Assembly (NCBI GenBank): GCA_934177995.1 | Contig: CAKPPW010000002.1 | Span: forward strand, 16,425-80,424 | DNA from: an uncultured Bacilli bacterium | GTDB taxonomy: Bacteria > Bacillota_I > Bacilli_A > RF39 > UBA660 | Length of the DNA stretch: 64,000 bases | Direction of reading: 5' to 3' | Shown: piece by piece, positions 1-64,000 of the stretch | Numbering within the stretch: position 1 is the stretch's first letter | Layout: each line of letters starts with the position of its first letter | Translations under genes and position numbers: made by a program | The notes under the pieces: model-generated | What the model saw: only the letters and a program-made list of their open reading frames with translations | What the model was told of the DNA's origin: nothing | Database searches by the model: none

Positions 1-566
1 TCAATTGTACCATCATATAAATCAGCAATCATAGCATTATAGTCATCATACTTCTTAATCTTATTATTATTATCATCTAACTTATTCTCCTTAATAATTA
101 TTCTTGGAATAAGATAACCATCAGGAGATGTCTTATCATTAAGTAAACCAATCTTAGCATCTTTAACATCATCAATCTTATTCATACTATTATTAGACAT
201 AGTAATTAAACTACTAGAATAAGTAACATAAGTCTTATTAACATTTTCTAACTTACCATATAAATACATTATAACTACTCCGATAAATAAACTTAATAGT
301 AAATAAAGTATCAAGAAGAAAGTAAGCAATTTAGCTTTATTTTCCTTCTTCTTCCTCTTCTTTTTCATCTTTAAGAAAAATACTAAATCAATCAGTAGAA
401 ATACTCCGATAATCACATATCTAATAACTTCTTCTACCGGTCCTAATAAAAGTATTTCATAAATAGCAAAGAAGTTTGCAAGTATCGTAATTAAAGTAAG
501 GATAAATAACCATAGACGATACTTTTTCTTTTTTTTCTTTTTTTCTTTTTTCTCATCTTTTTCCAT
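1..566 (-). CDS. Partial CDS (3' part runs off window start): membrane-anchored protein with a substrate-binding-protein-like (PhnD-type) extracellular domain
   Basis: Not in ORF track (no stop in window). Minus-strand ATG at 566-564 preceded by SD GTGGAGGAAAAG (rc of 570-581). Translation starts MEKDEKKEKKKKKK, then hydrophobic helices, then ...TSPDGYLIPRII...YDDYNAMIADLYDGTI. Confidence 0.5.
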   Translation of the reverse strand, partial: MEKDEKKEKKKKKKKYRLWLFILTLITILANFFAIYEILLLGPVEEVIRYVIIGVFLLIDLVFFLKMKKKRKKKENKAKLLTFFLILYLLLSLFIGVVIMYLYGKLENVNKTYVTYSSSLITMSNNSMNKIDDVKDAKIGLLNDKTSPDGYLIPRIIIKENKLDDNNNKIKKYDDYNAMIADLYDGTI

Positions 567-681
567 AAACTTTTCCTCCACTTATACCTTATCATTATAG
601 CTAATTTTTTTATATCTTTCAATCTTCCTAGCTAAATAACAGTAAAATCTAGTGTAAAGTATTAATTAATTAAGTCTAAAT

Positions 682-712
682 AAGACAAATATTGTCGATT
701 TAATGATATAAT
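682..712 (+). promoter_or_regulatory. Sigma-A type promoter with extended -10 (TGATATAAT) for the glucosaminidase operon
   Basis: TGaTATAAT at 704-712; weak -35-like AAGACA at 682-687; about 25 nt upstream of the SD GGGGAGGTGG. Confidence 0.4.
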
Positions 713-737
713 TTAGATACTAGGGGAGGTGGCTTTT

Positions 738-2543
738 ATGCCGAAGAAAACTTTGTTTGGTCTTATTACTTTAGCTATATTTTTTATGATGCCTACTGTA
801 TATGCCAAAGAATATATTGTTTTAAATACTCCAAAAGCTTTTAAAGATAGTCCATCTGGTTCAAGAATTACATCTATTGGTGATGAAGGAGTCTTACCAA
901 CTCTTAGTAAAGTAGTGGTAGTTGAAAAAACTAATAAGAGTGGTTATGGTTGTAGATCACCTTGGTATAAGGTAACTTATCAGGATGTAACTGGCTATAT
1001 TTGTTCAAGTGATCAAGCAGTAATAGAAGAAAGTGATGTTAACTTAGAAGCTGACTTTGAAAAAGAAATGCTAGCAAAGGGGTTTAATGAAAGTTATTTA
1101 TCAGCTCTTAAAAACCTACATGAAAAGCATCCTAACTGGATTTTTAATGCTCTTAAGACTAATCTAGATTATAATGAGGCAATAAGAAATGAAACAATTG
1201 GTGAGATATCATTAGTAAATGGAAGTGATGAATCACTAAGAAAAAAAGATGATAATGGTAACTTTATTGAATCAGTTAAAGAAAAAGGCTGGTATCAAGC
1301 AAGTAGTAGTGCTGTAGGATATTATATGGATCCTAGAAACTTTTTAACGGATGAAGGAATCTTTATGTTTGAAAACTTACAATATAATAAAGCTATTCAA
1401 ACAACTGATACCGTTAAGAGTATAATTTCTAATACGTTTATGGATAGTGATGAATATTTAAACTATTTCATGAAAGCTGCTGAAAAGTCAGGAGCAAGTC
1501 CTACCTATCTTGCTAGTAGAGTAAGACAAGAAAAAGGAGCTAGTGGTTCAACGGGAGTAGATGGAGCAAGATTTACTTTTGCAAAAGATAGTGAATGTAT
1601 AAATCGTTATCGTAATAGTGATAACTGGACTATTCTAAATAACTGTGGAACAGATACATCTTATAGCGGTATATATAATTTCTATAATATTGGAGCATAT
1701 GGAAGCTATCAAAGTCCAGTAATTAGAGGACTAATCTGGGCAAATGGTGGGTATGATGCTAGTGTAACTAGTTATATGCGACCATGGGATAGTAAAGAAA
1801 AAGCTATTATTGGGGGAGCATTATATATTGTTAATGGTTATATAAGTGCTAATCAACATACTCTATACCTTCAAAAATTCAATGTAAGTCCTAATGCCTT
1901 AAACTCAACTTATACCCATCAATATATGTCTAATATAAAAGCTCCTGCTAGTGAAGCTTTAACCATGTATAAAGGCTATAAGAATAATGACTTATTAGAT
2001 AAAACTTATGAATTTTTAATACCAGTTTATGAAAATATGCCAGGAGTTAGTGAAACACCAAAGACAGATGATGATAAGAAAGAGGAAATTCCAGAAGTTT
2101 CTGTTATTGCTATAAATGAAGCAATTGTAGCTAGTGGTTATCACTTAACTAATAATTACCTATCAGGAATAGAAGTTAACACTTCCAAAACTAATCTAGA
2201 AAATAAACTTAAAACTATTTATACTGGATTAACCGTAACTAGTCTAAAAGATAAATATGGTAATAATAAAAATGATGCTTTAGCAACAGGAGATGTAGTT
2301 ACAATTTCTAATTCTAAAGATACTAAAGAATATAAAGTAGTTATCTATGGAGATAATAATGGAGATGGCAATACTAGTATTATAGATTTATTAAGATGTC
2401 AGAAATACTTACTAGGTAATAATAACTTAAGTGATGCTGAACTAATCGCTAGTGATGTTGATAGAGATGGTTTAATCACGGTAGTAGACCTTTTAAGAAT
2501 TCAAAAAAGTTTATTAGGATATAGTAAAATAGAACAGAAATGA
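738..2543 (+). CDS. Secreted SH3b + N-acetylglucosaminidase (GH73-like) cell-wall hydrolase with C-terminal type I dockerin
   Basis: ORF track 729..2543; ATG 738 follows SD GGGGAGGTGG. Signal peptide ...PTVYA|KE; SH3b-like SPWYKVTYQDVTGYICSSD; glucosaminidase motifs YYMDPRNFL, YNFYNIGAYG, TLYLQKFNV; dockerin duplicated Ca loops GDNNGDGNTSIIDLL and SDVDRDGLITVVDLL. Confidence 0.85.
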   Translation: MPKKTLFGLITLAIFFMMPTVYAKEYIVLNTPKAFKDSPSGSRITSIGDEGVLPTLSKVVVVEKTNKSGYGCRSPWYKVTYQDVTGYICSSDQAVIEESDVNLEADFEKEMLAKGFNESYLSALKNLHEKHPNWIFNALKTNLDYNEAIRNETIGEISLVNGSDESLRKKDDNGNFIESVKEKGWYQASSSAVGYYMDPRNFLTDEGIFMFENLQYNKAIQTTDTVKSIISNTFMDSDEYLNYFMKAAEKSGASPTYLASRVRQEKGASGSTGVDGARFTFAKDSECINRYRNSDNWTILNNCGTDTSYSGIYNFYNIGAYGSYQSPVIRGLIWANGGYDASVTSYMRPWDSKEKAIIGGALYIVNGYISANQHTLYLQKFNVSPNALNSTYTHQYMSNIKAPASEALTMYKGYKNNDLLDKTYEFLIPVYENMPGVSETPKTDDDKKEEIPEVSVIAINEAIVASGYHLTNNYLSGIEVNTSKTNLENKLKTIYTGLTVTSLKDKYGNNKNDALATGDVVTISNSKDTKEYKVVIYGDNNGDGNTSIIDLLRCQKYLLGNNNLSDAELIASDVDRDGLITVVDLLRIQKSLLGYSKIEQK

Positions 2544-2553
2544 GATGATTTAA

Positions 2554-3876
2554 ATGACTAAAAAGAAAATATTTATCTTCTTCCTTCTTTCCTTTTTCTT
2601 TTTTTGTGGTATAGATAATGTCTTTGCTGCTAGTATTAGTGTAGCAGGTACTACTAGTGAAGGAGTAGTAGGGGGAAATGTAACAGTTAATGTAACAGTT
2701 AATGAACCATCTGGTCTTGGAGCTTGGGAGTTTAATGTTTCCTATGATAGTAATATATTAACGCTTACTAGTGGTGAGACTCATGTAGTTGATTATGTTC
2801 AAAGTCCCGGTCAAACTAGAAAGACTTATTCTTATAAGTTTACAGTAAAAAAAGAAGGTAGTGCCAATGTTGGTATCGCTTCTTCTAACTTTGTTTCTTA
2901 TGATGAAGCGACAAGGTCAGCTCCCAAAGACTCTACTACTATTAAATGTATTAAAAGAGAGACAATTGTAGCAAACTATAGTAAGAATAATAATCTAGCA
3001 AGTCTTGGCGTAAAAGATTATCAAATATCACCAAGTTTCAATAAGAATGAACTTAACTATACTTTAGAAGTAGAACATGATGTAGAGAAAATAACGATTG
3101 AAGGTAGTAGGGAAGATAGTAAAAGTAGTATTACTGGTCTAGGAGAAAAAGAAGTCCATGAAGGAGCTAATGCTTTTGATATTGTAGTAACTGCTGAAAA
3201 TGGTTCTACTAAGACTTATCACTTAACTGTAACGGTAAAAGAATTAGACCCTATTAATGTTAAAGTAGATAAAAAAGAAATGACTCTTATTCAAAAAGAA
3301 GAAGAATTAACTGATAAAGTACCTAATCACTTTGAAAAGACTACTGTAAAAATAAATGATAAAGACGTTTTAGCTTATCAAAATAAAGTCTTAAAACTAA
3401 CAATAGTCGCTCTAAAAGATAGTAAAGGAAATATTAATTTCTATGAATATAAAAATAATAACTATAAACTTTATAAACAACTAACTAGTGGTAATATCTC
3501 TATCCATATCCTTGATACTAAAAAGATACCTAAAGGATATAAACCTTATAAATTAAAAATAGATAATAATGAGTATCAAGCCTATAAACTAAATAAGAGT
3601 GATTCATTTTTCTTAATTTATGGAGAAAATGTTGAAACTGGTAAAAAAAGTTTATATAATTATGATGAGGTAGAAAAAACTATTCAACGATATAATAAGG
3701 TAGAGGTTAAGAGTAGTAGTAATAATGATAAATATCTTATTCTAGGACTACTAGGATTAGTTTTATTACTTCTTCTTATCTTACTAGGATTATTAAGTGG
3801 TAATAGAAAAGTTAAGAACAAGAAAAAAATAAAGAAAAGAATTGGAGACAAATATAATGGAGAAGAAAAATTCTAA
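2554..3876 (+). CDS. Membrane-anchored surface protein with cohesin-like module and cadherin-like beta-sandwich module
   Basis: Signal peptide ...NVFA|AS; cohesin-like VAGTTSEGVVGGNVTVNVTVNEPSGLGAWEFNVSYDSNILTL; cadherin-like NNLASLGVKDYQISPSFNKNELNYTLEV...GSTKTYHLTVTV; C-terminal TM LILGLLGLVLLLLLILLGLL followed by a basic tail. Confidence 0.75.
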   Translation: MTKKKIFIFFLLSFFFFCGIDNVFAASISVAGTTSEGVVGGNVTVNVTVNEPSGLGAWEFNVSYDSNILTLTSGETHVVDYVQSPGQTRKTYSYKFTVKKEGSANVGIASSNFVSYDEATRSAPKDSTTIKCIKRETIVANYSKNNNLASLGVKDYQISPSFNKNELNYTLEVEHDVEKITIEGSREDSKSSITGLGEKEVHEGANAFDIVVTAENGSTKTYHLTVTVKELDPINVKVDKKEMTLIQKEEELTDKVPNHFEKTTVKINDKDVLAYQNKVLKLTIVALKDSKGNINFYEYKNNNYKLYKQLTSGNISIHILDTKKIPKGYKPYKLKIDNNEYQAYKLNKSDSFFLIYGENVETGKKSLYNYDEVEKTIQRYNKVEVKSSSNNDKYLILGLLGLVLLLLLILLGLLSGNRKVKNKKKIKKRIGDKYNGEEKF

Positions 3877-4423
3877 GAAGAAAGTATTATGGGGATTAGG
3901 AATACTTTTTATACTACTAGTTATTATTGTAATTATCTATTTTGTAATAGGTTATAAAAATGATCAGATAGAATCTAAAAAGAAGATAGATAGTGTTATA
4001 ACAAGCTATAATAATTTTAAAACACATATAGACTCTTTTAATAAGGAACGGGATAACTTTTATCAAGTAGTAATGAAAGATATGTATTATGAAGACTTAA
4101 AGAATAATGATACTAAGTATAAAGAAATTATTAGTAATTATACTAAGACTATTGAACCACTAGAAGATGATTATAAAGAATTGAAAGATAAGTGTGTTGA
4201 TGTTTTATATCCTGATGTATCTGTTAATAATAAATGTGAAGCTTTTGTAATTGGTTATGAGAAAGCGATAAATTCTTATGTTAGTGATATTAAGAAATAT
4301 AATGAAAATATTAAAGATTATAATGATGTCTTAGAAGAAAATGATACTAAGATAGAAGAGGTTAAATTAACTATTGATTATATAGATGTTGATGGTGATA
4401 GAAAATATCTAGGAAAGAATTAA
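3857..4423 (+). CDS. N-terminally membrane-anchored hypothetical protein
   Basis: ORF track 3842..4423; ATG 3857 after SD TTGGAGA; TM VLWGLGILFILLVIIVIIYFVIG; remainder charged/helical, no motif recognised. Confidence 0.6.
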   Translation: MEKKNSKKKVLWGLGILFILLVIIVIIYFVIGYKNDQIESKKKIDSVITSYNNFKTHIDSFNKERDNFYQVVMKDMYYEDLKNNDTKYKEIISNYTKTIEPLEDDYKELKDKCVDVLYPDVSVNNKCEAFVIGYEKAINSYVSDIKKYNENIKDYNDVLEENDTKIEEVKLTIDYIDVDGDRKYLGKN

Positions 4424-4433
4424 AAGGTGAGTT

Positions 4434-5513
4434 ATGGAAGATTTAGAGAAAACAGTAATAATGCCAAATCTTAGAAAAGAGCTTGATAAGAAGAATAAGA
4501 AACCTAAAAAGGGAAAGATTAAGACTATTCTTAGTAGTTTAATAATTATAGGTAGTAGTCTAGGTTTATTTCTTTTCTATGGACCATTTAATTTCTTTCG
4601 TGACTTTTGGATAACTTCAGCGATGACTACGATGACTCATCAATATTTAGCTACTTGGTTTTATAATGATGATGTGATTAATAAAGTCTTATCAAAGAAT
4701 CATATGGTAGAGGTTAATGATACTACTAATCCTGATTTAGTTAATATTAGTGATTATAATAAGAATCAGACTATTTATAAAAATGAATATGAAAAAGAAA
4801 TACTAGAACATGAGGATGGTGCCTTATATAAAGTAATTGATATTAAAGGAACATCTTATCAAGGATATTTAGTAGCCATTTATGACCCATCTAGAGTATC
4901 TATTGCAACAACTAAATATTTAGGTAAAAGAGGAGAAGCTATTACCACAGTTGCAAAAAGAGAAAACGCTATTATTGCTATGAATGCCGGGGGATTTTAT
5001 GATCCTGATTGGAATAGTAATGGGGCTCAACCACATGGTACAGTTATTTCTAATGGAGTAGTAGTAAGTGACTTTGATGATGCTAATATGAGTGGTGGTT
5101 TTGTTGGCTTTAATAAAGAAAATAAACTAGTACTTGGTAAGTTCACTAAGGAACAAGCTGTTAGTATGGGTATTCGTGATGCAGTTGAGTTTGGTCCATT
5201 TTTAATTGTCAATGGTAAGAGTAGTTTCGTTAAAGGTAATGGTGGCTGGGGAATAGCTCCTCGTACGGCAATAGGTCAAAGAAGTGATGGAATTGTTCTA
5301 TTCCTAGTAATTAATGGTCGTCTTGCTACTAGTATTGGAGCAGATATGGGTGACTTAACTGAAATTATGGAAAACTATGGAGCTGTAAATGCTGCTAATA
5401 TGGATGGAGGTAGTTCATCAGAATTAGTTATCAATAATAAGATTGTAAATCATCCAGTAGCAGCTGGTACTAATGGATTAAGAGATATGCCTACTTTCTG
5501 GGTAGTTAAATAA
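4434..5513 (+). CDS. Phosphodiester glycosidase (NAGPA-domain) family protein, membrane anchored
   Basis: SD AAAAGGTGAG before ATG; N-terminal TM; motifs [28 protein letters not shown] typical of this family. Confidence 0.75.
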
Positions 5514-5536
5514 GCCATGACTTTAGTGCATGGTGG

Positions 5537-5794
5537 TTGACTAAAGAAAATTCATTTACTAAAAATAATATAGAAGCACTAGCAGAATATTATGATATTG
5601 ATTTATCATCTAAGTTAAGAGATAAAATGGTTAAGCTATATAATGAATGTAAAGATTCTATAAGTATTTGGGCTTATAATGGTTATACAGTTTCAGAATA
5701 TAACAATATGAAAAAAGAATCTAAAAAAGTAGGACGTAATGAGTCTTGCCCTTGTGGCTCAGGCAAGAAGTATAAACAATGTTGTGGTAAATAA
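5537..5794 (+). CDS. Small SEC-C motif (zinc-binding) protein
   Basis: C-terminal [15 protein letters not shown] is the SEC-C metal-binding motif; TTG start after GGTGG. Confidence 0.6.
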
Positions 5795-5795
5795 G

Positions 5796-5938
5796 TTGAT
5801 TTATAAGGTGTTGTGCAGTAATGCAGCAGTAAAAAAAGTCAAAAAAATAGACAAAAAACAGCTCAAAACGCACACTTGTGTGCAATTTGTGTGCGTAAAA
5901 CAAAAAATTAATGCACACAATTGATTTAAGCCTTATAA
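5796..5938. promoter_or_regulatory. Candidate attL / recombination-site region (repeat-dense)
   Basis: Direct repeat TTGATTTA (5796-5803, 5921-5928); inverted repeat TTATAAGG/CCTTATAA (5801-5808, 5931-5938); four GCACAC/GTGTGC heptamer-type copies (5869-5875, 5878-5883, 5889-5895, 5912-5918) including the palindrome GCACACTTGTGTGC. Confidence 0.35.
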
Positions 5939-5974
5939 AACAAGGGATTTTTCAATGAACACAAATTCACAATA

Positions 5975-5998
5975 ATCAGCATTCGTGCTGATTTTTTT
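5975..5998 (+). terminator. Rho-independent terminator-like hairpin upstream of int
   Basis: ATCAGCA-TTCG-TGCTGAT followed by a T-run. Confidence 0.6.
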
Positions 5999-6029
5999 CG
6001 TTCTCTAAAGAAATTTAGAGGAGGAAGTT

Positions 6030-7343
6030 ATGGGAAAAGTAAATGTAACAAAAAGAGGGAATCTATATCAATATAGATTTGAAATAGCTCCACAAGGGGG
6101 AGTTAGAAAATTTATTAACAAATCAGGTTTCAAGACAAAACAGGATGCTTATGTTGCTGGGATGAAAGCATTTAATGAATATATGAATACAGGTAAAAAA
6201 TTTTCTCCTAATACATGTTCATATTCAGATTTTTTAGATTATTGGATGGCTAATTATTGTCAAATTAATCTAAGATATAATACGATAGAGGCATATAAAA
6301 GCATTATTAAAAATCATGTTAAACCCAAATTAGGATTTTATAGGCTATCGCAAATAGATACAGCTACATTAAATGATTTTCTTACAGATGTGTTTTTGAA
6401 TAAAGGAGTGTCAAAAAACTTTTTAAAAAGTATAATGAAAGTTTTAAAATCTTCATTTGCTTATGCTGAAGATGGTGTTGGATTCATTAAGCATAATCCA
6501 GCGTTGAAAATAAGATTACCAAGATATGATGGTCACGATGAAGATCCAGCTCATATTTTTACACCAGAAGAAATAGAAATGATTTTTAATAGATTTAAAA
6601 ATAGTCATTGTATATATTATGCTTTTTTAACAGCTTATTATACTGGACTGAGAGTTTCAGAAGTATTTGGACTGACATGGGAAGATATTGACTTGAAAAA
6701 TAAGAAATTAACTGTAAATAAAAATATTGTTGAAAAAAATCAAGTAGGTGGAACAAAGCACAGACTTATCAAAGGTCAAAGAACTACTGTTTGGTATTTT
6801 GGACCATGTAAAACAAAAGCTAGCTATAGAACAATTGATATTGGAGATACATTAGTAGCAGCCTTAAAAGAATTTAAAGAAGAGCAAGAAATATATAAAG
6901 AACAATATGGGGATTCATATATCAAACATTATGCAAAAGAAGTTTTAAATCAATATACAAATAAACCAGAAACTAAAATAGTTGATTGCAGTGCAGAAAT
7001 TGATGTTGCTTTACCTGAAGTACATTTGGTATTTATAAAAAATAATGGGGCATTTGAAGGAAATAATACTTGCAAATATCCATTTAAAGTAATTCACTAT
7101 GAGTTAGGAATACCTTGCAGATTTCACGATTTTAGAGATACACACGCAACAAGATTAATTGAAGCAGGAGCAGATATAAAAGCCGTTTCAAAAAGATTAG
7201 GACATAGTACAATTGAAACAACTTATAATATTTATGTAAGAGTTACAATTCAAATGGAAGAAGAAGTAGTTAGTAAATTTGAGGATTATGCAGACTCTTT
7301 AGAAATTACTATTTCAAGAAAACCTACGGAATCAATTTCGTGA
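6030..7343 (+). CDS. int: Tyrosine recombinase / integrase with N-terminal arm-type DNA-binding domain
   Basis: SD GAGGAGGAAG; N-terminus VTKRGNLYQYRFEIA (Tn916-Int-like arm-binding domain); catalytic region YTGLRVSEVFGLTWEDIDL ... HDFRDTHATRLIEAGADIKAVSKRLGHSTIETTYNIYVRV (R..HxxR..H..Y). Confidence 0.9.
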   Translation: MGKVNVTKRGNLYQYRFEIAPQGGVRKFINKSGFKTKQDAYVAGMKAFNEYMNTGKKFSPNTCSYSDFLDYWMANYCQINLRYNTIEAYKSIIKNHVKPKLGFYRLSQIDTATLNDFLTDVFLNKGVSKNFLKSIMKVLKSSFAYAEDGVGFIKHNPALKIRLPRYDGHDEDPAHIFTPEEIEMIFNRFKNSHCIYYAFLTAYYTGLRVSEVFGLTWEDIDLKNKKLTVNKNIVEKNQVGGTKHRLIKGQRTTVWYFGPCKTKASYRTIDIGDTLVAALKEFKEEQEIYKEQYGDSYIKHYAKEVLNQYTNKPETKIVDCSAEIDVALPEVHLVFIKNNGAFEGNNTCKYPFKVIHYELGIPCRFHDFRDTHATRLIEAGADIKAVSKRLGHSTIETTYNIYVRVTIQMEEEVVSKFEDYADSLEITISRKPTESIS

Positions 7344-7368
7344 TAACAATAGTTATTATACGAATACG

Positions 7369-7396
7369 GAACTGAACAATAGTCAGTTCTTTTTTT
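7369..7396 (+). terminator. Rho-independent terminator after int
   Basis: GAACTGA-ACAATAG-TCAGTTC followed by TTTTTTT. Confidence 0.75.
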
Positions 7397-7428
7397 AATG
7401 TTTAAAAATAAAAGAAAGGGTGATTATA

Positions 7429-8223
7429 ATGGCAGTATTTAAAATAGAGAAACAAAAGAATTATACAGTTATGAGTAATTATCATTTGCAAGATAGAAAT
7501 CTTTCTTATAAAGCAAAAGGACTATTATCATTCATGTTAAGTTTGCCTGAAGATTGGGATTACTCTATGAAAGGATTAGTAGCAGTTAGTAAAGAAAATA
7601 TTAAAGCTATAAGAACTATACTTAATGAACTTAAAGAACATGGCTATTTAGAAATACAACAATCAAGAGGAGATAAAGGATATTATAAGTATGAATATAT
7701 TATTCGTGAAATTCCATTAGAGGTTGAAAAACAACATGATAATCCAGATACCCAAAAAGGGAATACCGTTGAAGGAGATGCCGAAAAGGATACCCAAATA
7801 AATACTAATAAACAAAATACTAAAGAACAAATAGTTAAAAGAGTTAAAGAAAATTTACCATTTGTCGATTTAGATGAATTAAATCCTTTAACTCTTTATT
7901 TAATTGAAAAAAATTATATAGATGAGTATGATACTGATATATATAATTACGACAATCTTTTTGAGGATTTATTGCAACAAGGGCATTTATATAAAGATTT
8001 AGTTAAAATGACACATTATATTGTACCAATAGTTGTTTCAAGACATTTTATTGATGAGAATGGTAATAAAGTAGAGAATAAGTTTGGGTTCTTTCAAGGA
8101 GCAATTAATAATTGCATTGAAAGATTAAGAATAAATGATAAATTAGAAATAGATACAGAAACTGGTTGGTTTAAGTACCTTGAAATTGAAGAGGAAAACG
8201 ACATTTATGATAGAGATTATTAA
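7429..8223 (+). CDS. Winged-helix DNA-binding protein, putative replication initiator / replisome-organizer-like
   Basis: ORF track 7420..8223; ATG 7429 after AAGAAAGGGTGA. N-terminus FKIEKQKNYTVMSNYHLQDRNLSYKAKGLLSFMLSLPEDWDYSMKGL...ELKEHGYLEI matches the N-terminal wHTH common in mobile-element Rep/DnaD-like proteins. Confidence 0.5.
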   Translation: MAVFKIEKQKNYTVMSNYHLQDRNLSYKAKGLLSFMLSLPEDWDYSMKGLVAVSKENIKAIRTILNELKEHGYLEIQQSRGDKGYYKYEYIIREIPLEVEKQHDNPDTQKGNTVEGDAEKDTQINTNKQNTKEQIVKRVKENLPFVDLDELNPLTLYLIEKNYIDEYDTDIYNYDNLFEDLLQQGHLYKDLVKMTHYIVPIVVSRHFIDENGNKVENKFGFFQGAINNCIERLRINDKLEIDTETGWFKYLEIEEENDIYDRDY

Positions 8224-8239
8224 AAAATAAAAAAATATG

Positions 8240-8641
8240 TTATTTCATATTTTTCAAAACATTATGTAGAATATCTAATTTTTCAGAATCAGAATTCACT
8301 ATAATACTATGTATTACTTCTAAGTCTTCTTTTGATAGATTATATAGTTCATTATTAATTTGAGCTATAAGAATATCAGTATCGTGGTTATAATTGTTGC
8401 TATTATTTTTTTCTTTATACTGTTCAATTAATTTTTGAAAATCAATCATATTCATTTTCATTCCTTTAGCTATTAATTCAGTATAAGTCATGGAAATACC
8501 AACTTTGCCATACTTTTTTTTCATAATTTTACTCATATAGGCTTTACTAATTCCACTTTCTCTTGCAAACTGTGTAGGCGTAATTTTATGAATTTTGCAA
8601 TAATCAGAAATTATAAACCTGATGGCTTCTTCTTTAGTCAT
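8240..8641 (-). CDS. HTH (XRE-like) transcriptional regulator, candidate ICE repressor
   Basis: SD AAAGGAGATAAAA (rc of 8642-8654); HTH KITPTQFARESGISKAYMSKIMKK; divergent from the + strand operon with shared operators. Confidence 0.7.
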   Translation of the reverse strand: MTKEEAIRFIISDYCKIHKITPTQFARESGISKAYMSKIMKKKYGKVGISMTYTELIAKGMKMNMIDFQKLIEQYKEKNNSNNYNHDTDILIAQINNELYNLSKEDLEVIHSIIVNSDSEKLDILHNVLKNMK

Positions 8642-8675
8642 TTTTATCTCCTTTCGTTATAATCATATCATTAAC

Positions 8676-8782
8676 ATTGTACTATTTTTTTATAATATTG
8701 TCTACCATTGTGAACTTAATTCATAAATAAAGCCTTAAAAAAGTTCACGACAGTAGACACAAAAAGAAAATAATGATAAAAT
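8676..8782. promoter_or_regulatory. Divergent promoter pair with mirrored operators (AGTTCAC-N4-GTAGACA)
   Basis: Minus promoter: -35 TAGACA (rc 8699-8704), 17 nt, -10 TACAAT (rc 8676-8681). Plus promoter: -35 TAGACA 8754-8759, 17 nt, -10 TAAAAT 8777-8782. Operators at 8699-8716 (rc) and 8742-8759 each overlap a -35. Confidence 0.6.
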
Positions 8783-8829
8783 ATTTTATATAGTATTAAA
8801 CTATATATTTGAAGTGGAGGAGTAAAGTA

Positions 8830-8865
8830 ATGAAAATAGTAAGATGGGTGATACTTTCATCCTGA
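8830..8865 (+). CDS. 11-codon mini-ORF (MKIVRWVILSS) with strong SD; possible leader peptide
   Basis: SD GTGGAGGAG at 8814-8822, ATG 8830, TGA 8863-8865; below ORF-track size cut-off. Confidence 0.3.
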   Translation: MKIVRWVILSS

Positions 8866-8880
8866 CTATTAGAAAGACAG

Positions 8881-9075
8881 GTGAAATTTTTGAATAAGGG
8901 GCAGTCTTCAAAACAGATGAGTTGTATCAAAATTTTAGTTGCAAATAAAAATATAGAATTAAGTACAACAAGCCAATTGGATGATGAATCTGTGATTCAG
9001 ATCTTGGAAGTATGTCTAAAGCAGTTGAGGGAGAAGGCATCACAAGAAGCAGTACCAATTGGAAAGGAAAAATAA
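8881..9075 (+). CDS. Hypothetical small protein
   Basis: ORF track; GTG start with weak SD; first sizeable ORF on the plus side of the switch. Confidence 0.35.
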   Translation: MKFLNKGQSSKQMSCIKILVANKNIELSTTSQLDDESVIQILEVCLKQLREKASQEAVPIGKEK

Positions 9076-9076
9076 A

Positions 9077-9379
9077 ATGACTAAAGAAGAAAAAAATGCA
9101 GTAAAAGAAGTAGAAGTAGTTTTGGGAGTAAAAATTGGAAAGTATCTTGAAAAAAAGCAAGATATACCTTATGAAGTAATGGAAGAAGTTGTAAAAAAGA
9201 TTTTGGAAATTGAAGCAGATTACAATAAAACGAAAAAAGAACTTTTATTTTGTAATTCTTCAGCAGTAAAATTAGAAAGACTATTAGAAATAATTGGTAC
9301 TGTGAGTACAATTTCAGTTGAAGATGAAGAATCCTTAGATAAAACTTTAGATGCTTTAGATAGAATATTAAATTCATAA
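9077..9379 (+). CDS. Hypothetical small acidic helical protein
   Basis: ORF track 9059..9379; ATG 9077 follows GGAAAGGAAAAA and abuts the stop of the upstream ORF. Confidence 0.5.
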   Translation: MTKEEKNAVKEVEVVLGVKIGKYLEKKQDIPYEVMEEVVKKILEIEADYNKTKKELLFCNSSAVKLERLLEIIGTVSTISVEDEESLDKTLDALDRILNS

Positions 9380-9398
9380 AATACTGAAATGTGTACGA

Positions 9399-9425
9399 AC
9401 TGTATAGATATTCTATACAGTTTTG
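9399..9425 (+). terminator. Rho-independent terminator
   Basis: ACTGTATAGA-TAT-TCTATACAGT followed by TTTT. Confidence 0.8.
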
Positions 9426-9452
9426 TTTATAAAAAAAAATAAAAATAAATTA

Positions 9453-9511
9453 TTGACTTTTATTAAATAAAAGGTTATTATTTTAGTATAAAGAGTTTAC
9501 TATCGTGAACT
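9453..9511 (+). promoter_or_regulatory. Sigma-A promoter followed by 18-nt operator copy 1
   Basis: TTGACT 9453-9458, 17-nt spacer, TATTAT 9476-9481; AGTTTACTATCGTGAACT at 9494-9511, just downstream of the predicted start site. Confidence 0.6.
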
Positions 9512-9536
9512 GCTTTAAATTTGTTGGAGGTGGTAG

Positions 9537-9566
9537 ATGTTATTGTGTTTTGAAAAGTCATTATAA
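9537..9566 (+). CDS. 9-codon mini-ORF (MLLCFEKSL) with strong SD; possible leader peptide
   Basis: SD GGAGGTGG 9526-9533, ATG 9537, TAA 9564-9566. Confidence 0.25.
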   Translation: MLLCFEKSL

Positions 9567-9612
9567 ACTTTTCGCATTTAAATGTAGTAATATATTTTAT
9601 TTTTAATCAAAT

Positions 9613-9630
9613 AGTTTACTATCGTGAACT
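9613..9630 (+). promoter_or_regulatory. 18-nt operator copy 2 (AGTTTACTATCGTGAACT)
   Basis: Identical to copies at 9494, 44399 and 52152; preceded by T-rich context TTTTATTTTTAATCAAAT; internal TACTAT could act as a -10. Confidence 0.55.
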
Positions 9631-9647
9631 AAAAGAGAGGTGATTAA

Positions 9648-9830
9648 ATAAACTACAAAGAGAAGGAAAGGTATAAAATATATAATACCTTATCTGATAA
9701 CCATGGATATTTTCTAACTATCATTAAAGTAATAAATAACAAAGTTTATTATTTATTTGATGGGGATGATGAAATAAAATTCTTTGAAGTTGGTAGTCAA
9801 TTTGAATTCGATTTAATAAGGATAATTTAA
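9648..9830 (+). CDS. Hypothetical 60-aa protein, apparent ATA start
   Basis: Open frame from 9648 (preceded by in-frame TAA) to TAA 9828-9830, with no ATG/GTG/TTG in frame. SD GAGAGGTGA at 9635-9643. Translation INYKEKERYKIYNTLSDNHGYFLTIIKVINNKVYYLFDGDDEIKFFEVGSQFEFDLIRII looks protein-like. Confidence 0.35.
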   Translation: MNYKEKERYKIYNTLSDNHGYFLTIIKVINNKVYYLFDGDDEIKFFEVGSQFEFDLIRII

Positions 9831-9852
9831 AAGATTCGAGAGGGGAAACAAA

Positions 9853-10116
9853 ATGAAGTTTTCAAGTGAAAATAGTAAAATCCCTGATTGGATATTGCAT
9901 CATTTAAGAAAATATGGCAATTGTTGTTGTGGCAGAGATATAGTCAAGAAAATCGGTAGAGAAAAAATTATAGAAGTTTTGAAACAAGAAGGGTATCCAT
10001 GTATTCTTAAAATAATATATGAAAATAAATATAGATATAAGCGAAGAGTAAAATACCCATTAGATGCTTATTATATTTTGGAGATAGAATGTTTGGTAAA
10101 AAGTTATTATATATGA
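9853..10116 (+). CDS. Hypothetical 87-aa protein, translationally coupled to the MazF-like toxin (candidate antitoxin)
   Basis: SD GAGAGGGGAAAC; stop overlaps the toxin start in ATGA (10113-10116); contains a CCC cluster; no MazE/AbrB-like motif recognised. Confidence 0.55.
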   Translation: MKFSSENSKIPDWILHHLRKYGNCCCGRDIVKKIGREKIIEVLKQEGYPCILKIIYENKYRYKRRVKYPLDAYYILEIECLVKSYYI

Positions 10117-10436
10117 AAAACTTTAAAAAAGGAGATATATTTTTAGCTGAATTAAATGATTCCTACAATCATGTTCAAAACGGAATAAGACCTTGTTTAA
10201 TTGTTCAAAACAATCAGGGTAATACTTTTTCGCCAACACTAATTGTTGTACCGTTAACAACAAAAATTAAAAAGACTAATATGCCTGTACATGTTGTGAT
10301 AACTCCATATCAAATGGTTTTGTGTGAATGTATTTTAACTATTTCAAAGAAGCAAATAATTTCTTACATTAAAACATTGGATGAAAAAACTATGAAAAAA
10401 GTAGATGAAGCTTTATCCGTATCATTAGAGATTTAA
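10113..10436 (+). CDS. PemK/MazF-family type II toxin (endoribonuclease)
   Basis: ORF track 10089..10436; ATG 10113 in ATGA overlap; KKGDIFLAELN...VQNGIRPCLIVQNNQGN...TLIVVPLTTKIKK...PVHVVI fits the MazF/PemK consensus. Confidence 0.8.
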   Translation: MKNFKKGDIFLAELNDSYNHVQNGIRPCLIVQNNQGNTFSPTLIVVPLTTKIKKTNMPVHVVITPYQMVLCECILTISKKQIISYIKTLDEKTMKKVDEALSVSLEI

Positions 10437-10485
10437 AAAGGGAGGAAAAAACATTAAAACAAAGGTAAAGCAGTTTTATGAAGAC

Positions 10486-11043
10486 TTGTTTAGTAGTAGT
10501 TCAGGGAAGTATTGGTGTAATGAAGGTAATAATAAAAGAATGCGTAATTATCATAAGTTATCATTTATTTTAAAAGTAATAGAAAATGTTTTACTATTAT
10601 CATTTATTCTATATTGTTTATGTTTATCTACAAATACTATATTTTATCTATTTGATAGATTAAAGTATTGCAGCGAGGGAATAGCTTTGATGAACATAGA
10701 TACTTTTAAAAAGTTTGTCTATGATACTTATATTATAACTTTTATTATGTCGTTGTTTGTAGTTCTATATGTTAGTAGAAAAAGGAAATACTCTTTAAAA
10801 AAGATTGTTTTAATAATGATTAAAGGATTATTATTTTTACCAATCAGCTCACTATTAACTTATAATTTTGTGATGTTAGGCAGTTTAATGAGAAGTTTCT
10901 ATTTAGCAGTAATTATTGCAGTATTAGTATTTGCTATTGATTTTTTAATAAAAAGAATTGATAGTTTATATGATTTGGCAGTAGGTAGTACAGATGTTAA
11001 TAAGAATAGAAAAGGAGAAAGCAAAGTATGCAAGAAAAAGTAA
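10486..11043 (+). CDS. Multi-pass membrane protein, hypothetical
   Basis: About 4 hydrophobic helices. Start uncertain: the frame is open from 10429 and a strong SD GGGAGGAAA (10439-10447) sits 5-6 nt before an in-frame ATT at 10453; TTG 10486 and ATG 10540 are alternatives. Confidence 0.55.
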   Translation: MFSSSSGKYWCNEGNNKRMRNYHKLSFILKVIENVLLLSFILYCLCLSTNTIFYLFDRLKYCSEGIALMNIDTFKKFVYDTYIITFIMSLFVVLYVSRKRKYSLKKIVLIMIKGLLFLPISSLLTYNFVMLGSLMRSFYLAVIIAVLVFAIDFLIKRIDSLYDLAVGSTDVNKNRKGESKVCKKK

Positions 11044-11285
11044 ATATGAAAGGTAATGTTAAGTGGTTTAGTAGTGAGAAAGGATATGGATTTCTCTCAT
11101 GTAGTGAAATAGAAAATGATATATATGTACATTTTTCAGATATACAAATGAAAGGATTTAAAACTTTGGATGAGAATGATTCAGTAATTTTTGATTATGA
11201 CGAAGAAAAGCAAAAAGCAGTAAATGTTCGCAAAATAACTGAAGAAGAATCCAATGCAGAAGAAGATAATACGGATTCTGAATAA
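11028..11285 (+). CDS. Cold-shock domain protein (CspA family) with acidic C-terminal tail
   Basis: SD AAAGGAGAAAG; RNP motifs KGYGFL and VHFSDI; acidic tail EEESNAEEDNTDSE. Confidence 0.8.
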   Translation: MQEKVNMKGNVKWFSSEKGYGFLSCSEIENDIYVHFSDIQMKGFKTLDENDSVIFDYDEEKQKAVNVRKITEEESNAEEDNTDSE

Positions 11286-11746
11286 TGATTAATATTTTTG
11301 ATAAAGAAATTATATCAAAAATAGATATGGATAAAACAGTTATAAAAGGAAAGAAAATTTGTGAATTATATCAACCTTTAGTTGAAAAAAGGTTAAGACA
11401 ACTAAATACTAAAGCTTTTAATTCAGCAAGTATAGTTGTATTCTCTGGAGCTTCCACGGGTTCAACTTCATCTGATAGATTGTTAAAAAGTTTATCTTGG
11501 AATGAGGATCAGATAGCAAATTATATAAGAAGCATTTTTAGAATTCAAAACGAAGACAGAACAATTAGAGAGTTTTTGAGAATGAAATGTTTATATGGCT
11601 ATACGGATAGAGAAATTTCTGATAAACTTGAAATATCAGAAAGAACACTTAGAAGATATAAAAACAGAGCATATTTCTATTTAGCTGTTTATTCAAATCA
11701 AGTGGAATTTATTTATGAAAGGACTTATCATTTCTACTGGGATTAA
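11285..11746 (+). CDS. ArpU-like phage-type transcriptional regulator (sigma-70 region-4-like HTH)
   Basis: C-terminal LRMKCLYGYTDREISDKLEISERTLRRYKNRAYFYLA is a region-4-type HTH; length and layout fit the ArpU family; TAATG overlap with csp. Confidence 0.5.
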   Translation: MINIFDKEIISKIDMDKTVIKGKKICELYQPLVEKRLRQLNTKAFNSASIVVFSGASTGSTSSDRLLKSLSWNEDQIANYIRSIFRIQNEDRTIREFLRMKCLYGYTDREISDKLEISERTLRRYKNRAYFYLAVYSNQVEFIYERTYHFYWD

Positions 11747-11760
11747 ATAGAATTAAATAT

Positions 11761-11780
11761 TGTGGTAATTCATTACCACA
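11761..11780 (+). other. Perfect 8-bp inverted repeat between the ArpU-like and CAP genes
   Basis: TGTGGTAA-TTCA-TTACCACA; no T-run, so a processing site, pause site or operator rather than a clear terminator. Confidence 0.4.
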
Positions 11781-11808
11781 AGGACATAGAAGTTTGGAGG
11801 AGCAAATT

Positions 11809-12834
11809 ATGAAGCGTAGCTTAAAGATAGTAATACCTATTATAATACTAATTATATTTTTAGTAGGATTATTTATTGTATATAAAAATACATATAAAAT
11901 AGAATTAAAAAAAGAAGAATTTATTTATGAATTAGGAGAAAAAATTAGTTCTGATGTATCTAATTATTTAAAAGATGCTGATGCTAATAAAAATATAAAA
12001 GATTATAAACTATCTTCAGAATCATTAAAGAAGGATAATGATTTATTTATCATGGATGAATTAGAGTTAGTTCCAGTAGGTGAGTATATAATAACTATTG
12101 ATTACAAAAAGAAGAGTGTTGATTTTGTAATTAAAGTAAAAGATACTATTGCACCAGAATTTTCTTCATTTAAAGATACCATAGAAATTGAAGAAACAGA
12201 AGATAAACTGGATTTAACTACTTATTTTAAAGCAGAAGACTTAACAAAAGTAAAACTTCTAATAGAAGGAGAATATGATCTTAAAAAAGTTGGAGAATAT
12301 AAATTAAAAGTTGTAGCTGAAGATGAAAACGATAATATAACTTCAAAAGATTTTATATTAAAAATAAAAAAGAAAATAGAAGAGCGACCAAAAGCACCTG
12401 AAAAGAAACAAACTACAAATAATTCAAAATCGCCAACACCCCCATCAAATAAACCATCTAACAATATATCTAATAACAATACTTCTGGTTCTCCTAAATA
12501 TCGTAGAGATATTTCTAATTCCTTTGCCAACCAGATAAATATATATAGGGAAGAAAATGGTTTATCTGAGTTGCCAATTACTTCTGAAGCTCAATCAGAA
12601 GCTGATAGAAGGTCTAAAGAAATATCAATTAACTATTCTCATGATGGAGCAGGATATGGATTTGGTGAGAATATTGGTTATGGTGGAATAGGATCAGATT
12701 TTATTGCTGCATGGAAAAACAGTCCATCTCATAATGCAACAATGCTTAGAGAACAGAATGTTGCAATGGCAGTAAGTGTATATGAAGCAAACGGAATGTG
12801 GTATGCTGTAACTTCTTTTAGGATGAATTATTAA
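11809..12834 (+). CDS. Membrane-anchored Ig-like (DUF5011-type) + CAP/SCP/PR1-like domain protein
   Basis: ORF track 11794..12834; ATG 11809 after GGAGGAG; TM; KDTIAPEF...GEYKLKVVAEDENDNITSKDFILKI Ig-like module; low-complexity linker; CAP motifs YREENGL...SHDG...AAWKNSPSHNATML. Confidence 0.7.
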   Translation: MKRSLKIVIPIIILIIFLVGLFIVYKNTYKIELKKEEFIYELGEKISSDVSNYLKDADANKNIKDYKLSSESLKKDNDLFIMDELELVPVGEYIITIDYKKKSVDFVIKVKDTIAPEFSSFKDTIEIEETEDKLDLTTYFKAEDLTKVKLLIEGEYDLKKVGEYKLKVVAEDENDNITSKDFILKIKKKIEERPKAPEKKQTTNNSKSPTPPSNKPSNNISNNNTSGSPKYRRDISNSFANQINIYREENGLSELPITSEAQSEADRRSKEISINYSHDGAGYGFGENIGYGGIGSDFIAAWKNSPSHNATMLREQNVAMAVSVYEANGMWYAVTSFRMNY

Positions 12835-12963
12835 CAAATTTATTTATTATTTAATTTTAATAGTAATCTAATAATTCATCAAAAGAATAGTATCTATCTT
12901 TTAATATTTCTAACATTTTATTTGATTATTTAATTGGAAGAGTATACATTAGGACAATAAAAT

Positions 12964-12992
12964 AACACGATTAACTAACACCGTGTTTTTTT
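12964..12992 (+). terminator. Terminator at the convergent junction
   Basis: AACACG-12 nt-CGTGTT followed by TTTTTT. Confidence 0.55.
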
Positions 12993-13007
12993 ATAAGTTA
13001 AATATTA

Positions 13008-14078
13008 TTAATTTGTATATAATTTACTTAATATTTTTGTATTTTTAATTTTATAGATCAGGTACAAAGTAATAAATAATATTAATATACATATTGCAAT
13101 AGATATAAAATAACTATAGTATATAAAGAAAATTAGATTAACTCCCCATATTAAATTAGCCAATTTAAATAAAATGATAGTTACTATATTATCTATTATA
13201 AAAATGGTATAAGTAAGATAAGTAACAGCTAAAAATACATTCCAAATTATTGACAGATTTGTATAACCAGATAATTTTAGTATAATTATTATTAATATTT
13301 TATCATTAATTAAATCATTTATAAATATGAATAAATTGATTATGAAAAGAAAAATAATTATAAAAATAAATGGTGTTATTATAGATAACAGGCTATTATA
13401 TTCCTTTAACTCAGTTTGATAACTATTATCAAAAAGAGTAGCATTGATATTATGGCTTTTAAATATATTTATTAAATCATCAACTTGTTTTTGTTCGCTT
13501 ACTTTTATTAGAAATTCATTTTCACTATTTTGAATGGTTCTAATTATATTATCTGAAATATAAATTTTATTTTGAAGATTAGAATCTCTCTCTTTATAAA
13601 AGCCAACAATTTTACAAGTTATTTTCTTTTCTTCTATTGATAGAACAATATTAGAATTTAAAATTTCTTTACTTAAATTTTTATATAAAGATTCAGGTAT
13701 AATAATTTCATTATTCTTGTTATTAAATTCTTTTCCATTTTGTATACTGATTTCCTCAGTTGGCAAAATCGGAGTGAGCATTATACTTCCTAATTTTTCG
13801 TTATATATGTTAATGCTTCCTATATAATAGTAAACTTTTTTTATGCCCTTATTTTTTAATATCTCATAAAATTGATCTTCATTTTCTTTGGTACTAAATG
13901 ATGTATAAACTATTCTATTTTCAACTCGATTTTGGAGTTTAGGAATCAAATTCTTTGATATTTGAGCATAGGATTGAATAATTACTATTATAGATAAGAA
14001 CAAACCTGATAATATAATATATGAAATAATTTGTCTTTTACTTAATTTTATGAATTCTTTTAATAATAGTGAATTCAT
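13008..14078 (-). CDS. FtsX/MacB-type ABC permease (second of two)
   Basis: N-terminal TM, about 190-aa extracytoplasmic domain, C-terminal 3-TM bundle; its start ATG directly follows the stop codon of the upstream permease. Confidence 0.7.
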   Translation of the reverse strand: MNSLLLKEFIKLSKRQIISYIILSGLFLSIIVIIQSYAQISKNLIPKLQNRVENRIVYTSFSTKENEDQFYEILKNKGIKKVYYYIGSINIYNEKLGSIMLTPILPTEEISIQNGKEFNNKNNEIIIPESLYKNLSKEILNSNIVLSIEEKKITCKIVGFYKERDSNLQNKIYISDNIIRTIQNSENEFLIKVSEQKQVDDLINIFKSHNINATLFDNSYQTELKEYNSLLSIITPFIFIIIFLFIINLFIFINDLINDKILIIIILKLSGYTNLSIIWNVFLAVTYLTYTIFIIDNIVTIILFKLANLIWGVNLIFFIYYSYFISIAICILILFITLYLIYKIKNTKILSKLYTN

Positions 14079-15296
14079 TTAATTTTTTAGTTCTTCCATA
14101 ATATTATTTTTTTTAAGCTTATTATTAAATATCAGTGATAACAAGACATTTATGATAATGCAGAATGAAATTCCTAGTATTATATTTAATTTTGAAATTG
14201 TTAATTTTAATCCATATAGCATTTCTTCGTTATTCAAATAACAGTTTTGAAAAACAAAAATTAAGAAGAGAGTTATAATTAGTGTTAGAAACAAAGTTAC
14301 TAATATACATAAAAATGATTCAAGGAATTGTAATTTTATAATATCTACTCGATTATACCCAAGTGTTTTTAATATTGCGTATTTTTTATTTCGCTTATAT
14401 TGATTTTTTATTGATATTAAGATGATAACTATGATTGAAATAATCCCCACTAGTAAACCTATCGTTGTAATTAAATTCAAAATTTTATTCCCGATTGTGG
14501 TATCAATTTTTACAACGGGATCTCCATTTGTATAAAAATGATTTTTTTCAAACCTTTTTAAAGTTTCATGAATATCATCTGTGCTTTTAAGTCTAACTAC
14601 TAGAGGATAAATTATTCCTTCTTCTTCTTTAAATGCTTCTGGCTGATAATACAAATTTAAATTTGTTACAATATCTGAATTTGTATAACAAAAATTTTCT
14701 TTTCCTTGTCTCATAGAGGAATCATAAGTTCCAATTAATCTAAAATTTTCTGTTTTAGTATCATCATCAATAAATTTTAAAGAAAATTGCTTTCCTAAAA
14801 GATTATTTAAATTTATTTCTTTTTTTTCTATTTTGTTTTCTTTTTTATATTCATAGAATATATTTTCAGGACATACCATAACTTTATCACTGGAATTATA
14901 ATTATCAATATTTTCCCCATTAGATATTGATATAGTATCTTTTGGTACTCCAAAAAGAAATAAATTGATTTCAGTATCATGATTAAGTCCCTCAAACATT
15001 CTCATATTTATTATGTAGGAAGTATAAGGAGATATAGATTCAATCGTATTGTATGATTGCAATTCTGCTAATGCTTCTTTTTCTGTTTTCTCATCAGGAT
15101 CATAATATACAAAAAATGTACGATAATCCACCATCTTTTTAACGCTTTGATTCCAATAGTTATTTAAACTGTTGGAAAAAACTAAGCAAAATATTGTGAT
15201 TGAAACAGCTATAGAAATAAAAATAATATTAAAATAATTTGCTTTATTTTTGTAAAATTCTTTAATCTCTATTTTTAACATATCAATTAATTTCAT
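14079..15296 (-). CDS. FtsX/MacB-type ABC permease (first of two)
   Basis: Same 1 + ECD + 3 TM topology; ...AILKTLGYNRVDII... within the FtsX-like C-terminal region; overlaps the ATPase gene end. Confidence 0.7.
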   Translation of the reverse strand: MKLIDMLKIEIKEFYKNKANYFNIIFISIAVSITIFCLVFSNSLNNYWNQSVKKMVDYRTFFVYYDPDEKTEKEALAELQSYNTIESISPYTSYIINMRMFEGLNHDTEINLFLFGVPKDTISISNGENIDNYNSSDKVMVCPENIFYEYKKENKIEKKEINLNNLLGKQFSLKFIDDDTKTENFRLIGTYDSSMRQGKENFCYTNSDIVTNLNLYYQPEAFKEEEGIIYPLVVRLKSTDDIHETLKRFEKNHFYTNGDPVVKIDTTIGNKILNLITTIGLLVGIISIIVIILISIKNQYKRNKKYAILKTLGYNRVDIIKLQFLESFLCILVTLFLTLIITLFLIFVFQNCYLNNEEMLYGLKLTISKLNIILGISFCIIINVLLSLIFNNKLKKNNIMEELKN

Positions 15297-15963
15297 CTAT
15301 AATCTCCGTCCTTCCATTTTTTAGGTAAATAATTTCATCAGCATAATCTTTAATGATGTCATCATGACAAATAACGATCACACATTTATCTTGATTTGAG
15401 AGTTTTTTTAATATACTTAAAATTTTAATTGTGTTTTCTTTATCTAAAGAAGCTGTGGGCTCGTCAGCTAATATAATCTCTGGATTATTGCATAGTGCAC
15501 GAGCAATTGCAACTCTTTGTTGTTCTCCACCCGAAAGTTGATTTGGGTAATGCTTATTCCTGTTTTCTATTCCTAATGAATTCAATAAGTTATTGACTCT
15601 TTCAACTTTTTCTTTTTTTGTTAAATTTCTATTAGTATAAAGTGGTAAAATTACATTTTCTGTGACATTCATTGTTGGAATCAAATTAAAAGATTGAAAT
15701 ATATATGCTAATTTCGTTTTTCTAAGATTAGCTATATTTTTTTCTGATAATTTTGATGTATTATGTCCGTCTATTTTTAATGTTCCGCTTGTTGGTTCTA
15801 TAAGAAGCCCAATTATTTGCATTAATGTAGATTTTCCACTTCCAGATTCACCCATAATTCCATACAATTTTCCTTCTTCAAACTTAATATTAATATCATC
15901 TAAAGCGTTTATGCATTTATTTTTAAATGAATATTTTTTTTGTACATTAATTAACTCTATCAC
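15283..15963 (-). CDS. ABC transporter ATP-binding protein (MacB/LolD-like)
   Basis: Walker A GESGSGKST, signature LSGGEQQRVAIARAL, Walker B ILADEPT; GTG start. Confidence 0.9.
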   Translation of the reverse strand: MIELINVQKKYSFKNKCINALDDINIKFEEGKLYGIMGESGSGKSTLMQIIGLLIEPTSGTLKIDGHNTSKLSEKNIANLRKTKLAYIFQSFNLIPTMNVTENVILPLYTNRNLTKKEKVERVNNLLNSLGIENRNKHYPNQLSGGEQQRVAIARALCNNPEIILADEPTASLDKENTIKILSILKKLSNQDKCVIVICHDDIIKDYADEIIYLKNGRTEIIDEIN

Positions 15964-15985
15964 TATTTACCTTCTTTCTTTTTAC

Positions 15986-16399
15986 TTAGTTTTGAGTCAT
16001 AATTACACTATTTGATTTAATTCCACAAAATTGTCTTCCACCTGTATAATTTGTAGAGAAACCATATGCATATCGTCCATTTTTAAATTTTCCCATATTA
16101 GCTCTAACGCATCGGTATAATTCTGTACTCATCATTTTACCAGATACTTGAGTGGTTGGACTGTAGTGTAATGTAACCCATAAAAGTTTTTCTCTATTAG
16201 ATGTGCAATCTGTATGAGCGTCCATAGAAATATCTATGATAAAATTTTTTGTGTCAAACCATCTATAGGAACCGATATGATTTGAATTAGCTGGCATATT
16301 TAATGTTGATTTATATTCAGCAGCAGAAACTTTTGTTGCCCCAAAAAGAGATAAAACAGCTATTCCAAAAACAAATAACGGCATTAATAATTTTTTCAT
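15986..16399 (-). CDS. Small secreted Cys-containing protein, unknown function (first gene of the ABC operon)
   Basis: SD GGAGGTGAAAG (rc); signal peptide ...ATKVSA|AEY; 3 Cys in a mature protein of about 110 aa. Confidence 0.65.
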   Translation of the reverse strand: MKKLLMPLFVFGIAVLSLFGATKVSAAEYKSTLNMPANSNHIGSYRWFDTKNFIIDISMDAHTDCTSNREKLLWVTLHYSPTTQVSGKMMSTELYRCVRANMGKFKNGRYAYGFSTNYTGGRQFCGIKSNSVIMTQN

Positions 16400-16536
16400 T
16401 CTTTCACCTCCTACTATATTATATTTATCATTATGAAAAAAAAGTAATGTAAAAGCACGAATAAATGATAATTTTTATGATATAATAAAATAGATAAATT
16501 TATTTACTTAAATTATATGTGGAAGGTGACAATTTA

Positions 16537-17097
16537 ATGGTAAAAAAATATATATTAATTGTTTTTTTGTTTTTAATTTTATTTTTATCTGGGTGTAGTA
16601 AAAAAGAAACGGGCTATTCTTATCATCCTACATATATAGACTCTAATAATGGCCAGCGTTGGTTGAACTATGCAATTTTGTATGAAAATACTTATACGGG
16701 GGTTAAAGATGGCTCATTAAGCATTTTAAAACAAGGAGAACAAACTGAGGAATATCAATTGTTTTTTTCAATAGATTCATTGTATTATAAAAAAGGAGAT
16801 ATTATATTGGGGACTTCAAATTATATATACATCTTTAATCAAGATCAAGAAAAAAATTTTAGAATTATAGGATTTAAATTATCTTCTGAAAAAGAAACAC
16901 CTGTAATAATAGATAATAAAAAAATAAAATCTATTGTTAATGTCCATGGTGCTAACAAAGAAAATATATATGTAAGTTATTTTGATGATAAGAATGAAAG
17001 ATATCTTAAAATAAGTGCAGATTTAAGTAAAATATATGAATTAGATAGTTTAGAAAGTGTAGAAGAACAAATGGAATATACTATTTTAAAAAAATAA
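16537..17097 (+). CDS. Lipoprotein, hypothetical
   Basis: ORF track 16519..17097; ATG 16537 after GGAAGGTGA; lipobox LFLSG|C; promoter TGATATAAT upstream. Confidence 0.7.
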   Translation: MVKKYILIVFLFLILFLSGCSKKETGYSYHPTYIDSNNGQRWLNYAILYENTYTGVKDGSLSILKQGEQTEEYQLFFSIDSLYYKKGDIILGTSNYIYIFNQDQEKNFRIIGFKLSSEKETPVIIDNKKIKSIVNVHGANKENIYVSYFDDKNERYLKISADLSKIYELDSLESVEEQMEYTILKK

Positions 17098-17153
17098 TCA
17101 AAAATAGTTAAATATTTATGCTATAATGTATTTGTATAATATAGTGAGGAAAG

Positions 17154-17181
17154 GGTGATTAATAACAGGTGATTAATAACA
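17154..17181 (+). repeat. Perfect tandem duplication of 14 bp (GGTGATTAATAACA x2) in a 5' UTR
   Basis: 17154-17167 and 17168-17181 are identical; they lie between the TGCTATAAT/TGTATAAT promoter boxes and the SD of 17238. Confidence 0.8.
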
Positions 17182-17237
17182 ATAGTTTATTTTAATTTAT
17201 TTATGTATTCGGATGTAGAAATGGAGGAATGTTAATT

Positions 17238-17714
17238 ATGAAAAAAGTAGTATTTATAATTTTGTGTATGGCAGTTTTTATGCCGTTTGCAGTTGAAGCT
17301 AAGACTTGTGAGTATGGGATGCCATCACCACCAATATACTATAATGGAAATTGGGCTTATGGACAAGTAATAAATTTTAAGACGTCAGCATCATCATGTC
17401 TAGCTGATAATATGTATGTTTATTTTAGTAATGGTAATTATTTATCCACTTTTAATTTTACCATAGAGGCTTATTTAATGGAAAAAGATAAAGATCCTAA
17501 TCCAGATGATAAAGCTAAACTATATTTTGGTTACAATTCAGGTTATAGTTTAATGAACTGGACTTTACAACAAAAATTTGATGGTAATTTAGATAGTGCT
17601 GGAGATCAAACTTGTGAGTTGTATATGAAATTTAGATTAAAAGAGCCGTTAGCACATAATAATTTTGAATACCTTGACAGCGATATGTTTAGATATACAA
17701 TATGCATGGATTAA
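17238..17714 (+). CDS. Secreted 4-Cys protein, family copy A (paralog of 25921..26421)
   Basis: ORF track 17229..; ATG 17238 after GGAGGAA; signal peptide ...AVEA|KT; conserved with the paralog: CE.G, KT.AS.C, VYFSN, YLME.D, GDQTCELYM.F, Y.ICM. Confidence 0.75.
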   Translation: MKKVVFIILCMAVFMPFAVEAKTCEYGMPSPPIYYNGNWAYGQVINFKTSASSCLADNMYVYFSNGNYLSTFNFTIEAYLMEKDKDPNPDDKAKLYFGYNSGYSLMNWTLQQKFDGNLDSAGDQTCELYMKFRLKEPLAHNNFEYLDSDMFRYTICMD

Positions 17715-18196
17715 AAAAAACTCGAAAAATTTGGATACTATTATCAATTTTATTTTTGATAATAGTATCATCATTAATTGTTTTATTCAAAAAACCAATA
17801 AATAAAATGGAAAGTAATAACTTGGATACAAATGAAAAATTTAATAAAAAGGAACAAAAAATAGTAGATGCAGCTTATAAAAAAATTGATAGTTCAGATT
17901 ATTTTGACCATTCTAATTTAAAAAAAATTGAACTAGAGAGCTTGCAATTATATGGATATTATAAATCTCAAAGCAATATTCTTTATATAAGGGTTAATTA
18001 TAATTCAGAATGTAAAGATGGTACTTATAGTTGTGATAATCTTGCTAAAGATAAATCTTATAGCTTATCAAATAATATTCCATTTTATTTTTTTATTAAA
18101 GTAGATACAAATAATTATAATCATTTAGAGATAGTTGATGGAATATCAGCCAATATAAATTCTGATTGGATATCAGATTCTAGTAAAATAGAGTAA
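17702..18196 (+). CDS. N-terminally membrane-anchored hypothetical protein, coupled to 4-Cys protein A
   Basis: Overlaps the upstream stop; TM IWILLSILFLIIVSSLIVLF. Confidence 0.65.
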   Translation: MHGLKKTRKIWILLSILFLIIVSSLIVLFKKPINKMESNNLDTNEKFNKKEQKIVDAAYKKIDSSDYFDHSNLKKIELESLQLYGYYKSQSNILYIRVNYNSECKDGTYSCDNLAKDKSYSLSNNIPFYFFIKVDTNNYNHLEIVDGISANINSDWISDSSKIE

Positions 18197-18258
18197 TATC
18201 ATCAAATAAAGCAGCAATAGAAAATAATATATTTCAAAAATTAAATTAAAAAAATATA

Positions 18259-18287
18259 TTGACTAATATTTGATTAAATGTTAATAT
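18259..18287 (+). promoter_or_regulatory. Sigma-A promoter
   Basis: TTGACT 18259-18264, 17-nt spacer, TAATAT 18282-18287. Confidence 0.6.
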
Positions 18288-18300
18288 TATTATGACAAAT

Positions 18301-18369
18301 GAATACGGTGTATTTTCGGTGTTAATTATATATAGACCTTGGTTGGTTTTTTATAGTTAACACTTTTTT
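18301..18369 (+). terminator. Conserved hairpin-terminator element, copy A (leader attenuator candidate)
   Basis: GAATACGGTGTATTTTCGGTGTTAATTA ... TTAACAC + TTTTTT; stem GTGTTAA/TTAACAC; lies about 10 nt after the predicted start site and about 210 nt before the first gene; related to copy B at 20271-20334. Confidence 0.5.
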
Positions 18370-18576
18370 ATTACCTAATATTTATTTTATATGTCCGGAC
18401 TATAAATAAAATATGGTATTTATATCTATTGTGTTCAATTGTCAATCATTTTATTTGATATTATGATTGAAACGGACTTGAATACGGTATTTTAAATCTT
18501 TCTATATATTAGATAAAAAATTTAATATTTAAGCAATTTTTTAATATTCTAACAAAAGCAGCAACAGGAGATCCAT

Positions 18577-18792
18577 ATGTATACAATGTACGAACCTACA
18601 GGGAATATAATAGGTTATATTCAACCTCATGATTTCTATGTTAGATATCTGGTTAGTAGCCCTAGTATGGATAATGTTCATAGAGTTGTGTTTAATGATG
18701 GTAAAGATGTTAAAATAGGTTATATAAGAGAACAGTATGTTTTACCTAGTATGACTTTAAATCCTACTGATGATGAAGCAGTAAAAGCATAA
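18577..18792 (+). CDS. Hypothetical 71-aa protein (5' part of an ORF split by one in-frame TAA)
   Basis: SD ACAGGAGAT; same frame as 18796..19131, separated only by TAA-ATA. Confidence 0.5.
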   Translation: MYTMYEPTGNIIGYIQPHDFYVRYLVSSPSMDNVHRVVFNDGKDVKIGYIREQYVLPSMTLNPTDDEAVKA

Positions 18793-18795
18793 ATA

Positions 18796-19131
18796 TTGGT
18801 AGGTTATGAACCATTCACTTGTGTAGAATATGATCAAGCTTCTGATGAATATATACTGCATAAATGGAAAGATACACCATCAAGAGAAATCTATATTAAT
18901 AAACTAGTCCCTTATTTTAATGCCCAATGGTCTTATGTAGGGATGCTTAATAAAGGTGATTATATAAAAATAAATAGAGGTAATTTTATTAATCCAGGGT
19001 ACACAAGACCATGGACAAATCGTATAGATGGAATTAAGAAAAAAGGTAGTATTTCATTTACTAGTTTTTCTGGTTATGCAATTATTGGAATTGAGTACGC
19101 TAGTCAAGGATATGAAAGAGCTTGGTATTAG
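18796..19131 (+). CDS. Hypothetical 111-aa protein (3' part of the split ORF)
   Basis: TTG start with no SD of its own; N-terminus GYEPFTCVEY echoes YEPTGNIIGY of the upstream part. Confidence 0.45.
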   Translation: MVGYEPFTCVEYDQASDEYILHKWKDTPSREIYINKLVPYFNAQWSYVGMLNKGDYIKINRGNFINPGYTRPWTNRIDGIKKKGSISFTSFSGYAIIGIEYASQGYERAWY

Positions 19132-19219
19132 AAAACTATCATTAGATATTATCAAGTATAATATAATATGATATAATAGTTTTGGTGATTAAGCTGAAAA
19201 TATAATTATACTTTTACTT

Positions 19220-19414
19220 TTGATATTATGTGTATGTGGATGTGAAAATAACAATCAATATACAGATTTTAAACATTATGATTTAAGGAATTATGATATT
19301 ACTAATAAATATTCCTATGTAGATGATGATTATATATATTATAATGGAAGTACTAGTATTTCTAGTTCAATTGAAGTTGTCAAATGTTCTAGAAATAGTT
19401 ATAAATGTCAATAA
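19220..19414 (+). CDS. Small Cys-rich, possibly lipoprotein-like peptide; start unclear
   Basis: Frame open from 19193 (AENIIILLLLILCVCGCENN...). TTG 19220 gives too short a signal peptide; ATA/ATT codons at 19202-19210 would give a hydrophobic leader; TGATATAAT promoter at 19168-19176. Confidence 0.3.
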   Translation: MILCVCGCENNNQYTDFKHYDLRNYDITNKYSYVDDDYIYYNGSTSISSSIEVVKCSRNSYKCQ

Positions 19415-19449
19415 TAAAATACCAAACTAAAACTATTATCATGATTAAT

Positions 19450-19485
19450 AAAGAAAATGCTTGATATGCATTTTCTTTATTTTAT
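19450..19485 (+). terminator. Rho-independent terminator
   Basis: AAAGAAAATGC-TTGATAT-GCATTTTCTTT followed by a T-rich tail. Confidence 0.7.
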
Positions 19486-19497
19486 TTATAGGCGAGG

Positions 19498-20256
19498 ATG
19501 GTGATTAAAATTAAACTTGTAACTAAAATATTTAAAAGAAATGATTGGTATGTAACTTCACCTTTTGGAAGTAGAAATCCAATTAAAACTAAAAAAGGTA
19601 TAACCACCAGCTTTCATAATGGATGCGATTATGGAACTAATGGAGAAAAGTGGGGACAATATGCTTTAGAAAATGGCAAAATTTTATCTTGTGGAATCGC
19701 TTCTGATGGAGCTAAATATATATGGGTAAATTATCCAAGAATCAATAAAAAAATTTTGCACTACCATTTAGATAGTATTTGTGTAAAAACGGGGCAAGAA
19801 GTTCATGAGGGATTATTACTTGGCTATACAGGTTCAACTGGTATGGCTACAGGAATTCATTTACATTTAGGAATGAAAAATAGTAATGGTGGAGACTATG
19901 AAGATCCACATAATTATGATTACCAGTTAAATAACATTAATCATTCTGAGACATCTAAAATGGATTTAATAAAAATTGCTTATGAAGTAATTGCAGGGAA
20001 ATATGGTAATGGAAAGACTAGAATTGATAAACTTACTAATATGGGATATAATGCAAGTGATGTTCAAAAGATAGTAAATGAAATAAAAAATAAAGAGCTA
20101 AAACGGACAAATTTTTACATAGTAAAAAAAGATGATACTCTAATAAAAATAGCTAAAAAATTTGGAACAACATGGGAAAAATTATATGAATTAAATAGAG
20201 ACATTATAGGTAATGATCCTGATTTAATTAAAATAGGTCAAATATTGAAATACTAG
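19498..20256 (+). CDS. Signal-less M23 peptidase + CW_7 (Cpl-7-like) + LysM murein hydrolase (endolysin-like)
   Basis: HNGCDYG and GSTGMATGIHLHLGM (M23 HxxxD/HxH); IAYEVIAGKYGNGKTRIDKLTNMGYNASDVQKIVNEI (CW_7-like); YIVKKDDTLIKIAKKFGTTWEKLYELN (LysM); no signal peptide. Confidence 0.8.
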   Translation: MVIKIKLVTKIFKRNDWYVTSPFGSRNPIKTKKGITTSFHNGCDYGTNGEKWGQYALENGKILSCGIASDGAKYIWVNYPRINKKILHYHLDSICVKTGQEVHEGLLLGYTGSTGMATGIHLHLGMKNSNGGDYEDPHNYDYQLNNINHSETSKMDLIKIAYEVIAGKYGNGKTRIDKLTNMGYNASDVQKIVNEIKNKELKRTNFYIVKKDDTLIKIAKKFGTTWEKLYELNRDIIGNDPDLIKIGQILKY

Positions 20257-20270
20257 TAAAAAAAATTTAT

Positions 20271-20334
20271 AATTACGGTAATTTATTCGGTGTTAATTAG
20301 TATATAATTTTTTATATTGATTAACACCTTTTTT
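20271..20334 (+). terminator. Conserved hairpin-terminator element, copy B
   Basis: AATTACGGTAATTTATTCGGTGTTAATTA...ATTAACACC + TTTTTT; 9-bp stem 20289-20297/20320-20328. Confidence 0.65.
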
Positions 20335-20389
20335 ATATTTGTTAAAGAGTAGATGTTTTAAGTCAATTTTATAAAGAGAGGGGAAGAAA

Positions 20390-20824
20390 ATGAAACAAGT
20401 TCTTGATAAAATAATTAGTTTTTTGTTATATTTTTTGCTTTTTCTATTTGGAAGTTTTGATTTTATGTTAAAAACTTTATTGTCTTTAATGTTTATAGAT
20501 TATATAACAGGTGTAAGTAGAGCATTTATTACAAAAAAGGTTAATAGCAGTATAGGAGGTAAAGGAATTATAAAAAAAGCAGTATACTTATGTGTTGTTG
20601 CAGTAGCAGTAATATTAGACAATTTATTGGAAGTAAACGGAGGTTTAAGAGCTTTAATTATATATTCATTTATTTTTAACGAAATGTTATCAATTTTAGA
20701 AAATAGTAGTGCTATGGGAATCAAAGTTCCTAATATTTTATATAAATCACTTGAAAAATTAAATAAAGATCAAAATGAAAATGATAAAGAAATAGTAAAA
20801 AGTGAAGAATCAAAGCATAAATAA
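20390..20824 (+). CDS. Holin, toxin-secretion/phage-lysis family (TcdE/UviB-type, Phage_holin_4_1)
   Basis: SD AGAGAGGGGAAG; 3 TM; LLSLMFIDYITGVSRAFITKKVNSSIGGKGIIKKAVYL and FNEMLSILENSSAMGIKVP align by eye to the conserved TcdE-family core. Confidence 0.8.
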   Translation: MKQVLDKIISFLLYFLLFLFGSFDFMLKTLLSLMFIDYITGVSRAFITKKVNSSIGGKGIIKKAVYLCVVAVAVILDNLLEVNGGLRALIIYSFIFNEMLSILENSSAMGIKVPNILYKSLEKLNKDQNENDKEIVKSEESKHK

Positions 20825-21146
20825 TGTTGCTAATACTTTAGCAGTGTATAAAAAAGTCGAATTTTATTGTATAATATCTATGATAGCAAGGCAAAAATGC
20901 CAAGTATTTATATTAAGAAATGTGATGGTGAAATAATAATAAAAAGAAACTAGTTAAGTAGTAAGAAGTAAAAAGTAGTATAATACACTTTCTATTCTTA
21001 CTGTAGATACTAGTTTATATATGCAAAAAAATTGTGTAGTATTTATTTTTTGCTTTATATGAATTGCTTTTATGGAGCGATTATTATGGAACTAGAAAAG
21101 TATTATACATATTTTTTAGTAAGAAAAGATAGTATATTAAATCATA

Positions 21147-21196
21147 AAAAGACTATATTCTTTGCTCTAAAGGCTAATAAGAAATATAGTCTTTTT
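21147..21196 (+). terminator. 13-bp-stem hairpin in the long holin-regulator intergenic region
   Basis: AAAAGACTATATT-23 nt-AATATAGTCTTTT, T-run at the 3' side and A-run at the 5' side (bidirectional type). Confidence 0.5.
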
Positions 21197-21240
21197 CAAT
21201 TTATAAAAATACTTTTTCTTAGGGCAAGAAGTCCTCCCGT

Positions 21241-21276
21241 TCCTATCAATTTAATAAAAAATTTAAATTGATAGGA
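21241..21276 (+). promoter_or_regulatory. 14-bp perfect inverted repeat overlapping the SD of the sigma-r4 regulator gene
   Basis: TCCTATCAATTTAA-TAAAAAAT-TTAAATTGATAGGA; the right arm contains the first bases of SD TAGGAGGAAG for ATG 21287. Confidence 0.55.
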
Positions 21277-21286
21277 GGAAGAAATT

Positions 21287-21763
21287 ATGGGTAAGTTCCC
21301 AAAAAGAAGAAAAAGTAAGGATAATCCGTATACACTTGGATTTGATGAAATAAAAAAGACTTATACTATTTCATTTAAAGATGTGAATAACATTATTCAA
21401 GTGATTGAAATAAATGAATTGTTATATAAAGAGTTCAATAAGTTTGAATTAGAAGATTTATCTGAAATGAATGAATATGATAATCATATTGAGCACTCAG
21501 AACTTTATGAAGAAACTTTATATAAAAGATCTTTTAATAAAGATATATCAATAGAAGACAATATTGAAACTAAATTAATGGTAGAACTATTAAACATTTT
21601 TATAGAAGAATTACCAACTATACAAAAAAATAGATTAAAAAAGTATTATATAGAACACAAAACATATGAAAAAATAGCAATAGAAGAAGGATGCACAAAA
21701 AGAGCAGTAAAATTTAGTATAGATATTGCAATTCAAAAATTATCAAAAAAATTTAAAAATTAG
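21287..21763 (+). CDS. Sigma-70 region-4-type HTH regulator (mobile-element sigma-like protein)
   Basis: C-terminal LPTIQKNRLKKYYIEHKTYEKIAIEEGCTKRAVKFSIDIAIQKLSKKF is a region-4 HTH; N-terminal KRRKSKDNPYTL motif recalls sigma-like proteins of clostridial conjugative transposons; no clear region 2. Confidence 0.55.
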   Translation: MGKFPKRRKSKDNPYTLGFDEIKKTYTISFKDVNNIIQVIEINELLYKEFNKFELEDLSEMNEYDNHIEHSELYEETLYKRSFNKDISIEDNIETKLMVELLNIFIEELPTIQKNRLKKYYIEHKTYEKIAIEEGCTKRAVKFSIDIAIQKLSKKFKN

Positions 21764-21792
21764 ACTACACAAAACATATTTAAGTTAGGAAA

Positions 21793-21824
21793 CAAGTGAA
21801 AGGGATATAATACTCTTTCACTTG
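21793..21824 (+). terminator. 10-bp-stem hairpin after the regulator gene
   Basis: CAAGTGAAAG-12 nt-CTTTCACTTG; weak T tail. Confidence 0.45.
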
Positions 21825-21884
21825 CTATCCAAAAATTTTATAAGCTAATTTTAAAAGATTTAGTGTTTAATAGTCAAAATCATA

Positions 21885-22070
21885 ATGAAAAAATTTACAG
21901 TAGAAATAAATCAACTAAAATCACTTTCTTTTGAAGTAAATGCAAAAAACAAAAAAAGTGCAAGACAAATGATTACCGATTTTATCAATAAAGTAGATTT
22001 AAACAATTTGAATTTAAATTGCTTAAAAAAAGAAAATGTTAAAGTGGTTGTAAATAGGTTAAGAAAATAA
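21885..22070 (+). CDS. Hypothetical 61-aa basic protein
   Basis: ORF track; weak SD. Confidence 0.4.
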   Translation: MKKFTVEINQLKSLSFEVNAKNKKSARQMITDFINKVDLNNLNLNCLKKENVKVVVNRLRK

Positions 22071-22088
22071 AAGAACGGAGATGAAAAA

Positions 22089-22424
22089 ATGGCATATGTA
22101 AAAAGAGTACCACCAATTAAGTTAATTCTTACAAAGAAAGAATATAACACTCTTATAGGTATTTTAACAAAAAATGTGGATGAAAATAATGATGCAACAG
22201 CTAGAGAATTATCAATTAATACTAAAGAAAAATTATTAAAATATAGTATACCACATGAATTAAATGAGAACGATGTAGAGATTGATGTAAGATTATATTT
22301 AAATGAGGCAGCAGATATTATAACTGAGTTATTATTATATAATGTAAAAAGAATTAACGAGATAAATTATTATGAAGTTTTGATAAAAGTTAGAGAATCA
22401 TTTGTAAATCATACTGACGATTAA
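22089..22424 (+). CDS. Hypothetical 111-aa protein
   Basis: SD ACGGAGATGA; no motif recognised. Confidence 0.55.
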   Translation: MAYVKRVPPIKLILTKKEYNTLIGILTKNVDENNDATARELSINTKEKLLKYSIPHELNENDVEIDVRLYLNEAADIITELLLYNVKRINEINYYEVLIKVRESFVNHTDD

Positions 22425-22523
22425 ATTAGTATTAAATCTTTTAAAAATGTAATTAAAAATTTGGAAAGCTTAGATGTACTAAAAATTTGCATTAAAAATT
22501 TAATATTTAAGGAGATGAAAAAA

Positions 22524-24947
22524 ATGGCAAATAATGAAGTAGTAGGAGATCCATATGTATTTTATACACAAAAATGGTTAAATGATACTTATGGAAATGA
22601 CAGTAGATTTAATACTGTTACAGAAAATGGTAAAACAGGATGGGCTACCATTTATGCTTTAACAAGAGCATTACAAATTGAATTAGGAATTCAATCAACA
22701 GCTGATAATTTTGGAAATGGAACACAAAAAGCATTTAAAACTCAATATCCTAATGGTGTACAGCAACAATCATCAGATGATAAAACAAAGAAGAACATTT
22801 ATGGAATCATCCAAGGAGCACTATTATGCAAAGGATATGCAATAGGTGCTAACACACCTACCTGTAATTTTTACGGAGGAACAGGTGGCGCAATAAAGAA
22901 ATTAAAAGCAGATGCAGGATTAACAGATACAAGTTCGACAGTAACATTGAATATAATGAAAGCATTATTATCAATGGATTATTTTTATTCTTATGATACA
23001 TCAACAAGAACTCAAAATATTATTAGTATGCAAAGATATCTAAATAGAAATTATGAAGCATATATTGGAATTAGACCTTGTGATGGAGTATATTCTCGTA
23101 GAACAAGTCAAGCATTGATATATGCAATTCAGGCAGAAGAGTGTATGCCTACTTCAGTAGCTAATGGTAACTGTGGACCATCTACAAAGCGTTGTCTACC
23201 AACATTATCAGTAACTGGATCATCATCAGGAACTAGTTATAAGGGACAAGCATATTCAACTGCTAGTTTAAATAAATTTAAAACTTTAGCAAATATAGCA
23301 TTATATTTTAATGGATTTGGTTCAGGAGAATTAACATCTAATTTAGACGAAAATACTATAACAAGTTTTCAAACTAAGTACTCTATTTTAGCGACTGGGA
23401 AAATAGATTATACAACATGGTTATCTCTATTAATTAGCTGTGGAGATACAGATAGAAGTGCTAGTGCATGTGATTGTGCTACTATTTTAACACCAGCAAA
23501 AGCAAAAACTTTGTATGATAATGGTTATCTTCGAGTTGGAAGATACTTATCTGGATATATTGCAAGTGGAGCAAGTAAAGCATTAACAAAAAAAGAATTG
23601 CAAATTGCTGCTGACGCAGGATTATATATTTTCCCAATTCATCAATCAAGTGCTAACAAGGTTTCATATTTTACAACTGCAAATGCAGTAAAAGATGTAG
23701 ACAGTGCTTTTGAACATGCAAATGCACTAGGTATGCCTAGTGATACTAGTATTTATTTTGCAGTCGATTGTGATCCTTTAGATACAGAAATAACCTCTAA
23801 TATTATTCCATATTTTACAACAATAAATAATATAATGAAAAGTAAGTATAATAATAAATACCCTGTTAGTATATATGGAACAAGAAATGTTTGTACGAGA
23901 GTTAGTAATAAAGGCTTAGCAAAATACAGTTTTGTTAGTGATATGTCAACAGGATTTAGTGGAAATTTAGGATTTCCTATTCCAGATAATTGGGCATTTG
24001 ACCAATTTGCAACCGTTACTGTTGGATCTGGAGATGGTAAGATTGAAATTGATAAAGATGCAATGTCTGGTAGGGATCTTGGATTAATAGGTGATTTATA
24101 TTTAAAGGATTATGGGAAGGTATATTATAATTTAGTTGATATGTATAATTTAGCATTAGATTATACTAATAACAATGAAGAAAAAAGTAATTTATTAGTT
24201 TTACAATATCTCAGAAAGGGACGCTATGGTGATACATCTATTTTTTGTGGTGATTCATTATCGGGAGATGCCTCAATTATTAAGTGGGAAATTGTAGCTG
24301 GTACTATAGACAAAGGATATTGTAATTTAGTAGACAGCAAATTATATAATTTGAATTTTGATTTTGTGGATTCATCTGTAAATCCTACTACATCACATGA
24401 TTTACCACACTTGGCAGCTACTCTAAATTCGTTGCTATACCAAATTGGAAATGATGATTTAAGAGGTTTCGATGAATTAGTTGATTGTTACTCTGGATGG
24501 GCAGGAGATACAATTTCGTATGCAGATTCAATTCAAAAAGCCGTGAAAGATGGATTAACTACTGATTATGTTAAATGGGCGAAAGATAATATTTGTACCC
24601 CAAACGAAGCACATTTTAACCTTCAAGATTATATTGATGATATTGATGCATATAATTTATACCATATGATTAAATTTAAAGGGTATACTCTGCCAGAAGC
24701 GTTTTACTTTTATTATGTTTTATCATCATTAGAAACTCATAAATATGAGTATGAGAAAAGAGCAAGCAGATTTTTAAATTATATGTCAACATCTCATTTC
24801 ATTGATCTTTGTGAGTTAATAAATTCTGATGAAACTCCTATAAAACAGTTAAAGAGAACATTAAGTAAAGCTGAACAAAAATATATTGATGCAGCAATAG
24901 ATGCATTTAAATCATTTATATTCAAGGAATATGTAGAAGGAAGATAA
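22524..24947 (+). CDS. Large signal-less murein hydrolase: PG_binding_1-type repeats + DUF1906 (Rv2525c-like glycoside-hydrolase fold) + unknown C-terminal region
   Basis: ORF track 22461..; ATG 22524 is 9 nt after GGAG. YTQKWLNDTYG...GKTGWATIYALTRALQIELGI and further PG-binding-like repeats; DUF1906-like LYDNGYLRVGRYLSG...GLYIFPIHQSS...IYFAVDCDP...IYGTRNVC; last ~290 aa unassigned; N-terminus MANNEVVGDPYVF has no signal peptide. Confidence 0.7.
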   Translation: MANNEVVGDPYVFYTQKWLNDTYGNDSRFNTVTENGKTGWATIYALTRALQIELGIQSTADNFGNGTQKAFKTQYPNGVQQQSSDDKTKKNIYGIIQGALLCKGYAIGANTPTCNFYGGTGGAIKKLKADAGLTDTSSTVTLNIMKALLSMDYFYSYDTSTRTQNIISMQRYLNRNYEAYIGIRPCDGVYSRRTSQALIYAIQAEECMPTSVANGNCGPSTKRCLPTLSVTGSSSGTSYKGQAYSTASLNKFKTLANIALYFNGFGSGELTSNLDENTITSFQTKYSILATGKIDYTTWLSLLISCGDTDRSASACDCATILTPAKAKTLYDNGYLRVGRYLSGYIASGASKALTKKELQIAADAGLYIFPIHQSSANKVSYFTTANAVKDVDSAFEHANALGMPSDTSIYFAVDCDPLDTEITSNIIPYFTTINNIMKSKYNNKYPVSIYGTRNVCTRVSNKGLAKYSFVSDMSTGFSGNLGFPIPDNWAFDQFATVTVGSGDGKIEIDKDAMSGRDLGLIGDLYLKDYGKVYYNLVDMYNLALDYTNNNEEKSNLLVLQYLRKGRYGDTSIFCGDSLSGDASIIKWEIVAGTIDKGYCNLVDSKLYNLNFDFVDSSVNPTTSHDLPHLAATLNSLLYQIGNDDLRGFDELVDCYSGWAGDTISYADSIQKAVKDGLTTDYVKWAKDNICTPNEAHFNLQDYIDDIDAYNLYHMIKFKGYTLPEAFYFYYVLSSLETHKYEYEKRASRFLNYMSTSHFIDLCELINSDETPIKQLKRTLSKAEQKYIDAAIDAFKSFIFKEYVEGR

Positions 24948-24960
24948 AATATAACTAAGG

Positions 24961-24998
24961 ATAGTTAATTGATTAAATTAATCAATTAACTATTTTTT
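24961..24998 (+). terminator. Strong rho-independent terminator
   Basis: ATAGTTAATTGATTAA-A-TTAATCAATTAACTAT perfect palindrome followed by TTTTTT. Confidence 0.8.
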
Positions 24999-25025
24999 AT
25001 GGTATAATATTAGTGGTGAGCAATT

Positions 25026-25700
25026 ATGTTAAACTTTTCAAAAAAATATATTGCTGTTATTATATTGAGTATAATTATTTTTCTTACATTATATTTTTGT
25101 TGGATATTTTTGTTAAAAAAAGAATACAACTATAAAAGTGGGGAAATTAGAATTTATCAATATAATGATAAAATAAAAGTATCTGATTTAGATTCTCTCT
25201 TTTTGGATTCTTTAAATGTAAATAATAATTATTTGTCTTTTTATGATGATGCGATTATTCAAATAAATAAAAATGACCTTCGTAAGCGTGCCATTGGAGA
25301 AGTATCAGTATTTGCTAAATATGATTCTATAGAAAATTTAGTTCTATTTTTAAAGGAAAATGGAGTAGAAATTCAATCTAATCTAATATTAGAAAATCGA
25401 AGAATAATTATATATAGCAATGGAAAAACAGTGTGTATTTTATTTTTTGAATCTGATAATAAAGTTAGATTAAATTTTAGGACAGAATTACCATATAAAA
25501 TATCCAATATGTACACAAGTGATGATGAATTTGAAAATTATTTTTTAAAAATAAATGCAAAAACTCACTTATCAATAAAAGAACAATTAAAATATAATTT
25601 TATAAAGATAGCCATTGTAATAGTTTGCTTTAATTTAATTTGTTTGGTATTTCTTACATTAAAAGAATTAATAATAATAAAAAAGTGTAAAAAAAAGTAA
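25026..25700 (+). CDS. Bitopic membrane protein (N- and C-terminal TM), hypothetical; possible immunity or accessory factor
   Basis: TGGTATAAT promoter at 25000-25008; TMs IAVIILSIIIFLTLYFCWIFLL and IAIVIVCFNLICLVFLTL. Confidence 0.6.
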   Translation: MLNFSKKYIAVIILSIIIFLTLYFCWIFLLKKEYNYKSGEIRIYQYNDKIKVSDLDSLFLDSLNVNNNYLSFYDDAIIQINKNDLRKRAIGEVSVFAKYDSIENLVLFLKENGVEIQSNLILENRRIIIYSNGKTVCILFFESDNKVRLNFRTELPYKISNMYTSDDEFENYFLKINAKTHLSIKEQLKYNFIKIAIVIVCFNLICLVFLTLKELIIIKKCKKK

Positions 25701-25920
25701 TAATTTGTCTATTTGCTATTTTCTTTTATCAGAATATATGATATTATGATGATGAGAAATATAGTGATGAATATGCAGTATCTTTCATCGTTGCAGCGAG
25801 TTATTGTTGTGATTGGAAGCTACTGCTTTTTTATATAATAATATTGTTGCATCTGAAGATTATTAAAGACTATTAATTGCTTATAGCATTGATAGAATAT
25901 ATTAAGAAGGAGGTGATGAT

Positions 25921-26421
25921 ATGAGAAAAAAGATTATAATGTTTGGTGTTTTTCTAGTTGGACTATTTTTTGCAGGAAATTTTAATGTTTATGCAAGAGA
26001 GTGCGAATGGGGATTACAAGCTCCTCAAATACCACAAGGTTATGCAGAGAATAGAGGTCATATTGTAAGCTTAAAAACAACAGCAAGTGCCTGTAAAGGA
26101 GTCAATACTGCCGTTTATTTTTCCAACTTTGGAAGTTTACCAAATTGGTATACACCAAGTTCTGGAACAATTGTACATGGGTATTTGATGGAAGATGATC
26201 CTCCAGCATATGAACCAGATGAAAGAGTTAAATATTACATTGGTTTTTTTACTGGAAGGGTATTAACAGATTTTCAGCTTAATAAAACAATTACTCCTGG
26301 AAATATTGATAGTGAAGGAGATCAAACTTGTGAATTATATATGAATTTCTCAATTTCTGGAACGACAGGTGGTACTCCTATTCCACAGGGATTATTCTAT
26401 TATGGAATTTGTATGAATTAA
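25921..26421 (+). CDS. Secreted 4-Cys protein, family copy B (paralog of 17238..17714)
   Basis: SD AGAAGGAGGTGA; signal peptide ...NVYA|RE; shares CEWG, KTTASAC, VYFSN, YLMEDD, GDQTCELYMNF, YGICMN with copy A. Confidence 0.75.
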   Translation: MRKKIIMFGVFLVGLFFAGNFNVYARECEWGLQAPQIPQGYAENRGHIVSLKTTASACKGVNTAVYFSNFGSLPNWYTPSSGTIVHGYLMEDDPPAYEPDERVKYYIGFFTGRVLTDFQLNKTITPGNIDSEGDQTCELYMNFSISGTTGGTPIPQGLFYYGICMN

Positions 26422-26460
26422 TAATACAATATGTAATTTTATAAAAATGGAGGTGAAAGA

Positions 26461-27309
26461 ATGAAAAAAAGTGGAATTGTAGTAATTTGTATATGTATAG
26501 TTGTTTTACTAATAGGTATACTTACTGTTCATGCTCAATCAAATAATAAAAAACTTATAGTAGATAGTGAATTAGGATATACAGAACGCAGTGTTTTTGA
26601 TGAACTAGAAGATGGATGGGTATATGGCTTTGAGATAATTTATGCAGATGAGGACCAAACTATTAATTATATCTTTGATGGTTATAATTTAAAACATAAG
26701 CCAGAAGGTACAGAATATTATATATCATATAAGAATATGGAAACAGGCGAAGAGATTGAAAGAATACCATCGAAGTATGCAACATTATCTACTTCAGAAA
26801 AATTCAGAGATGAAATAAAGGAAATTAACAATTTTTTCAATAACAAAAAATTTGTAAGAGAAATCACATTGAATGACTTAGATACATTAAATGTTACAAA
26901 AATAAGTAAAAGTTATTTAGTTGATTTATTTAACAGAACAATAAATTCGCAAATGAAAAGTAATCCAGGCGAGTATATTAAAGCACCATCTTTAGAATAT
27001 AAAACGCAAAAGTCTTCTGATGTTAATAAACCTGGTGAATGGCAAGTTATGTATATTATTGACTATGGATATATAAATAATATTGAAATAGAATTTATTC
27101 CTGAAAATAAAACAGAAGTTGCTTCATTTAATAGTTATTCGGTTCAAAGAAAGCAAGAAACAGCAGAATTGGAAAAATTAGAAAAAGAAATAATAGAAAA
27201 GCAAAGTACTTCTTCGAAAGATTTGATAGAATCTGATTCCGTTTTAACTAACAACTCTGATTTAGGTAGTTTATTAGATAACATATATAATGATATATTA
27301 AATAAATAA
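26461..27309 (+). CDS. Secreted/anchored hypothetical protein following 4-Cys protein B
   Basis: SD GGAGGTGAAAG; signal/anchor IVVICICIVVLLIGILTVHA. Confidence 0.65.
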   Translation: MKKSGIVVICICIVVLLIGILTVHAQSNNKKLIVDSELGYTERSVFDELEDGWVYGFEIIYADEDQTINYIFDGYNLKHKPEGTEYYISYKNMETGEEIERIPSKYATLSTSEKFRDEIKEINNFFNNKKFVREITLNDLDTLNVTKISKSYLVDLFNRTINSQMKSNPGEYIKAPSLEYKTQKSSDVNKPGEWQVMYIIDYGYINNIEIEFIPENKTEVASFNSYSVQRKQETAELEKLEKEIIEKQSTSSKDLIESDSVLTNNSDLGSLLDNIYNDILNK

Positions 27310-27315
27310 TTTTAA

Positions 27316-27357
27316 ATTGCAAGATTATCATTTGTAATCAATCTTGCAATTTTTTTG
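27316..27357 (+). terminator. Rho-independent terminator
   Basis: ATTGCAAGAT-15 nt-ATCTTGCAAT followed by TTTTTTT. Confidence 0.8.
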
Positions 27358-27436
27358 TGAAATAGTATAATATGATTAATAGTAAGCTTAAAATTAAAAT
27401 AAACACTTATATAAATTGGAAAAGGGAGAACAAATA

Positions 27437-28189
27437 ATGAAAAAAATTACTATTAAAATTTTTATACTGCTATTATTTTTAGTATGTTTATTTTTCTTGA
27501 TTTTAAAATTTTATCCATTTGGTAGCAAAGTATATATTTCAGATTCCGTTGAAATAAACATTCCGATTTTTTCTAAGGTGGTAGAAAAGAAAGAAAATTA
27601 CATTGTATTGAAGACATTTAGAAGTAAATATATTATTCAGAATGAATTAGAAAAAATTTTTGAAGAATATGAAAAATATAATTGTAATTTGTCCGATACT
27701 ATTTATTATAATGAGAAGAATAATTATTCAATATTGTCATATAACTTCGAAAGAAAAGGTTTTTATAATAAAATTATAATCAATTATAAGGTTGGGAAAG
27801 TTGATAATAATTTTTGTGGAAAAATTGTTGATTATAAAAAGTTAAAATATAAAATATTGCCTATTAATGATACAGGCTACTGTTATATTCCAGATTCTTT
27901 TAGTATTAAAGACTATACTATTAACTATAATTGTTTCGGAAATTTAGCAATAGAAAATGGTATGGGGAAAATGATATATTTTGATCAAATTTTATCATAT
28001 GGTTGGTTAGAAATTTCTGATTTTTTGCAGTTTTTAGAATATCAGGCAGAAAAAGGGAAATTTAATATATATAGTTATAATAATGATGTTTTATATCATG
28101 GAAACGACTTTGATGTACTTTACTGTAAAACTTCAAAAAAAATTTATGTAGATAAGGAAATTGAGATGAATGAAAATATTTGTAAATAA
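27437..28189 (+). CDS. N-terminally anchored hypothetical protein
   Basis: ORF track 27416..; ATG 27437 after AAGGGAGAA; TM IFILLLFLVCLFFLIL. Confidence 0.6.
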   Translation: MKKITIKIFILLLFLVCLFFLILKFYPFGSKVYISDSVEINIPIFSKVVEKKENYIVLKTFRSKYIIQNELEKIFEEYEKYNCNLSDTIYYNEKNNYSILSYNFERKGFYNKIIINYKVGKVDNNFCGKIVDYKKLKYKILPINDTGYCYIPDSFSIKDYTINYNCFGNLAIENGMGKMIYFDQILSYGWLEISDFLQFLEYQAEKGKFNIYSYNNDVLYHGNDFDVLYCKTSKKIYVDKEIEMNENICK

Positions 28190-28242
28190 GACGATTTGAT
28201 TGTTTAAAAATTACTAATTGTTCAAAAAATTCACTTTGTCCG

Positions 28243-28271
28243 TTGACTGTCCTAAAAAAATGTGCTAATAT
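28243..28271 (+). promoter_or_regulatory. Sigma-A promoter with extended -10
   Basis: TTGACT 28243-28248, 17-nt spacer, TGcTAATAT 28263-28271. Confidence 0.55.
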
Positions 28272-28300
28272 GGTATTATAGAGAAATTATAAAGAGGAAT

Positions 28301-28331
28301 AAATAGACATAATTCTGTGTCTATTTTTTTT
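28301..28331 (+). terminator. Terminator hairpin about 30 nt downstream of the promoter (attenuator or short RNA)
   Basis: AAATAGACA-TAATTCTG-TGTCTATTT followed by a T-run. Confidence 0.6.
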
Positions 28332-28425
28332 GTGCTTTTTCTCTGTTTTTTGTTTATAAAGAAAGGGGATGAGAGATAAATTTAAAATGTTTTTAAGCAG
28401 TACCAATTTATGAAAGGAGAATATT

Positions 28426-31400
28426 GTGAAGAAGAAATTTGGTATGAAGTTAAAAAAATTTTTAAATGCAGTTATGGCAGTAGGTATTTTTCTTGCTTCA
28501 ATTCCCATTACACCATTTATAACTGAAGTTCATGCACTTTCAAATGTATCTGGTGATAAGATTATTGAAGTGGCTCAAAATTATAGTAGTTGGGGATATT
28601 GGGAGGTAGGAACTTGTACAGGATTAGTTACTCGTACATTAAATAAATTAGGTATTGGAACATCAGTAGTTGGAACTCATCCTTACAATATTGATACTAA
28701 ACAACCTGAAGGTACAGGTGCAAGGTATTCTCCAGCTGCAATGTATAGAAACGCAATGAATCATCCTGAAGATGCAAAATTAATTTGGCAAGGATATATT
28801 AAAGATATAGAAGAAAATGCTCATTTATTTAAAAATGGCGATTTAATTATTCAAAGACCAGAAGATAAAGCTTCATATACAGGTGATGGTCATGTAGGTT
28901 TTATGCACATTTATGGAAAAACTATTGCTAATTATGGTGCTGGAACTACAGGCATAAAAGATTATGTTATGGCTACTAATGTATCAACTATCAATGTTTC
29001 ATCATTAAATGATACAGAATATAGTATTATGCCACTTAATATACCACCACATGTAAATTCTATGGATTATATCTCTGTATTTAGATTAATTGAGGTAGAA
29101 CCTGTATATGATACATTAAGTTCTACTAAAACAGCAGATGAAAGAGTAGAGATAACTTTCCATAAAACGGATGTTGAAACCAATAAACCACTATCTGGAG
29201 TAGAAGTTGATTTTTATAGAGATGGCGTTAAATTTTCATCTGGAGTCACTGATACAAGTGGTAATGCAGTATCAACATCAATAGTTACACATTCTTCTAC
29301 ATCTTCACCTAAAACCTTTGTAACAAACTGGGATGATTTAGAAGATGCTGGAAAAGCCGAAGTAGATCAAAGAGGTGTATATCATAGTAGATTAGAGGCA
29401 CAGGCAGCAGCAGATGCTGAAGCACAAAAAGCAGCAACACAAAAAGCATCACAAACTCATACATTTACAGTTATTGAAACAAAGACTAAAACAAAATATT
29501 GGTTAAATCCAGATAATCCAACTGTAAGTGATAAAGCAACAGGAAGTGGCAGTGTAAAAGTTAGTTTAACTAATGAAAGAGTTAGAGGAACTGCTTATTT
29601 ATTTAAGGAAGATGCAGATGTAAAATATGCACAAAATGAGTCTGAAATAGATGGTGCTGTGTATGGATTATATGCTAGTTCTGATATTTTAGATCCAGCA
29701 GATAATTCAGTAATTTATACTAAAGGAACTGAAATAACTAGAGTTCGCATTGCAAATAGTGAAGCAAAGGTGGAAAATTTATATCTTGGCGATTATGAGT
29801 GGCGTGAACTAACAGCTGGAATTGGATTCTCCGTTGATCCAACAGTTCATAAATTTAGTTTAACTTATGCAAATCAAAATGTGAAAGTTGTAACTAATAA
29901 AACAACATCAAAAGAAAATGTAATTGTAGGAGATTTTGAATTAGAAAAAGTTATTACTTCAGGTGATGAATCTGAGATAGTTGAAAAAGAAGAAGGAGCA
30001 GAGTTTTTAGTTGTAGCTAAAAAATATGTAGAGAAATATGGAAGTATAGATGAAGCATGGAATCATAGAAATGAATTTACAGAAAAGGAATATGATAAAC
30101 TAATTACTTCTAACAAAGGGTATGCTAAAAGTAGAAAACTTGCATATGGAACTTTTGTAGTAAAACAAGTAAAAGGTAAAATTGATACAGATATGGTAAA
30201 AAATACTTGGGAATTTAAAGTGGCTAGGGAAAATCAAGATACAATAAAATATATAATTAACAATCGTAATTTTACTTCTTATTTAAAATTAGTTAAAAGA
30301 GATAAAGATACTGGTAAACTAATAACTATGTCTAATACTTCTTTTAAAATTAAAAATGCTGATACTGGAGAATATTTAACACAAAAGGTTGCTGATAAAA
30401 CCTATGATACTTGGAAAACTTCAGATAAAGGTTTCTTCCAACTTCCATTAGAAGTTAAGGCTGGAAATTGGATTCTTGAAGAAATTGAAAGTCCTGATTT
30501 ATATGTTATTAATACAGAAGGTCAAAATTTTAAAGTAACAAATGCTAATATTGTAGAAGTGGATAAAGACGGTGATCCAATATTAACAGTTACAATGTAT
30601 GATCAAGCTGTTAAAGGACAAGTTAAAGTTTCTAAAAGAGGAGAAGTATTAACAAATATTGAAAAAGATGAAAATGGTAATATCAAATTTATCTATGAAG
30701 AAAAAAGTTTAGAAGGAATGGTAGTTTATATTCAAGCTGATGAGGATATAATTGATCCAGCAGATGGTTCAGTTATCTATAAAAAAGGAGAAATAGTTGA
30801 TATAGTTACTACTACTAGCGAAGAATATACTCTATCTAATTTACTTCCTCTAGGACATTATATAGCTTATGAATATAAAGCACCACAAGGAATGATTATT
30901 GATACAAAGAAATATAATATTAATTTAGAATTTAAAGATAATGAAACTGAAGTAGTAATGAAAACACTTTCTATTACTAATAAAAGACAAAAAGTCGAAG
31001 CAGATTTAACTAAATTAGATTCAGATAGAGATATAGCACTAGAAGGTGTTATTTTTAACTTGAAATCAACTAAAGATATATTATCTTATGATGGAAAAGT
31101 GTTAGTTAAAGCCGGAGAATTAATAGAAGAAGGCAAAACTGATGCAAATGGTAGATATGTATTTAATGCTGATCTTCCACTTTCATTTGATGATGAAATT
31201 TATTTTGAAATTTTAGAAGAACAAGAATTGAATGGATATTATAAAAACAACGAAAAACTTGCAGTAGATACAAAATATAAAGGTCAAAATATTGAAAAAA
31301 TATCAAATTCAGAAAAGGTATATAACGAGCCAATAAAAAATTATGTTTTAATTAATAAGGTTGACGATAAAACCTTAGAAAATATAATTAGTAAAGACTT

Positions 31401-31797
31401 TTCATTTAGATTATGTAAAGATGAAGCATGCAAAGAAGTATTAGATATATATCATGCTAACATTGAAGATGGAACAACTTTAATACCAATTTATTATGGT
31501 GAATGGTTTGCCAGTGAATATGAAGCCCCTGAAGGATATTCTATGTCATCTGAGATTGTTCGTATAAAACTAAATGATGAAGGATTATTTATCAATGATA
31601 AGCTAGTAGAAACAAATGAAGATTTACTTTATAGTATAAAATATCAAGATACACTACTACCTGTTATTCAAGAAAATAATGGTGTTCAAACAGGATATGA
31701 TGACAATATGACTTTATATTTAACTATTGGTGGTCTTTCTTTTGCAGGTATAGCAGCAATTCTAATATCATTAAATAAAAAGAAAAGAAGAAAGTAA
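28426..31797 (+). CDS. Cell-wall-anchored giant adhesin: N-terminal papain-like (NlpC/P60- or CHAP-like) domain + multiple SpaA/Cna-B-type Ig-fold domains + xVQTG sorting signal
   Basis: GTG start after AAAGGAGAA; signal peptide; WEVGTCTGLV ... GDGHVGFMH (Cys/His pair); repeated prealbumin-like modules (VEITFHKTDVETNKPLSGVEVDFY, LKLVKRDKDTGKLI, GQVKVSKRGEVL, ADLTKLDSDRDIALEGVIFNLKS); C-terminus NGVQTG-YDDN-hydrophobic-KKKRRK. Confidence 0.8.
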   Translation: MKKKFGMKLKKFLNAVMAVGIFLASIPITPFITEVHALSNVSGDKIIEVAQNYSSWGYWEVGTCTGLVTRTLNKLGIGTSVVGTHPYNIDTKQPEGTGARYSPAAMYRNAMNHPEDAKLIWQGYIKDIEENAHLFKNGDLIIQRPEDKASYTGDGHVGFMHIYGKTIANYGAGTTGIKDYVMATNVSTINVSSLNDTEYSIMPLNIPPHVNSMDYISVFRLIEVEPVYDTLSSTKTADERVEITFHKTDVETNKPLSGVEVDFYRDGVKFSSGVTDTSGNAVSTSIVTHSSTSSPKTFVTNWDDLEDAGKAEVDQRGVYHSRLEAQAAADAEAQKAATQKASQTHTFTVIETKTKTKYWLNPDNPTVSDKATGSGSVKVSLTNERVRGTAYLFKEDADVKYAQNESEIDGAVYGLYASSDILDPADNSVIYTKGTEITRVRIANSEAKVENLYLGDYEWRELTAGIGFSVDPTVHKFSLTYANQNVKVVTNKTTSKENVIVGDFELEKVITSGDESEIVEKEEGAEFLVVAKKYVEKYGSIDEAWNHRNEFTEKEYDKLITSNKGYAKSRKLAYGTFVVKQVKGKIDTDMVKNTWEFKVARENQDTIKYIINNRNFTSYLKLVKRDKDTGKLITMSNTSFKIKNADTGEYLTQKVADKTYDTWKTSDKGFFQLPLEVKAGNWILEEIESPDLYVINTEGQNFKVTNANIVEVDKDGDPILTVTMYDQAVKGQVKVSKRGEVLTNIEKDENGNIKFIYEEKSLEGMVVYIQADEDIIDPADGSVIYKKGEIVDIVTTTSEEYTLSNLLPLGHYIAYEYKAPQGMIIDTKKYNINLEFKDNETEVVMKTLSITNKRQKVEADLTKLDSDRDIALEGVIFNLKSTKDILSYDGKVLVKAGELIEEGKTDANGRYVFNADLPLSFDDEIYFEILEEQELNGYYKNNEKLAVDTKYKGQNIEKISNSEKVYNEPIKNYVLINKVDDKTLENIISKDFSFRLCKDEACKEVLDIYHANIEDGTTLIPIYYGEWFASEYEAPEGYSMSSEIVRIKLNDEGLFINDKLVETNEDLLYSIKYQDTLLPVIQENNGVQTGYDDNMTLYLTIGGLSFAGIAAILISLNKKKRRK

Positions 31798-31818
31798 AAA
31801 CCATGAAAGGAGCAATTT

Positions 31819-34800
31819 ATGAGTAATAAATATATTGTTAATAATCATGAAAGTTCAAAATATTATAAAGAAGTTCCTTATATAAAAAAGAAAGAATTTA
31901 ATAAAAATAAGGATAATATTATCATTGGTAAAACTAAGTTAAAAAAATATAAATCCGACTCTGATAATAAAGAGTTGGATTTATTATATTTTAATGATAA
32001 TGAATATATTATAAAAGAAAGAATTTTTGGATTTAAAAAAGGGTATATATGGGTAGGGGATAATAAATATGTATTATTGAAAACCCGTACACCGTTTTTA
32101 ATATTATTGTTTTTATTATTGCTTTTTCTAATATTATTTTTATGCTTAAATTGTAAAAAAGATATACCTGAAAATAAACCAATAAATAATAATCAAGAGG
32201 AAGTAATACCAGATAACAACTCTAAAGAAGAACCAAAAACGGATAAAAAGCAAGAAGATGATCCATATAAATATGTTCCTAAAAGGGATAAAGTAGAAAA
32301 AGCTGAAGGAATAAAATATACAATAGTTTTTGATTCTAATGGTGGGGTTGGAACAATGGAAAAAATTGTTTGCATTGGAAATGAAGTATGTAATTTACCA
32401 AAAAGTACATTAAGTAAAGAAGGATATAGATTTACTGGTTGGTCAACTGAAAAGGATGGAGAACCTATATACCTAGATGAGATGGAAGTATTTAATTTAT
32501 CTACAAAAAATAATGATAAAGTAGTTCTATATGCAATGTGGCATATTGAATCATTTGATGTGGAATTTTTAGATTATGATGGCTCAACCATTCATAAAGA
32601 TAGATATGATTATGGAGATAGTATAATTGTTCCAGATGATCCTGAAAGAAAAGGATATACATTTTTAAAATGGGATAATGATATAAAAACAGTTAATGAT
32701 AATCTAAAAATAACAGCACTTTATAATATTAATGATTATGAAATATCTTATGATTTAAGTGGAGGAACATTTGAAGAAGATGTTCCTTCAACTTATACTA
32801 TTGAAAATGATTCTTATAAAATTCCAACTCCTAGTAAAAAGGGTTATACATTTCTAGGGTGGTCTAATAAAACAGATGAAAATTTAAATAAAGATTATGA
32901 GATAAAAAAAGGAACAATTGGTAACATAGATTTAATTGCTAATTATATCCCCAATTCATATCAATTAATATTTAATACAAATGGTGCGAACGAAGAGGTT
33001 AATTCTAAAATAGTTAATTATGATTCTAAATATGGAGAATTGCCTTTAGTAACTAAGGATGGATATGAATTTGTAGGTTGGACTGATAATAGCAATAAAG
33101 ATGTTTCGGAAAATACAGTTTTTAATGAATTTAATGATGTAACAATTAATGCTAATTGGAACACAATAAAATATGATATTACTTATAATTTAGTTGGTGG
33201 AACAATAGAAGATGTTAAAGAATCATTTGATGTAGAAACTGAAACATTTAAAATGCCTAATCCAAATAAAGAAGGATATATTTTCCTTGGATGGACTATA
33301 AATGAAGACGATACCTTTAAGAAAGATTTTGAAATACCAAAAGGAACTATTGATAATATAGAATTAACAGCAAACTATAAACCTATTTCTTATTCTATTG
33401 TTTATCATTCTAATGGTGGAAATGGAATGATGGATAATACAAAGGTTAAATATAATAATAGATTTAATTTAAAAAAAAATAGTTTTACAAGAGAAGGATA
33501 TAATTTTCTTGGTTGGTCAACTGAAGAAAATGGTAATGTTATATATACAGATGAACAACAACTATATAATCTATCTAAAGAAGATGGCAAAGTTATAGAT
33601 TTATATGCAAAATGGGGAATTATTAAATTAAATGTTAAATATTATGATTTGTTTGATGTAATATTAAAAGAAGAAATAGTTGATTATGGAAATAATTCAG
33701 TAGCTCCTGAAGATCCATTTATTGATGGCTATACATTTATAGGTTGGGGTTCAGATGATGAAATTATTAAGAAAGATACTATTTTTAAAGCTCAATATTC
33801 AACAAATGATTATACAATTAAATATAACTTAAATATGGAAGGTACAGGTGATTTAAAAGAAATTCATTATAATGTTGAAAGTGAATCATTTTCATTACCA
33901 ATACCAACTAGAACAGGTTATACATTTTTAGGATGGACTGGTTCTAATGGATTAAAACCAAAGGTAAATATAACTATCCCAAAACATTCGATTGGTAATA
34001 AAGAGTATACTGCAAACTGGGAAGCTAATATATATAATGTTAATTTAAATTCAAATCAAGGAATAGTAAGCCCTAGTAGTATAGCGATTTCTTATAATAG
34101 TTTATATGGTATTTTACCAACTGCTCAAAGAAGAGGATACACATTTAAAGGTTGGCATTATGGTAATTCTTTAATCGAAGAAACAACTGTTATGCAAAAA
34201 GCATTTGATCATGAATTAAAGGCTGACTGGCAAATAATTACTTATAATATTTCTTATAATTTAAATGGTGGTAGTGTTTCATCAAATCCAACACAATATA
34301 ATGTTGAAACAAATACTTTTACTTTGACAAATCCAACAAGAAAAGGCTATACATTTTTAGGATGGACTGGTTCTAATGGATCAACACCATCTAAAAGTGT
34401 TCAAATAGAAAAAGGGAACATTGGTAATAAAGAATATACTGCAAACTGGGAAGTAATTACTTATACAATATCTTATAAAACGAATATGAGTTCTTTACCT
34501 TCTAATCCTATTACTTATACAGTAGAAAGCAATTCATTTACTTTAAATAATCCTAGTAAATATGGAGAATTTTCTTTTGTGGGATGGTCAGGAACAGAAA
34601 TTAATGGTAATTCTAAAAATGTAACAATTCCAAAAGGATCAATAGGTAACAGAACATTTACTGCTAACTGGTATGATGATACTCCACCAACAATTACAGG
34701 GTTTAGTGTTCAAGTATTAGGTCCAAACTCAAGAGGTGGACATGATATAAAAATTTCAATAGATGCTTACGATAATGGTGTCGGTGTAGATAGATTTGAA

Positions 34801-34971
34801 ACATGGCTAGTACCATATAAAAATGGTCATGGTGCAGGTCGAGAAATAGGAGCTTCAAGAATTTTAGAAAATGTTTTATATTTAAAAGATCCCGAAGGTC
34901 GTACTTTATGTGGTTATGCTATTGATAGAAATGGTAATGAGGCTGAGGCATGTTATACCGTTCACGGATAA
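31819..34971 (+). CDS. Membrane-anchored surface protein with 11 Listeria-Bacteroides (Flg_new) repeats
   Basis: SD GAAAGGAG; TM at about aa 82-105 (PFLILLFLLLLFLILFLCL); 11 modules ending in the G(Y)xFxGW signature (YRFTGWS, YTFLKWD, YTFLGWS, YEFVGWT, YIFLGWT, YNFLGWS, YTFIGWG, YTFLGWT, YTFKGWH, YTFLGWT, FSFVGWS). Confidence 0.8.
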   Translation: MSNKYIVNNHESSKYYKEVPYIKKKEFNKNKDNIIIGKTKLKKYKSDSDNKELDLLYFNDNEYIIKERIFGFKKGYIWVGDNKYVLLKTRTPFLILLFLLLLFLILFLCLNCKKDIPENKPINNNQEEVIPDNNSKEEPKTDKKQEDDPYKYVPKRDKVEKAEGIKYTIVFDSNGGVGTMEKIVCIGNEVCNLPKSTLSKEGYRFTGWSTEKDGEPIYLDEMEVFNLSTKNNDKVVLYAMWHIESFDVEFLDYDGSTIHKDRYDYGDSIIVPDDPERKGYTFLKWDNDIKTVNDNLKITALYNINDYEISYDLSGGTFEEDVPSTYTIENDSYKIPTPSKKGYTFLGWSNKTDENLNKDYEIKKGTIGNIDLIANYIPNSYQLIFNTNGANEEVNSKIVNYDSKYGELPLVTKDGYEFVGWTDNSNKDVSENTVFNEFNDVTINANWNTIKYDITYNLVGGTIEDVKESFDVETETFKMPNPNKEGYIFLGWTINEDDTFKKDFEIPKGTIDNIELTANYKPISYSIVYHSNGGNGMMDNTKVKYNNRFNLKKNSFTREGYNFLGWSTEENGNVIYTDEQQLYNLSKEDGKVIDLYAKWGIIKLNVKYYDLFDVILKEEIVDYGNNSVAPEDPFIDGYTFIGWGSDDEIIKKDTIFKAQYSTNDYTIKYNLNMEGTGDLKEIHYNVESESFSLPIPTRTGYTFLGWTGSNGLKPKVNITIPKHSIGNKEYTANWEANIYNVNLNSNQGIVSPSSIAISYNSLYGILPTAQRRGYTFKGWHYGNSLIEETTVMQKAFDHELKADWQIITYNISYNLNGGSVSSNPTQYNVETNTFTLTNPTRKGYTFLGWTGSNGSTPSKSVQIEKGNIGNKEYTANWEVITYTISYKTNMSSLPSNPITYTVESNSFTLNNPSKYGEFSFVGWSGTEINGNSKNVTIPKGSIGNRTFTANWYDDTPPTITGFSVQVLGPNSRGGHDIKISIDAYDNGVGVDRFETWLVPYKNGHGAGREIGASRILENVLYLKDPEGRTLCGYAIDRNGNEAEACYTVHG
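33916..34380 (+). repeat. Recent internal duplication within the Flg_new gene (429-bp period)
   Basis: GG(T/C)TATACATTTTTAGGATGGACTGGTTCTAATGGA at 33916-33951 and 34345-34380 (35/36 identical); AATAAAGA(G/A)TATACTGCAAACTGGGAAG also repeated. Confidence 0.8.
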
Positions 34972-35001
34972 CATGTCTTTTTATATAAGGAGGATTATTT
35001 T

Positions 35002-35736
35002 ATGATAAGATTAAAAGAATTGAAAAAAAAGAATTATCCCAGTTCTTATGAAGAACTTTATCAATTAATATATGGATTAGATATAGAAAGATTGGTAGAT
35101 TTTTCAGGTGTTAATGAAAATGGAGAATTTTCTTTAGATATTCGTATTAACAATATAGAGTTAAAAGAAGAAATTAATATCTCAAATTCGTATAAAGATT
35201 ATACTATTATGATTCAATCGACAAGCCCAGAAAGTTTTGATACTTATCAATATGAGAAAATTGAATTTTATAATTTTACCTCTTTAACTAATTTAGTTTA
35301 TAAATTAAAACAATTACTAATAAAACATTTGGGATATTCTATTATTAGTCCAGTAGGAAGTACATATGAAGGCATATATAATCTTATTTCTTATGCAGAT
35401 ATAGGATTAATTGCAGATGATTCTACTTGGAGAAAAAATGATGGTATAAAGGAATTAAGATTATTATTAGTTAGTGAAAAAATAAATAAAATAATATGGA
35501 TTGAACATTATAATTATTCTGGAGAAAAATGGGTAATTAAATATAATGAATTAGATAAAAGCATTGAAGATGTCCCATTTGATCAATATATTGTAAAGCA
35601 AGAATTTGATAGTGAAGAAGAATTATATAATCATCTAAAAGAAATGATAAGTCCTTGTTTAAAGAAAAGGCAACTTCGTAATATAAACTATAAATATAAA
35701 ACATCATTTAAAGCTTTACTACCTAATGCTAATTAA
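35002..35736 (+). CDS. Hypothetical protein
   Basis: SD TAAGGAGGAT; no motif recognised. Confidence 0.6.
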   Translation: MIRLKELKKKNYPSSYEELYQLIYGLDIERLVDFSGVNENGEFSLDIRINNIELKEEINISNSYKDYTIMIQSTSPESFDTYQYEKIEFYNFTSLTNLVYKLKQLLIKHLGYSIISPVGSTYEGIYNLISYADIGLIADDSTWRKNDGIKELRLLLVSEKINKIIWIEHYNYSGEKWVIKYNELDKSIEDVPFDQYIVKQEFDSEEELYNHLKEMISPCLKKRQLRNINYKYKTSFKALLPNAN

Positions 35737-35745
35737 GGATTATAA

Positions 35746-36780
35746 ATGAACACTATTCAAATGAATTTATTTCAATATTTTTTGGATGATGAAAAATTCA
35801 CTATACAAGAGGCTACTAATTTAGTTAAAAATATTAAAAATATGGATGTTAATAATGAATCAATTAGAGCAAGAATTTACGAAGGCGTTGATAAGGGATT
35901 ATTTAAAAAGATTACTCGTGGGGTTTATAAAGTATCATCACAAATAAATGGCAAACCTAACAATTGCCTTTTAATTAATGGTGATGGAAGAGATTTATCA
36001 ATGATTGAAGATAATTCTATTGATGGAATTATTACAGATCATCCTTATGATTTAAATAAAGCTTTAACAGGAGGCAATAGAAAATTTGCCTCCTATGAAC
36101 TATTTAAATATAATCAAAAAGATTTTAATGAAAAACAAAGAGTATTAAAAGATGGTGCTTTCATGGTAGAATTTTTACCTGAAGAATCTGAAATTAATTT
36201 TGAATATTTATATCAAATTAAACAAATGGCAATTAATAGTGGCTTTAAGTATTTTGCAAAAGTTCCTTGGAAAAAAGGAGAGTTTATAGCAAATACTGGT
36301 AGGAAATCCAAAAATACTGAAGATGTGATGATATTTTCTAAAGGGGAACCTAGAGCATTAAAACTTGATGCTAAAAAAAATATAGAAACAGCATTAAAAA
36401 ATAATATTAATGTTAAAGGTAAAAGCTCTTATGAAGTAAGAGATATATTGGTAGAGAATGAGTTAACAGTTTGTTATATGAAAGGCACTAATGGTATGCT
36501 TCCTACCACTTTTGATTATCAGCCTAGGGGCAAGAATGAAAAAGTAATGGAGGCAGAAAAGCCAGTTCAACTTTTACAAGAAATTATCACATATATATCT
36601 AAACCTTATGAAACGCTATTAGATCAATTTGCAGGTAGTGGTAATTTTGTTGTTGCATGTTTTAATACTAAAAGAAATAGCATAGCAATTGAAAATGATG
36701 ATATTATGTATGAGAAGATGCTTAATAATATAGAATTTCAATTAGATAATGAAAATTATGAGATAGAAAGGGATATTTAA
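35746..36780 (+). CDS. Orphan DNA methyltransferase (N6/N4 beta-class, N6_N4_Mtase-like)
   Basis: Motif IV variant IITDHPYD precedes motif I LLDQFAGSGNF (beta-class order); EKPVQLLQEII; no adjacent recognisable restriction endonuclease. Confidence 0.75.
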   Translation: MNTIQMNLFQYFLDDEKFTIQEATNLVKNIKNMDVNNESIRARIYEGVDKGLFKKITRGVYKVSSQINGKPNNCLLINGDGRDLSMIEDNSIDGIITDHPYDLNKALTGGNRKFASYELFKYNQKDFNEKQRVLKDGAFMVEFLPEESEINFEYLYQIKQMAINSGFKYFAKVPWKKGEFIANTGRKSKNTEDVMIFSKGEPRALKLDAKKNIETALKNNINVKGKSSYEVRDILVENELTVCYMKGTNGMLPTTFDYQPRGKNEKVMEAEKPVQLLQEIITYISKPYETLLDQFAGSGNFVVACFNTKRNSIAIENDDIMYEKMLNNIEFQLDNENYEIERDI

Positions 36781-36908
36781 TGTTAAAAATTATATTAATT
36801 ATTTTAGGAATTATAGTAATATTAACTTTGTTACTTTTTTTGTATTCGTGTTGTGTTATTTCTAGCAACTGTTCTAGGGAAGAAGAAAAGTTTAATGGAT
36901 TACAATAA
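36780..36908 (+). CDS. 42-aa hydrophobic peptide (MLKIILIILGIIVILTLLLFLYSCCVISSNCSREEEKFNGLQ), coupled to the methylase gene
   Basis: ATG 36780 overlaps the methylase stop (TAATG); single TM + Cys cluster + charged tail; below ORF-track cut-off. Confidence 0.4.
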   Translation: MLKIILIILGIIVILTLLLFLYSCCVISSNCSREEEKFNGLQ

Positions 36909-37302
36909 GTTTATAGAAGAAAAGGTGTTGAAATTATCTTCTAAAAAAAATTATGAAAAGTATCCTAATCAAATGAAAGAAAGTTTAAAAGAACAAGTTG
37001 CTAGATATGATTTAGATATTGTTTCTTATAATAAAAATTATTATAATTTGACAGCAATACTCAAAGATAAATATGAAGATAGATATATAGGAGTTATTAT
37101 TAATGATTTATCTTGTTTTGAAGATCATTCATATAAGTGTATTGCACTTCGTATTATGAAAGATTTAAATGATAGAAGGGGTATTGCTAATCGTAATTGT
37201 AGTTGGAGTGAAATTGGAAGAACATCAAGAGGTTTAATTGAGTGGAAAAAGAGAGAAGAACAAAAACAAGAATTAGATAAGGAAGATGAAATAGAAAAAT
37301 AA
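36895..37302 (+). CDS. Hypothetical protein
   Basis: ORF track 36853..37302 (GTG); ATG 36895 after GGGAAGAAGAAAAG is more plausible and leaves room for the small peptide ORF. Confidence 0.55.
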   Translation: MDYNKFIEEKVLKLSSKKNYEKYPNQMKESLKEQVARYDLDIVSYNKNYYNLTAILKDKYEDRYIGVIINDLSCFEDHSYKCIALRIMKDLNDRRGIANRNCSWSEIGRTSRGLIEWKKREEQKQELDKEDEIEK

Positions 37303-37318
37303 GAAAGGAGCTTTATAA

Positions 37319-38188
37319 TTGAATCGTATTGATATTAATAAAAATGGAATTAAAATTGCACTCTTTGGTAGTAAATCAGTAATAGAATTTGAGCAAGATA
37401 TAATTAATAATCTTTCTCTTACAGGTAATGAAAGTAAAGATAGATTAATTATTCAACAATGTATAGATGATAACAAATTAAAATCAGATATTTTATATGA
37501 TGGTAATACTGTATATCCATTTGAAAAAATTGTTAAGCAATATAGAAAATTTCAAAAGGATGAAACTTTGGATAATTTAAATGAGAATATGTACCACTTT
37601 TTTACTAATGCTTGTGGTGATATAGCACATTATAATATTGGAGGCTTTAAAGCATACTATAACAATTCTTTTCGCAGTTTAGAAATAGAACTTTTAAGTA
37701 AGGATACATTTATTCCTAACTGGCATACAGATTTAGATAAGATATTTAAAGAGTTAAAAATAGGGAAATATTTTAAAAATAGAGAAAATATGAATATTAG
37801 TAATATTTCACTAAGTAAATTAAAATCAATTATTGAAGAATGTAATTGGAATGTTGTTTCAGAAGGAAACGATTGGAAACTCCAATTTCCTTTAGATAGT
37901 AATAGTAAATTTTCTTTTAATATTGATGTTTCAAATAGTAATGCTACAAGTGTTGTTTATAACCTTTACAAATATGGGAAAGAGTTTAATGCAGATGAAT
38001 ATATTGAATCTATTATTGAATCAAGAGGTAATGCAAAAGAACCGTCTGCTAGATTGATTGTTAGAAATGCTGATTATATTGCACATAATTTATCAAAACT
38101 TTCATTAGATCTTATTTATAAGTGTAGACTTGCAGCAGAAAAGATTAGTAAAAGTAATAATGATTTAGAATTTGAAATAGAAAGGTAG
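37319..38188 (+). CDS. Hypothetical protein
   Basis: TTG start after AGAAAGGAG; no motif recognised. Confidence 0.6.
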   Translation: MNRIDINKNGIKIALFGSKSVIEFEQDIINNLSLTGNESKDRLIIQQCIDDNKLKSDILYDGNTVYPFEKIVKQYRKFQKDETLDNLNENMYHFFTNACGDIAHYNIGGFKAYYNNSFRSLEIELLSKDTFIPNWHTDLDKIFKELKIGKYFKNRENMNISNISLSKLKSIIEECNWNVVSEGNDWKLQFPLDSNSKFSFNIDVSNSNATSVVYNLYKYGKEFNADEYIESIIESRGNAKEPSARLIVRNADYIAHNLSKLSLDLIYKCRLAAEKISKSNNDLEFEIER

Positions 38189-38270
38189 GGGATACAATAT
38201 AAATAATCTATATAACGAAGTTTTAAAACAAGCTAGTATTATAGATGTATTTAATTATTATGGGCTTAAA

Positions 38271-41231
38271 TTGAATCATAATAAATCGTTATGTCCTTTT
38301 CATAATGATAATAATCCAAGTATGACAGTAAATCCTAAAAAGAATATTGCAACTTGTTTCTCTTGTGGGGCAACTGGTAATGTTATTTCTTTTGTTCAAA
38401 AATACGAAAAACAAGTAAATGGTAACGATTTAAGTATAAATCAAGCAATAGCAAAAGTAGTGGAAATATGTAATTTAAATATAGATATTTCTAAATTAAA
38501 TAGAAATTCAAATAATAATCAGTTTATTGTATCTTCAAGAAAATATACTGCTGAAGAAAAACATTTAATAGAAGTAAATGAATATCTTTCTAAATTATTT
38601 CACTACAATTTAACTGTAATAAATAAAGATGCCAAAAATTATTTGTATAATAGGAAAGTAGAAGATAAGCAAATAAATGAATTAAACTTAGGCTTTGCAG
38701 TTAAGGGACAGTTACTTAAATTGACAGAAAAAAATGATAGGATAACAAGGGAAGATTTAATTAAATTAAAATATTTGAGAATAGATGAAAATGGAAGTAC
38801 TCAAGAAGTATTTTCTAATAGAATAATGTTTCCTATTTGTGATGAAAAAGGAAATATATTATCATTTGCAGGTAGAGGAATTAAAGATGAGCAACCTAAG
38901 TATTTACATACAGCAGAGAATTCATTATTTCAAAAGAAAGAGTTATTATACAATTATTCAAATGCTAAAACTCTTTCATATAATAATGAGCTGATTATTG
39001 TTGAAGGTTTTTTAGATGTTGTTGGAGCAAGAAGAATAGGATATGAAAATGTAGTAGCTACTATGGGAGTAGCTCTTACACCAGAGCATTTAAAAATGAT
39101 TAAAAGAAATCATTCTTCAATTACTCTTGCTTTGGATAATGATCAAGCAGGGCATGATGCAATGCTTAGACTTATTCCAGATTTATTACAACAAGGATTT
39201 AAAGTTAATGTCATAGATATTTCTAAATTAGGTGAATTTAAAGATTTTGGAGATTTATCAAAAAATGATATTCCATTTCAGGATATACAAAAATCTAAAA
39301 TATCTGGATTCACTTTTTTATTAGATTATAAATATTTTAAAGAACAAGTTTTTAATGCTGAGAAGATTTCGTTAGCATATAAATCTATGAAAAAAGATAG
39401 GCTAATTTCTAATACTTATGATGATGCTCTATTTAAAGAATATATTATAGATAAAACATCTTATAATAAGCAGGAATTAGATGAGATTATGTATCCTAAA
39501 AAAATAGAAAAAAAAGAAAATGAAATGGATAATCTAGCTTCAAGAGCAATGACTAATTTTTTGTATACAGAATTATTGTTGCAAGTAGATAAAAAAGATG
39601 ACAAAGTATTATCTGTTTATTTTAATAATCATAAAGAGGAAATAGAAAAAAGACTTGTTTCTATATTTAATGCTAATCCAGAAAAATATTTAGAAAAAAA
39701 TTCAAAAATCAAAAGAGAAGAGCTACTATCAGATTTTTTAAAAGATAATAAAGAATATTCAAATTATGAATCATTAAATAGATTCAAATATATTAATGTA
39801 TTTAATAAAACTTATATAAAAAATTTTAATGGTAGTGCAAGAATTAATTTAAAGGATAATCAAATTCAAACAGTAATAAAGCAATACGAAGATAGTCTTA
39901 CCGATCAAGAAAAACTTGCCTTGGAGGAAGTAGAAGAACTCTATATCATTAATAATTTAGATGATATAGATGGGATTCTTTCTTATAATAATAAAACATT
40001 AGAGATTATAAAAGAAAATATAAAAGAGCGACTTTTTCTAAATAAAGGTAAAATGCAATTTTTTAAATATGGAAGCTTATTTTTAAATATTGATAAGGAT
40101 TTCATAGATGATAAATTTAAAGGTAAAAATGGAGAATTCAAAACAATTCTCTTTTATAATAATTTAGATAATAATCTTACACTTGATAAAAGTAATGTTG
40201 TTTCAAATACTGAACCGATAAAAGAAGAAATTGCTATTTCAAACGAAGAACAGGAGAAGGTAAAAAAAGAGGATTACTTATTTTCTATAAATCAAGTTTT
40301 ATTAGTGCCTTCATTAGAAACAGACACACATTATTTTGTAAGAATTCCAAATACAGATGCTAAAGAGTATTTTTATATTCCTAAAAATGAGTGTGAATGG
40401 GTAGATAGTGGAGAACTTTTTTATACTAAACTTAAATATGGTGATTCTTATAAGATTTATAACAAGTTAGGCGAGTATATTTGTACTAAGTCTTTTGATG
40501 AATTAAAATTCAAGTGGGAAGATAAGACAAAGAAACAATCTAGTACCAGTAATGAAATAGAAAAAGAAGTAGAAGAAAATGAAGATAGAATCATTTATGA
40601 TAATAGTTATACCTCTAAATATAAAGAACCAATTAGTAAAATATATCATTCTAAAATATATTTGGAAACTGAAAAAGGTTTTTATATTAAAACTGATAAT
40701 CCAACTACTTTATTATTTGTTGTTAAAAAGATTTGTAATTGGACAGATGATAAAAGTTATTTAATAGTAAGTCCTAGAAAGGGCTTCTTAAATGGTAGTG
40801 GCATATCTAAATATAGATTAGATGGATTTACTAAAATTTTTGAAAAAAAATTATCTTATAATGAGATAAATAAGTATTTAAAAATTCTTCTTCCAAAAGA
40901 TTCTAAAAAACGAGATGTCATTACTATTAACTTTCCGAAATATAAATGCAGGTTTAATTCTAATTTCGTAGAGATACCAATGATTATTGATAATGTACAA
41001 GGTTATCTTAATGTAAACATTATTAAAACAAAGATTAATACTGAATCTGTTCTTTTGGAAATTGATAAAACTGAACAAATAGGTTTTCATAGTAAAGATG
41101 GTGAATATATTGATCACTATACTGGTGATAAGATTTTAGACAGTTACAATCATAGAAATGATGATAAGGTTATAGAATTTCCTTTTGAAGAAAAATTAGA
41201 TGTTCCATTATATGAAAAGGAGGCTGCATAA
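38271..41231 (+). CDS. DNA primase (CHC2 zinc finger + Toprim) with ~650-aa unknown C-terminal extension; true start probably upstream (ATA 38199)
   Basis: CPFHNDNNPSMTV...CFSCGATGNVISF (CHC2 Zn finger); EGFLDVV...LDNDQAGHDA (Toprim). Frame open from 38181, and the upstream in-frame NNLYNEVLKQASIIDVFNYYGLKL matches the conserved primase N-terminus. Confidence 0.85.
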   Translation: MNHNKSLCPFHNDNNPSMTVNPKKNIATCFSCGATGNVISFVQKYEKQVNGNDLSINQAIAKVVEICNLNIDISKLNRNSNNNQFIVSSRKYTAEEKHLIEVNEYLSKLFHYNLTVINKDAKNYLYNRKVEDKQINELNLGFAVKGQLLKLTEKNDRITREDLIKLKYLRIDENGSTQEVFSNRIMFPICDEKGNILSFAGRGIKDEQPKYLHTAENSLFQKKELLYNYSNAKTLSYNNELIIVEGFLDVVGARRIGYENVVATMGVALTPEHLKMIKRNHSSITLALDNDQAGHDAMLRLIPDLLQQGFKVNVIDISKLGEFKDFGDLSKNDIPFQDIQKSKISGFTFLLDYKYFKEQVFNAEKISLAYKSMKKDRLISNTYDDALFKEYIIDKTSYNKQELDEIMYPKKIEKKENEMDNLASRAMTNFLYTELLLQVDKKDDKVLSVYFNNHKEEIEKRLVSIFNANPEKYLEKNSKIKREELLSDFLKDNKEYSNYESLNRFKYINVFNKTYIKNFNGSARINLKDNQIQTVIKQYEDSLTDQEKLALEEVEELYIINNLDDIDGILSYNNKTLEIIKENIKERLFLNKGKMQFFKYGSLFLNIDKDFIDDKFKGKNGEFKTILFYNNLDNNLTLDKSNVVSNTEPIKEEIAISNEEQEKVKKEDYLFSINQVLLVPSLETDTHYFVRIPNTDAKEYFYIPKNECEWVDSGELFYTKLKYGDSYKIYNKLGEYICTKSFDELKFKWEDKTKKQSSTSNEIEKEVEENEDRIIYDNSYTSKYKEPISKIYHSKIYLETEKGFYIKTDNPTTLLFVVKKICNWTDDKSYLIVSPRKGFLNGSGISKYRLDGFTKIFEKKLSYNEINKYLKILLPKDSKKRDVITINFPKYKCRFNSNFVEIPMIIDNVQGYLNVNIIKTKINTESVLLEIDKTEQIGFHSKDGEYIDHYTGDKILDSYNHRNDDKVIEFPFEEKLDVPLYEKEAA

Positions 41232-41233
41232 AT

Positions 41234-42439
41234 ATGGATGGTAATGCTAAACATGATTTGGAGCATACTGCTGAAAAAACAGTTGCTGTATCAGCAAAAT
41301 CAACAAAAATATTTACAAAGATATTTGGCAGATTTTTGATAAAAGCTAAAAGATATTATAATAAACATTTTTCATCATCAATGAAAGCACTGCGTAATGA
41401 TGGTGCTACTAAAGAATTATATGTTACTCCACCACTTACAAGAGCAGAGGCAAAGCAAATCATCGCTGCATGTCGAGAAAATAATGTATTAATGGGAATT
41501 AAAAAGATGGATCCAGATGGTGAAAAGGGAAAGAATCAATCTCTTCATAAACAAGAAAAACTTGCTAAGAATGAAATAAAATATAGAAAATGGAATGATA
41601 GAAGAAGTACATTCAAAAAGATTCCAATCATTCAAAATATATGTAAGGCTCAAACTGATAAATATAAAAGGTTATCTATACAAGATGAGCAACAAAATTT
41701 AGATGAGAGATATGTTTTGATATTTAATAAAAGTAAGTTAGGATTTTTAAATGAACAGTTAGCAAAAATTCCTGAAAACAGAGTAAAGCAGTATGCAAAA
41801 AATGAACTTGCTGATATTAATAAAGATGGTATTATTGATGAGCATGATTATGAGCCTATGTTATCAAGAGGAATGAATCTTAAAGTTGAAGATTTAAATA
41901 AAGTTGGAGAAGATTTTGGCTCATGTGCTGTTAGAGATTATTTGTCTAATTATTGTACTCAAAAGATTACCAAACAACAATATTGCGAAATTAGAGAGCA
42001 ATTATTTGAGTTACGAAGTCATGGAGCATGTGTTTATAATGATAATGAAATGATAATTGCTATTCATTCTGAAGATTTAGAAGAATATAAAAGGATTGCT
42101 CCTCTTGATAGACCAATTAAAGAGTATGGTTCAAATGGTGCTAGAGATATTGAGTCAGAAAGTAATACAAATGATATTATTGAATTAGAGTTAAATAATT
42201 TTGATGATTATAAATTATTTAAAGAAAAATATAGTAGTAAAGATTTTGTTGCACAGCATACTCCTGATGGCAAAACAACAGTTCTTGTTAAAGAAACAGA
42301 TACAAAGGATTTGGTTGAAAACAGTAAAAAAAAATCGAAAACAGCAGATTTAGTAAAAGAGGCAGATGAATTTGCTGAAAAAAATAATCCAGTAGAAAAA
42401 GTCTTAGATAAGGAAGAGGAGTTAGAAGTTGCTCGTTAA
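41234..42439 (+). CDS. PcfB/DUF3801-like protein with long C-terminal extension
   Basis: SD AAGGAGGCTG; sits immediately upstream of the coupling protein, as pcfB does; N-terminal region ...LRNDGATKELYVTPPLTRAEAKQIIAACRENNVLMGIKK fits loosely. Confidence 0.4.
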   Translation: MDGNAKHDLEHTAEKTVAVSAKSTKIFTKIFGRFLIKAKRYYNKHFSSSMKALRNDGATKELYVTPPLTRAEAKQIIAACRENNVLMGIKKMDPDGEKGKNQSLHKQEKLAKNEIKYRKWNDRRSTFKKIPIIQNICKAQTDKYKRLSIQDEQQNLDERYVLIFNKSKLGFLNEQLAKIPENRVKQYAKNELADINKDGIIDEHDYEPMLSRGMNLKVEDLNKVGEDFGSCAVRDYLSNYCTQKITKQQYCEIREQLFELRSHGACVYNDNEMIIAIHSEDLEEYKRIAPLDRPIKEYGSNGARDIESESNTNDIIELELNNFDDYKLFKEKYSSKDFVAQHTPDGKTTVLVKETDTKDLVENSKKKSKTADLVKEADEFAEKNNPVEKVLDKEEELEVAR

Positions 42440-44372
42440 AAGAGTTCATAAAGGTAGTAAATGGGTTATTTTTATTATAGCTTTGATTGCCTCTTATTAT
42501 TCTCTTAGAGTAAGTAGTTTAGCTGAAGTAAACGGAGAATTTAAGTTTGAATATTTAACTGAAGCTTTGGATAAACTTCATATTATTACAACGCCATTAG
42601 TTTTAAATGCTAAAACAATATCAACAGCATTATTTATAGGATTATTTGTTGCAATGATTATATATACTTATTTAATAAATAATAAAAAAAATATTCAAGA
42701 AAATACTCATGGTTCTTCAGAATGGGAAGATCCTAAGAATACTTTAGAATATCGTGATAAAGAATATACTAACAATCAAATATTTACATCTACTGAAATG
42801 TTTTCAAAAAATATGAAAATATCAAAGAGAAATAGAAATGTAATTTTACTGGGAAGACCTGGGACTGGTAAAAGTCGGTATTATTTTAAGCCTAACCTTT
42901 TAAATGCAGATGGAGAAACAATTATAGTTACAGATCCAAAAGGAGAACTTCTTCGTGATGCAGGGATGTCTTTAATTAATAAAGGTTATGATATACGAGT
43001 GTTAAATTTAGTAGAAAAGTGGAAATCTGATCATTTTAATCCTTTACTTTATATTAAAAAAATAAATAAATATGTTGATGAAGACTCTGAGGGTGAAGAG
43101 TGGATAGCAGAAGATGATGTCATGACTTTAATAAATACTTTAATGTTGAATACAAAATCTGAAACCATAGAAAGTAATACGGGAGATCCATTTTGGGAAA
43201 GATGTGAATCAATGTTTCTTCAAGCAATTATTTATTATGTTATATTTAATTATGATTTGAAAGATAGAAACTTTAAAACCGTTCTTGAATTAATAAGACT
43301 TGCAGAACCAGATAAAGAAGGTAATTCTACTTTAGGAAATATGTTTAAAGTTTGGGAAACTAAAGATCCCGATAATATAGGTATTAAGCAGTGGAAACAT
43401 TTTAAAGTTTCTGCTTCTTCTACAAAAATGATGAGTACAATTATTATTACAGCATCTGCAAGACTTTCACCATTTAATATTGCTGAACTAGAAGCAATTA
43501 CAGTTAATGATACTATGGAATTAAATCGTATTGGTGGTAAGGGTGATGAAGGTAAAATTGCTTACTTTATTATCAATAGTCCGAATGATTCTACATTTAA
43601 TTTCATTGCAAGTATTATGTATACTCAAATATTTTCCATTATAGATTATAATGCTAGTCATAATAATGGTTCTTTAGCTTCTCCATGTCAGATATACTGT
43701 GATGAGTGGAGTCAGCTGGGAGTAATACCACGCTACTTAGAAAATTTGGCTTATGTTCGAGGACTTAATTGTGGTATAACTACATGTTTGCAAAGTTTAA
43801 GCCAACTTAAAAAAGTTTATAAAGATAATTGGGAAACAGCTCTTGATTGTTGCGATTATATTCTTTTTATGGGATCTCGAAGTAAAGAAACATTAGATTA
43901 TATGTCTTCTATGCTGGGCAAAAAAACATGGTATAAAAGGTCATCTGGTAGAACTTATTCTAAACAAGGTTCTTCTTCGACTAACTGGGATATTGTTGGT
44001 AGAGAACTTGCATTTATAGATGAAATTGCTAGGATGGAAAAAGGTTATTGTATTTTATTAGTTTCTGGACTACGACCTTTTTACTCTAAGATGTATGATT
44101 TATCAAAACATCCTAGGTACTCAGAATTGTTTGAGGCGTGGAATGAAAGTTCTACGATTCAAAATAGATATGATCATGAAGTAGAAAGGAGGAAGACAAG
44201 GGAAATAAGAAGGAAACAACAGTTATTTAAAGATTTAGGTTTGGGATTCGTGAAAATAAATTCTGAATTTAAAGCTAGAAAAATGACTTTGGAAGAAGAA
44301 AAACAGTTTGATAAAAGTGAAGTATTGTTATCTAATAAATCACTTACTGATGAACTATTAGATGCTATTTAA
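42429..44372 (+). CDS. Type IV secretion coupling protein (VirD4/TraG family)
   Basis: TTG start after GAAGAGGAG; two N-terminal TMs; Walker A LLGRPGTGKS; Walker B-like IYCDEW. Confidence 0.85.
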   Translation: MLVKRVHKGSKWVIFIIALIASYYSLRVSSLAEVNGEFKFEYLTEALDKLHIITTPLVLNAKTISTALFIGLFVAMIIYTYLINNKKNIQENTHGSSEWEDPKNTLEYRDKEYTNNQIFTSTEMFSKNMKISKRNRNVILLGRPGTGKSRYYFKPNLLNADGETIIVTDPKGELLRDAGMSLINKGYDIRVLNLVEKWKSDHFNPLLYIKKINKYVDEDSEGEEWIAEDDVMTLINTLMLNTKSETIESNTGDPFWERCESMFLQAIIYYVIFNYDLKDRNFKTVLELIRLAEPDKEGNSTLGNMFKVWETKDPDNIGIKQWKHFKVSASSTKMMSTIIITASARLSPFNIAELEAITVNDTMELNRIGGKGDEGKIAYFIINSPNDSTFNFIASIMYTQIFSIIDYNASHNNGSLASPCQIYCDEWSQLGVIPRYLENLAYVRGLNCGITTCLQSLSQLKKVYKDNWETALDCCDYILFMGSRSKETLDYMSSMLGKKTWYKRSSGRTYSKQGSSSTNWDIVGRELAFIDEIARMEKGYCILLVSGLRPFYSKMYDLSKHPRYSELFEAWNESSTIQNRYDHEVERRKTREIRRKQQLFKDLGLGFVKINSEFKARKMTLEEEKQFDKSEVLLSNKSLTDELLDAI

Positions 44373-44398
44373 ATGTAGTTTATTTTTTTTGATGTAGT

Positions 44399-44416
44399 AG
44401 TTTACTATCGTGAACT
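44399..44416 (+). promoter_or_regulatory. 18-nt operator copy 3 at the head of the T4SS channel operon
   Basis: AGTTTACTATCGTGAACT; preceded by TAGTTTATTTTTTTTGATGTAGT, which is nearly the same as the context of copy 4. Confidence 0.6.
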
Positions 44417-44439
44417 ATTTTAAAGGAAAAGGAGAAAAT

Positions 44440-44766
44440 ATGAAAAAAAATAACTTATTAGCAAAAGCTAAAAATTCATTTAGAAAAATAATTAGTAGTT
44501 TAAACATTGTATTATGTAGTTTGATTTTAAGTACAACAAGTGTACATGCAGCTGGAAGTAACACTGGTAGTATTGATGGATTTATTACCTTTGTATGTGA
44601 TTGGCTGTTAAAAATTGGTGGAGTAGTTGCTTTAATTGGAGCTGTTATGTTTGCTCTAGGTTGGCAAAGAGATGATGCTGAAGGCAAATCAAGGGGGCTT
44701 ATGACTATGATGGCTGGGTTCATGGTAATTGCAATAAGTCAATCAAAAGGATTATTTGGTTTATAA
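44440..44766 (+). CDS. Maff2-family / VirB2-like small T4SS membrane protein
   Basis: ORF track 44410..; ATG 44440 after AAAAGGAGAAAA; signal peptide ...SVHA|AG; GGVVALIGAVMFALGWQRDDAEGKSRGLMTMMAGFMVIAI fits the Maff2 pattern. Confidence 0.6.
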   Translation: MKKNNLLAKAKNSFRKIISSLNIVLCSLILSTTSVHAAGSNTGSIDGFITFVCDWLLKIGGVVALIGAVMFALGWQRDDAEGKSRGLMTMMAGFMVIAISQSKGLFGL

Positions 44767-44791
44767 GATGTAATTTATAAGGAGGGTACGA

Positions 44792-45610
44792 ATGGCTAAA
44801 TTGATTGAAAATCTATTTAAAATATCCTTCAAAGTATTAGGATTTAAAATAGATATTAGTGATTTTGTTGGAACTATTCGTAGCTTATGTAATTGGAATA
44901 CTATTACGAACACAACAGTATGGAGTCTTGCAACAAAGATTCACTCAATTATTGTTCCTATTGGACTCAGTTTATTAACTCTGTTTTTCTTGATAGATAT
45001 AACAAAAAAAGTAATGGATTATGAGCGTATGAGTTGGGAGCGAATTGTATTTACTTGTATTCGCTTTTTAATTTTTAAAATGCTTATAGAAAATTCTTTT
45101 GAATTGTTATCATCTATCATGACAATTACTAATGATATTTTATCGAAGGTAACAGCAACGATTTCCTCTTCGGCATCAGTTCCAAATCTTGCAACACAAA
45201 TGGGAGATTTAGTAAGGAATGCAGGAGGTCTAATTGATCGAGGATTTATGGGCGTAATAATTCTAATTTTATATATTCCTTTTATGGGAACTATGATTGG
45301 GGTACTTGTTCAAGTATTCTTACGAATAGGAAAATTAATATTAAGTTTTGCATTTTCTCCAATACCAATTTCAATCGGTACTTGGGAAGATGGTCAAAAT
45401 GTATGTAAAAGATTTATAATGTCAACTATTGCTCTTGGAATAGAATCATCTATGATAGTTGTGGCAACAGCAATTTATTCACTATCATTATCAACATTAT
45501 CTGATGCAAGTAGTATTAGTTCTATGATTGCTATTATGTTCCTAAATGGATTCTTGATGGCTATGATTTCAATGACAAGCAATATGGCAGAGAAATGGAC
45601 AGGAGGATAA
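44792..45610 (+). CDS. VirB6-like polytopic T4SS membrane protein
   Basis: SD TAAGGAGGGT; about 6 TMs; position between the pilin-like and PrgI-like genes. Confidence 0.6.
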   Translation: MAKLIENLFKISFKVLGFKIDISDFVGTIRSLCNWNTITNTTVWSLATKIHSIIVPIGLSLLTLFFLIDITKKVMDYERMSWERIVFTCIRFLIFKMLIENSFELLSSIMTITNDILSKVTATISSSASVPNLATQMGDLVRNAGGLIDRGFMGVIILILYIPFMGTMIGVLVQVFLRIGKLILSFAFSPIPISIGTWEDGQNVCKRFIMSTIALGIESSMIVVATAIYSLSLSTLSDASSISSMIAIMFLNGFLMAMISMTSNMAEKWTGG

Positions 45611-45611
45611 G

Positions 45612-46238
45612 ATGGATAGAATAGAACCTAGAATTCATGATGAAATTAAAGATTATAAAGAGAAGTTTTATAATTTTACTTTAAGACAGTGGATATTTGG
45701 TATTCTGATACTTATAACTACTGTTCCTTTATATTTAGTATTATCTCCAAAGATAGGAAGCAATATAACTGGATGGTTAGTAATTATTATAGCAGTTCCT
45801 ATCGGTTTTTTTGGATTTATTCCAATACAAGGACTTAATGCTGAAAGAATAATATTTTTTTGGAAAAGAAATTATATTAATTTTGCTAAACCAATTCTTT
45901 ATAAGACTGAAGAAGAATTAATTCAGGAAAAAAGTGGAAAAAAAAATAAGCCTATTACTGTAAATAGGAAAGAGCAAAAAAATCTTCAGAAGATGGAAAA
46001 ACAAAAACAGAGAGATCTTCAAAAAGAAAGAAAAAAGCAAAGAGAAATTGCTAGGGCTAAGAAGAAATTTGGAATTAATAATTTAGAAAACTCATCAAGT
46101 AATTTCTCATTAAGCCAAGAAGAAGCACAGGTATTATTAAAACTAGCAAAGCAAGTAGTGGGGAAGGAGGATACAAATATAAATGGCAAAGAAATTCAAG
46201 AAGAGCCAAAAGTTGAAGAACCACAAGATGCTTCCTAA
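45612..46238 (+). CDS. PrgI-family (VirB3/TcpE-like) T4SS membrane protein with basic/charged tail
   Basis: SD ACAGGAGGAT; IKDYKEKFYNFTLRQWIFGILILITTVPLYLVL is the PrgI-family N-terminal signature. Confidence 0.7.
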   Translation: MDRIEPRIHDEIKDYKEKFYNFTLRQWIFGILILITTVPLYLVLSPKIGSNITGWLVIIIAVPIGFFGFIPIQGLNAERIIFFWKRNYINFAKPILYKTEEELIQEKSGKKNKPITVNRKEQKNLQKMEKQKQRDLQKERKKQREIARAKKKFGINNLENSSSNFSLSQEEAQVLLKLAKQVVGKEDTNINGKEIQEEPKVEEPQDAS

Positions 46239-48594
46239 AGTTTTTACTCCTAAAACAAGTCAAGAAGTAATATCTTATATGTTTAAAGAGTTTGATGAAA
46301 AAACTAATATCTTTAAAATAAATGAAGAAGAATACTCAATTTGTATTGAATATTCTGATGTATCTTTTGCAAAAGCTAATGATGAAGAGGCAGAGAATAT
46401 CTTTTTTAAATGGTTAGAGTATTTACATTCATTTAGAGAAGATACACACATTGAGGTAATAAATGCTGGAACTCCTATTAAAACTGAAAAATATAAAGAA
46501 AAGTTTATATTTGATACAGATAATATAGAAGATAGTAATCAAAAACAAATTGCAGATGAATTAAATACTATTATAACTAATTCACTTGGCTCAAAAGAAG
46601 AAACACTACAAACTAAAAGATATATTGTACTTTCATTAAAAGCTAAAAGCTTTTTAGAAGCTAATGCTTTATTTTTAAACATGTTTATAAAAACAGAGCA
46701 AAAGTTTAAAGAATTAAAATCAAAAGTATCTATGGTTAGTATTAAAGAAAGATTAAAATTTTTATATAATTTCTTTAATGTAGAATCTTTAGAAACAAGA
46801 GGAATTGATAATATTGTTACTTATGCAAAAGATAATAACTTATCTATTTTTGATGTTATTGCCCCTAAAAAGATTTCTATGAGAGAATCAGATTTTATAG
46901 AAATAGATGATAAGAAGTTTTTAAGAGTATTATATGTATCTAAACTTCCTAAAAGTTTAACTCCTCGTTTCTATAATCGCTTAACTACCTTAGAGGAAAT
47001 TAACTTAATAACTACTCTAAATATTAATCCTACTAATTCTGCTAAAATGATAAAACAAGTTGATAAAAGTTTATCAGCTATGGAAACAGAAAGACTAGAA
47101 AAAATTAAAAGAGCTGGTAAAAGTAATTTGGACTATGAATGGGTTAAGGATAAGAAGTTAGAAACAAAGATTTCAAATGCTGAACAACTTCAATACGATC
47201 TTCAAAAAAATAATCAAAAGATATTTCAAAATAATTTTTTAGTTTGTATATCAGCAAACTCATTTGAAGAGTTGGAAGATCAGACTGTAAAAGTACAAGA
47301 AGCAGCTGCTGAAATGTTGGTTGAAATAAAACCATTATTATGGCAACAATTAGAAGGATTACAAAATATTCTTCCATTAGGTCATAATTCATTACAGTTT
47401 CAAAGAACTTTAACAAGTGAAGCAACTGCTGTAAATGTTCCATTTAATAGTAAAGACTTTAATCATGAAAAGTCTTTATTTTATGGTGTCAATTTGGTAA
47501 GTAAAAATGCTATATTCTGTGATAGAAAGCAACTTATTAATGGTAATGGGTGTGTATTGGCAACATCTGGTGCTGGTAAATCATTTAATGTGAAAACACT
47601 AATTGAGCAAATTCTGATTCGTTATCCTTTGGATGAAATCTGTATAATAGAACCTCAGGACGAATATTCTAGCTTATTAGAAGTATTTGGTGGTCAGAAG
47701 ATTTTTATATCAACAACATCAGATACTCACATTAATCCTTTTGATTTATCTTTAAATTATGGATGCTCAGACACTGGAAAAAGTGAGCCAGTTAAAAGTA
47801 AAGTTGAATATATAATTGCTTTTCTTGAAAGTATTGTAGGAGCAAATGCCTTAACTGGTGGTCAGAAAACTATCATAGATCGTTGTACTAAAATTATTTT
47901 TGAAGATTATGAAAAAAGTAATTTTTCTGATGAAAGTTTACTTCCAACATTACCTGACTTTTATAATATGCTTTTGAGGCAACCTGAAGAAGAGGCAAAA
48001 GATTTAGCACTCATTCTTGAGAGATATGTTAAAGGCTCTATGGATTTATTTTCAAAGAAGACAAATATTGATATTCAAAATAGGCTTGTATCTTTTGATA
48101 TTAGTAAACTATCTGCTTCTTTACAAACTACTGGATATTTAGTAGTTCTTGATCATATTCAAAATAGACTTTCTAAAAATAAAGAACTTGGTAAATATAC
48201 TTGGATATTTATTGATGAATTTCATATATTACTTGCTAATCCATACTCAGCCCAATATGTAGCGAACTTTTATAAGACTGGTAGAAAACTAAATGCTTTA
48301 AATACAGTTATTTCACAACAAATCTCCCATTTGTTAAGGTCTGAGTCTGGTAAAGATATATTATCTAATTCAGAGTTTGCGTTGATATTGAAACAAAAGC
48401 CACTAGATTTACCATCTATTTGTAATATTTTTAATATTAGTGAAGAAGAAGCTATGTATGTACAAGGTGATGCTCCTACTGGTCAAGGATTGGTAGTTTT
48501 TGGATCTGATGTAATACCATTTACCAATAAAGTACCAAAAGATTATTTAATATATAAAGTAAATAATACGGATAGTATGGTACAGGCAAGATAA
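46228..48594 (+). CDS. VirB4-like conjugal transfer ATPase
   Basis: ORF track 46183..; ATG 46228 overlaps the upstream stop; Walker A ATSGAGKSFNVK; Walker B WIFIDEFH. Confidence 0.9.
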   Translation: MLPKVFTPKTSQEVISYMFKEFDEKTNIFKINEEEYSICIEYSDVSFAKANDEEAENIFFKWLEYLHSFREDTHIEVINAGTPIKTEKYKEKFIFDTDNIEDSNQKQIADELNTIITNSLGSKEETLQTKRYIVLSLKAKSFLEANALFLNMFIKTEQKFKELKSKVSMVSIKERLKFLYNFFNVESLETRGIDNIVTYAKDNNLSIFDVIAPKKISMRESDFIEIDDKKFLRVLYVSKLPKSLTPRFYNRLTTLEEINLITTLNINPTNSAKMIKQVDKSLSAMETERLEKIKRAGKSNLDYEWVKDKKLETKISNAEQLQYDLQKNNQKIFQNNFLVCISANSFEELEDQTVKVQEAAAEMLVEIKPLLWQQLEGLQNILPLGHNSLQFQRTLTSEATAVNVPFNSKDFNHEKSLFYGVNLVSKNAIFCDRKQLINGNGCVLATSGAGKSFNVKTLIEQILIRYPLDEICIIEPQDEYSSLLEVFGGQKIFISTTSDTHINPFDLSLNYGCSDTGKSEPVKSKVEYIIAFLESIVGANALTGGQKTIIDRCTKIIFEDYEKSNFSDESLLPTLPDFYNMLLRQPEEEAKDLALILERYVKGSMDLFSKKTNIDIQNRLVSFDISKLSASLQTTGYLVVLDHIQNRLSKNKELGKYTWIFIDEFHILLANPYSAQYVANFYKTGRKLNALNTVISQQISHLLRSESGKDILSNSEFALILKQKPLDLPSICNIFNISEEEAMYVQGDAPTGQGLVVFGSDVIPFTNKVPKDYLIYKVNNTDSMVQAR

Positions 48595-48595
48595 T

Positions 48596-50404
48596 ATGAA
48601 CAACAATGCTGAAAGGGATACTAAGAAGACAGTTGATAGATTATCAATTGCTACTTCTTCAGTATCATCTAAAACTTTTGATTTAGTTGATCAAGGAGCA
48701 AAAAAACTATCTGATATTAAAGAAGAAAGAGATTTAAAGACTTCTGAAAATGAAACTAATCAACAACAAGAAGCAAATAATAAAGAAGTAAATTCCAGAT
48801 TAAAAACTTCGGAAAACACTCAAGAAAAAGAAAATATTCAAGAAGAAAACAAAACTGAAGAATTTACCAGTAGAATAAAAACTAATGTTAATAATTCAAA
48901 TGATAATAAATCATCTGAAGGAACACAAAAAAATGAAGCAATAGGGAATGATGAAGAGAAAACTAAAGTAAGTAAGTTAAAAACATCTGCTTCTAAAGTT
49001 TTACAAAAGACATTTAAATTTAATAATAATCAAGGTAAGGTTTCAAAGACCATAACAGTAATGAGTAAGACTGGTAGCAAACTATCAAAAACAGGAAGAA
49101 CAATTACAAGAACCTCCAGAGAATTAAATAAAGCTATTTCTAATGATGGAACTGGTACTGAATATATAAATGATAAAATAGGTCGTAAAGTCAAAACTAA
49201 GGCTTATAAAATAACTAAAAAAGGTGCTAATAAAATAAAAAAGAAATTTAATCAAACAATCGGTAAAAAATTAGTGCAGGTTGCAAAGACAGTGATAGTT
49301 AAATTATTAAAAATGTTAATATCTTTATTTGCAGCATTAGCAGAATTTATAATTCCAGTTGCACTTGTTATTTTAATTATAGTTGCTATTGGCTCTATTT
49401 TTGGTAGTGGTTCATCTAATGATAAATCTATTTCAGATTATTCATCATATATGACATCAGTTCAATCAGAATATAATAGGCAGGTTGATGATTGGAAAAG
49501 ACAGAATCCTAATGGTATTGTAGTTGGAGTAAAAGGAGATTATGGTCAAATAGATTGGAGAATACCACTAGCAATAATTCAATCTACTGGTGCTGAAATA
49601 AACTTTGATAATAATGAAAAAAATTTATTAAATACTTTTAAACAGGCTGGTCTATTTGAAAAACATGAAGTAGTATATCAAGAAGTAGATTCGGATGATT
49701 CAACAACAAACACTATTCCTGTTCTTGTTATTACCAATGGGGTATATGAAGATTATTTAGAATGGCTTAATAATAATTATTCTAAAATAGCAGATTTTAA
49801 TAAGAAAAAGAAAATTACAGATGGTACTGATACCTCATTTTCAAATGATCAAAAAGAAATGTTGGAACTTTTATATCAATCTGATGATTTTGCAGAACTA
49901 CTTGGTAATGATTTTGTTACTCATATATCTATATATGGTAAAAATGAAACAAAAGCCAATTTAAAAAGTGATAATTATAATTCTAAAAACACCTTAGCAA
50001 CATCTGGATTTAAAGGGCAATGCACTTGGTATTCATTTGGAAGAGCATTAGAGGTTTCAGGTAAGAAGATGCCAACAGGAAATGCACAAACATGGTTAAC
50101 ATCTGCAATAAGTATGGGATATAAAACTGGTACACAGCCATCAACTAATTCTGTTGCTGTTCTTATGGGGCACAAATTTGGTCATGTTGCTTATGTGGAG
50201 GCTTATGATGGTAAAAGTATAACCATAAGTGAAGGCAATGTGGGCAATGCTTGTAGTAACGATGATTCATGTAGTCAAGTTGAATATGCTAATGAACATG
50301 CAGAGGAATTAGTAAGAGCAAAAACTTATAACTCATTTGATGCTTATAGAAAATCAAGTAAGAATAGTGGCTTAACAGTAGTAGGATTTATATATTTAGA
50401 TTAG
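48596..50404 (+). CDS. Membrane-anchored T4SS peptidoglycan hydrolase with C-terminal CHAP domain
   Basis: Central TM LISLFAALAEFIIPVALVILIIVAIGSIF; CHAP Cys motif FKGQCTWYSFGR and His motif GHVAYVEAYDG. Confidence 0.8.
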   Translation: MNNNAERDTKKTVDRLSIATSSVSSKTFDLVDQGAKKLSDIKEERDLKTSENETNQQQEANNKEVNSRLKTSENTQEKENIQEENKTEEFTSRIKTNVNNSNDNKSSEGTQKNEAIGNDEEKTKVSKLKTSASKVLQKTFKFNNNQGKVSKTITVMSKTGSKLSKTGRTITRTSRELNKAISNDGTGTEYINDKIGRKVKTKAYKITKKGANKIKKKFNQTIGKKLVQVAKTVIVKLLKMLISLFAALAEFIIPVALVILIIVAIGSIFGSGSSNDKSISDYSSYMTSVQSEYNRQVDDWKRQNPNGIVVGVKGDYGQIDWRIPLAIIQSTGAEINFDNNEKNLLNTFKQAGLFEKHEVVYQEVDSDDSTTNTIPVLVITNGVYEDYLEWLNNNYSKIADFNKKKKITDGTDTSFSNDQKEMLELLYQSDDFAELLGNDFVTHISIYGKNETKANLKSDNYNSKNTLATSGFKGQCTWYSFGRALEVSGKKMPTGNAQTWLTSAISMGYKTGTQPSTNSVAVLMGHKFGHVAYVEAYDGKSITISEGNVGNACSNDDSCSQVEYANEHAEELVRAKTYNSFDAYRKSSKNSGLTVVGFIYLD

Positions 50405-50417
50405 AAAAGGAGAAAAT

Positions 50418-50840
50418 ATGAAAAAGGGTAAGATAATTTTTATTTTCATAGTTGTAATTTTAGTATGTATTGTAGTTCCATTGTTATTAAATAAAGGAAC
50501 TATCCAGAGAAAATTAAAAGCACATGAGCAAGAACAAGCTCAAAAAGAGGCATACGAAGCAACATTGAAGGCAGATGAAGTTGCTCCAATATTAATTCTC
50601 ACACAAGATAAAGTAATAATGTATCAAGGAGATGAACTAAATTATAAAGCTTTTATTAAAGAAGCATCTGACAATTTAGAAGGGAATCTAACTGATAAGG
50701 TTATTTATAATGAATTAGATATTAATAAATCAGGAGAGTATGTAGTCGAGTATGAAATTAGTGATACTGCACTAAATACTACTAAAGCTGAACTTCAAGT
50801 AATTATTAAAGAAAAACCAAATTTTAAATATGTAAATTAG
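50418..50840 (+). CDS. Membrane-anchored Ig-like (DUF5011-type) protein
   Basis: SD AAAGGAGAAAA; TM; DEVAPILILTQDKVIMYQGDELNY...GEYVVEYEISDTALNTTKAELQVIIKE. Confidence 0.6.
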   Translation: MKKGKIIFIFIVVILVCIVVPLLLNKGTIQRKLKAHEQEQAQKEAYEATLKADEVAPILILTQDKVIMYQGDELNYKAFIKEASDNLEGNLTDKVIYNELDINKSGEYVVEYEISDTALNTTKAELQVIIKEKPNFKYVN

Positions 50841-50862
50841 TTATAGGAAGGGAGAACTATTT

Positions 50863-51597
50863 ATGAGTGATGAAGAATTATTGATTATGTATCAAAAATA
50901 TAAGAGAAAAAGAATGATTATTATTGCTGTCATTCTTCTTTTCATCTTATTAATAAGTTTGTATTTATACTTTCACTTTAATAATACTTCATCTCCAGAA
51001 GTCGAAAAAATAAAAGAAGAAGTAATTGTAAAAGATGAAGTTGCTCCAATCATTAAATTAAAAGTTAATAATATAGAAATCACGAAAGGGGATGATATAA
51101 GTTATTTGGATTATATAGAGAGTGTAATTGATGACAAAGATGGAGATTTATTAGATAAAGTTAAATATCAAGAAATTGATACTTCTATTATTGGTGAACA
51201 ATCAATTATATATAGTGCTTCTGATAATTCTGGTAATAGTAGTCAAGAAATTCTTTCTGTTTTAATAAAAGAAAAAATATTAGAAAATAACAATGGTTCA
51301 TCTTCTAATAATAGTCCGATGCCAGATAAAGAAAAGCCATCAATACCAAGTAATAATAATTCAAGTAATAAAGAAACAAATAAGCCAAAAGATCCAGTTC
51401 AAAATGAAAAACCAATTATTGAAAATAAACCTTCAACTAAAATAGTAAAATATTTTCTTTTCTCTGATGGATATACCATGGTGAATGTTGCTGAAGCTTG
51501 TGCTAATGAATTAAAAAAGACAAATCAAACAGGAATGTGTAGTCCGATTCAAGATGAAAATGGAATTTATTTAGGTATGAAGTTAGAAACAGAATGA
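50863..51597 (+). CDS. Membrane-anchored Ig-like (DUF5011-type) protein, paralog-like of 50418
   Basis: SD AAGGGAGAAC; TM; DEVAPIIKLKVNNIEITKGDDISY...GEQSIIYSASDNSGNSSQEILSVLIKE; low-complexity S/N/P linker. Confidence 0.6.
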   Translation: MSDEELLIMYQKYKRKRMIIIAVILLFILLISLYLYFHFNNTSSPEVEKIKEEVIVKDEVAPIIKLKVNNIEITKGDDISYLDYIESVIDDKDGDLLDKVKYQEIDTSIIGEQSIIYSASDNSGNSSQEILSVLIKEKILENNNGSSSNNSPMPDKEKPSIPSNNNSSNKETNKPKDPVQNEKPIIENKPSTKIVKYFLFSDGYTMVNVAEACANELKKTNQTGMCSPIQDENGIYLGMKLETE

Positions 51598-51635
51598 TTA
51601 TAAAATATTATGTAAAAAATAGAAAAGGAGAAAAT

Positions 51636-51914
51636 ATGAAAGAGATTTTTACAGAAGAAGAATATCAAGAAGCCGTAAAATTATATAATGAACAAGTTAG
51701 AAATGACTTTTATAGTAATAAAGAATATTATTCAAATTACGAAGGATATGCTGATTTAAGAGATTTTGATATGTCTGAAGATGACTTTAAAATGTTATGG
51801 AGATGTCAAGATTTACTCTATAATTATGAACATTCCAATAATGGTTCACTAATAACACAAAAGGCTTACAATGAAATTAAATCAATATATTTAAATTGTT
51901 TTAATGGAGCTTAA
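51636..51914 (+). CDS. Hypothetical small protein
   Basis: ORF track 51594..; ATG 51636 after AAAAGGAGAAAA. Confidence 0.55.
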   Translation: MKEIFTEEEYQEAVKLYNEQVRNDFYSNKEYYSNYEGYADLRDFDMSEDDFKMLWRCQDLLYNYEHSNNGSLITQKAYNEIKSIYLNCFNGA

Positions 51915-51916
51915 TA

Positions 51917-52132
51917 ATGAATAAAGAATATATTAAAGAGATATTTGAAAAAAATAAAAAAATTTTTAAAAATAGTGAAATCGAAATAAATTCAGTCGAA
52001 GATTTAGAAAGTCAAATAATGTCTTATGTAATTTCAAATTTACAATATGATTTTAATATAGATATTGATCAGGATAAATTATTTAATAATGATTATGAAA
52101 TAGAATTAGATGACAACGATTTAGAAAAGTAG
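51917..52132 (+). CDS. Hypothetical 71-aa strongly acidic protein
   Basis: Abuts the upstream stop; C-terminal half DIDQDKLFNNDYEIELDDNDLEK. Confidence 0.5.
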   Translation: MNKEYIKEIFEKNKKIFKNSEIEINSVEDLESQIMSYVISNLQYDFNIDIDQDKLFNNDYEIELDDNDLEK

Positions 52133-52151
52133 TTATTTTTTTTGATACAAT

Positions 52152-52169
52152 AGTTTACTATCGTGAACT
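52152..52169 (+). promoter_or_regulatory. 18-nt operator copy 4 at the head of the XRE / leading-region operon
   Basis: AGTTTACTATCGTGAACT preceded by TAGTTATTTTTTTTGATACAAT; 17 nt upstream of ATG 52187. Confidence 0.6.
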
Positions 52170-52186
52170 TAAAGAAAGGATAAGAT

Positions 52187-52525
52187 ATGAAAAATAATTA
52201 TGTATTTATAGCTGAAGTATTTAGAAATAGAAGAATTAAATTAGGATATAGTAAAAGAAAACTAGCATCATTAGTAGGTATTAGTGATACAGAATTATCA
52301 AGAATAGAACATGGTGAAAGAGAAAATTATAATCTTATAACATTAATTAATATGTGTAGAGTATTAAAAATAGATTTTATAAGTTTATTAGAAAGTGCTG
52401 GATATTTATCAACTGAATACCAAGAGCCTTCTAATGAAGTAGATGATATTAATGATGAAGAAGAAGTAGAAGAAGAATTTATAATACCCGAAATTATAAT
52501 AGTCTTGGAGTTATGCGATGAATGA
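52187..52525 (+). CDS. XRE-family HTH regulator with acidic tail
   Basis: LGYSKRKLASLVGISDTELSRIEHGERENYNLITLINMCRVL (HTH_3 type). Confidence 0.8.
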   Translation: MKNNYVFIAEVFRNRRIKLGYSKRKLASLVGISDTELSRIEHGERENYNLITLINMCRVLKIDFISLLESAGYLSTEYQEPSNEVDDINDEEEVEEEFIIPEIIIVLELCDE

Positions 52526-52865
52526 TACATTAGTAATCAGTAATGAGAATAATATCATTCATATATGCAATCAAGGTTATACAGTTGATTATACAATTTA
52601 TAATTCAAAAGGTCATAATATGGATGGAGGAATTTTGGAAAGTAGCAAGGGTAAATTTGATACTAATGTGGTAACGCAAGAGATAATTAATATAATTAAA
52701 GACACCTTTGCTTTTTCATCACCATATATTTATTTATCGGGTGATAAAGCAGAAAATTTGTTGGAACTTATTGAAATGGAAGACTATAAAAACTTGCAAC
52801 AACAAATTAAAAACAAGGAATTACCAACAAAAGAAAAGAGTAATGAAATTAATATTGAAAAATAG
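52518..52865 (+). CDS. Hypothetical protein
   Basis: Overlaps the upstream stop; no motif recognised. Confidence 0.55.
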   Translation: MNDTLVISNENNIIHICNQGYTVDYTIYNSKGHNMDGGILESSKGKFDTNVVTQEIINIIKDTFAFSSPYIYLSGDKAENLLELIEMEDYKNLQQQIKNKELPTKEKSNEINIEK

Positions 52866-52879
52866 AAAAGGAGAAAACA

Positions 52880-53458
52880 ATGAGAAAATTTTATGATGAT
52901 TTTATTCAGTCTAAGCCTAAAGAAATGGCAAAATTAATTGAAGATATGACATTTAAATATTTAAATCCAGAATCGCAGCAACCTACTAGAGTACCAGCAA
53001 CTCACTATGAAAAAGAACTTGGTCAAGAAATAGAGAGAACTGTATCACAAGCTGTTAGTTTAAGATTTTTAACTATAATGTATGATCAGTTAAATTTGTT
53101 TAAAAAAGAAAATGAAGATTTGTTTTATAAAGCACTTATCTGTATGGATAATAATTTAAATCCAAAAGATTTAAGAATATCTGAACAAATTGCCTTAAAT
53201 CATGCTTATGAATCATTACAAGAAAAACAAGTAGAAGAAAAAAGAAAATTTCATTTTTTTAATCAAGATATTGTAGATGAATATAGAAAAGGTTTAACAG
53301 ATCCTAATCTTCAAGCACATGCCATGGAAGTATCTAATTTCATAGAGAGAGAAGAGGACAGAGAATTAAATAATGTTCAAAATTCAAATAATAATCAGCC
53401 ATCATCTCCTGAAGAAGAATATGAAGAAAATCAAGATGATATAGATTATGACTACTAG
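52880..53458 (+). CDS. Hypothetical protein with acidic tail
   Basis: SD AAAAGGAGAAAA. Confidence 0.6.
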   Translation: MRKFYDDFIQSKPKEMAKLIEDMTFKYLNPESQQPTRVPATHYEKELGQEIERTVSQAVSLRFLTIMYDQLNLFKKENEDLFYKALICMDNNLNPKDLRISEQIALNHAYESLQEKQVEEKRKFHFFNQDIVDEYRKGLTDPNLQAHAMEVSNFIEREEDRELNNVQNSNNNQPSSPEEEYEENQDDIDYDY

Positions 53459-53472
53459 CGAAAGGAGAAACT

Positions 53473-54501
53473 ATGTATAGTAAATTAGAAAACTTTTTAT
53501 TAGATAATAAATTAAATGATGAGTTATTTGATTACCAAGCACATGAGTATAAAGTTCATAAAGAAAAATATGATGATAGATTCGACATTCTTTATGGAAA
53601 ACAAAATAGTAGAGAATTAAGACAACGCCGTTCTACTTATGATTTATTTGGCTATTATGATAAAAAAGACCATTGCATATATGAAGCAAATAGTTTTCTA
53701 CATGATAAGCTTCAAGAAAGTCAAGTAATTAAATTTAATTCTTTTAGTCAACTAGATAAACAAATCTTAGAAGATTTAAAAAAATATCTTTCTGATTATA
53801 TTTTTTCACATGAAAAAGAATTAAAAAAATTAGCTATGGATAAATATGAAGCTAAAGATGATAGTAGACTTTTTGATTACAAAAAAGAGGTTAATAAATA
53901 TTTTATTACGCAAAAGGAATCTGACATTGAAATTTCAATTCCTGCTTATGATTCTGATGTAGCGATGAATATGTATGACGGAAATAAAACAACTTCTTAT
54001 TTAGATAACCCAAAAAATACTATTGAAGAAATGGCAATAAAAATTATTGAAAAAAGAGGTGAAGAATTAGGTTTAGAGTTATTAATTTATTATGATAAAC
54101 TAGAATATTTAAAAGGATTAACTGAAAATAAGAATCATGAACATGATGATATACATGATTGTAAAAAAATATTAGATTCTATTAAATATGTGGATGCCAA
54201 AACAGTTAATATCACAATTCAATATGGAGAAAATAGTTATACATTTAAATATGAATTGCAAGCTTTAATAACATCACTAACAAATGGTAGAATGTCGTCT
54301 TCTAGTTATAACAATAGTTATGGAAAAGTAAATGAATTTTTAAGAGATAATGATAAAACTGGATATAATCAAGATAAATGGAGAAATGAATTTTTATTTA
54401 GTCATATTACATCAATCACTAATGGTAAAACAGAATTATATAACAAAGATATTTTAGATAATAACAAAGAAATAGAAGAAGACTTAGAAATAGAAATATA
54501 A
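53473..54501 (+). CDS. Hypothetical protein, tandem paralog 1
   Basis: SD GAAAGGAGAAA; shares blocks with 54524..55567 (HKE.(Y/F)DDRF, ELGLELLI(Y/F), AKTVNITIQYGE, FKY, NEF.FS.ITSIT.GK.ELY). Confidence 0.65.
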   Translation: MYSKLENFLLDNKLNDELFDYQAHEYKVHKEKYDDRFDILYGKQNSRELRQRRSTYDLFGYYDKKDHCIYEANSFLHDKLQESQVIKFNSFSQLDKQILEDLKKYLSDYIFSHEKELKKLAMDKYEAKDDSRLFDYKKEVNKYFITQKESDIEISIPAYDSDVAMNMYDGNKTTSYLDNPKNTIEEMAIKIIEKRGEELGLELLIYYDKLEYLKGLTENKNHEHDDIHDCKKILDSIKYVDAKTVNITIQYGENSYTFKYELQALITSLTNGRMSSSSYNNSYGKVNEFLRDNDKTGYNQDKWRNEFLFSHITSITNGKTELYNKDILDNNKEIEEDLEIEI

Positions 54502-54523
54502 TGAAAAGGGTGATTATTAAAAT

Positions 54524-55567
54524 ATGAATATTGAGCGATTTCTTTTGAACCCAGATTTTAATGATCTGGTTTTTGATGGTACTTATAATCAGCAAAAGGT
54601 TCATAAAGAACGATTTGATGATAGATTTATTGTTATATATACTAAAAGAAATTATAATTATTTATCTCAAGATAATTATGAAGTGGCTGGATATTTGGAT
54701 ACAAAAGATAAAGTATTATATAATTGTAATTATTATTTAAATGAATTATTATCCAAAGAAAATAGTTTAATTCAAAAAAGCAGTTTTGGAGTTCTAGGTG
54801 AAAAAATTTGGAATGGTATTCAAGATTATATTGAAAAATATTCCTTTGCTAATGAGGATAAATTAAAGGATATTGCTATTGAAAAATATAATCATTTAGA
54901 AGATTATAGAATTGAAATTTACAAACGAGAAGTTAGAAATCAATTTGTAGAAGAAACGAATCCAATAATAAAACTTGAAAAGTCATATTCAAGTTATGAA
55001 TTTACAAATATTCCAGAATATAAAGGTCATTATATAGATATCGAATATTTAAATAATTCGCAAAATACTATTGAAAAGTATGCTAATAAAATTATAGAAA
55101 CAATAGATGATTATAGAAATAATAAAGAAGAATTAGGACTAGAGTTACTGATTTTTCGTGATAAAATCGAGTATTTAAATACTATAAAAGAAAATAAAAA
55201 TAATATTTTTAATGATTTATATATTAAGAAAGATATATATAACTCTATTAAAGATATAGAAGCAAAAACAGTTAATATCACAATCCAATATGGAGAAAAG
55301 AATTTAACATTTAAATATGACTATAATTCCTTAAAAAGAGATTTATTAAATGATAGCAAGGGAAGTAGTAGATATGGTAAAGCCTATGAAGAAGTATCGA
55401 ATTTCATTAAAGAAAATTCAAAAGAAGAAACAAGTAGATGGACAGAAGAATTTAATTTTTCAAATATAACATCAATAACTTATGGAAAAAACGAACTTTA
55501 CCATCATGATTTAGAAAAGATAAAAAATGAAGAGGTAGAAGAAGATTTAGAAGAAATAGAAAAATAG
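54524..55567 (+). CDS. Hypothetical protein, tandem paralog 2
   Basis: SD AAAGGGTGAT; see paralog 1; stretch of about 50 nt nearly identical at the DNA level (AAAACAGTTAATATCACAAT.CAATATGGAGAAAA). Confidence 0.65.
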   Translation: MNIERFLLNPDFNDLVFDGTYNQQKVHKERFDDRFIVIYTKRNYNYLSQDNYEVAGYLDTKDKVLYNCNYYLNELLSKENSLIQKSSFGVLGEKIWNGIQDYIEKYSFANEDKLKDIAIEKYNHLEDYRIEIYKREVRNQFVEETNPIIKLEKSYSSYEFTNIPEYKGHYIDIEYLNNSQNTIEKYANKIIETIDDYRNNKEELGLELLIFRDKIEYLNTIKENKNNIFNDLYIKKDIYNSIKDIEAKTVNITIQYGEKNLTFKYDYNSLKRDLLNDSKGSSRYGKAYEEVSNFIKENSKEETSRWTEEFNFSNITSITYGKNELYHHDLEKIKNEEVEEDLEEIEK

Positions 55568-55585
55568 AAAAGGAGAAATAAAATT

Positions 55586-55954
55586 ATGAATCAAGCAATA
55601 TTTGTAGGAAGAATTGTTGAAGAACCATCAGTTAAAGAAACAGAAAATGGTAAGAATGTATCTAATATAACAATAGCTGTACCACGACCATTTAAGAATG
55701 AAGAAGGTGTTTATGAAACAGATTTTATAGATTGTACTTTATGGGATATGGTTGCAGAACGAACAGCAGAATATTGTAAAAAAGGGGATGTTATAGGTGT
55801 TAAAGGAAGAATACAAAGTAATTCTTATACTAAAGATGGTGAAAGAAAAAAATTCATGAATATAGTTGCTGAAAAGGTTACTTTTCTTTCTTCAAGAAGT
55901 AAAGAACATGAACAATCACATGATGATGTAGAGCCAGAAATGGGTATGGCATAA
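55586..55954 (+). CDS. Single-stranded DNA-binding protein (OB fold) lacking the canonical acidic-tip ending
   Basis: MNQAIFVGRIVEEPSVKETENGKNVSNITIAV...DFIDCTLWDMVAERTAEYCKKGDVIGVKGRIQSNSY; ends ...DDVEPEMGMA rather than D-D-D-(I/L)-P-F. Confidence 0.85.
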   Translation: MNQAIFVGRIVEEPSVKETENGKNVSNITIAVPRPFKNEEGVYETDFIDCTLWDMVAERTAEYCKKGDVIGVKGRIQSNSYTKDGERKKFMNIVAEKVTFLSSRSKEHEQSHDDVEPEMGMA

Positions 55955-55956
55955 CA

Positions 55957-56517
55957 ATGAATACTAGGATCTTTATTGATATGGATGGTACTCTTGCTGA
56001 ATGGAAAAATGTTACTTCTAATTACGAATTATATCAACAAGGCTATTATGAATCATTAAGACCTAATGAGCATATTTTAAATGAAACTAAAAGACTTATT
56101 AAGGAAGGAGAGAATGTTTTTATTCTTTCCTCTTTTTTAAGTGATAGTGCTTTTGCTTTAGAAGAAAAGAATTCTTGGCTTGATAAGTATCTTCATGAAT
56201 TGAAAAAAGAAAATAGAATTTTTGTTCCTTATGGTGAATGTAAATATAAATATATTCCCAACAAAATTACATCTTATGATTATTTAATTGATGATCATAC
56301 AAAGAATTTGTTAGATTGGAAAGATGCTGGAGGAACGGGAATTAAGTTTTTAAATGGGATAAATCATTTAAAAGGAATATGGCAAGGGCTGTTATTAAGA
56401 GAAGATTGTGATATTTCCAAAAATCTTAATTGGATTCTTGAAAATAAATATAAAGAAGAAAATGATATTTCTTATTTAAAAGATCCGTTTGATGAAGAAT
56501 TAGAACAAGAAATATGA
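55957..56517 (+). CDS. HAD-superfamily 5'(3')-deoxyribonucleotidase-like (NT5C family) protein
   Basis: N-terminal IFIDMDGTLAEW (DxDxT motif I), LIDDHTKNL motif; size fits NT5C. Confidence 0.6.
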   Translation: MNTRIFIDMDGTLAEWKNVTSNYELYQQGYYESLRPNEHILNETKRLIKEGENVFILSSFLSDSAFALEEKNSWLDKYLHELKKENRIFVPYGECKYKYIPNKITSYDYLIDDHTKNLLDWKDAGGTGIKFLNGINHLKGIWQGLLLREDCDISKNLNWILENKYKEENDISYLKDPFDEELEQEI

Positions 56518-56532
56518 AAGGGGAAAAATATT

Positions 56533-56748
56533 TTGAATAAAGCATTAGAGAAAAAAATCGAAAAGATTGAAGGATTAAAAAGTAAAGAATTAGATAAAAT
56601 AAAAGCTATTAATAATGTTGTAGCTGACTATGATAAGCAATTAAAAGTTTTATATGATTATAAGAAACAACAAGAAAAAATTTATCAAATGCAGCAAGAT
56701 TTAGATGTAAAAATTAACAGTAATAAGGGAAAGACAAGTAATGATTAA
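56533..56748 (+). CDS. Hypothetical coiled-coil 71-aa protein
   Basis: TTG start after AAAGGGGAAAAA. Confidence 0.45.
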   Translation: MNKALEKKIEKIEGLKSKELDKIKAINNVVADYDKQLKVLYDYKKQQEKIYQMQQDLDVKINSNKGKTSND

Positions 56749-57691
56749 ACTTCCAAAAACTAGGCAAGAATTAGTCGATATGTATATAGAATGTTTAGAA
56801 GAAGGAAAGATTCCTTGGGAAAAAATGTGGAAGACATCTATTCCTGAAAATGGTATAACTGGTATAAAATATAGAGGGGTAAACAATTTATATTTATCAT
56901 ACATTACAGAAAAAAGAGGTTATAATGATAATAGATGGATTACATATAATCAAATGATAAAGAATAAGTGGAAATTTATCAAAGAAGCCAAAGGTCAAGG
57001 AGTTACTGTAGAGTATTGGGGAATGAAAAATAAATTAAATCATAAAATTTATAATTTTGAAGAATATAGAAAAATTATAGAAAAAGATCCAGATAAAGAA
57101 TCAGAATTCAAAATCCATAAAATGAGTTATACAGTATTTAATGGGGACTTAATAGATGGATTAGTGAATTCTAAAAAAGAGCAAGAAGTAGAAATTATTA
57201 GCAATGATTATGTGAAAAATATTATAGATAATTTAGGAGTAAAATATATTGAAAAAGGTGATGAAGCATACTATATTCCCAAATTAGATCAAGTAGTATT
57301 ACCACCTGCAAAAAGTTTTGAAACTAATTATTCTTATTATGCTACTCAGTTACATGAATTATCACATTCAACTGGACACGAATCAAGACTATGTAGAAAT
57401 TTAAATGATAATTTTGGTTCAGAGGAGTATGCAAAAGAAGAATTGAGAGCAGAGATTAGTTCATCATTTCTTATGCAAAGATTCCATTTAGAAGCTGATG
57501 AAAGACATTTAAATAATCATAAAAGTTATGTAAAAAATTGGTTAGAGATTTTAAAAAATAATCCACAAGAGTTATTTAATGCAATAACTGAATCAAATCA
57601 AATAGTTGATTATTTAGAGGCAAATAGTATTGAAAAAACAAAGACTCAATCTTGTGATATAGAGTTAGAATTGGAGATGGAATATGAATAG
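56741..57691 (+). CDS. ArdC-like antirestriction protein (ssDNA-binding N-domain + zincin metalloprotease)
   Basis: IPWEKMW...YRGVNNLYL...RWITYNQM (ArdC-N/DUF1738-like); HELSH in YATQLHELSHSTGH (HExxH). Confidence 0.8.
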   Translation: MIKLPKTRQELVDMYIECLEEGKIPWEKMWKTSIPENGITGIKYRGVNNLYLSYITEKRGYNDNRWITYNQMIKNKWKFIKEAKGQGVTVEYWGMKNKLNHKIYNFEEYRKIIEKDPDKESEFKIHKMSYTVFNGDLIDGLVNSKKEQEVEIISNDYVKNIIDNLGVKYIEKGDEAYYIPKLDQVVLPPAKSFETNYSYYATQLHELSHSTGHESRLCRNLNDNFGSEEYAKEELRAEISSSFLMQRFHLEADERHLNNHKSYVKNWLEILKNNPQELFNAITESNQIVDYLEANSIEKTKTQSCDIELELEMEYE

Positions 57692-58943
57692 TATTCATAG
57701 TAGACATTTTATATATACTCATTGGTTAAGAATGAATATTGCAAATGAATTATCACAATGGCAAGCATTAAAAGAATATAAAGAAAAGTATGATTGCTCT
57801 ATGACAGTTTTTTATTATGATTTTAATCCTTTTGGAGATAAGGTAATTAAATTAGATTGTAATCAATCACTATTCGATCTTAATCTTGATATTAATTCCC
57901 AATCTAAATTGAGTTTTAAAAGAATAAAGTCAAAACCTACAAATATTAGTCCATATAATCAAGGAATAAATTATTTTTTAGAAACTAATTTGGGAATTAA
58001 ATTAAAAGAAGAAAATAATAATATTCAAAAAATAAATAAAAAGGATTTTATTATCGTAGATGTTTTATCTGAATTTTGGACATTAAAAAATATTAAAGAG
58101 TTTGATTTAATTATGAAAAAAGAAGAGTGGAATGTTGTAAAGATAAAAAGTGATAGAGGCTACCATTATCAATTATATTTTGGAGAAGGAAAACAAGTCG
58201 ATAATAGATATGAATTTGCTTTTGGAGATTTTCAATATAAAAGTAAAATGAAGGATAGATTACAACGATTTATTAATAATAAGTTGAAGCAAAATGATAT
58301 TAATGCAGAAAAACTTATAGGGTTAAAAATTAATTCATTTGAATCTATTTATCAATTTTCTAATGAAAAAGATATTGCTATAGATATTAAATGTATTGGG
58401 TTAATTTTGGGAATTAACAAAGATTGTTTTGATATTTATGACTTTCAAAGACCACTAGGACAACAATTTTACTCTATAAAGGTAGAAGATTTAAAAAAAT
58501 TAATAATTAGTGGAATATATAAACCTAATTATAATCAATTAACTGCGTATGAAAAATTAGAATTAAAGAGATATTTGAATAAAAAAATAGATAAGTTTAA
58601 TCAATTATGTAAAGATGGAAACTTTAGAAATATAGATATGAATATTCCTCATATACAAGGAATTACTATTAGGAATACTATAATAGAAATTTTTGTGGAA
58701 AAGTATTCTTGCAATTTAGATGACTATATTTCATGCAGTATTAAGAAAATTGATGATAAAGAATTAATAAAGAAATTAAGTGCATTAGATTTAGATAATA
58801 AGGATAATGTATTAGATTATATATCAAGAATTGAGAATGAAATTGATTATGAATCAGCAAATAAAAAACTAGATTTAGAGGAAGAAAAAACTATAAATAG
58901 TTTAAATAAAGATGATTATGAATTGGAGATGGAATATGACTAA
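57684..58943 (+). CDS. Hypothetical 419-aa protein
   Basis: Start embedded in the conserved junction GAATTGGAGATGGAATATGA; no motif recognised. Confidence 0.6.
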   Translation: MNSIHSRHFIYTHWLRMNIANELSQWQALKEYKEKYDCSMTVFYYDFNPFGDKVIKLDCNQSLFDLNLDINSQSKLSFKRIKSKPTNISPYNQGINYFLETNLGIKLKEENNNIQKINKKDFIIVDVLSEFWTLKNIKEFDLIMKKEEWNVVKIKSDRGYHYQLYFGEGKQVDNRYEFAFGDFQYKSKMKDRLQRFINNKLKQNDINAEKLIGLKINSFESIYQFSNEKDIAIDIKCIGLILGINKDCFDIYDFQRPLGQQFYSIKVEDLKKLIISGIYKPNYNQLTAYEKLELKRYLNKKIDKFNQLCKDGNFRNIDMNIPHIQGITIRNTIIEIFVEKYSCNLDDYISCSIKKIDDKELIKKLSALDLDNKDNVLDYISRIENEIDYESANKKLDLEEEKTINSLNKDDYELEMEYD

Positions 58944-59529
58944 AAAGGCAGACTTTTACGATAGTTATGAAGAAGTTTTTGTTTCTCCTAAAGATATAAA
59001 GGAAGGAGAGTCCTACACAGTAGCAAGAGTATTAGAAGGAAAATATTGTGTAGACTTACATTATTGCAGTACATATAAACCTTCAGCAACTATTGAATAT
59101 GGCATTAAAGATGACTCAGGAAATTGGCAAATAGAGGTAGAAGAAATAGATTGGTTCAATAAAAAATTAACTAATGATTATATTTTAGTAAGACTTAATA
59201 ACCTTTATAATGATAAATTTTTAAATATAAAATTAACAGAAAAACAAAACAATGAATTGAATTTATTAGAAAAAATATTATATACTCACAAAGTTTATGA
59301 TATAGAAGTAACTATAGATCATAATAATTCTTTAATAGCTTTTGATGATGAAAATTATTGGAAGAATAAAGAATTTTATGATTTTCTTTTTGATGAATTA
59401 TTTGTATATAATAATGAAGGTAATGTGGATTTAATAATAGATGATGATTTTGAAAAACTAAAAAAATATAAAGAAAATTATTTGGTAGATGTAATAAAAG
59501 ATAATGAACAAGAAATGGAGATTGATTAA
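58936..59529 (+). CDS. Hypothetical protein
   Basis: ORF track 58912..; ATG 58936 sits in the same 20-nt junction (SD GGAG + ATG) as 57684. Confidence 0.6.
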   Translation: MTKKADFYDSYEEVFVSPKDIKEGESYTVARVLEGKYCVDLHYCSTYKPSATIEYGIKDDSGNWQIEVEEIDWFNKKLTNDYILVRLNNLYNDKFLNIKLTEKQNNELNLLEKILYTHKVYDIEVTIDHNNSLIAFDDENYWKNKEFYDFLFDELFVYNNEGNVDLIIDDDFEKLKKYKENYLVDVIKDNEQEMEID

Positions 59530-59531
59530 TT

Positions 59532-59861
59532 ATGAATACTCTATATGCTTATAAAACTATGCCAGAATATCATAAAAATAATTTGAAATCTTATTATATT
59601 TTTGAAGGAATATATGATTGTTTCCCTGATATTGATGAAGAAGATGCAAAATTTATTTATAAAATTACATCAAAAGTTGAGAATGAAAATATAAATCCTT
59701 ATTCAATTTCTCATTATCTAACTGATCATTATATAAGAGGAAATTTAACAAAAAATGATTTAGAAAAAGTTACTTCAGGTGAAATTTCTGAAGCAGTTTT
59801 TTATAATAGTTTGGATTATTTTTCATCATTAGAAATAGATGAAAATGAAAAATATTATTAA
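59532..59861 (+). CDS. Hypothetical protein
   Basis: Abuts the upstream stop. Confidence 0.55.
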   Translation: MNTLYAYKTMPEYHKNNLKSYYIFEGIYDCFPDIDEEDAKFIYKITSKVENENINPYSISHYLTDHYIRGNLTKNDLEKVTSGEISEAVFYNSLDYFSSLEIDENEKYY

Positions 59862-59894
59862 TAATTTTTGAAAAAAATTCTACTAACTGTCAGC

Positions 59895-59981
59895 GACTAC
59901 TTAGTGGGTTTTAGGGACATCCCTAACAAGCTGAGGGGTGTGTCAACACCATGCTTGATATATTATACAAGACTACTTAGT
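59895..59981. promoter_or_regulatory. Candidate oriT
   Basis: Locally GC-richer 156-bp gap upstream of the relaxase operon; direct repeat GACTACTTAGT (59895-59905, 59971-59981); hairpins TTAGGG-ACAT-CCCTAA (59911-59926) and GGTGT-GTCA-ACACC (59937-59950). Confidence 0.45.
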
Positions 59982-60017
59982 TACCTCACTTCTGAATAAA
60001 AAGGAAAGGAGTTAAAA

Positions 60018-60578
60018 ATGGAATTTAAATCAATGGAGAAGTGGCGTGTTCAACAGAAATTTAATTTGACTGATGAGCAGTTTGATAATGTAGTTAAGAA
60101 GATAAAAAGAAGGCATCCGTTAGAGAGTTGGGTTCATAAAAGAATTGCTTCTAATGGTGAAAGAGTTGTATATATAAAATTAGAATGTGTTGAGTGGTTA
60201 AGTGATGTATACTTTAACAAAAAATATTATTTAGATGCTGACATTGAATTTTTTCAAAAGCAAGTTCAAAGATTAGAAGAAGAATTAAATATTCCTCATA
60301 AGGAATTTGAATATAAGGATATATCATTGTATGATTTAAGAGATTATTTTAATAGAAGTAAAGCAGCAATAGGTATGGCAGTTCAAAGAATGGAAAAAAG
60401 AAATTCAACATCTTATAAATATGATAAAGATGGAAAGGTTATGATTTCAAAACAAGGTGTTAAGTGGCTAACTGAAAATTATTTTCGTAAGGCATATTTA
60501 AAAGAACTAGAATTATATAAGTTAAGTCTTCAGAAAGAGAAAAAAAAATTATATGAGCAATCAAGACGAAAGATATAG
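60018..60578 (+). CDS. Hypothetical DNA-binding-like protein with internal duplication (relaxosome accessory candidate)
   Basis: SD AAAGGAAAGGAG; two similar segments (GERVVYIKLECVEWLSDVYFNKKYYL / GKVMISKQGVKWLTENYFRKAYL); first gene after the putative oriT. Confidence 0.45.
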   Translation: MEFKSMEKWRVQQKFNLTDEQFDNVVKKIKRRHPLESWVHKRIASNGERVVYIKLECVEWLSDVYFNKKYYLDADIEFFQKQVQRLEEELNIPHKEFEYKDISLYDLRDYFNRSKAAIGMAVQRMEKRNSTSYKYDKDGKVMISKQGVKWLTENYFRKAYLKELELYKLSLQKEKKKLYEQSRRKI

Positions 60579-61356
60579 TAAATTAAGAAGACAAAAAATC
60601 AATGTTATGCTTAACGAAGAAGAAAGAAGAATCATAACTGAAAAAGCTATTAAGTATGGATTTGGTGATTGTTTAGCTGAATATATTAGAGCGGCATGTA
60701 TTTATGAGAATATTTATATTGAGGATATAGAAGGCAAAAATGAGATATGTAATTACATTAGTGATTTTATTCAAACCTTGAGAGAAATATTATATGAACA
60801 AAAAGCTGTTCTAAAAAATGTTTTGATTTCACCTCAAGCAGTAGAAAATATTAGTAATCAAAATAATCAGATTATAGAAATGATTGATATATTATCTAGT
60901 TTAATTGTAGCAATCTTATCTGTTAATACTGAAAAGAAAATTCAACAAAGAATGAGTTTAATTGAAAAGTATTCTCCAGATGAAAACTTTTTAAGAAGAG
61001 TAATTAAGAAGAATGAAAGTATTTATTTGGTAAGACCTTCAAATTTACAAGTTCCAAATACAAAAAGCAAATATATAGTTTATTTAAAAAATAATTATGT
61101 TGATTTTGATTTAGATAATTTAAATATGAATATATTTGAACAACAAGTAAATGCTTTTCGTGATGTAGCAATGAAAAAGAAAGCAATGCTATCTTTTTAT
61201 AGAGAGAATAATAAATTAGAATGTTCAATAGTAATTGGATATGACGATTCGGAATCTGCTAGAAGATGTGCAAGTGAAATAAAATCAAATGTATATTATT
61301 ATAATGATAATGAAGAATATGAATGGACAGGTGATACTTATTCCAGCGACAGCTAG
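60553..61356 (+). CDS. MobC-like relaxosome accessory protein (RHH N-terminus) with long C-terminal extension
   Basis: RRQKINVMLNEEERRIITEKAIKYGFGDCLAEYIRAACI matches the MobC/RHH N-terminal pattern; immediately upstream of the relaxase. Confidence 0.6.
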   Translation: MSNQDERYSKLRRQKINVMLNEEERRIITEKAIKYGFGDCLAEYIRAACIYENIYIEDIEGKNEICNYISDFIQTLREILYEQKAVLKNVLISPQAVENISNQNNQIIEMIDILSSLIVAILSVNTEKKIQQRMSLIEKYSPDENFLRRVIKKNESIYLVRPSNLQVPNTKSKYIVYLKNNYVDFDLDNLNMNIFEQQVNAFRDVAMKKKAMLSFYRENNKLECSIVIGYDDSESARRCASEIKSNVYYYNDNEEYEWTGDTYSSDS

Positions 61357-63019
61357 ATGGGCAGTTCATGGAGTTCAAGGTAGAATCAAATGTATTGATT
61401 ATATTAAAAATCCAGAAAAGACTATGGGTGGTAAATTAGTTACAGGAATAAATTGTTCAGCTGAATTAGCACCTTATGATATGTTAAGAAATAGTCAAAA
61501 GTTTAATATTGAAGAAGACAATGATAGTAGAACTTGTTATCATGCTTATCAATCATTTGATCCAAAAGAAAAAAGTTTAACTCCTGAAGAAGTACATCAG
61601 ATGGGTATAGAACTTGCTAAAAGATTATATCCAGATTTTCAAGTAATAGTTTGTACCCATGTAGACCATTTACATTTGCATAATCACTTTTGCATATCAG
61701 CCGTAAATCTAAAAGGTAGAAAGTTAGAAGACAGATTATCAAATCCTGTTGAGGGGTTATATGGATTAAGAGATGTAAGTGATCAAATTGCCTTAGAGCA
61801 TGGACTTCATATAATTGAAGATGCCCCTAAGATTGGTCATTACCATAAGAATAAATATTTATACGACATTGCTAATAAATCATGGAGAAAGCAGATTGCA
61901 GAAATGATTGATACATTAAAAGATAAATGCTATTCATTTGATGAGTTATTAGAGCAACTTGCTTTAGAAGGATACTTAATTAAGCATGGTAAAAACATTC
62001 GTGTAAAACCTTACGGAAAAGAAAGATATGTAACAATGAAAATATTAGGTGATGATTATAGTGAAGAAGCTTTGAAAATATTTTTTAGAGAAAAAAGAAG
62101 AAACCAAAAAGTTATTAATTTTGAAGAATATAAGTTAAATGTCAATGATAGCGAAATTTTAAATATATATGACCAATTAGCAAGATTGTCCAAACATTCA
62201 GTTTTATATACTATGCAGGATTTGGATTCTAATTCAGATTATTATAAATATTACAATTCTCGTTATTTAGAAGTAAAGCGTTATCATCAATTAGTAGATA
62301 CTATTAACTTTTTAAATAACCACGAAATATATAACTATAATTCATTAGAAAATCAAATTAGAGAAATAAAAAATGATATTAAACAAAAAGAGGAAGAATA
62401 TCAATCATTACTATCTAAACATGAAACATTACAACTTAGGATTCCATTATGCAATTTATATATAAAATATTTGGATGATTATAATGGATATTTAGAACAA
62501 CAAGATATTTATCCATCTGGTGCTGAATTGCCTAATGAAGTAAAAGCATTTTTAGATATAAAATCAGAATTAAATGTTGAAAATCCAGAAGAGGTGGAGG
62601 AAATTATTTCAGAAGCAAATAGGATGAAAATGGATATGAACAAAAGATATGCTTATTTATCTTATTTAAAAAATAAAGCCAGTGAATTAGAAAAAATAAA
62701 AGGCATTTCATTAGAGAGTGAAAAGGGATATATTAAAAGTGTATCTATTAGTAAAAATATGATTGATGAACAACGCTCATCTTTAGATGAATATTGCATT
62801 CGTATTCCATATAGTGAATACTTTTTTTATGTTCCCAAAAAGAGTGTTGCGTGGATTAGTTATGATACCAGAGGAATTGTATATTTAGTAGATGATAAAG
62901 AATATGCTCTATATGATCAATATGATAAAGAAATAGAAAGAGTTAATGGAGAAGAAATAGAAAAAATATCAAAAGATGAAAAACAAAAAGTAAATGAATA
63001 TTATAAAGAAAAATATTGA
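61319..63019 (+). CDS. Relaxase/mobilization nuclease (MOBP-type, Relaxase family)
   Basis: ORF track 61289..; likely start ATG 61319 or GTG 61331 (giving (M)ILIPATARW...IDYIKNPEKT, typical N-terminus); motif III CTHVDHLHLHNHFCISAVN; HAYQSF. Confidence 0.85.
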   Translation: MNGQVILIPATARWAVHGVQGRIKCIDYIKNPEKTMGGKLVTGINCSAELAPYDMLRNSQKFNIEEDNDSRTCYHAYQSFDPKEKSLTPEEVHQMGIELAKRLYPDFQVIVCTHVDHLHLHNHFCISAVNLKGRKLEDRLSNPVEGLYGLRDVSDQIALEHGLHIIEDAPKIGHYHKNKYLYDIANKSWRKQIAEMIDTLKDKCYSFDELLEQLALEGYLIKHGKNIRVKPYGKERYVTMKILGDDYSEEALKIFFREKRRNQKVINFEEYKLNVNDSEILNIYDQLARLSKHSVLYTMQDLDSNSDYYKYYNSRYLEVKRYHQLVDTINFLNNHEIYNYNSLENQIREIKNDIKQKEEEYQSLLSKHETLQLRIPLCNLYIKYLDDYNGYLEQQDIYPSGAELPNEVKAFLDIKSELNVENPEEVEEIISEANRMKMDMNKRYAYLSYLKNKASELEKIKGISLESEKGYIKSVSISKNMIDEQRSSLDEYCIRIPYSEYFFYVPKKSVAWISYDTRGIVYLVDDKEYALYDQYDKEIERVNGEEIEKISKDEKQKVNEYYKEKY

Positions 63020-63041
63020 TAAAAAAGAAAAGGAGAAAACA

Positions 63042-63278
63042 ATGAATATAGAAAAAATAAAAGACCATATAAAATATTTAAGAGGGGATAAATATAATAC
63101 AGAATTTTATGTTGCTTTATTAGCTTATGATATTTTTGAATTTGATGAAAAAGAGATAACAGAAGAGATAATAAATAAGATATTTGAAATAGAAGATAGA
63201 TATGATTCCATATATAATGAGGAACTTCGTGATGAACTAAGGAGAGAAATAGAAGAAAATCAAGAAATAGAAATGTAA
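63042..63278 (+). CDS. Hypothetical 78-aa acidic protein
   Basis: ORF track 62994..; ATG 63042 after AAAAGGAGAAAAC. Confidence 0.55.
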   Translation: MNIEKIKDHIKYLRGDKYNTEFYVALLAYDIFEFDEKEITEEIINKIFEIEDRYDSIYNEELRDELRREIEENQEIEM

Positions 63279-63282
63279 CTTG

Positions 63283-63312
63283 TTGTAAATTTTTTCTGTT
63301 TTGTGGTATAAT
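63283..63312 (+). promoter_or_regulatory. Sigma-A promoter with extended -10
   Basis: TTGTAA 63283-63288, 18-nt spacer, TGgTATAAT 63304-63312. Confidence 0.55.
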
Positions 63313-63334
63313 AGTCAGCCGATAGGGGGACTTT

Positions 63335-63631
63335 ATGAAAGATTATAAACAAATACTAAAAGAAGTAAACAATACTATAACTAGCAATAAGATTTTTTCA
63401 AAACAAGATTTTGAAAAAATGAGTGATTATCTTTTTACTATGAAACAACCTTTAGTTTTTTCAGAACCAAATTCTATTGAATATTATGTTTATTTTGCTA
63501 TTCAAAATACTTCTTTATATTTAGATAAATGTAGAAATAAGAATATAAATTGGAATGTATCTTACCAGAAATTAGGAAAAAAGATAACAAAATATTGGAC
63601 TAAGGAGTACAAAAAGTTTAGTCTAGCATAG
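63335..63631 (+). CDS. Hypothetical protein
   Basis: SD ATAGGGGGAC. Confidence 0.55.
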   Translation: MKDYKQILKEVNNTITSNKIFSKQDFEKMSDYLFTMKQPLVFSEPNSIEYYVYFAIQNTSLYLDKCRNKNINWNVSYQKLGKKITKYWTKEYKKFSLA

Positions 63632-63663
63632 GTTGTTACTGAATTAGTATTTATGTATGGAAG

Positions 63664-63688
63664 CCACTTTAATTATTAAGTGGTTTTT
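63664..63688 (+). terminator. Rho-independent terminator
   Basis: CCACTT-8 nt-AAGTGG followed by TTTTT. Confidence 0.6.
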
Positions 63689-63712
63689 ATTTTCATGAAA
63701 GGAAAGAATAAA

Positions 63713-64000
63713 ATGAAAAAACTAAAAATTTTTTTGTTATTGATATTATTGTCTTCTTTAATATATTGTGTTTTTGAAATATACCAAATATATAAAGAAG
63801 AAAAAAATACAGCAGATATAAAAGAAGAACTAATTGAATTAATTGATATTCCTGAAAATATAGAAGAGGAATCACCTTTTAGTGTAAACTTTTCAGAATT
63901 GCAAAAAATTAATCCTGATATTGTGGGTTGGATTTTAATTGATGGAACTCAAATCAACTATCCAATTGTTCAAGGAAAAGATAATTCGTATTACTTGAAT
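63713..64000 (+). CDS. Class-B-like sortase, N-terminal part (runs off window end)
   Basis: Not in ORF track (no stop). ATG 63713 after AAAGGAAAG; [20 protein letters not shown]; [31 protein letters not shown] is the typical SrtB N-terminal signature. Confidence 0.7.

Follow-up and report, generated by a model that had tools for sequence, protein, structure and literature searches.

What an 18-nucleotide sequence does when it recurs, unchanged, ahead of gene blocks lying up to 43 kb apart is the question raised by this locus. [quoted passage not shown] The window contained exactly four 18/18 copies of AGTTTACTATCGTGAACT, all on the + strand. The first-pass annotation had described these copies as identical, intergenic and located upstream of a Shine-Dalgarno (SD) sequence, and all four exact copies were indeed so placed:

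9494 to 9511, + strand: copy 1 of the putative operator, 18/18 match, at roughly +6 to +23 of promoter P1
9613 to 9630, + strand: copy 2, 18/18 match, ahead of the regulatory operon
44399 to 44416, + strand: copy 3, 18/18 match, between the T4CP gene and the T4SS channel genes
52152 to 52169, + strand: copy 4, 18/18 match, ahead of the XRE gene and the leading-region genes

These four 18-base sites are real and conserved. When up to three mismatches to the 18-mer were allowed, five matches were obtained against the 0.07 expected by chance, and five or more were reached in none of 100 shuffles; the fifth match was a variant at 8742-8759 on the - strand. The pattern GTYYAC-N4-GTRRAC gave six matches in the window (0.01 expected), adding the one at 8700-8715. 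The exact 18-mer was found in 17 stretches of 596 Gb of genomes, 12 of which lay in related elements of four metagenome-assembled genomes, and the remaining five were single in-gene matches on unrelated contigs of higher GC. In host-sized contigs, sites were detected in the element only, and the exclusivity that the first-pass annotation had asked about was thus borne out. No match to the 18-mer was found in IMG/VR, the regulatory region had no megablast match in phage or plasmid collections, and the motif string was absent from the literature in a full-text search.

The conservation of the sites, their position relative to predicted promoters and their co-variation with a protein helix were then computed. 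In the related elements, from uncultured low-GC gut Bacilli/'Mollicutes', the site was found at the same gene junctions. Their proteins were only 45–65% identical to those of the window and the flanks of the sites had diverged too; nevertheless, the exact 18-mer was kept, always at homologous junctions and in the gene orientation. Each element carried between four and seven sites, and the relatives had further sites beyond those of the window. Five site types were distinguished across the elements and, occasional variants of 1–4 bases aside, the copies within one element matched. The AC-TAT-Y-GT core was invariant among the five types, and symmetric change was observed at positions 2:17, 4:15 and 5:14. 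Where both modules were present on the same contig, the site type agreed between the regulatory and the transfer module, in support of the earlier proposal that the 6–13 kb and 41–63 kb modules belong to one element.

Copy 1 lies just downstream of a strong predicted promoter, and the operon that follows copy 2 encodes a putative activator:

9453 to 9481, + strand: P1, predicted near-consensus sigma-A promoter, TTGACT-17-TATTAT
11285 to 11746, + strand: gene for an ArpU/RinA-like (sigma-70 region 4-like) activator, in the copy 2 operon

The order P1, 11–12 nt and then the operator was kept in 11/11 distinct relatives. Two functional assignments made previously had to be refined. The mini-ORF (9537-9566) said to be headed by copy 1 was not conserved in the relatives, where only the strong SD-like sequence GGAGGTGRT was. 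The operon attributed to MazF does contain this gene, but a small conserved ORF and then an 87-aa ORF come first, followed by MazF, a membrane protein, Csp, the ArpU-like protein and a CAP-domain protein. The 153-aa ArpU-like protein matched phrog_248 (transcriptional activator, E 7.8e-8) and, below the cut-off, TIGR01637 (ArpU, E 0.0012), and is a possible second tier of control. Copy 3 is followed by genes for VirB2-like, VirB6-like, PrgI, VirB4 and CHAP proteins and copy 4 by leading-region genes including SSB and ArdC; the intergenic gaps holding these two copies measure 67 and 54 nt.

The surroundings of the sites followed two architectures: a full sigma-A promoter and then the operator, as at P1, or an internal module of the form (T/A)A-T7-8-RA-N6-operator, which reproduces the -10 geometry of P1 without a conserved -35:

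9595 to 9612, + strand: T-rich core module upstream of copy 2, TTTTATTTTT and then AATCAAAT
44381 to 44398, + strand: core module upstream of copy 3, TA, T8 and GATGTAGT
52110 to 52151, + strand: promoter-like region upstream of copy 4, ATGACA-18-TATTTT and then 12 nt

The longer T-rich context that had been noticed at copies 3 and 4 thus proved to be real and general (stop codon, T8, 8 nt, site). An A before the T run and a purine after it were present in 28/28 distinct internal sites each, and the distance from the T run to the site was 8 ± 1 nt in all 30 internal sites with a run, being exactly 8 nt in 24 of them. Since no conserved -35 box was found at the internal sites, their promoter activity is uncertain. 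Read-through into copy 3 is plausible, because canonical promoters lie upstream and no + strand terminator was predicted in an intergenic gap from position ~28.4 kb up to this copy; the lone + strand match there (31949-31984) falls inside the ORF at 31819-34971.

Several other explanations for these arrangements were discarded. An intrinsic terminator does not fit, as the T run comes before the dyad, at a distance of 8 nt, and has no hairpin ahead of it, and no terminator was called by terminator prediction at copies 3 and 4. With the end of the T run taken as the -35 of a sigma-A promoter, no -10 element was found at the right spacing, and with GAAC as the -35 of an ECF-type promoter the -10 would lie within the SD sequence or past it. 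The idea that the element has its own RNA polymerase with a T7-like promoter was also rejected, the Pfam scans of the large ORFs having revealed adhesins, a primase, a methylase and a glycoside hydrolase-like protein, but no polymerase. Finally, DNA looping between copies 1 and 2 was not consistent with their spacing in the relatives (98–140 bp, no helical phasing).

The variant matches belong to the region around a gene for a small putative helix-turn-helix (HTH) protein, HTH-133:

8240 to 8641, - strand: HTH-133 gene, 133-aa HTH protein, proposed repressor, weak Cro/C1-type HTH match
8676 to 8704, - strand: PL, predicted repressor-gene promoter, TAGACA-17-TACAAT, with its -35 box within O_L
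8699 to 8716, + strand: O_L, variant operator TGTCTACCATTGTGAACT, match to the GTYYAC-N4-GTRRAC pattern
8742 to 8759, - strand: O_R, variant operator TGTCTACTGTCGTGAACT (- strand), overlapping the PR -35 box
8754 to 8782, + strand: PR, predicted rightward promoter, TAGACA-17-TAAAAT with TG
9397 to 9423, + strand: intrinsic terminator ending the PR unit, 12-bp stem and then a T tract

Two related dyads thus overlap the -35 hexamers of the predicted divergent promoters PL and PR, and the same layout was observed in seven related loci, with O_L-equivalent sites in L007, L010, L014, L018, L021, L029 and L046. Around the repressor gene lie an integrase gene, one for a DnaD-like replication protein and two small ORFs (64 and 106 aa). 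No ImmA-like metalloprotease gene was found beside it, the two small ORFs having no protease domain, and no Rap-like anti-repressor gene was seen adjoining it. As a separate observation, the 18/18 identity of the gene-heading copies was stricter than that of the autoregulatory operators, and their hairpin potential was also better, which hints at an extra constraint on the former beyond simple repressor binding.

The likeliest binder, as judged from sequence comparison, is the divergently transcribed HTH-133 (8240-8641). This protein matched Pfam HTH_26 with an E of 0.0012 and 19.5 bits, below the 22-bit curated cut-off, and phrog_8 (transcriptional regulator) with an E of 1.5e-4; a sequence search against the PDB gave no significant match. 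Its structure model was poor (pLDDT 52), with helices at 22-29 and 33-44. In the predicted helix 33-44, K33, S37 and K38 were invariant in eight type I/II homologues, two of which were only 47–54% identical to the protein of the window, and the sole helix difference between type I and type II was K43/Q43. The type III homologue (47% identity) carried R/N/R at positions 33, 37 and 38. The comparison of motif and regulator proposed in the first-pass annotation therefore disclosed a recognition helix that changes along with the site type (type III), this change being a single evolutionary event.

The sites are most likely DNA operators, through which one element-encoded repressor would silence the regulatory, mating-channel and early-transfer genes in concert. 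A single-repressor regulon over the toxin/regulatory, T4SS channel and leading-region genes had been suggested before, and all of the comparative evidence pointed in its favor. The proposed operator has two GTYYAC half-sites flanking a conserved TATY center (consensus GTYYAC-TATY-GTRRAC). From these data we infer binding, repression, the identity of the binder and the functions of both the internal sites and the ArpU-like protein, and the whole circuit, with the 18-mers as double-stranded DNA operators for a dimeric repressor encoded by the element, most likely HTH-133, appears reasonably probable to us. The repressor would control itself and the divergent PR unit through the two weaker variant sites on the PL/PR -35 boxes, and would shut the strong P1 through copy 1, some +6 to +23 past the predicted start. 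It would also hold the three further sites of the window (more in the relatives), which have a P1-like -10 spacing and no -35 box, and there stop polymerase coming from a weak local core promoter as well as from upstream read-through. By blocking both, it would therefore keep the regulatory operon, the mating channel and the leading-region genes jointly off, and these would come on jointly upon its inactivation. Promoters without a -35 box may at that point be stimulated by the ArpU-like activator, a product of the P1 operon.

Other assignments of the same sites were weighed against this circuit. It is common for toxin-antitoxin complexes to bind palindromes within the promoters of their own genes, and autoregulation would fit both the XRE gene (52187-52525), directly 3' of copy 4, and the 87-aa/MazF genes downstream of copy 2; the XRE protein, moreover, has a clear HTH_3 domain. 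Nevertheless, binding of the operators by either of these is rather unlikely: neither adjoins the O_L/O_R pair, no DNA-binding domain was recognized in the 87-aa protein by domain searches, and the XRE recognition helix does not track the site, as it varies within type I elements and is common to types I, II and IV. Hence, of the two HTH candidates named in the first-pass annotation, the one at 8240-8641 was favored over the XRE protein. It is highly improbable that the 18-mer and its T-rich flank form a dedicated promoter for the ArpU/sigma-like protein (11285-11746), in the manner of phage late promoters. The gene for this activator belongs to the copy 2 operon, the internal sites have no -35 box, and the sites are directional and keep a constant short spacing to the start codons, all of which would agree with such a promoter; but the site is a dyad that can be flipped and that changes symmetrically in its two halves, it matches no conserved bipartite -35/-10 pattern, and variant sites lie on the -35 boxes of ordinary promoters. 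Furthermore, the HTH of the ArpU-like protein was very different in two elements with identical sites (strongly diverged without site change in L012) and little changed where the site differs (L046). We give equally little weight to a function as RNA, in which 5' leaders would present a 7-bp hairpin (UAUC loop) for binding by a protein such as Csp, for cleavage by MazF or as a processing or stabilizing signal. The hairpin with a G-U pair described earlier could be computed (-5.0 kcal/mol), folding energies were -5 to -10 kcal/mol for the gene-heading copies of types I, III, IV and V, pair 5:14 is always standard or G-U, and four pairs have changed on both sides; all type I and type II copies are oriented as the downstream gene, and the Csp and MazF genes lie within the copy 2 operon. 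Symmetric co-variation is likewise predicted for a palindromic DNA site, however, and the widespread type II has an uncompensated C.A mismatch at 4:15 in all copies (-2.7 kcal/mol), this pair being unpaired in 13/22 distinct sites. Single-base variants in the relatives also break pairs without compensation, and in five contigs copy 1 of type III carries the same duplex in the reverse orientation (AATA for TATT), with its RNA loop inverted to AAUA instead of UAUU. In addition, the autoregulatory O_L and O_R, being on the -35 hexamers, lie upstream of the predicted starts and are therefore not transcribed from those promoters.

An alternative closer to the operator circuit is that copies 2, 3 and 4 are not promoters but pure elongation blocks, 'stoperators' with a release element. 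A bound repressor would stall polymerase arriving from upstream with its RNA-DNA hybrid in the T7-8 tract (8 nt before the site), where weak rU:dA pairing would favor backtracking and release; the internal modules (stop codon, (T/A)A-T7-8, 8 nt, operator) would then be conditional terminators in which a DNA-bound protein replaces the hairpin and which disappear on induction. The fixed distance of the T run, the lack of a conserved -35 box, the plausible read-through into copy 3 and the location of copy 2 in a leader, only 119 nt after the strong P1 in every lineage, are in line with this possibility. Precedents exist in the repressor of mycobacteriophage L5, which stops elongation at intergenic sites (PMC9283540), and in RNA polymerase I terminators, which combine a roadblock with a T-rich element 15 bp upstream (PMC12366685). 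Nevertheless, the invariant A before the T run and the purine after it fit the -10/discriminator geometry of P1 equally well, and copy 4 has a usable -35 box (ATGACA, 18 nt), so that we regard pure elongation blocks as possible but doubtful. They are compatible with the operator circuit, the sole difference being whether local initiation occurs. If they were real, a single protein would both shut the main promoter and protect every block of a 50-kb conjugation array against read-through. This would be a bacterial counterpart of the roadblock-plus-T-tract termination known from RNA polymerase I and, for conjugative elements, the first system of the stoperator kind.

The operator circuit provides a testable wiring diagram for the silencing of conjugation, with a candidate master repressor, an operator consensus, six sites in the window and P1, and with MazF, Csp and the ArpU-like activator as its downstream tier. 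It also joins distant regulatory and transfer modules into one unit, and the fixed T-tract/operator module offers a natural case for repressors as programmed elongation blocks in long operons of mobile elements.

Among known systems, the KorA/KorB regulon of IncP-1 RK2/RP4 has near-identical palindromic operators at the promoters of separate operons, transfer included, with which plasmid-encoded repressors co-ordinate the entire backbone (PMC3199767). The proposed circuit resembles it in this arrangement and in its co-ordination by an element-encoded repressor. The proteins are not homologous, though, no KorA or ParB-family KorB domains having been found in Pfam scans of the regulatory and transfer modules, and the present element is of the Gram-positive type, with its sites after the -10, in very short gaps between co-directional genes and alongside a T-tract module. 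The repressor of cluster A mycobacteriophages (L5) acts at promoters and at many short intergenic sites whose orientation is biased along the direction of transcription, and is considered to halt elongation there (PMC9283540). Copies 3 and 4 likewise lie in short gaps between co-directional genes and not at full promoters, but sites are far fewer per element (4–7) and the element is an ICE, not a phage. Moreover, the L5 repressor binds an asymmetric 13-mer as a two-domain monomer, whereas an 18-bp near-palindrome that can be flipped implies a dimeric binder.

ImmR of ICEBs1 is a small HTH repressor that is divergently encoded and autoregulated, in the same layout as Rco of plasmid pLS20. Rco is encoded divergently from the transfer genes, with its operators in the divergent region, and is autoregulated (PMC7641744). 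The putative HTH repressor gene of the window is similarly divergent, with predicted operators in the divergent promoter region; ImmR and Rco, however, act at one promoter region, while here identical sites are spread over 43 kb, and neither an ImmA-like protease gene nor a Rap-like anti-repressor gene was seen beside the repressor gene. Internal terminators and processive antitermination have been described in Gram-positive conjugation operons for conAn of pLS20 and for Tn916 (PMC8955417, PMC11658703). Whereas those systems combine intrinsic terminators with an antitermination factor or RNA, and here a T run precedes the dyad in place of a hairpin-U tract, the problem apparently addressed is the same: the suppression, until induction, of spurious transcription inside long conjugation arrays.

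A search of the window with AGTTTACTATCGTGAACT returned exact matches at 9494, 9613, 44399 and 52152, all on the plus strand, and the four identical copies described in the first-pass annotation were thus recovered 18/18 at all four positions. With up to three mismatches allowed, 5 matches were obtained against 0.07 expected, and the looser pattern GTYYAC-N4-GTRRAC gave 6 against 0.01 expected, its two additional matches being the variant sites at 8700-8715 and 8743-8758. On reading the sequence, all four copies lay between genes just 5' of a Shine-Dalgarno (SD) sequence, as had been claimed, and the T-rich context attributed to copies 3 and 4 took the same form in both: a stop codon, a T8 run, 8 bases and then the site.

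Scans against Pfam, NCBIfam and PHROG showed that the window carries an integrative conjugative element (ICE), with the following features around the sites.

Genes, promoters and sites in the window
6030-7343: integrase (left module)
7420-8223: DnaD-like replication protein (left module)
8240-8641, opposite strand: HTH-133, a 133-aa HTH protein and the proposed repressor (left module)
8699-8716 and 8742-8759: variant operators O_L and O_R, with the divergent promoters PL (TAGACA-17-TACAAT) and PR (TAGACA-17-TAAAAT), each with its -35 hexamer inside a variant site (promoter scan)
Between the HTH-133 gene and copies 1 and 2: two small ORFs (left module)
9397-9423: intrinsic terminator (terminator scan)
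9453-9481: P1, near-consensus promoter (TTGACT-17-TATTAT), 12 nt from its end to copy 1
9494-9511 and 9613-9630: copies 1 and 2
Past copies 1 and 2: left-module operon of an 87-aa ORF, MazF, a membrane protein, a cold-shock-domain protein, a 153-aa ArpU/RinA-like activator (sigma region 4-like) and a CAP-domain protein
13-35 kb: cargo, with an ABC transporter on the opposite strand, a lysin/holin cassette and large adhesins
Transfer module: methylase and primase; relaxase, assigned from synteny with relatives
42429-44372: coupling protein (transfer module), then copy 3 (44399-44416)
Between copies 3 and 4: VirB2-like, VirB6-like, PrgI, VirB4 and CHAP-hydrolase genes
52187-52525: XRE protein, after copy 4 (52152-52169), with SSB and ArdC

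Several details of the regulatory region were kept in relatives. Between PR and a 64-aa ORF, an 11-codon leader ORF (8830-8865, MKIVRWVILSS*) retained its C-terminus R-(V/W)-x-x-S-S-stop in relatives otherwise ~50% diverged, and the sequence after it, to ~8880, was likewise conserved ('caggtgaaatttt..gaataa.ggcagtcttca'); together they may constitute a regulatory leader. The leader mini-ORF proposed after copy 1 (9537-9566) was not conserved in relatives, in contrast to the 9-nt SD-like sequence before it (9526-9534, GGAGGTGGT; GGAGGTGAT in relatives), which was found 14-25 nt past copy 1 in all lineages and may have a role in mRNA stability instead of translation initiation. After copy 2, a conserved small ORF of ~60 codons (9648-9830, KEKERY..YF(L/F)FDGDDE..) started with GTG in the related locus L007, and in the window and L010 was preceded by an in-frame TAA, without a canonical start codon.

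The stretch that separates the regulatory module from the transfer module (13008-21763) includes the ABC transporter on the opposite strand (13008-15963), a lysis cassette of phage type (M23/CW_7/LysM lysin, 19498-20256; holin, 20390-20824) and another small sigma-like gene, the second (21287-21763); the 18-mer was present at none of these. At 28243-28330, 5' of a 1123-aa adhesin gene, a promoter-like TTGACT-17-TAATAT was found with a hairpin (ATAGACA..TGTCTAT) and a T8 run within ~60 nt, a unit that might act as an attenuator or encode a small RNA.

When one genome per species was scanned, the exact 18-mer occurred in 17 stretches, 12 of them in four low-GC MAGs labelled Mollicutes, Bacilli (two) and Muribaculaceae, the last label being a suspected binning error. 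The other five were single matches inside genes, on unrelated contigs of higher GC. This genome search, proposed earlier as a check of exclusivity, therefore placed the motif in related elements, apart from lone in-gene matches. The regulatory-module proteins of the relatives were 45-65% identical to those of the window, and in these relatives the 18-mer was 18/18 identical, at the same junctions and in the same orientation; extra copies stood ahead of other genes in the loci L011 and L015. Further lineages were obtained from the contigs of HTH-133 and XRE homologues and from a metagenome scan with one variant site.

Operator sequence classes and the loci bearing them
Type I: AGTTTAC TATC GTGAACT; window and close relatives
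Type II: AGTCCAC TATC GTGAACT; L018, L021, L023, L026, L029, L031
Type III: TGTCTAC TATT GTAGACA; L025, L027, L046, L050 and others
Type IV: GCTCCAC TATC GTGGAGT; L022
Type V: ATTCCAC TATT GTGGACT; L028

Across types I-V, the AC-TAT-Y-GT core of the gene-heading copies was invariant, and the outer positions varied symmetrically (2:17, 4:15 and 5:14). Copies within one element were mostly of one type, with some variants of 1-4 bases (for example, copy 2 of L010 and L014, and copies 3 and 4 of L022). On the contigs OIYT01000354 and OIYP01000044, type III sites were found in the regulatory and transfer modules alike, which bears out the claim that these modules belong to one element and indicates that they evolve in concert. 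With sites at the same junctions and their type matched across modules, the proposed one-repressor operator set is supported, and the 18-mer and its variants most probably form an operator family in a so far uncharacterised lineage of ICEs.

The set of controlled junctions differs between elements, since the T run was kept and the 18-mer absent at the copy 3 position of L024 (2152-2190), and neither was found at the copy 4 position of L027 (9964-10001) and L028 (9985-10001). On a metagenome contig (L037:1-540), the end of a 71-aa gene and the T run usually 5' of copy 4 were joined to a type III site and then to the VirB2-like gene that normally comes after copy 3, a join that could reflect either recombination between copies of the site, as a duplication or excised circle, or a chimeric assembly at the repeat. 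A contig that also bears a type III site contained a perfect dyad with the same core (L033:50-67, TGCTTACTATCGTGAGCA), which may represent a sixth type or else be recognised by a related regulator. Relatives adjoined secA (L010; L018:13371-15866) or a seryl-tRNA synthetase gene (L031:5709-6992), and a secA-like 3' fragment (5537-6030) lay immediately left of the window integrase, a pattern suggesting that these elements insert at housekeeping-gene 3' ends and use more than one such target.

An RNA-level role had been raised as an alternative, the 18-mer acting as a hairpin, and gene-heading copies do fold better than autoregulatory ones. However, the autoregulatory variants lie on -35 boxes, 5' of the predicted starts, in every lineage. 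Every type II copy has C.A at 4:15 with no compensating change, and the type II hairpin reaches only -2.7 kcal/mol; pair 4:15 is unpaired in 13 of the 22 distinct sites. The type III copy behind P1 reads TGTCTAC AATA GTAGACA, the other copies having TATT, and is the identical duplex turned round, an arrangement present in five contigs. The -35 overlap, the type II mismatch and the flipped type III copy favour sites that act as DNA; a hairpin role may be an extra and cannot be the primary function.

The protein reading these DNA sites is most probably HTH-133, the classic candidate given the divergent transcription from the O_L/O_R pair. Within its predicted third helix (residues 33-44), K33, S37 and K38 did not vary among eight type I/II homologues, including two that share only 47% and 54% identity with the window protein, and the type III homologue (47% identity) had R, N and R at residues 33, 37 and 38. 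The co-variation of motif and regulator was thus observed for the change to type III, a single evolutionary event, so the helix evidence is suggestive only. Of the two HTH proteins originally named as regulators, HTH-133 has a helix that tracks the site type; that of the XRE protein does not, since it differs among type I elements and is common to several types. The ArpU-like protein does not track the site either: its HTH is very different in two elements whose sites are identical and only slightly different in the type III element.

Two architectures preceded the operators. The P1 type, TTGAC(T/A)-17-TAT(T/C)AT followed by 11-12 nt and the operator, was found in 11/11 distinct relatives and in all three main types, and the internal type consisted of (T/A)A, a T7-8 run, R-A, six variable bases and the operator. 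The T run was present at 30 of the 45 distinct gene-heading sites, with a gap to the operator of 8 nt in 24, 9 nt in 4 and 7 nt in 2. Among 28 distinct internal sites, A preceded the run and a purine followed it in 28/28, against 16/32 and 23/32, respectively, for all runs of T>=7 in the window. A TA(T/A)TTT hexamer lay 11-13 nt from the operator in 23 of these 28 sites (range 8-13), as in P1, and no conserved -35 box was found at them, window copy 4 (ATGACA at 18 nt) being the exception. With this spacing and without a -35 box, the internal modules resemble the -10, discriminator and operator of P1 minus its -35, and the layout comprises a single complete promoter-operator unit and several internal ones lacking that box.

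These internal modules could be weak promoters, perhaps activator-dependent, roadblocks to read-through, or both. Read-through into copy 3 is plausible, because operator-free canonical promoters lie 5' of the adhesin genes and, from position ~28.4 kb to copy 3, the sole plus-strand terminator-like match (31949-31984) sits in the 31819-34971 ORF. In all lineages copy 2 falls inside the P1 leader itself, a position consistent with a second checkpoint. In the copy 2 operon, 11028-11746 encodes a CspE-like cold-shock-domain protein (85 aa) and, directly after it, the ArpU/RinA-like activator (153 aa), a pair that recurs in all related regulatory modules. U-rich RNA is bound by Csp proteins, and a U7-8 tract is present at every internal site.

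The same logic is found in the KorA/KorB regulon of IncP-1 plasmids (PMC3199767) and in the operator/stoperator network of the mycobacteriophage L5 repressor (PMC9283540), and the divergent repressor layout is like that of ImmR of ICEBs1 and Rco of pLS20 (PMC7641744). In other Gram-positive conjugation operons, the same task of keeping long conjugation gene arrays silent until induction is handled by internal terminators and antitermination (PMC8955417, PMC11658703); bacterial roadblocks have been reviewed (PMC10310618). The proteins described here are homologous to none of these families, and several defining features of those systems are absent. The one unusual feature of the system is the fixed T-tract/operator module, which resembles the T-tract-plus-roadblock geometry of RNA polymerase I terminators (PMC12366685).

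Follow-up and report, generated by a model that had tools for sequence, protein, structure and literature searches.

A candidate Bac41-type bacteriolysin locus carried as ICE cargo in an uncultured gut Bacilli/Mollicutes lineage

Genomic context and gene content

The window (the whole 64,000-nucleotide stretch of DNA analysed) comes from an uncultured gut 'Bacilli/Mollicutes' MAG lineage, not from Clostridium. The original prediction described a lysis-related gene cluster carried by an ICE. An integrase, T4SS genes and a relaxase are indeed present in the window, as are primase, VirB6-like, PrgI and ArdC genes. The features giving the ICE context are:

6030-7343, tyrosine integrase
42429-44372, VirD4
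46183-48594, VirB4
48596-50404, CHAP hydrolase of the T4SS module
61289-63019, relaxase

Phage structural families, predicted to be absent, were not found among the approximately 40 ORFs scanned (the window has 62 ORFs of at least 100 aa). The gene cluster is non-phage ICE cargo, and its features are:

18385-18536, + strand, promoter/operator region conserved in bacA-like genes (alignment, promoter scan)
18537-19131, + strand, remnant of a 'type B' BacA-like effector gene (phmmer, blastn deletion map)
19182-19414, + strand, remnant of the gene that followed the type B effector gene, a candidate for type B immunity
19498-20256, + strand, leaderless M23 + CW_7 + LysM peptidoglycan endopeptidase (Pfam, NCBIfam, PHROGs)
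20390-20824, + strand, TcdE-type holin (Phage_holin_4_1 / TIGR01593)
20825-21286, + strand, structured leader of the regulator gene (folding, conserved elements)
21287-21763, + strand, 158-aa regulator (sigma-70 region-4-like HTH, N-terminal domain specific to its family)
21885-22070 and 22089-22424, + strand, two small conserved ORFs (61 aa and 111 aa)
22524-24947, + strand, 807-aa BacA-family effector (Pfam, BacA identity, AF2, Foldseek, conservation)
24944-25010, no strand, inverted repeat between the effector and immunity genes
25026-25700, + strand, 224-aa bitopic membrane protein, candidate for immunity to the type A C-terminal domain (topology, co-occurrence, orphan copies)

The 807-aa effector, the M23 hydrolase and the holin

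Pfam agreed with the predicted PG-binding and DUF1906 domains of the 807-aa protein, matching PG_binding_1 and Rv2525c_GlyHyd-like (DUF1906, E 8.3e-46). The protein comprises PG-binding repeats at aa ~10-305, an Rv2525c/GH25-like TIM barrel at aa ~315-515 (Foldseek against Rv2525c, E 1e-6) and an all-alpha C-terminal domain at aa ~520-807. The AF2 models had pLDDT values of 91.2 and 91.7. The protein shared 43.5% identity over 526 aa with BacA of the bacteriolysin Bac41, and this homology spans aa 9-520 (E 2e-115).

All three domains expected in 19498-20256 were found by Pfam: Peptidase_M23 (E 2.7e-10), CW_7 (E 1.2e-15) and LysM (E 1.7e-12). The protein has the M23 catalytic motifs, HxxxD at aa 40 and HxH at aa 121. 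Terminator-like hairpins lie on either side of the gene (19447-19481 and 20289-20328), which recurs within the cluster in the homologous loci L011, L012, L019, L020, L059-61 and L066. Both hydrolases had been described as signal-less. Their N-termini are not hydrophobic: the maximum 10-residue Kyte-Doolittle value in the first 40 aa was 1.33 and 0.66, against at least 2.8 by the same measure in secreted neighbours.

The assignment of 20390-20824 to the TcdE/UviB holin family held, with E 3.8e-35 for Phage_holin_4_1 (Pfam) and 106.6 bits (cut-off 40.2) for TIGR01593 'toxin secretion/phage lysis holin'. It shared 31% identity (E 3e-8) with the Bac41-locus holin, itself a Phage_holin_4_1 protein (E 1.4e-16). 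The holin is kept beside BacA-like genes in L016, L019, L020, L059-61 and L066. A Phage_holin_4_1 gene was found within 2.5 kb at only 6/41 homologous loci, and effector and immunity genes occur alone in L014, L055 and small L. plantarum plasmids, so the holin cannot be generally required.

The swappable C-terminal domain

In BacA-like proteins the N-terminal part (PG-binding repeats and Rv2525c/GH25-like barrel) is conserved and the C-terminal domains are swapped. The paralogues in L011 showed ~80% nucleotide identity through codon 516 and none after. N-terminal identity reached 78% in matches bearing other C-termini; for full-length homologues of the window type (type A), identity was mostly 45-65% and never above 74%. 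The C-termini of 53 proteins formed at least 12 clusters.

The window C-terminal domain corresponds to PF27189 'YkzU' by precomputed assignment, and a confident model predicted it to be all-alpha. It carries an Asp-rich motif, DYxADIDAVN. Conservation is complete at H629 and almost complete at D626, D706, D708 and R746. The top Foldseek match was TelC (5UKH, probability 0.66), all other matches having a probability of at most 0.08. The TelC match was weak (E 0.22, TM ~0.35), and TelC was not recovered when PDB sequences were searched with a profile; both results count against this relationship. TelC, a lipid II phosphatase, is alpha-helical and has a calcium site rich in Asp; it is active only from the cell exterior (PMC5555719). 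From the structural model, we consider the window domain probably TelC-like. Profile-level comparison showed it to be unrelated to the C-terminal domain of Bac41 BacA.

An independent study describes TelC-family domains in Bacillota that are joined to PGBD and Rv2525c-like barrels (PMC12419801), and the domain architecture of the 807-aa protein is already known from that computational description. The exported cargo had been predicted to be murein hydrolases. For the 807-aa protein this is too narrow, since a separate, probably TelC-like toxin domain suggests that it is more than a murein hydrolase.

The candidate immunity gene

The predicted bitopic topology of 25026-25700 was borne out by hydrophobic segments at aa 1-19 and 188-206, which bound an ectodomain of ~165 aa. 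When effector-linked, its family was seen only downstream of type A C-termini. The downstream gene co-varied with the C-terminal type: all 17 pairs with a common downstream family also matched in C-terminal type, against a permutation mean of 3.4 and with 0/20,000 permutations reaching 17 (shared ancestry left in). Orphan copies (92% identity) adjoin secA without an effector in L069-71, and a copy in L017 adjoins a decayed effector. Clustering at 90% identity gave 110 variants of the 224-aa protein and 31 of the effector. The co-variation and orphan copies fit the immunity role suggested earlier, and by these sequence patterns 25026-25700 behaves like an immunity gene.

A decayed second effector-immunity pair

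The segment 18537-19414 had been passed over as anonymous small ORFs; by sequence comparison it is instead what deletions have left of a second effector-immunity pair, a BacA-like gene and its downstream gene. The ORFs w_71 and w_111a matched the C-terminus of an intact 755-aa paralogue (L011:4022-6289, phmmer), and deletions were mapped by blastn against L011. The effector remnant has lost ~1.66 kb (the N-terminal ~550 aa), leaving only the C-terminal domain, and carries an extra CAA-to-TAA nonsense change at 18790-18792 (CAA in L006 and L008-L010). A direct repeat, D1, pairs 18513-18582 with 22491-22560. The downstream remnant (w_64, 19182-19414) has an internal deletion of ~295 bp and matched L011:6340-6888 (182 aa, N-terminal TM), L020 and L021.

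The upstream region is conserved in an alignment of 8 diverged loci. It includes an invariant palindrome TGTCCGGAC (18392-18400), a sigma-70-like TTGTCA-17-TATGAT (18439-18467), direct repeats ACGG-N10-ACGGTATTTT (18472-18493) and a conserved 5' leader. The motif occurs once in the window; in L014, L015, L016, L019 and L020 it precedes the BacA-like start by 145-153 nt. The window carries a mutated RBS and start codon (AAGGAGATG to AAGCAATTT).

The regulator and its leader

The gap between holin and regulator, noted earlier as a structured 460 bp, folded with z = -5.8, and 0/100 shuffles folded as well. It contains a promoter-like extended -10 TGTATAAT (~20866-20875), a terminator-like hairpin (~21149-21196) and a hairpin sequestering the Shine-Dalgarno (~21243-21280). 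These three elements are kept with compensatory changes in L016, L019, L020 and L012. No Rfam family matched the leader. A 61-aa ORF added by gene callers inside the gap (21086-21271) is not conserved.

The regulator showed weak matches to Sigma70_r4_2 (1.8e-4) and Sigma70_r4 (7e-3), both below gathering, and NCBIfam sigma models matched only its C-terminal half. Its N-terminal domain carries the motifs PKRRKxKDNPY and FELxDxSxMNEYDxHIEHSE. Alignment with UviA by hhalign covered region 4 only (probability 84%), and BacL2 gave no match. The predicted region-4-like HTH thus stood, and the dedicated TcdR/UviA kind did not: sequence places the protein in an ICE regulator family of very large size (at least 4,216 members). 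Of six sampled contexts, four have this family in the ICE end module alongside genes for excisionase and integrase/recombinase; the paralogue beside the holin is conserved.

The two small ORFs always follow the holin-linked paralogue, with a conserved hairpin in between. They matched genes in L016, L019 and L020 (phmmer, E 1e-32 to 1e-37), and in L021; the equivalent place is taken by 62- and 111-aa genes in L059-61 and by a 108-aa gene in L066. They may encode a co-regulator or chaperone.

Distribution of the cluster

We considered whether the M23 and holin genes are a phage-derived lysis cassette and the 807-aa protein an endolysin-like autolysin, the whole being debris or a non-competitive autolysis module. 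In PHROGs, the holin and the M23/CW_7/LysM protein hit phage holin and endolysin families, and the full length of the 807-aa protein matches phrog_15213. The decayed paralogue upstream would also suit this explanation, as would a prophage-like insertion at position 25007, directly after the 807-aa gene, in the sister element L008. Against it, besides the scan for structural genes, relatives of the 807-aa protein were nearly missing from phages (2/50,697 phage genomes and 2 IMG/VR contigs) and common on plasmids (565/72,556), as expected for the non-phage cluster predicted. The module recurs in the diverged loci L011, L016, L019, L020, L059-61 and L066, and is intact and syntenic where proteins share only 50-60% identity. 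In the assembly collection, 99 blocks list this exact 807-aa sequence, and a downstream gene that co-varies and also occurs as orphan copies suits a toxin-immunity pair rather than a lysis cassette. We regard a phage origin of this kind as improbable.

The original prediction also allowed for a factor that aids mating. The cluster could serve the ICE by remodelling or breaching the wall for conjugation, or by lysing a donor sub-population for DNA release under an Orf7-like regulator. Its position inside the ICE, the normal home of the regulator family and the ability of holin-endolysin pairs to cause lysis are in keeping with this. However, the T4SS module has its own CHAP hydrolase, and the ICE variant L014 (flanks ~92-94% identical) lacks the M23, holin and regulator genes. 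Full-length 807-aa homologues also occur on 5-10 kb plasmids (PLSDB type non-mobilizable) and at chromosomal sites, and mating leaves the polymorphic C-termini with cognate downstream genes and the orphan copies unexplained. A role in mating is very unlikely.

Relationship to Bac41 and proposed mechanism

Judged by homology, the cluster is nearer to the Enterococcus faecalis bacteriolysin Bac41 than to any other known system, PaLoc and pIP404 included. In Bac41, BacL1 and BacA are secreted effectors and BacI confers immunity (bioRxiv 10.1101/2020.11.20.391417; PMC13532309). Its locus follows the same logic as the window (lysin, regulator, Phage_holin_4_1 holin, BacA, membrane immunity protein), and its BacL1 and BacA likewise have no signal peptide. 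The window M23 lysin, regulator and immunity protein differ in not being homologous to BacL1, BacL2 and BacI; as the candidate lysin partner, 19498-20256 would be the functional counterpart of BacL1. BacA itself has never been seen to hydrolyse peptidoglycan (bioRxiv 10.1101/2020.11.20.391417). Homology to this experimentally proven secreted bacteriolysin system, with a holin of the same Pfam family, favours the predicted bacteriocin-type locus.

The proposed PaLoc/pIP404 architecture does not hold as a family relationship: Bac41 is closer, and the pIP404 bacteriocin BCN5 is an amidase of the MpaA-like kind that carries SH3b domains (PMC9527704). It survives as an analogy, and for pIP404 it has a real bridge, as an 807-aa homologue adjoins UviA-like and UviB-like genes on a 9-kb C. 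baratii plasmid.

How the toxin leaves the cell may be explained differently. In a colicin-like variant, the holin and M23 enzyme would lyse some producers and free the 807-aa toxin, all else being as in the Bac41-type explanation. The holin and endolysin-like genes are adjacent, and tight multi-layer regulator control (terminator and anti-SD hairpin) suits a lethal function. A review allows both modes for holin-linked clostridial bacteriocins (PMC9527704). Lytic and non-lytic release are indistinguishable from sequence, and the Bac41 lysin BacL1 works on target cells (bioRxiv 10.1101/2020.11.20.391417). We consider lytic release a possibility, though an unlikely one.

Our preferred explanation, to which we give a probability of roughly 0.62, is that the cluster is an ICE-borne Bac41-type (class III, bacteriolysin) interbacterial weapon with holin export and membrane immunity. 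The killing protein would be the 807-aa BacA-family protein, whose PG-binding repeats and GH25-like barrel would bind, and perhaps cut, the target wall. Its C-terminal domain, probably a TelC-like calcium-dependent enzyme, would destroy lipid II, or kindred precursors linked to undecaprenyl, on the external side of the membrane. The M23/CW_7/LysM endopeptidase may cooperate with it in the BacL1 role, opening the peptidoglycan of the target, or the producer wall at release. Both leaderless proteins would exit the cytoplasm via the TcdE-type holin, and 25026-25700 would neutralise the toxin domain at the producer surface. The sigma-r4-like regulator, a paralogue of the ICE end-module regulator, may gate expression of its putative targets, and its own mRNA leader holds a terminator and a sequestered ribosome-binding site. 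The second effector-immunity pair, lying upstream, has decayed.

Cluster content and ICE setting

The best-supported reading of the cluster is a Bac41-type weapon carried as ICE cargo. Its features in the window are as follows:

18385-18536, promoter/operator region (equivalents in the related loci L014, L015, L016, L019, L020, L059 and L066)
18537-19414, decayed region containing the C-terminal domain of a former upstream paralogue
19498-20256, M23 lysin gene
20390-20824, holin gene
20825-21286, leader of the regulator gene
21287-21763, gene for the 158-aa regulator
21885-22424, two small ORFs (61 aa and 111 aa)
22524-24947, gene for the 807-aa effector
24989-25695, equivalent of the region carrying the 224-aa gene in loci without an intact effector
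25026-25700, gene for the 224-aa membrane protein

Pfam searches agreed with the original prediction on the domains of the M23 lysin (M23+CW_7+LysM), whose catalytic motifs are intact, on the holin (Phage_holin_4_1, E 3.8e-35) and on the 807-aa protein (PG_binding_1 plus a Rv2525c_GlyHyd-like domain, DUF1906). The holin also passes the NCBIfam model TIGR01593, "toxin secretion/phage lysis holin", of the TcdE family. Both hydrolases had been described as signal-less, and neither has a hydrophobic N-terminus, unlike the secreted neighbours. The 224-aa protein has one hydrophobic segment at each end, in accordance with the membrane topology proposed for it. The 460-bp gap before the regulator gene was predicted to be structured, and its folding far exceeds that of shuffled sequence (z = -5.8). 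The ICE setting was confirmed by genes for an integrase, primase, VirD4, VirB6-like protein, PrgI, VirB4, CHAP hydrolase, ArdC and relaxase in the window. The host falls outside Clostridium, in a low-GC 'Bacilli/Mollicutes' lineage of uncultured gut bacteria known from MAGs. An identical 807-aa protein appears in 99 blocks of the public assembly collection, human-gut metagenome contigs included.

Several other genes were observed around the cluster. A MacB/FtsX-type ABC transporter (ATPase and two permease-like genes) is encoded on the minus strand at 13008-15963, and the same type of transporter lies near BacA-like clusters in three diverged loci (L016:4690-7533, L020:6722-9663 and L066:1-1657); it could serve resistance or export as well. 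On either side of the cluster lie genes for paralogous small secreted proteins that contain Cys (17229-17714 and 25921-26421), followed by genes for secreted proteins of 282 and 257 aa (26461-27309 and 27416-28189). These proteins accompany BacA-like genes in about 11-15 related loci, and they may simply be ICE backbone.

Comparison with the Bac41 determinant

A homologue of the 807-aa protein is encoded on E. faecalis plasmids in the gene order peptidoglycan amidohydrolase (595 aa), BacL2-family protein, phage holin family protein, hypothetical protein, glycoside-hydrolase-domain protein (726 aa) and membrane protein (180 aa). This locus is the Bac41 determinant, bacL1/bacL2/bacA/bacI. BacL1 and BacA are secreted effectors that jointly lyse E. 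faecalis, BacL2 is the positive regulator, and BacI, encoded downstream of bacA, confers immunity; the activity of BacA is still undefined in the Bac41 work (bioRxiv 10.1101/2020.11.20.391417; PMC13532309; PMC11808071; PMC9951850). A holin is not mentioned in the three Bac41 papers that were searched for it. The 807-aa protein and Bac41 BacA are 43.5% identical over 526 aa (blastp, E 2e-115), and the holins of the two loci are 31% identical, that of Bac41 also being a Phage_holin_4_1 protein (E 1.4e-16).

The window cluster and Bac41 of the pYI14-type plasmids each combine a BacA-family effector with a Phage_holin_4_1 holin, a dedicated regulator and a peptidoglycan hydrolase encoded separately. 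In either locus, the gene immediately after the bacA-type gene encodes a membrane protein, the effector lacks a signal peptide, and the carrier is a conjugative element. However, several parts differ. The window lysin has the domains M23+CW_7+LysM, whereas BacL1 has Phage_lysozyme+Amidase_5+SH3_5; blastp found no similarity between them, and the M23 lysin is a functional analogue of BacL1 only. Of the two regulators, only BacL2 is matched by NF041508 (E 5e-79), and hhalign gave a probability of 0.2% for their relationship. No homology of the 224-aa protein to BacI was found by blastp. The C-terminal domain of the 807-aa protein (type A) gave a hhalign probability of 0.1% against that of BacA, which has TM-like hydrophobic segments at aa 684-721, whereas the 807-aa protein has none and its domain is all-alpha and probably TelC-like. 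The two loci also differ in gene order and in carrier, which is a pheromone plasmid for Bac41 and, in the window, an ICE in a gut Bacilli lineage that is uncultured.

Bac41 BacA (L004:4998-7178) and its C. baratii homologue (L002:6178-8427) both end in hydrophobic, TM-like, Gly/Ala-rich segments. These ends recall the hydrophobic C-terminus of BCN5 and suggest a membrane-inserting C-terminal type distinct from that of the window.

C-terminal domain of the 807-aa protein

AlphaFold2 models of the 807-aa protein, built with 74 and 68 homologues, were confident (pLDDT 91.2 and 91.7). In Foldseek searches the middle domain matched Rv2525c (E 1e-6) and GH25 muramidases. The C-terminal 288 residues were modelled as an all-alpha domain with a single hairpin. 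Residue H629 is invariant, D626, D706, D708 and R746 are nearly so, and the domain carries the motif DYxADIDAVN. Its best PDB match by Foldseek was TelC (5UKH), a weak one (E 0.22, probability 0.66, TM 0.35), with all remaining matches at a probability of 0.08 or less. The PDB sequence profile search with type A did not reach TelC, and such searches with three C-terminal types gave nothing useful.

TelC of Streptococcus intermedius, a lipid II phosphatase that depends on calcium, is mostly alpha-helical and has an Asp-rich active site; it is toxic only when it acts from outside the cell, and TipC neutralises it (PMC5555719). Proteins composed of PGBD, an Rv2525c-like TIM barrel and a Prok-TelC lipocone domain have been read as conflict systems (Burroughs et al. 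2025, PMC12419801). The 807-aa protein shares the N-terminal PGBD repeats and the Rv2525c-like TIM barrel of this architecture, followed by the probably TelC-like domain, but no accession could be matched to it. An all-alpha putative toxin domain with an Asp-rich motif, an expected action outside the membrane and a rapidly evolving downstream gene are further likenesses. Together, the Asp-rich all-alpha domain, TelC as the top match and the published architecture make a TelC-like function of the modelled domain probable rather than established.

The two systems differ in export: TelC is an LXG protein exported by type VII secretion, whereas the window has no LXG domain or T7SS genes and has a holin instead. 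The published lipocone associations (paired Ig domains, 3TM-CCDN, VanY) are mainly from Actinomycetota, and no link to a holin, M23 enzyme, regulator or ICE is described there (PMC12419801). The C-terminal domain is rare. An exhaustive search found 84 representatives among 1.84 billion, compared with only 3 matches in a word-indexed search with the domain alone. Ten of the 84 were scanned; all lacked an LXG domain, and one had a RicinB lectin N-terminus. Three further genes to the left of the integrase (729-5513) encode a dockerin protein, a protein of the cohesin/cadherin-like kind and a NAGPA (phosphodiester glycosidase) protein, and TelC-NAGPA combinations are mentioned in other Bacillota conflict systems (PMC12419801).

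Variable C-termini and the downstream gene

The window proteins were compared with 44 genomic loci encoding relatives. One of them, L011, is a 93-94% identical element with two effector paralogues. Small ORFs at 18577-19131 match the C-terminal domain (type B) of its intact 755-aa BacA-like paralogue, and 19220-19414 matches the 182-aa gene after that paralogue. Alignment with the L011 DNA revealed deletions of about 1.66 kb and 0.3 kb and a nonsense change in the window; therefore, 18537-19414 is the wreck of a second pair of effector and downstream genes. Up to codon 516 the two L011 paralogues are about 80% identical in nucleotide sequence; beyond it they have nothing in common.

The same pattern was found in the wider family. 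In the protein database, full-length homologues were mostly 45-65% identical (74% at most), and matches with a different C-terminus reached 78% identity over the N-terminal two thirds. When 53 proteins were clustered, at least 12 C-terminal types emerged. By hhalign, the type found in Bac41 is related to the C. baratii/Gardnerella type and not to type A or type B of the window.

A same-strand ORF of at least 80 aa was present within 250 bp downstream in 27 of the 43 non-redundant genes, and most of these ORFs had 1-5 predicted membrane segments. Every downstream family was restricted to one C-terminal type: all 17 locus pairs with a common downstream family had a common C-terminal type, against a permutation mean of 3.4 with none of 20,000 permutations reaching 17, in a test that ignores kinship. 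Ten candidate immunity proteins gave nothing significant in Pfam.

Stronger evidence than this co-variation is provided by orphan copies. The 224-aa gene, with 92% aa identity, adjoins secA in three chromosomal contigs (L069-L071, 6001-6684) with no effector nearby, and in another locus (L017:10001-12378) it is kept behind a truncated, frameshifted effector. Retention of a downstream gene without its effector is classic immunity-gene behaviour. At 90% clustering there were 110 variants of the 224-aa protein and 31 of the effector. The earlier proposal of a possible immunity role for this protein thus gained support from its position, topology, co-variation with C-terminal type and orphan copies, and the protein is a candidate immunity protein. 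The layout is that of polymorphic toxin-immunity systems, with a conserved N-terminal part, variable C-termini and a downstream gene; we infer that toxicity lies in the C-terminus.

A sister element of 99.9% identity carries, between the effector gene and the candidate immunity gene, an insertion with an integrase and prophage-like genes (repressor-like HTH, SSB, NinB and others; L008:12485-22424). The insertion corresponds to window position 25007, inside an inverted repeat with 33-nt arms (24944-25010).

Distribution of the BacA family

The BacA family has more than 2,700 homologues. By tblastn, relatives of the 807-aa protein were found on 565 of 72,556 plasmids (384 from Enterococcus and 72 from Lactiplantibacillus) and in just 2 of 50,697 phage genomes. 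A pattern scan of IMG/VR gave 2 loci among 2.9 million contigs. Megablast of the cluster DNA against plasmids and phages gave almost no matches. Phage structural families were absent from the approximately 40 ORFs scanned, out of 62 ORFs of at least 100 aa in the window. Around 41 homologous loci, no structural genes were among the 25 commonest neighbour families per survey, apart from two weak Terminase_4 matches. The original prediction of a non-phage system is borne out by the lack of structural and packaging families among the window ORFs scanned and by the rarity of the family in phage collections.

Type A was seen on both plasmids inspected among the 456 Enterococcus and Lactiplantibacillus plasmid records carrying a relative, namely an E. 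faecium plasmid (L005) and L. plantarum pEM9 (L001). On both, the effector gene is followed by a gene for a small membrane protein, with no annotated holin near the effector gene.

Regulator, leader and promoter region

A recurring gene order was found beside BacA-like genes: holin, a leader of about 0.3-0.45 kb, the 158-aa regulator, sometimes the 61-aa ORF, and the 111-aa ORF, usually with an M23 enzyme as well. This module occurs in L011, L016, L019, L020, L059-61 and L066, with proteins only about 45-75% identical. If the cluster were a phage remnant or lysis cassette, the lysin and holin would be left over from a prophage; this reading is contradicted both by the conserved synteny and by the family distribution described above.

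The regulator had been predicted to be of the sigma-70 region-4 type. A weak region-4 match in Pfam, below the gathering threshold, upholds this in part, and the HTH of the protein resembles sigma region 4 and is related to that region in UviA (hhalign probability 84%, covering UviA aa 100-185 only). However, it has a family-specific N-terminal domain and no recognisable sigma region 2, NCBIfam sigma models align only from model position ~66-86, and it is not a group-5 sigma factor. The regulator family has at least 4,216 homologues, and tblastn of the window regulator against the 72,556 plasmids gave only 2 weak matches. In four of six sampled contexts, a divergent HTH_3 gene precedes the regulator gene, and small ORFs, a PemK-like gene and a gene for an integrase or serine recombinase follow it; three of these four also have an excisionase-like HTH_17 gene. 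This gene set is the end module of an ICE. In some elements, among them L016, L020 and L066, both places are occupied, each by its own regulator paralogue. From the end-module contexts and the paralogue pairs, the holin-linked regulator is taken to be a recruited paralogue of an ICE regulator. The regulatory module of Tn916 is orf9-orf7-orf8-xis-int. The likeness to it is positional only: members of the regulator family stand between a preceding divergent HTH_3 gene and a following set of small ORFs, an excisionase-like HTH_17 gene and an integrase.

The regulator leader contains a conserved extended -10 box and a conserved terminator-like hairpin with compensatory changes between loci. A further hairpin, with covarying sequence, sequesters the Shine-Dalgarno before all regulator paralogues examined (window, L012, L016, L019, L020 and L021). 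The leader matched no Rfam family and, judged from its sequence, may be an undescribed translational and attenuation control element. A 61-aa ORF inside the leader was considered as a coupling peptide and rejected, as it is not conserved.

BacA-like genes with their own promoter have a conserved upstream region, in which the invariant palindrome TGTCCGGAC lies some 150 nt ahead of the start and is accompanied by a TTGTCA-17-TATGAT promoter and ACGG direct repeats. This region is highly conserved although the coding regions are just 50-60% identical. In the window it remains only before the decayed type B copy. The 807-aa gene directly follows the regulator and small ORFs and is probably co-transcribed with them.

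The original prediction had likened the cluster to PaLoc and to the bacteriocin locus of pIP404. The logic is indeed shared: in PaLoc (tcdR-tcdE-toxins) and pIP404 (uviA-uviB-bcn), too, a mobile element carries a sigma-like regulator and an endolysin-like gene together with a holin and a large leaderless effector. The window holin falls in the TcdE family, as in PaLoc, whereas UviB of pIP404 is a BhlA-type holin. On a 9.25-kb C. baratii plasmid, a 749-aa homologue of the 807-aa protein is paired with divergent UviA-like sigma and BhlA/UviB genes, so that the pIP404 analogy has a real bridge. The likeness does not extend to the regulator, as it is no group-5 sigma factor, or to the cargo, which is glucosyltransferase toxins in PaLoc and BCN5 in pIP404; the 807-aa protein has other Pfam domains. 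BCN5 was also considered as a DUF1906 protein and rejected, since it is an MpaA-like amidase with SH3b domains (PMC9527704).

Proposed mechanism and significance

As a Bac41-type weapon, the cluster would consist of a leaderless M23 lysin, a leaderless BacA-family toxin, a membrane immunity protein and a tightly gated regulator, and both leaderless proteins would leave the cell through the TcdE-type holin, by lytic or non-lytic release. We infer this holin dependence of release. A Phage_holin_4_1 gene lies within 2.5 kb in only 6 of 41 homologous loci, and effector and downstream gene occur without holin, M23 enzyme and regulator in an ICE variant (L014), a chromosomal locus (L055) and small L. 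plantarum plasmids. A role of the released factor in mating had been offered as an alternative. It is unlikely, because the T4SS carries its own CHAP hydrolase and sister ICEs dispense with the cluster.

We also propose, at somewhat below even odds, that the BacA family comprises polymorphic leaderless toxins of Gram-positive bacteria, sometimes exported by holins, with a delivery part, an interchangeable lethal C-terminus and a cognate membrane immunity protein. The PG-binding and GH25-like part would serve as the wall-penetration and delivery device. The lethal C-terminus would be a TelC-like lipid II phosphatase in the window and a membrane-inserting tail in Bac41, each C-terminal type being paired with its own membrane immunity protein. 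If true, this would account for what BacA does in Bac41, a role long left undefined, and would provide a route for delivering lipid II-degrading enzymes that is independent of type VII secretion.

The kind of system is known already from experiments on Bac41, and the effector architecture from the computational lipocone work. New are the combination of M23 lysin, TcdE-type holin, ICE-derived regulator with structured leader, probably TelC-like BacA variant and bitopic candidate immunity protein, its presence on the ICE of an uncultured gut lineage, evidence that the BacA family is polymorphic and has cognate and orphan putative immunity genes, and the link of Bac41 to TelC and the lipocone work.

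If the model is right, two mutually uncited fields, enterococcal Bac41 genetics and biochemistry and computational lipocone/TelC work, would be joined, with a directly testable idea of how BacA-type proteins function. It would also add a further candidate case of non-phage, holin-mediated protein export. The same architecture occurs on hundreds of clinical E. faecium plasmids from hospitals and on food plasmids of L. plantarum. Uncultured Bacilli of the human and animal gut would owe to a widespread ICE a two-enzyme weapon against the cell envelope, with a bearing on strain competition in the gut.
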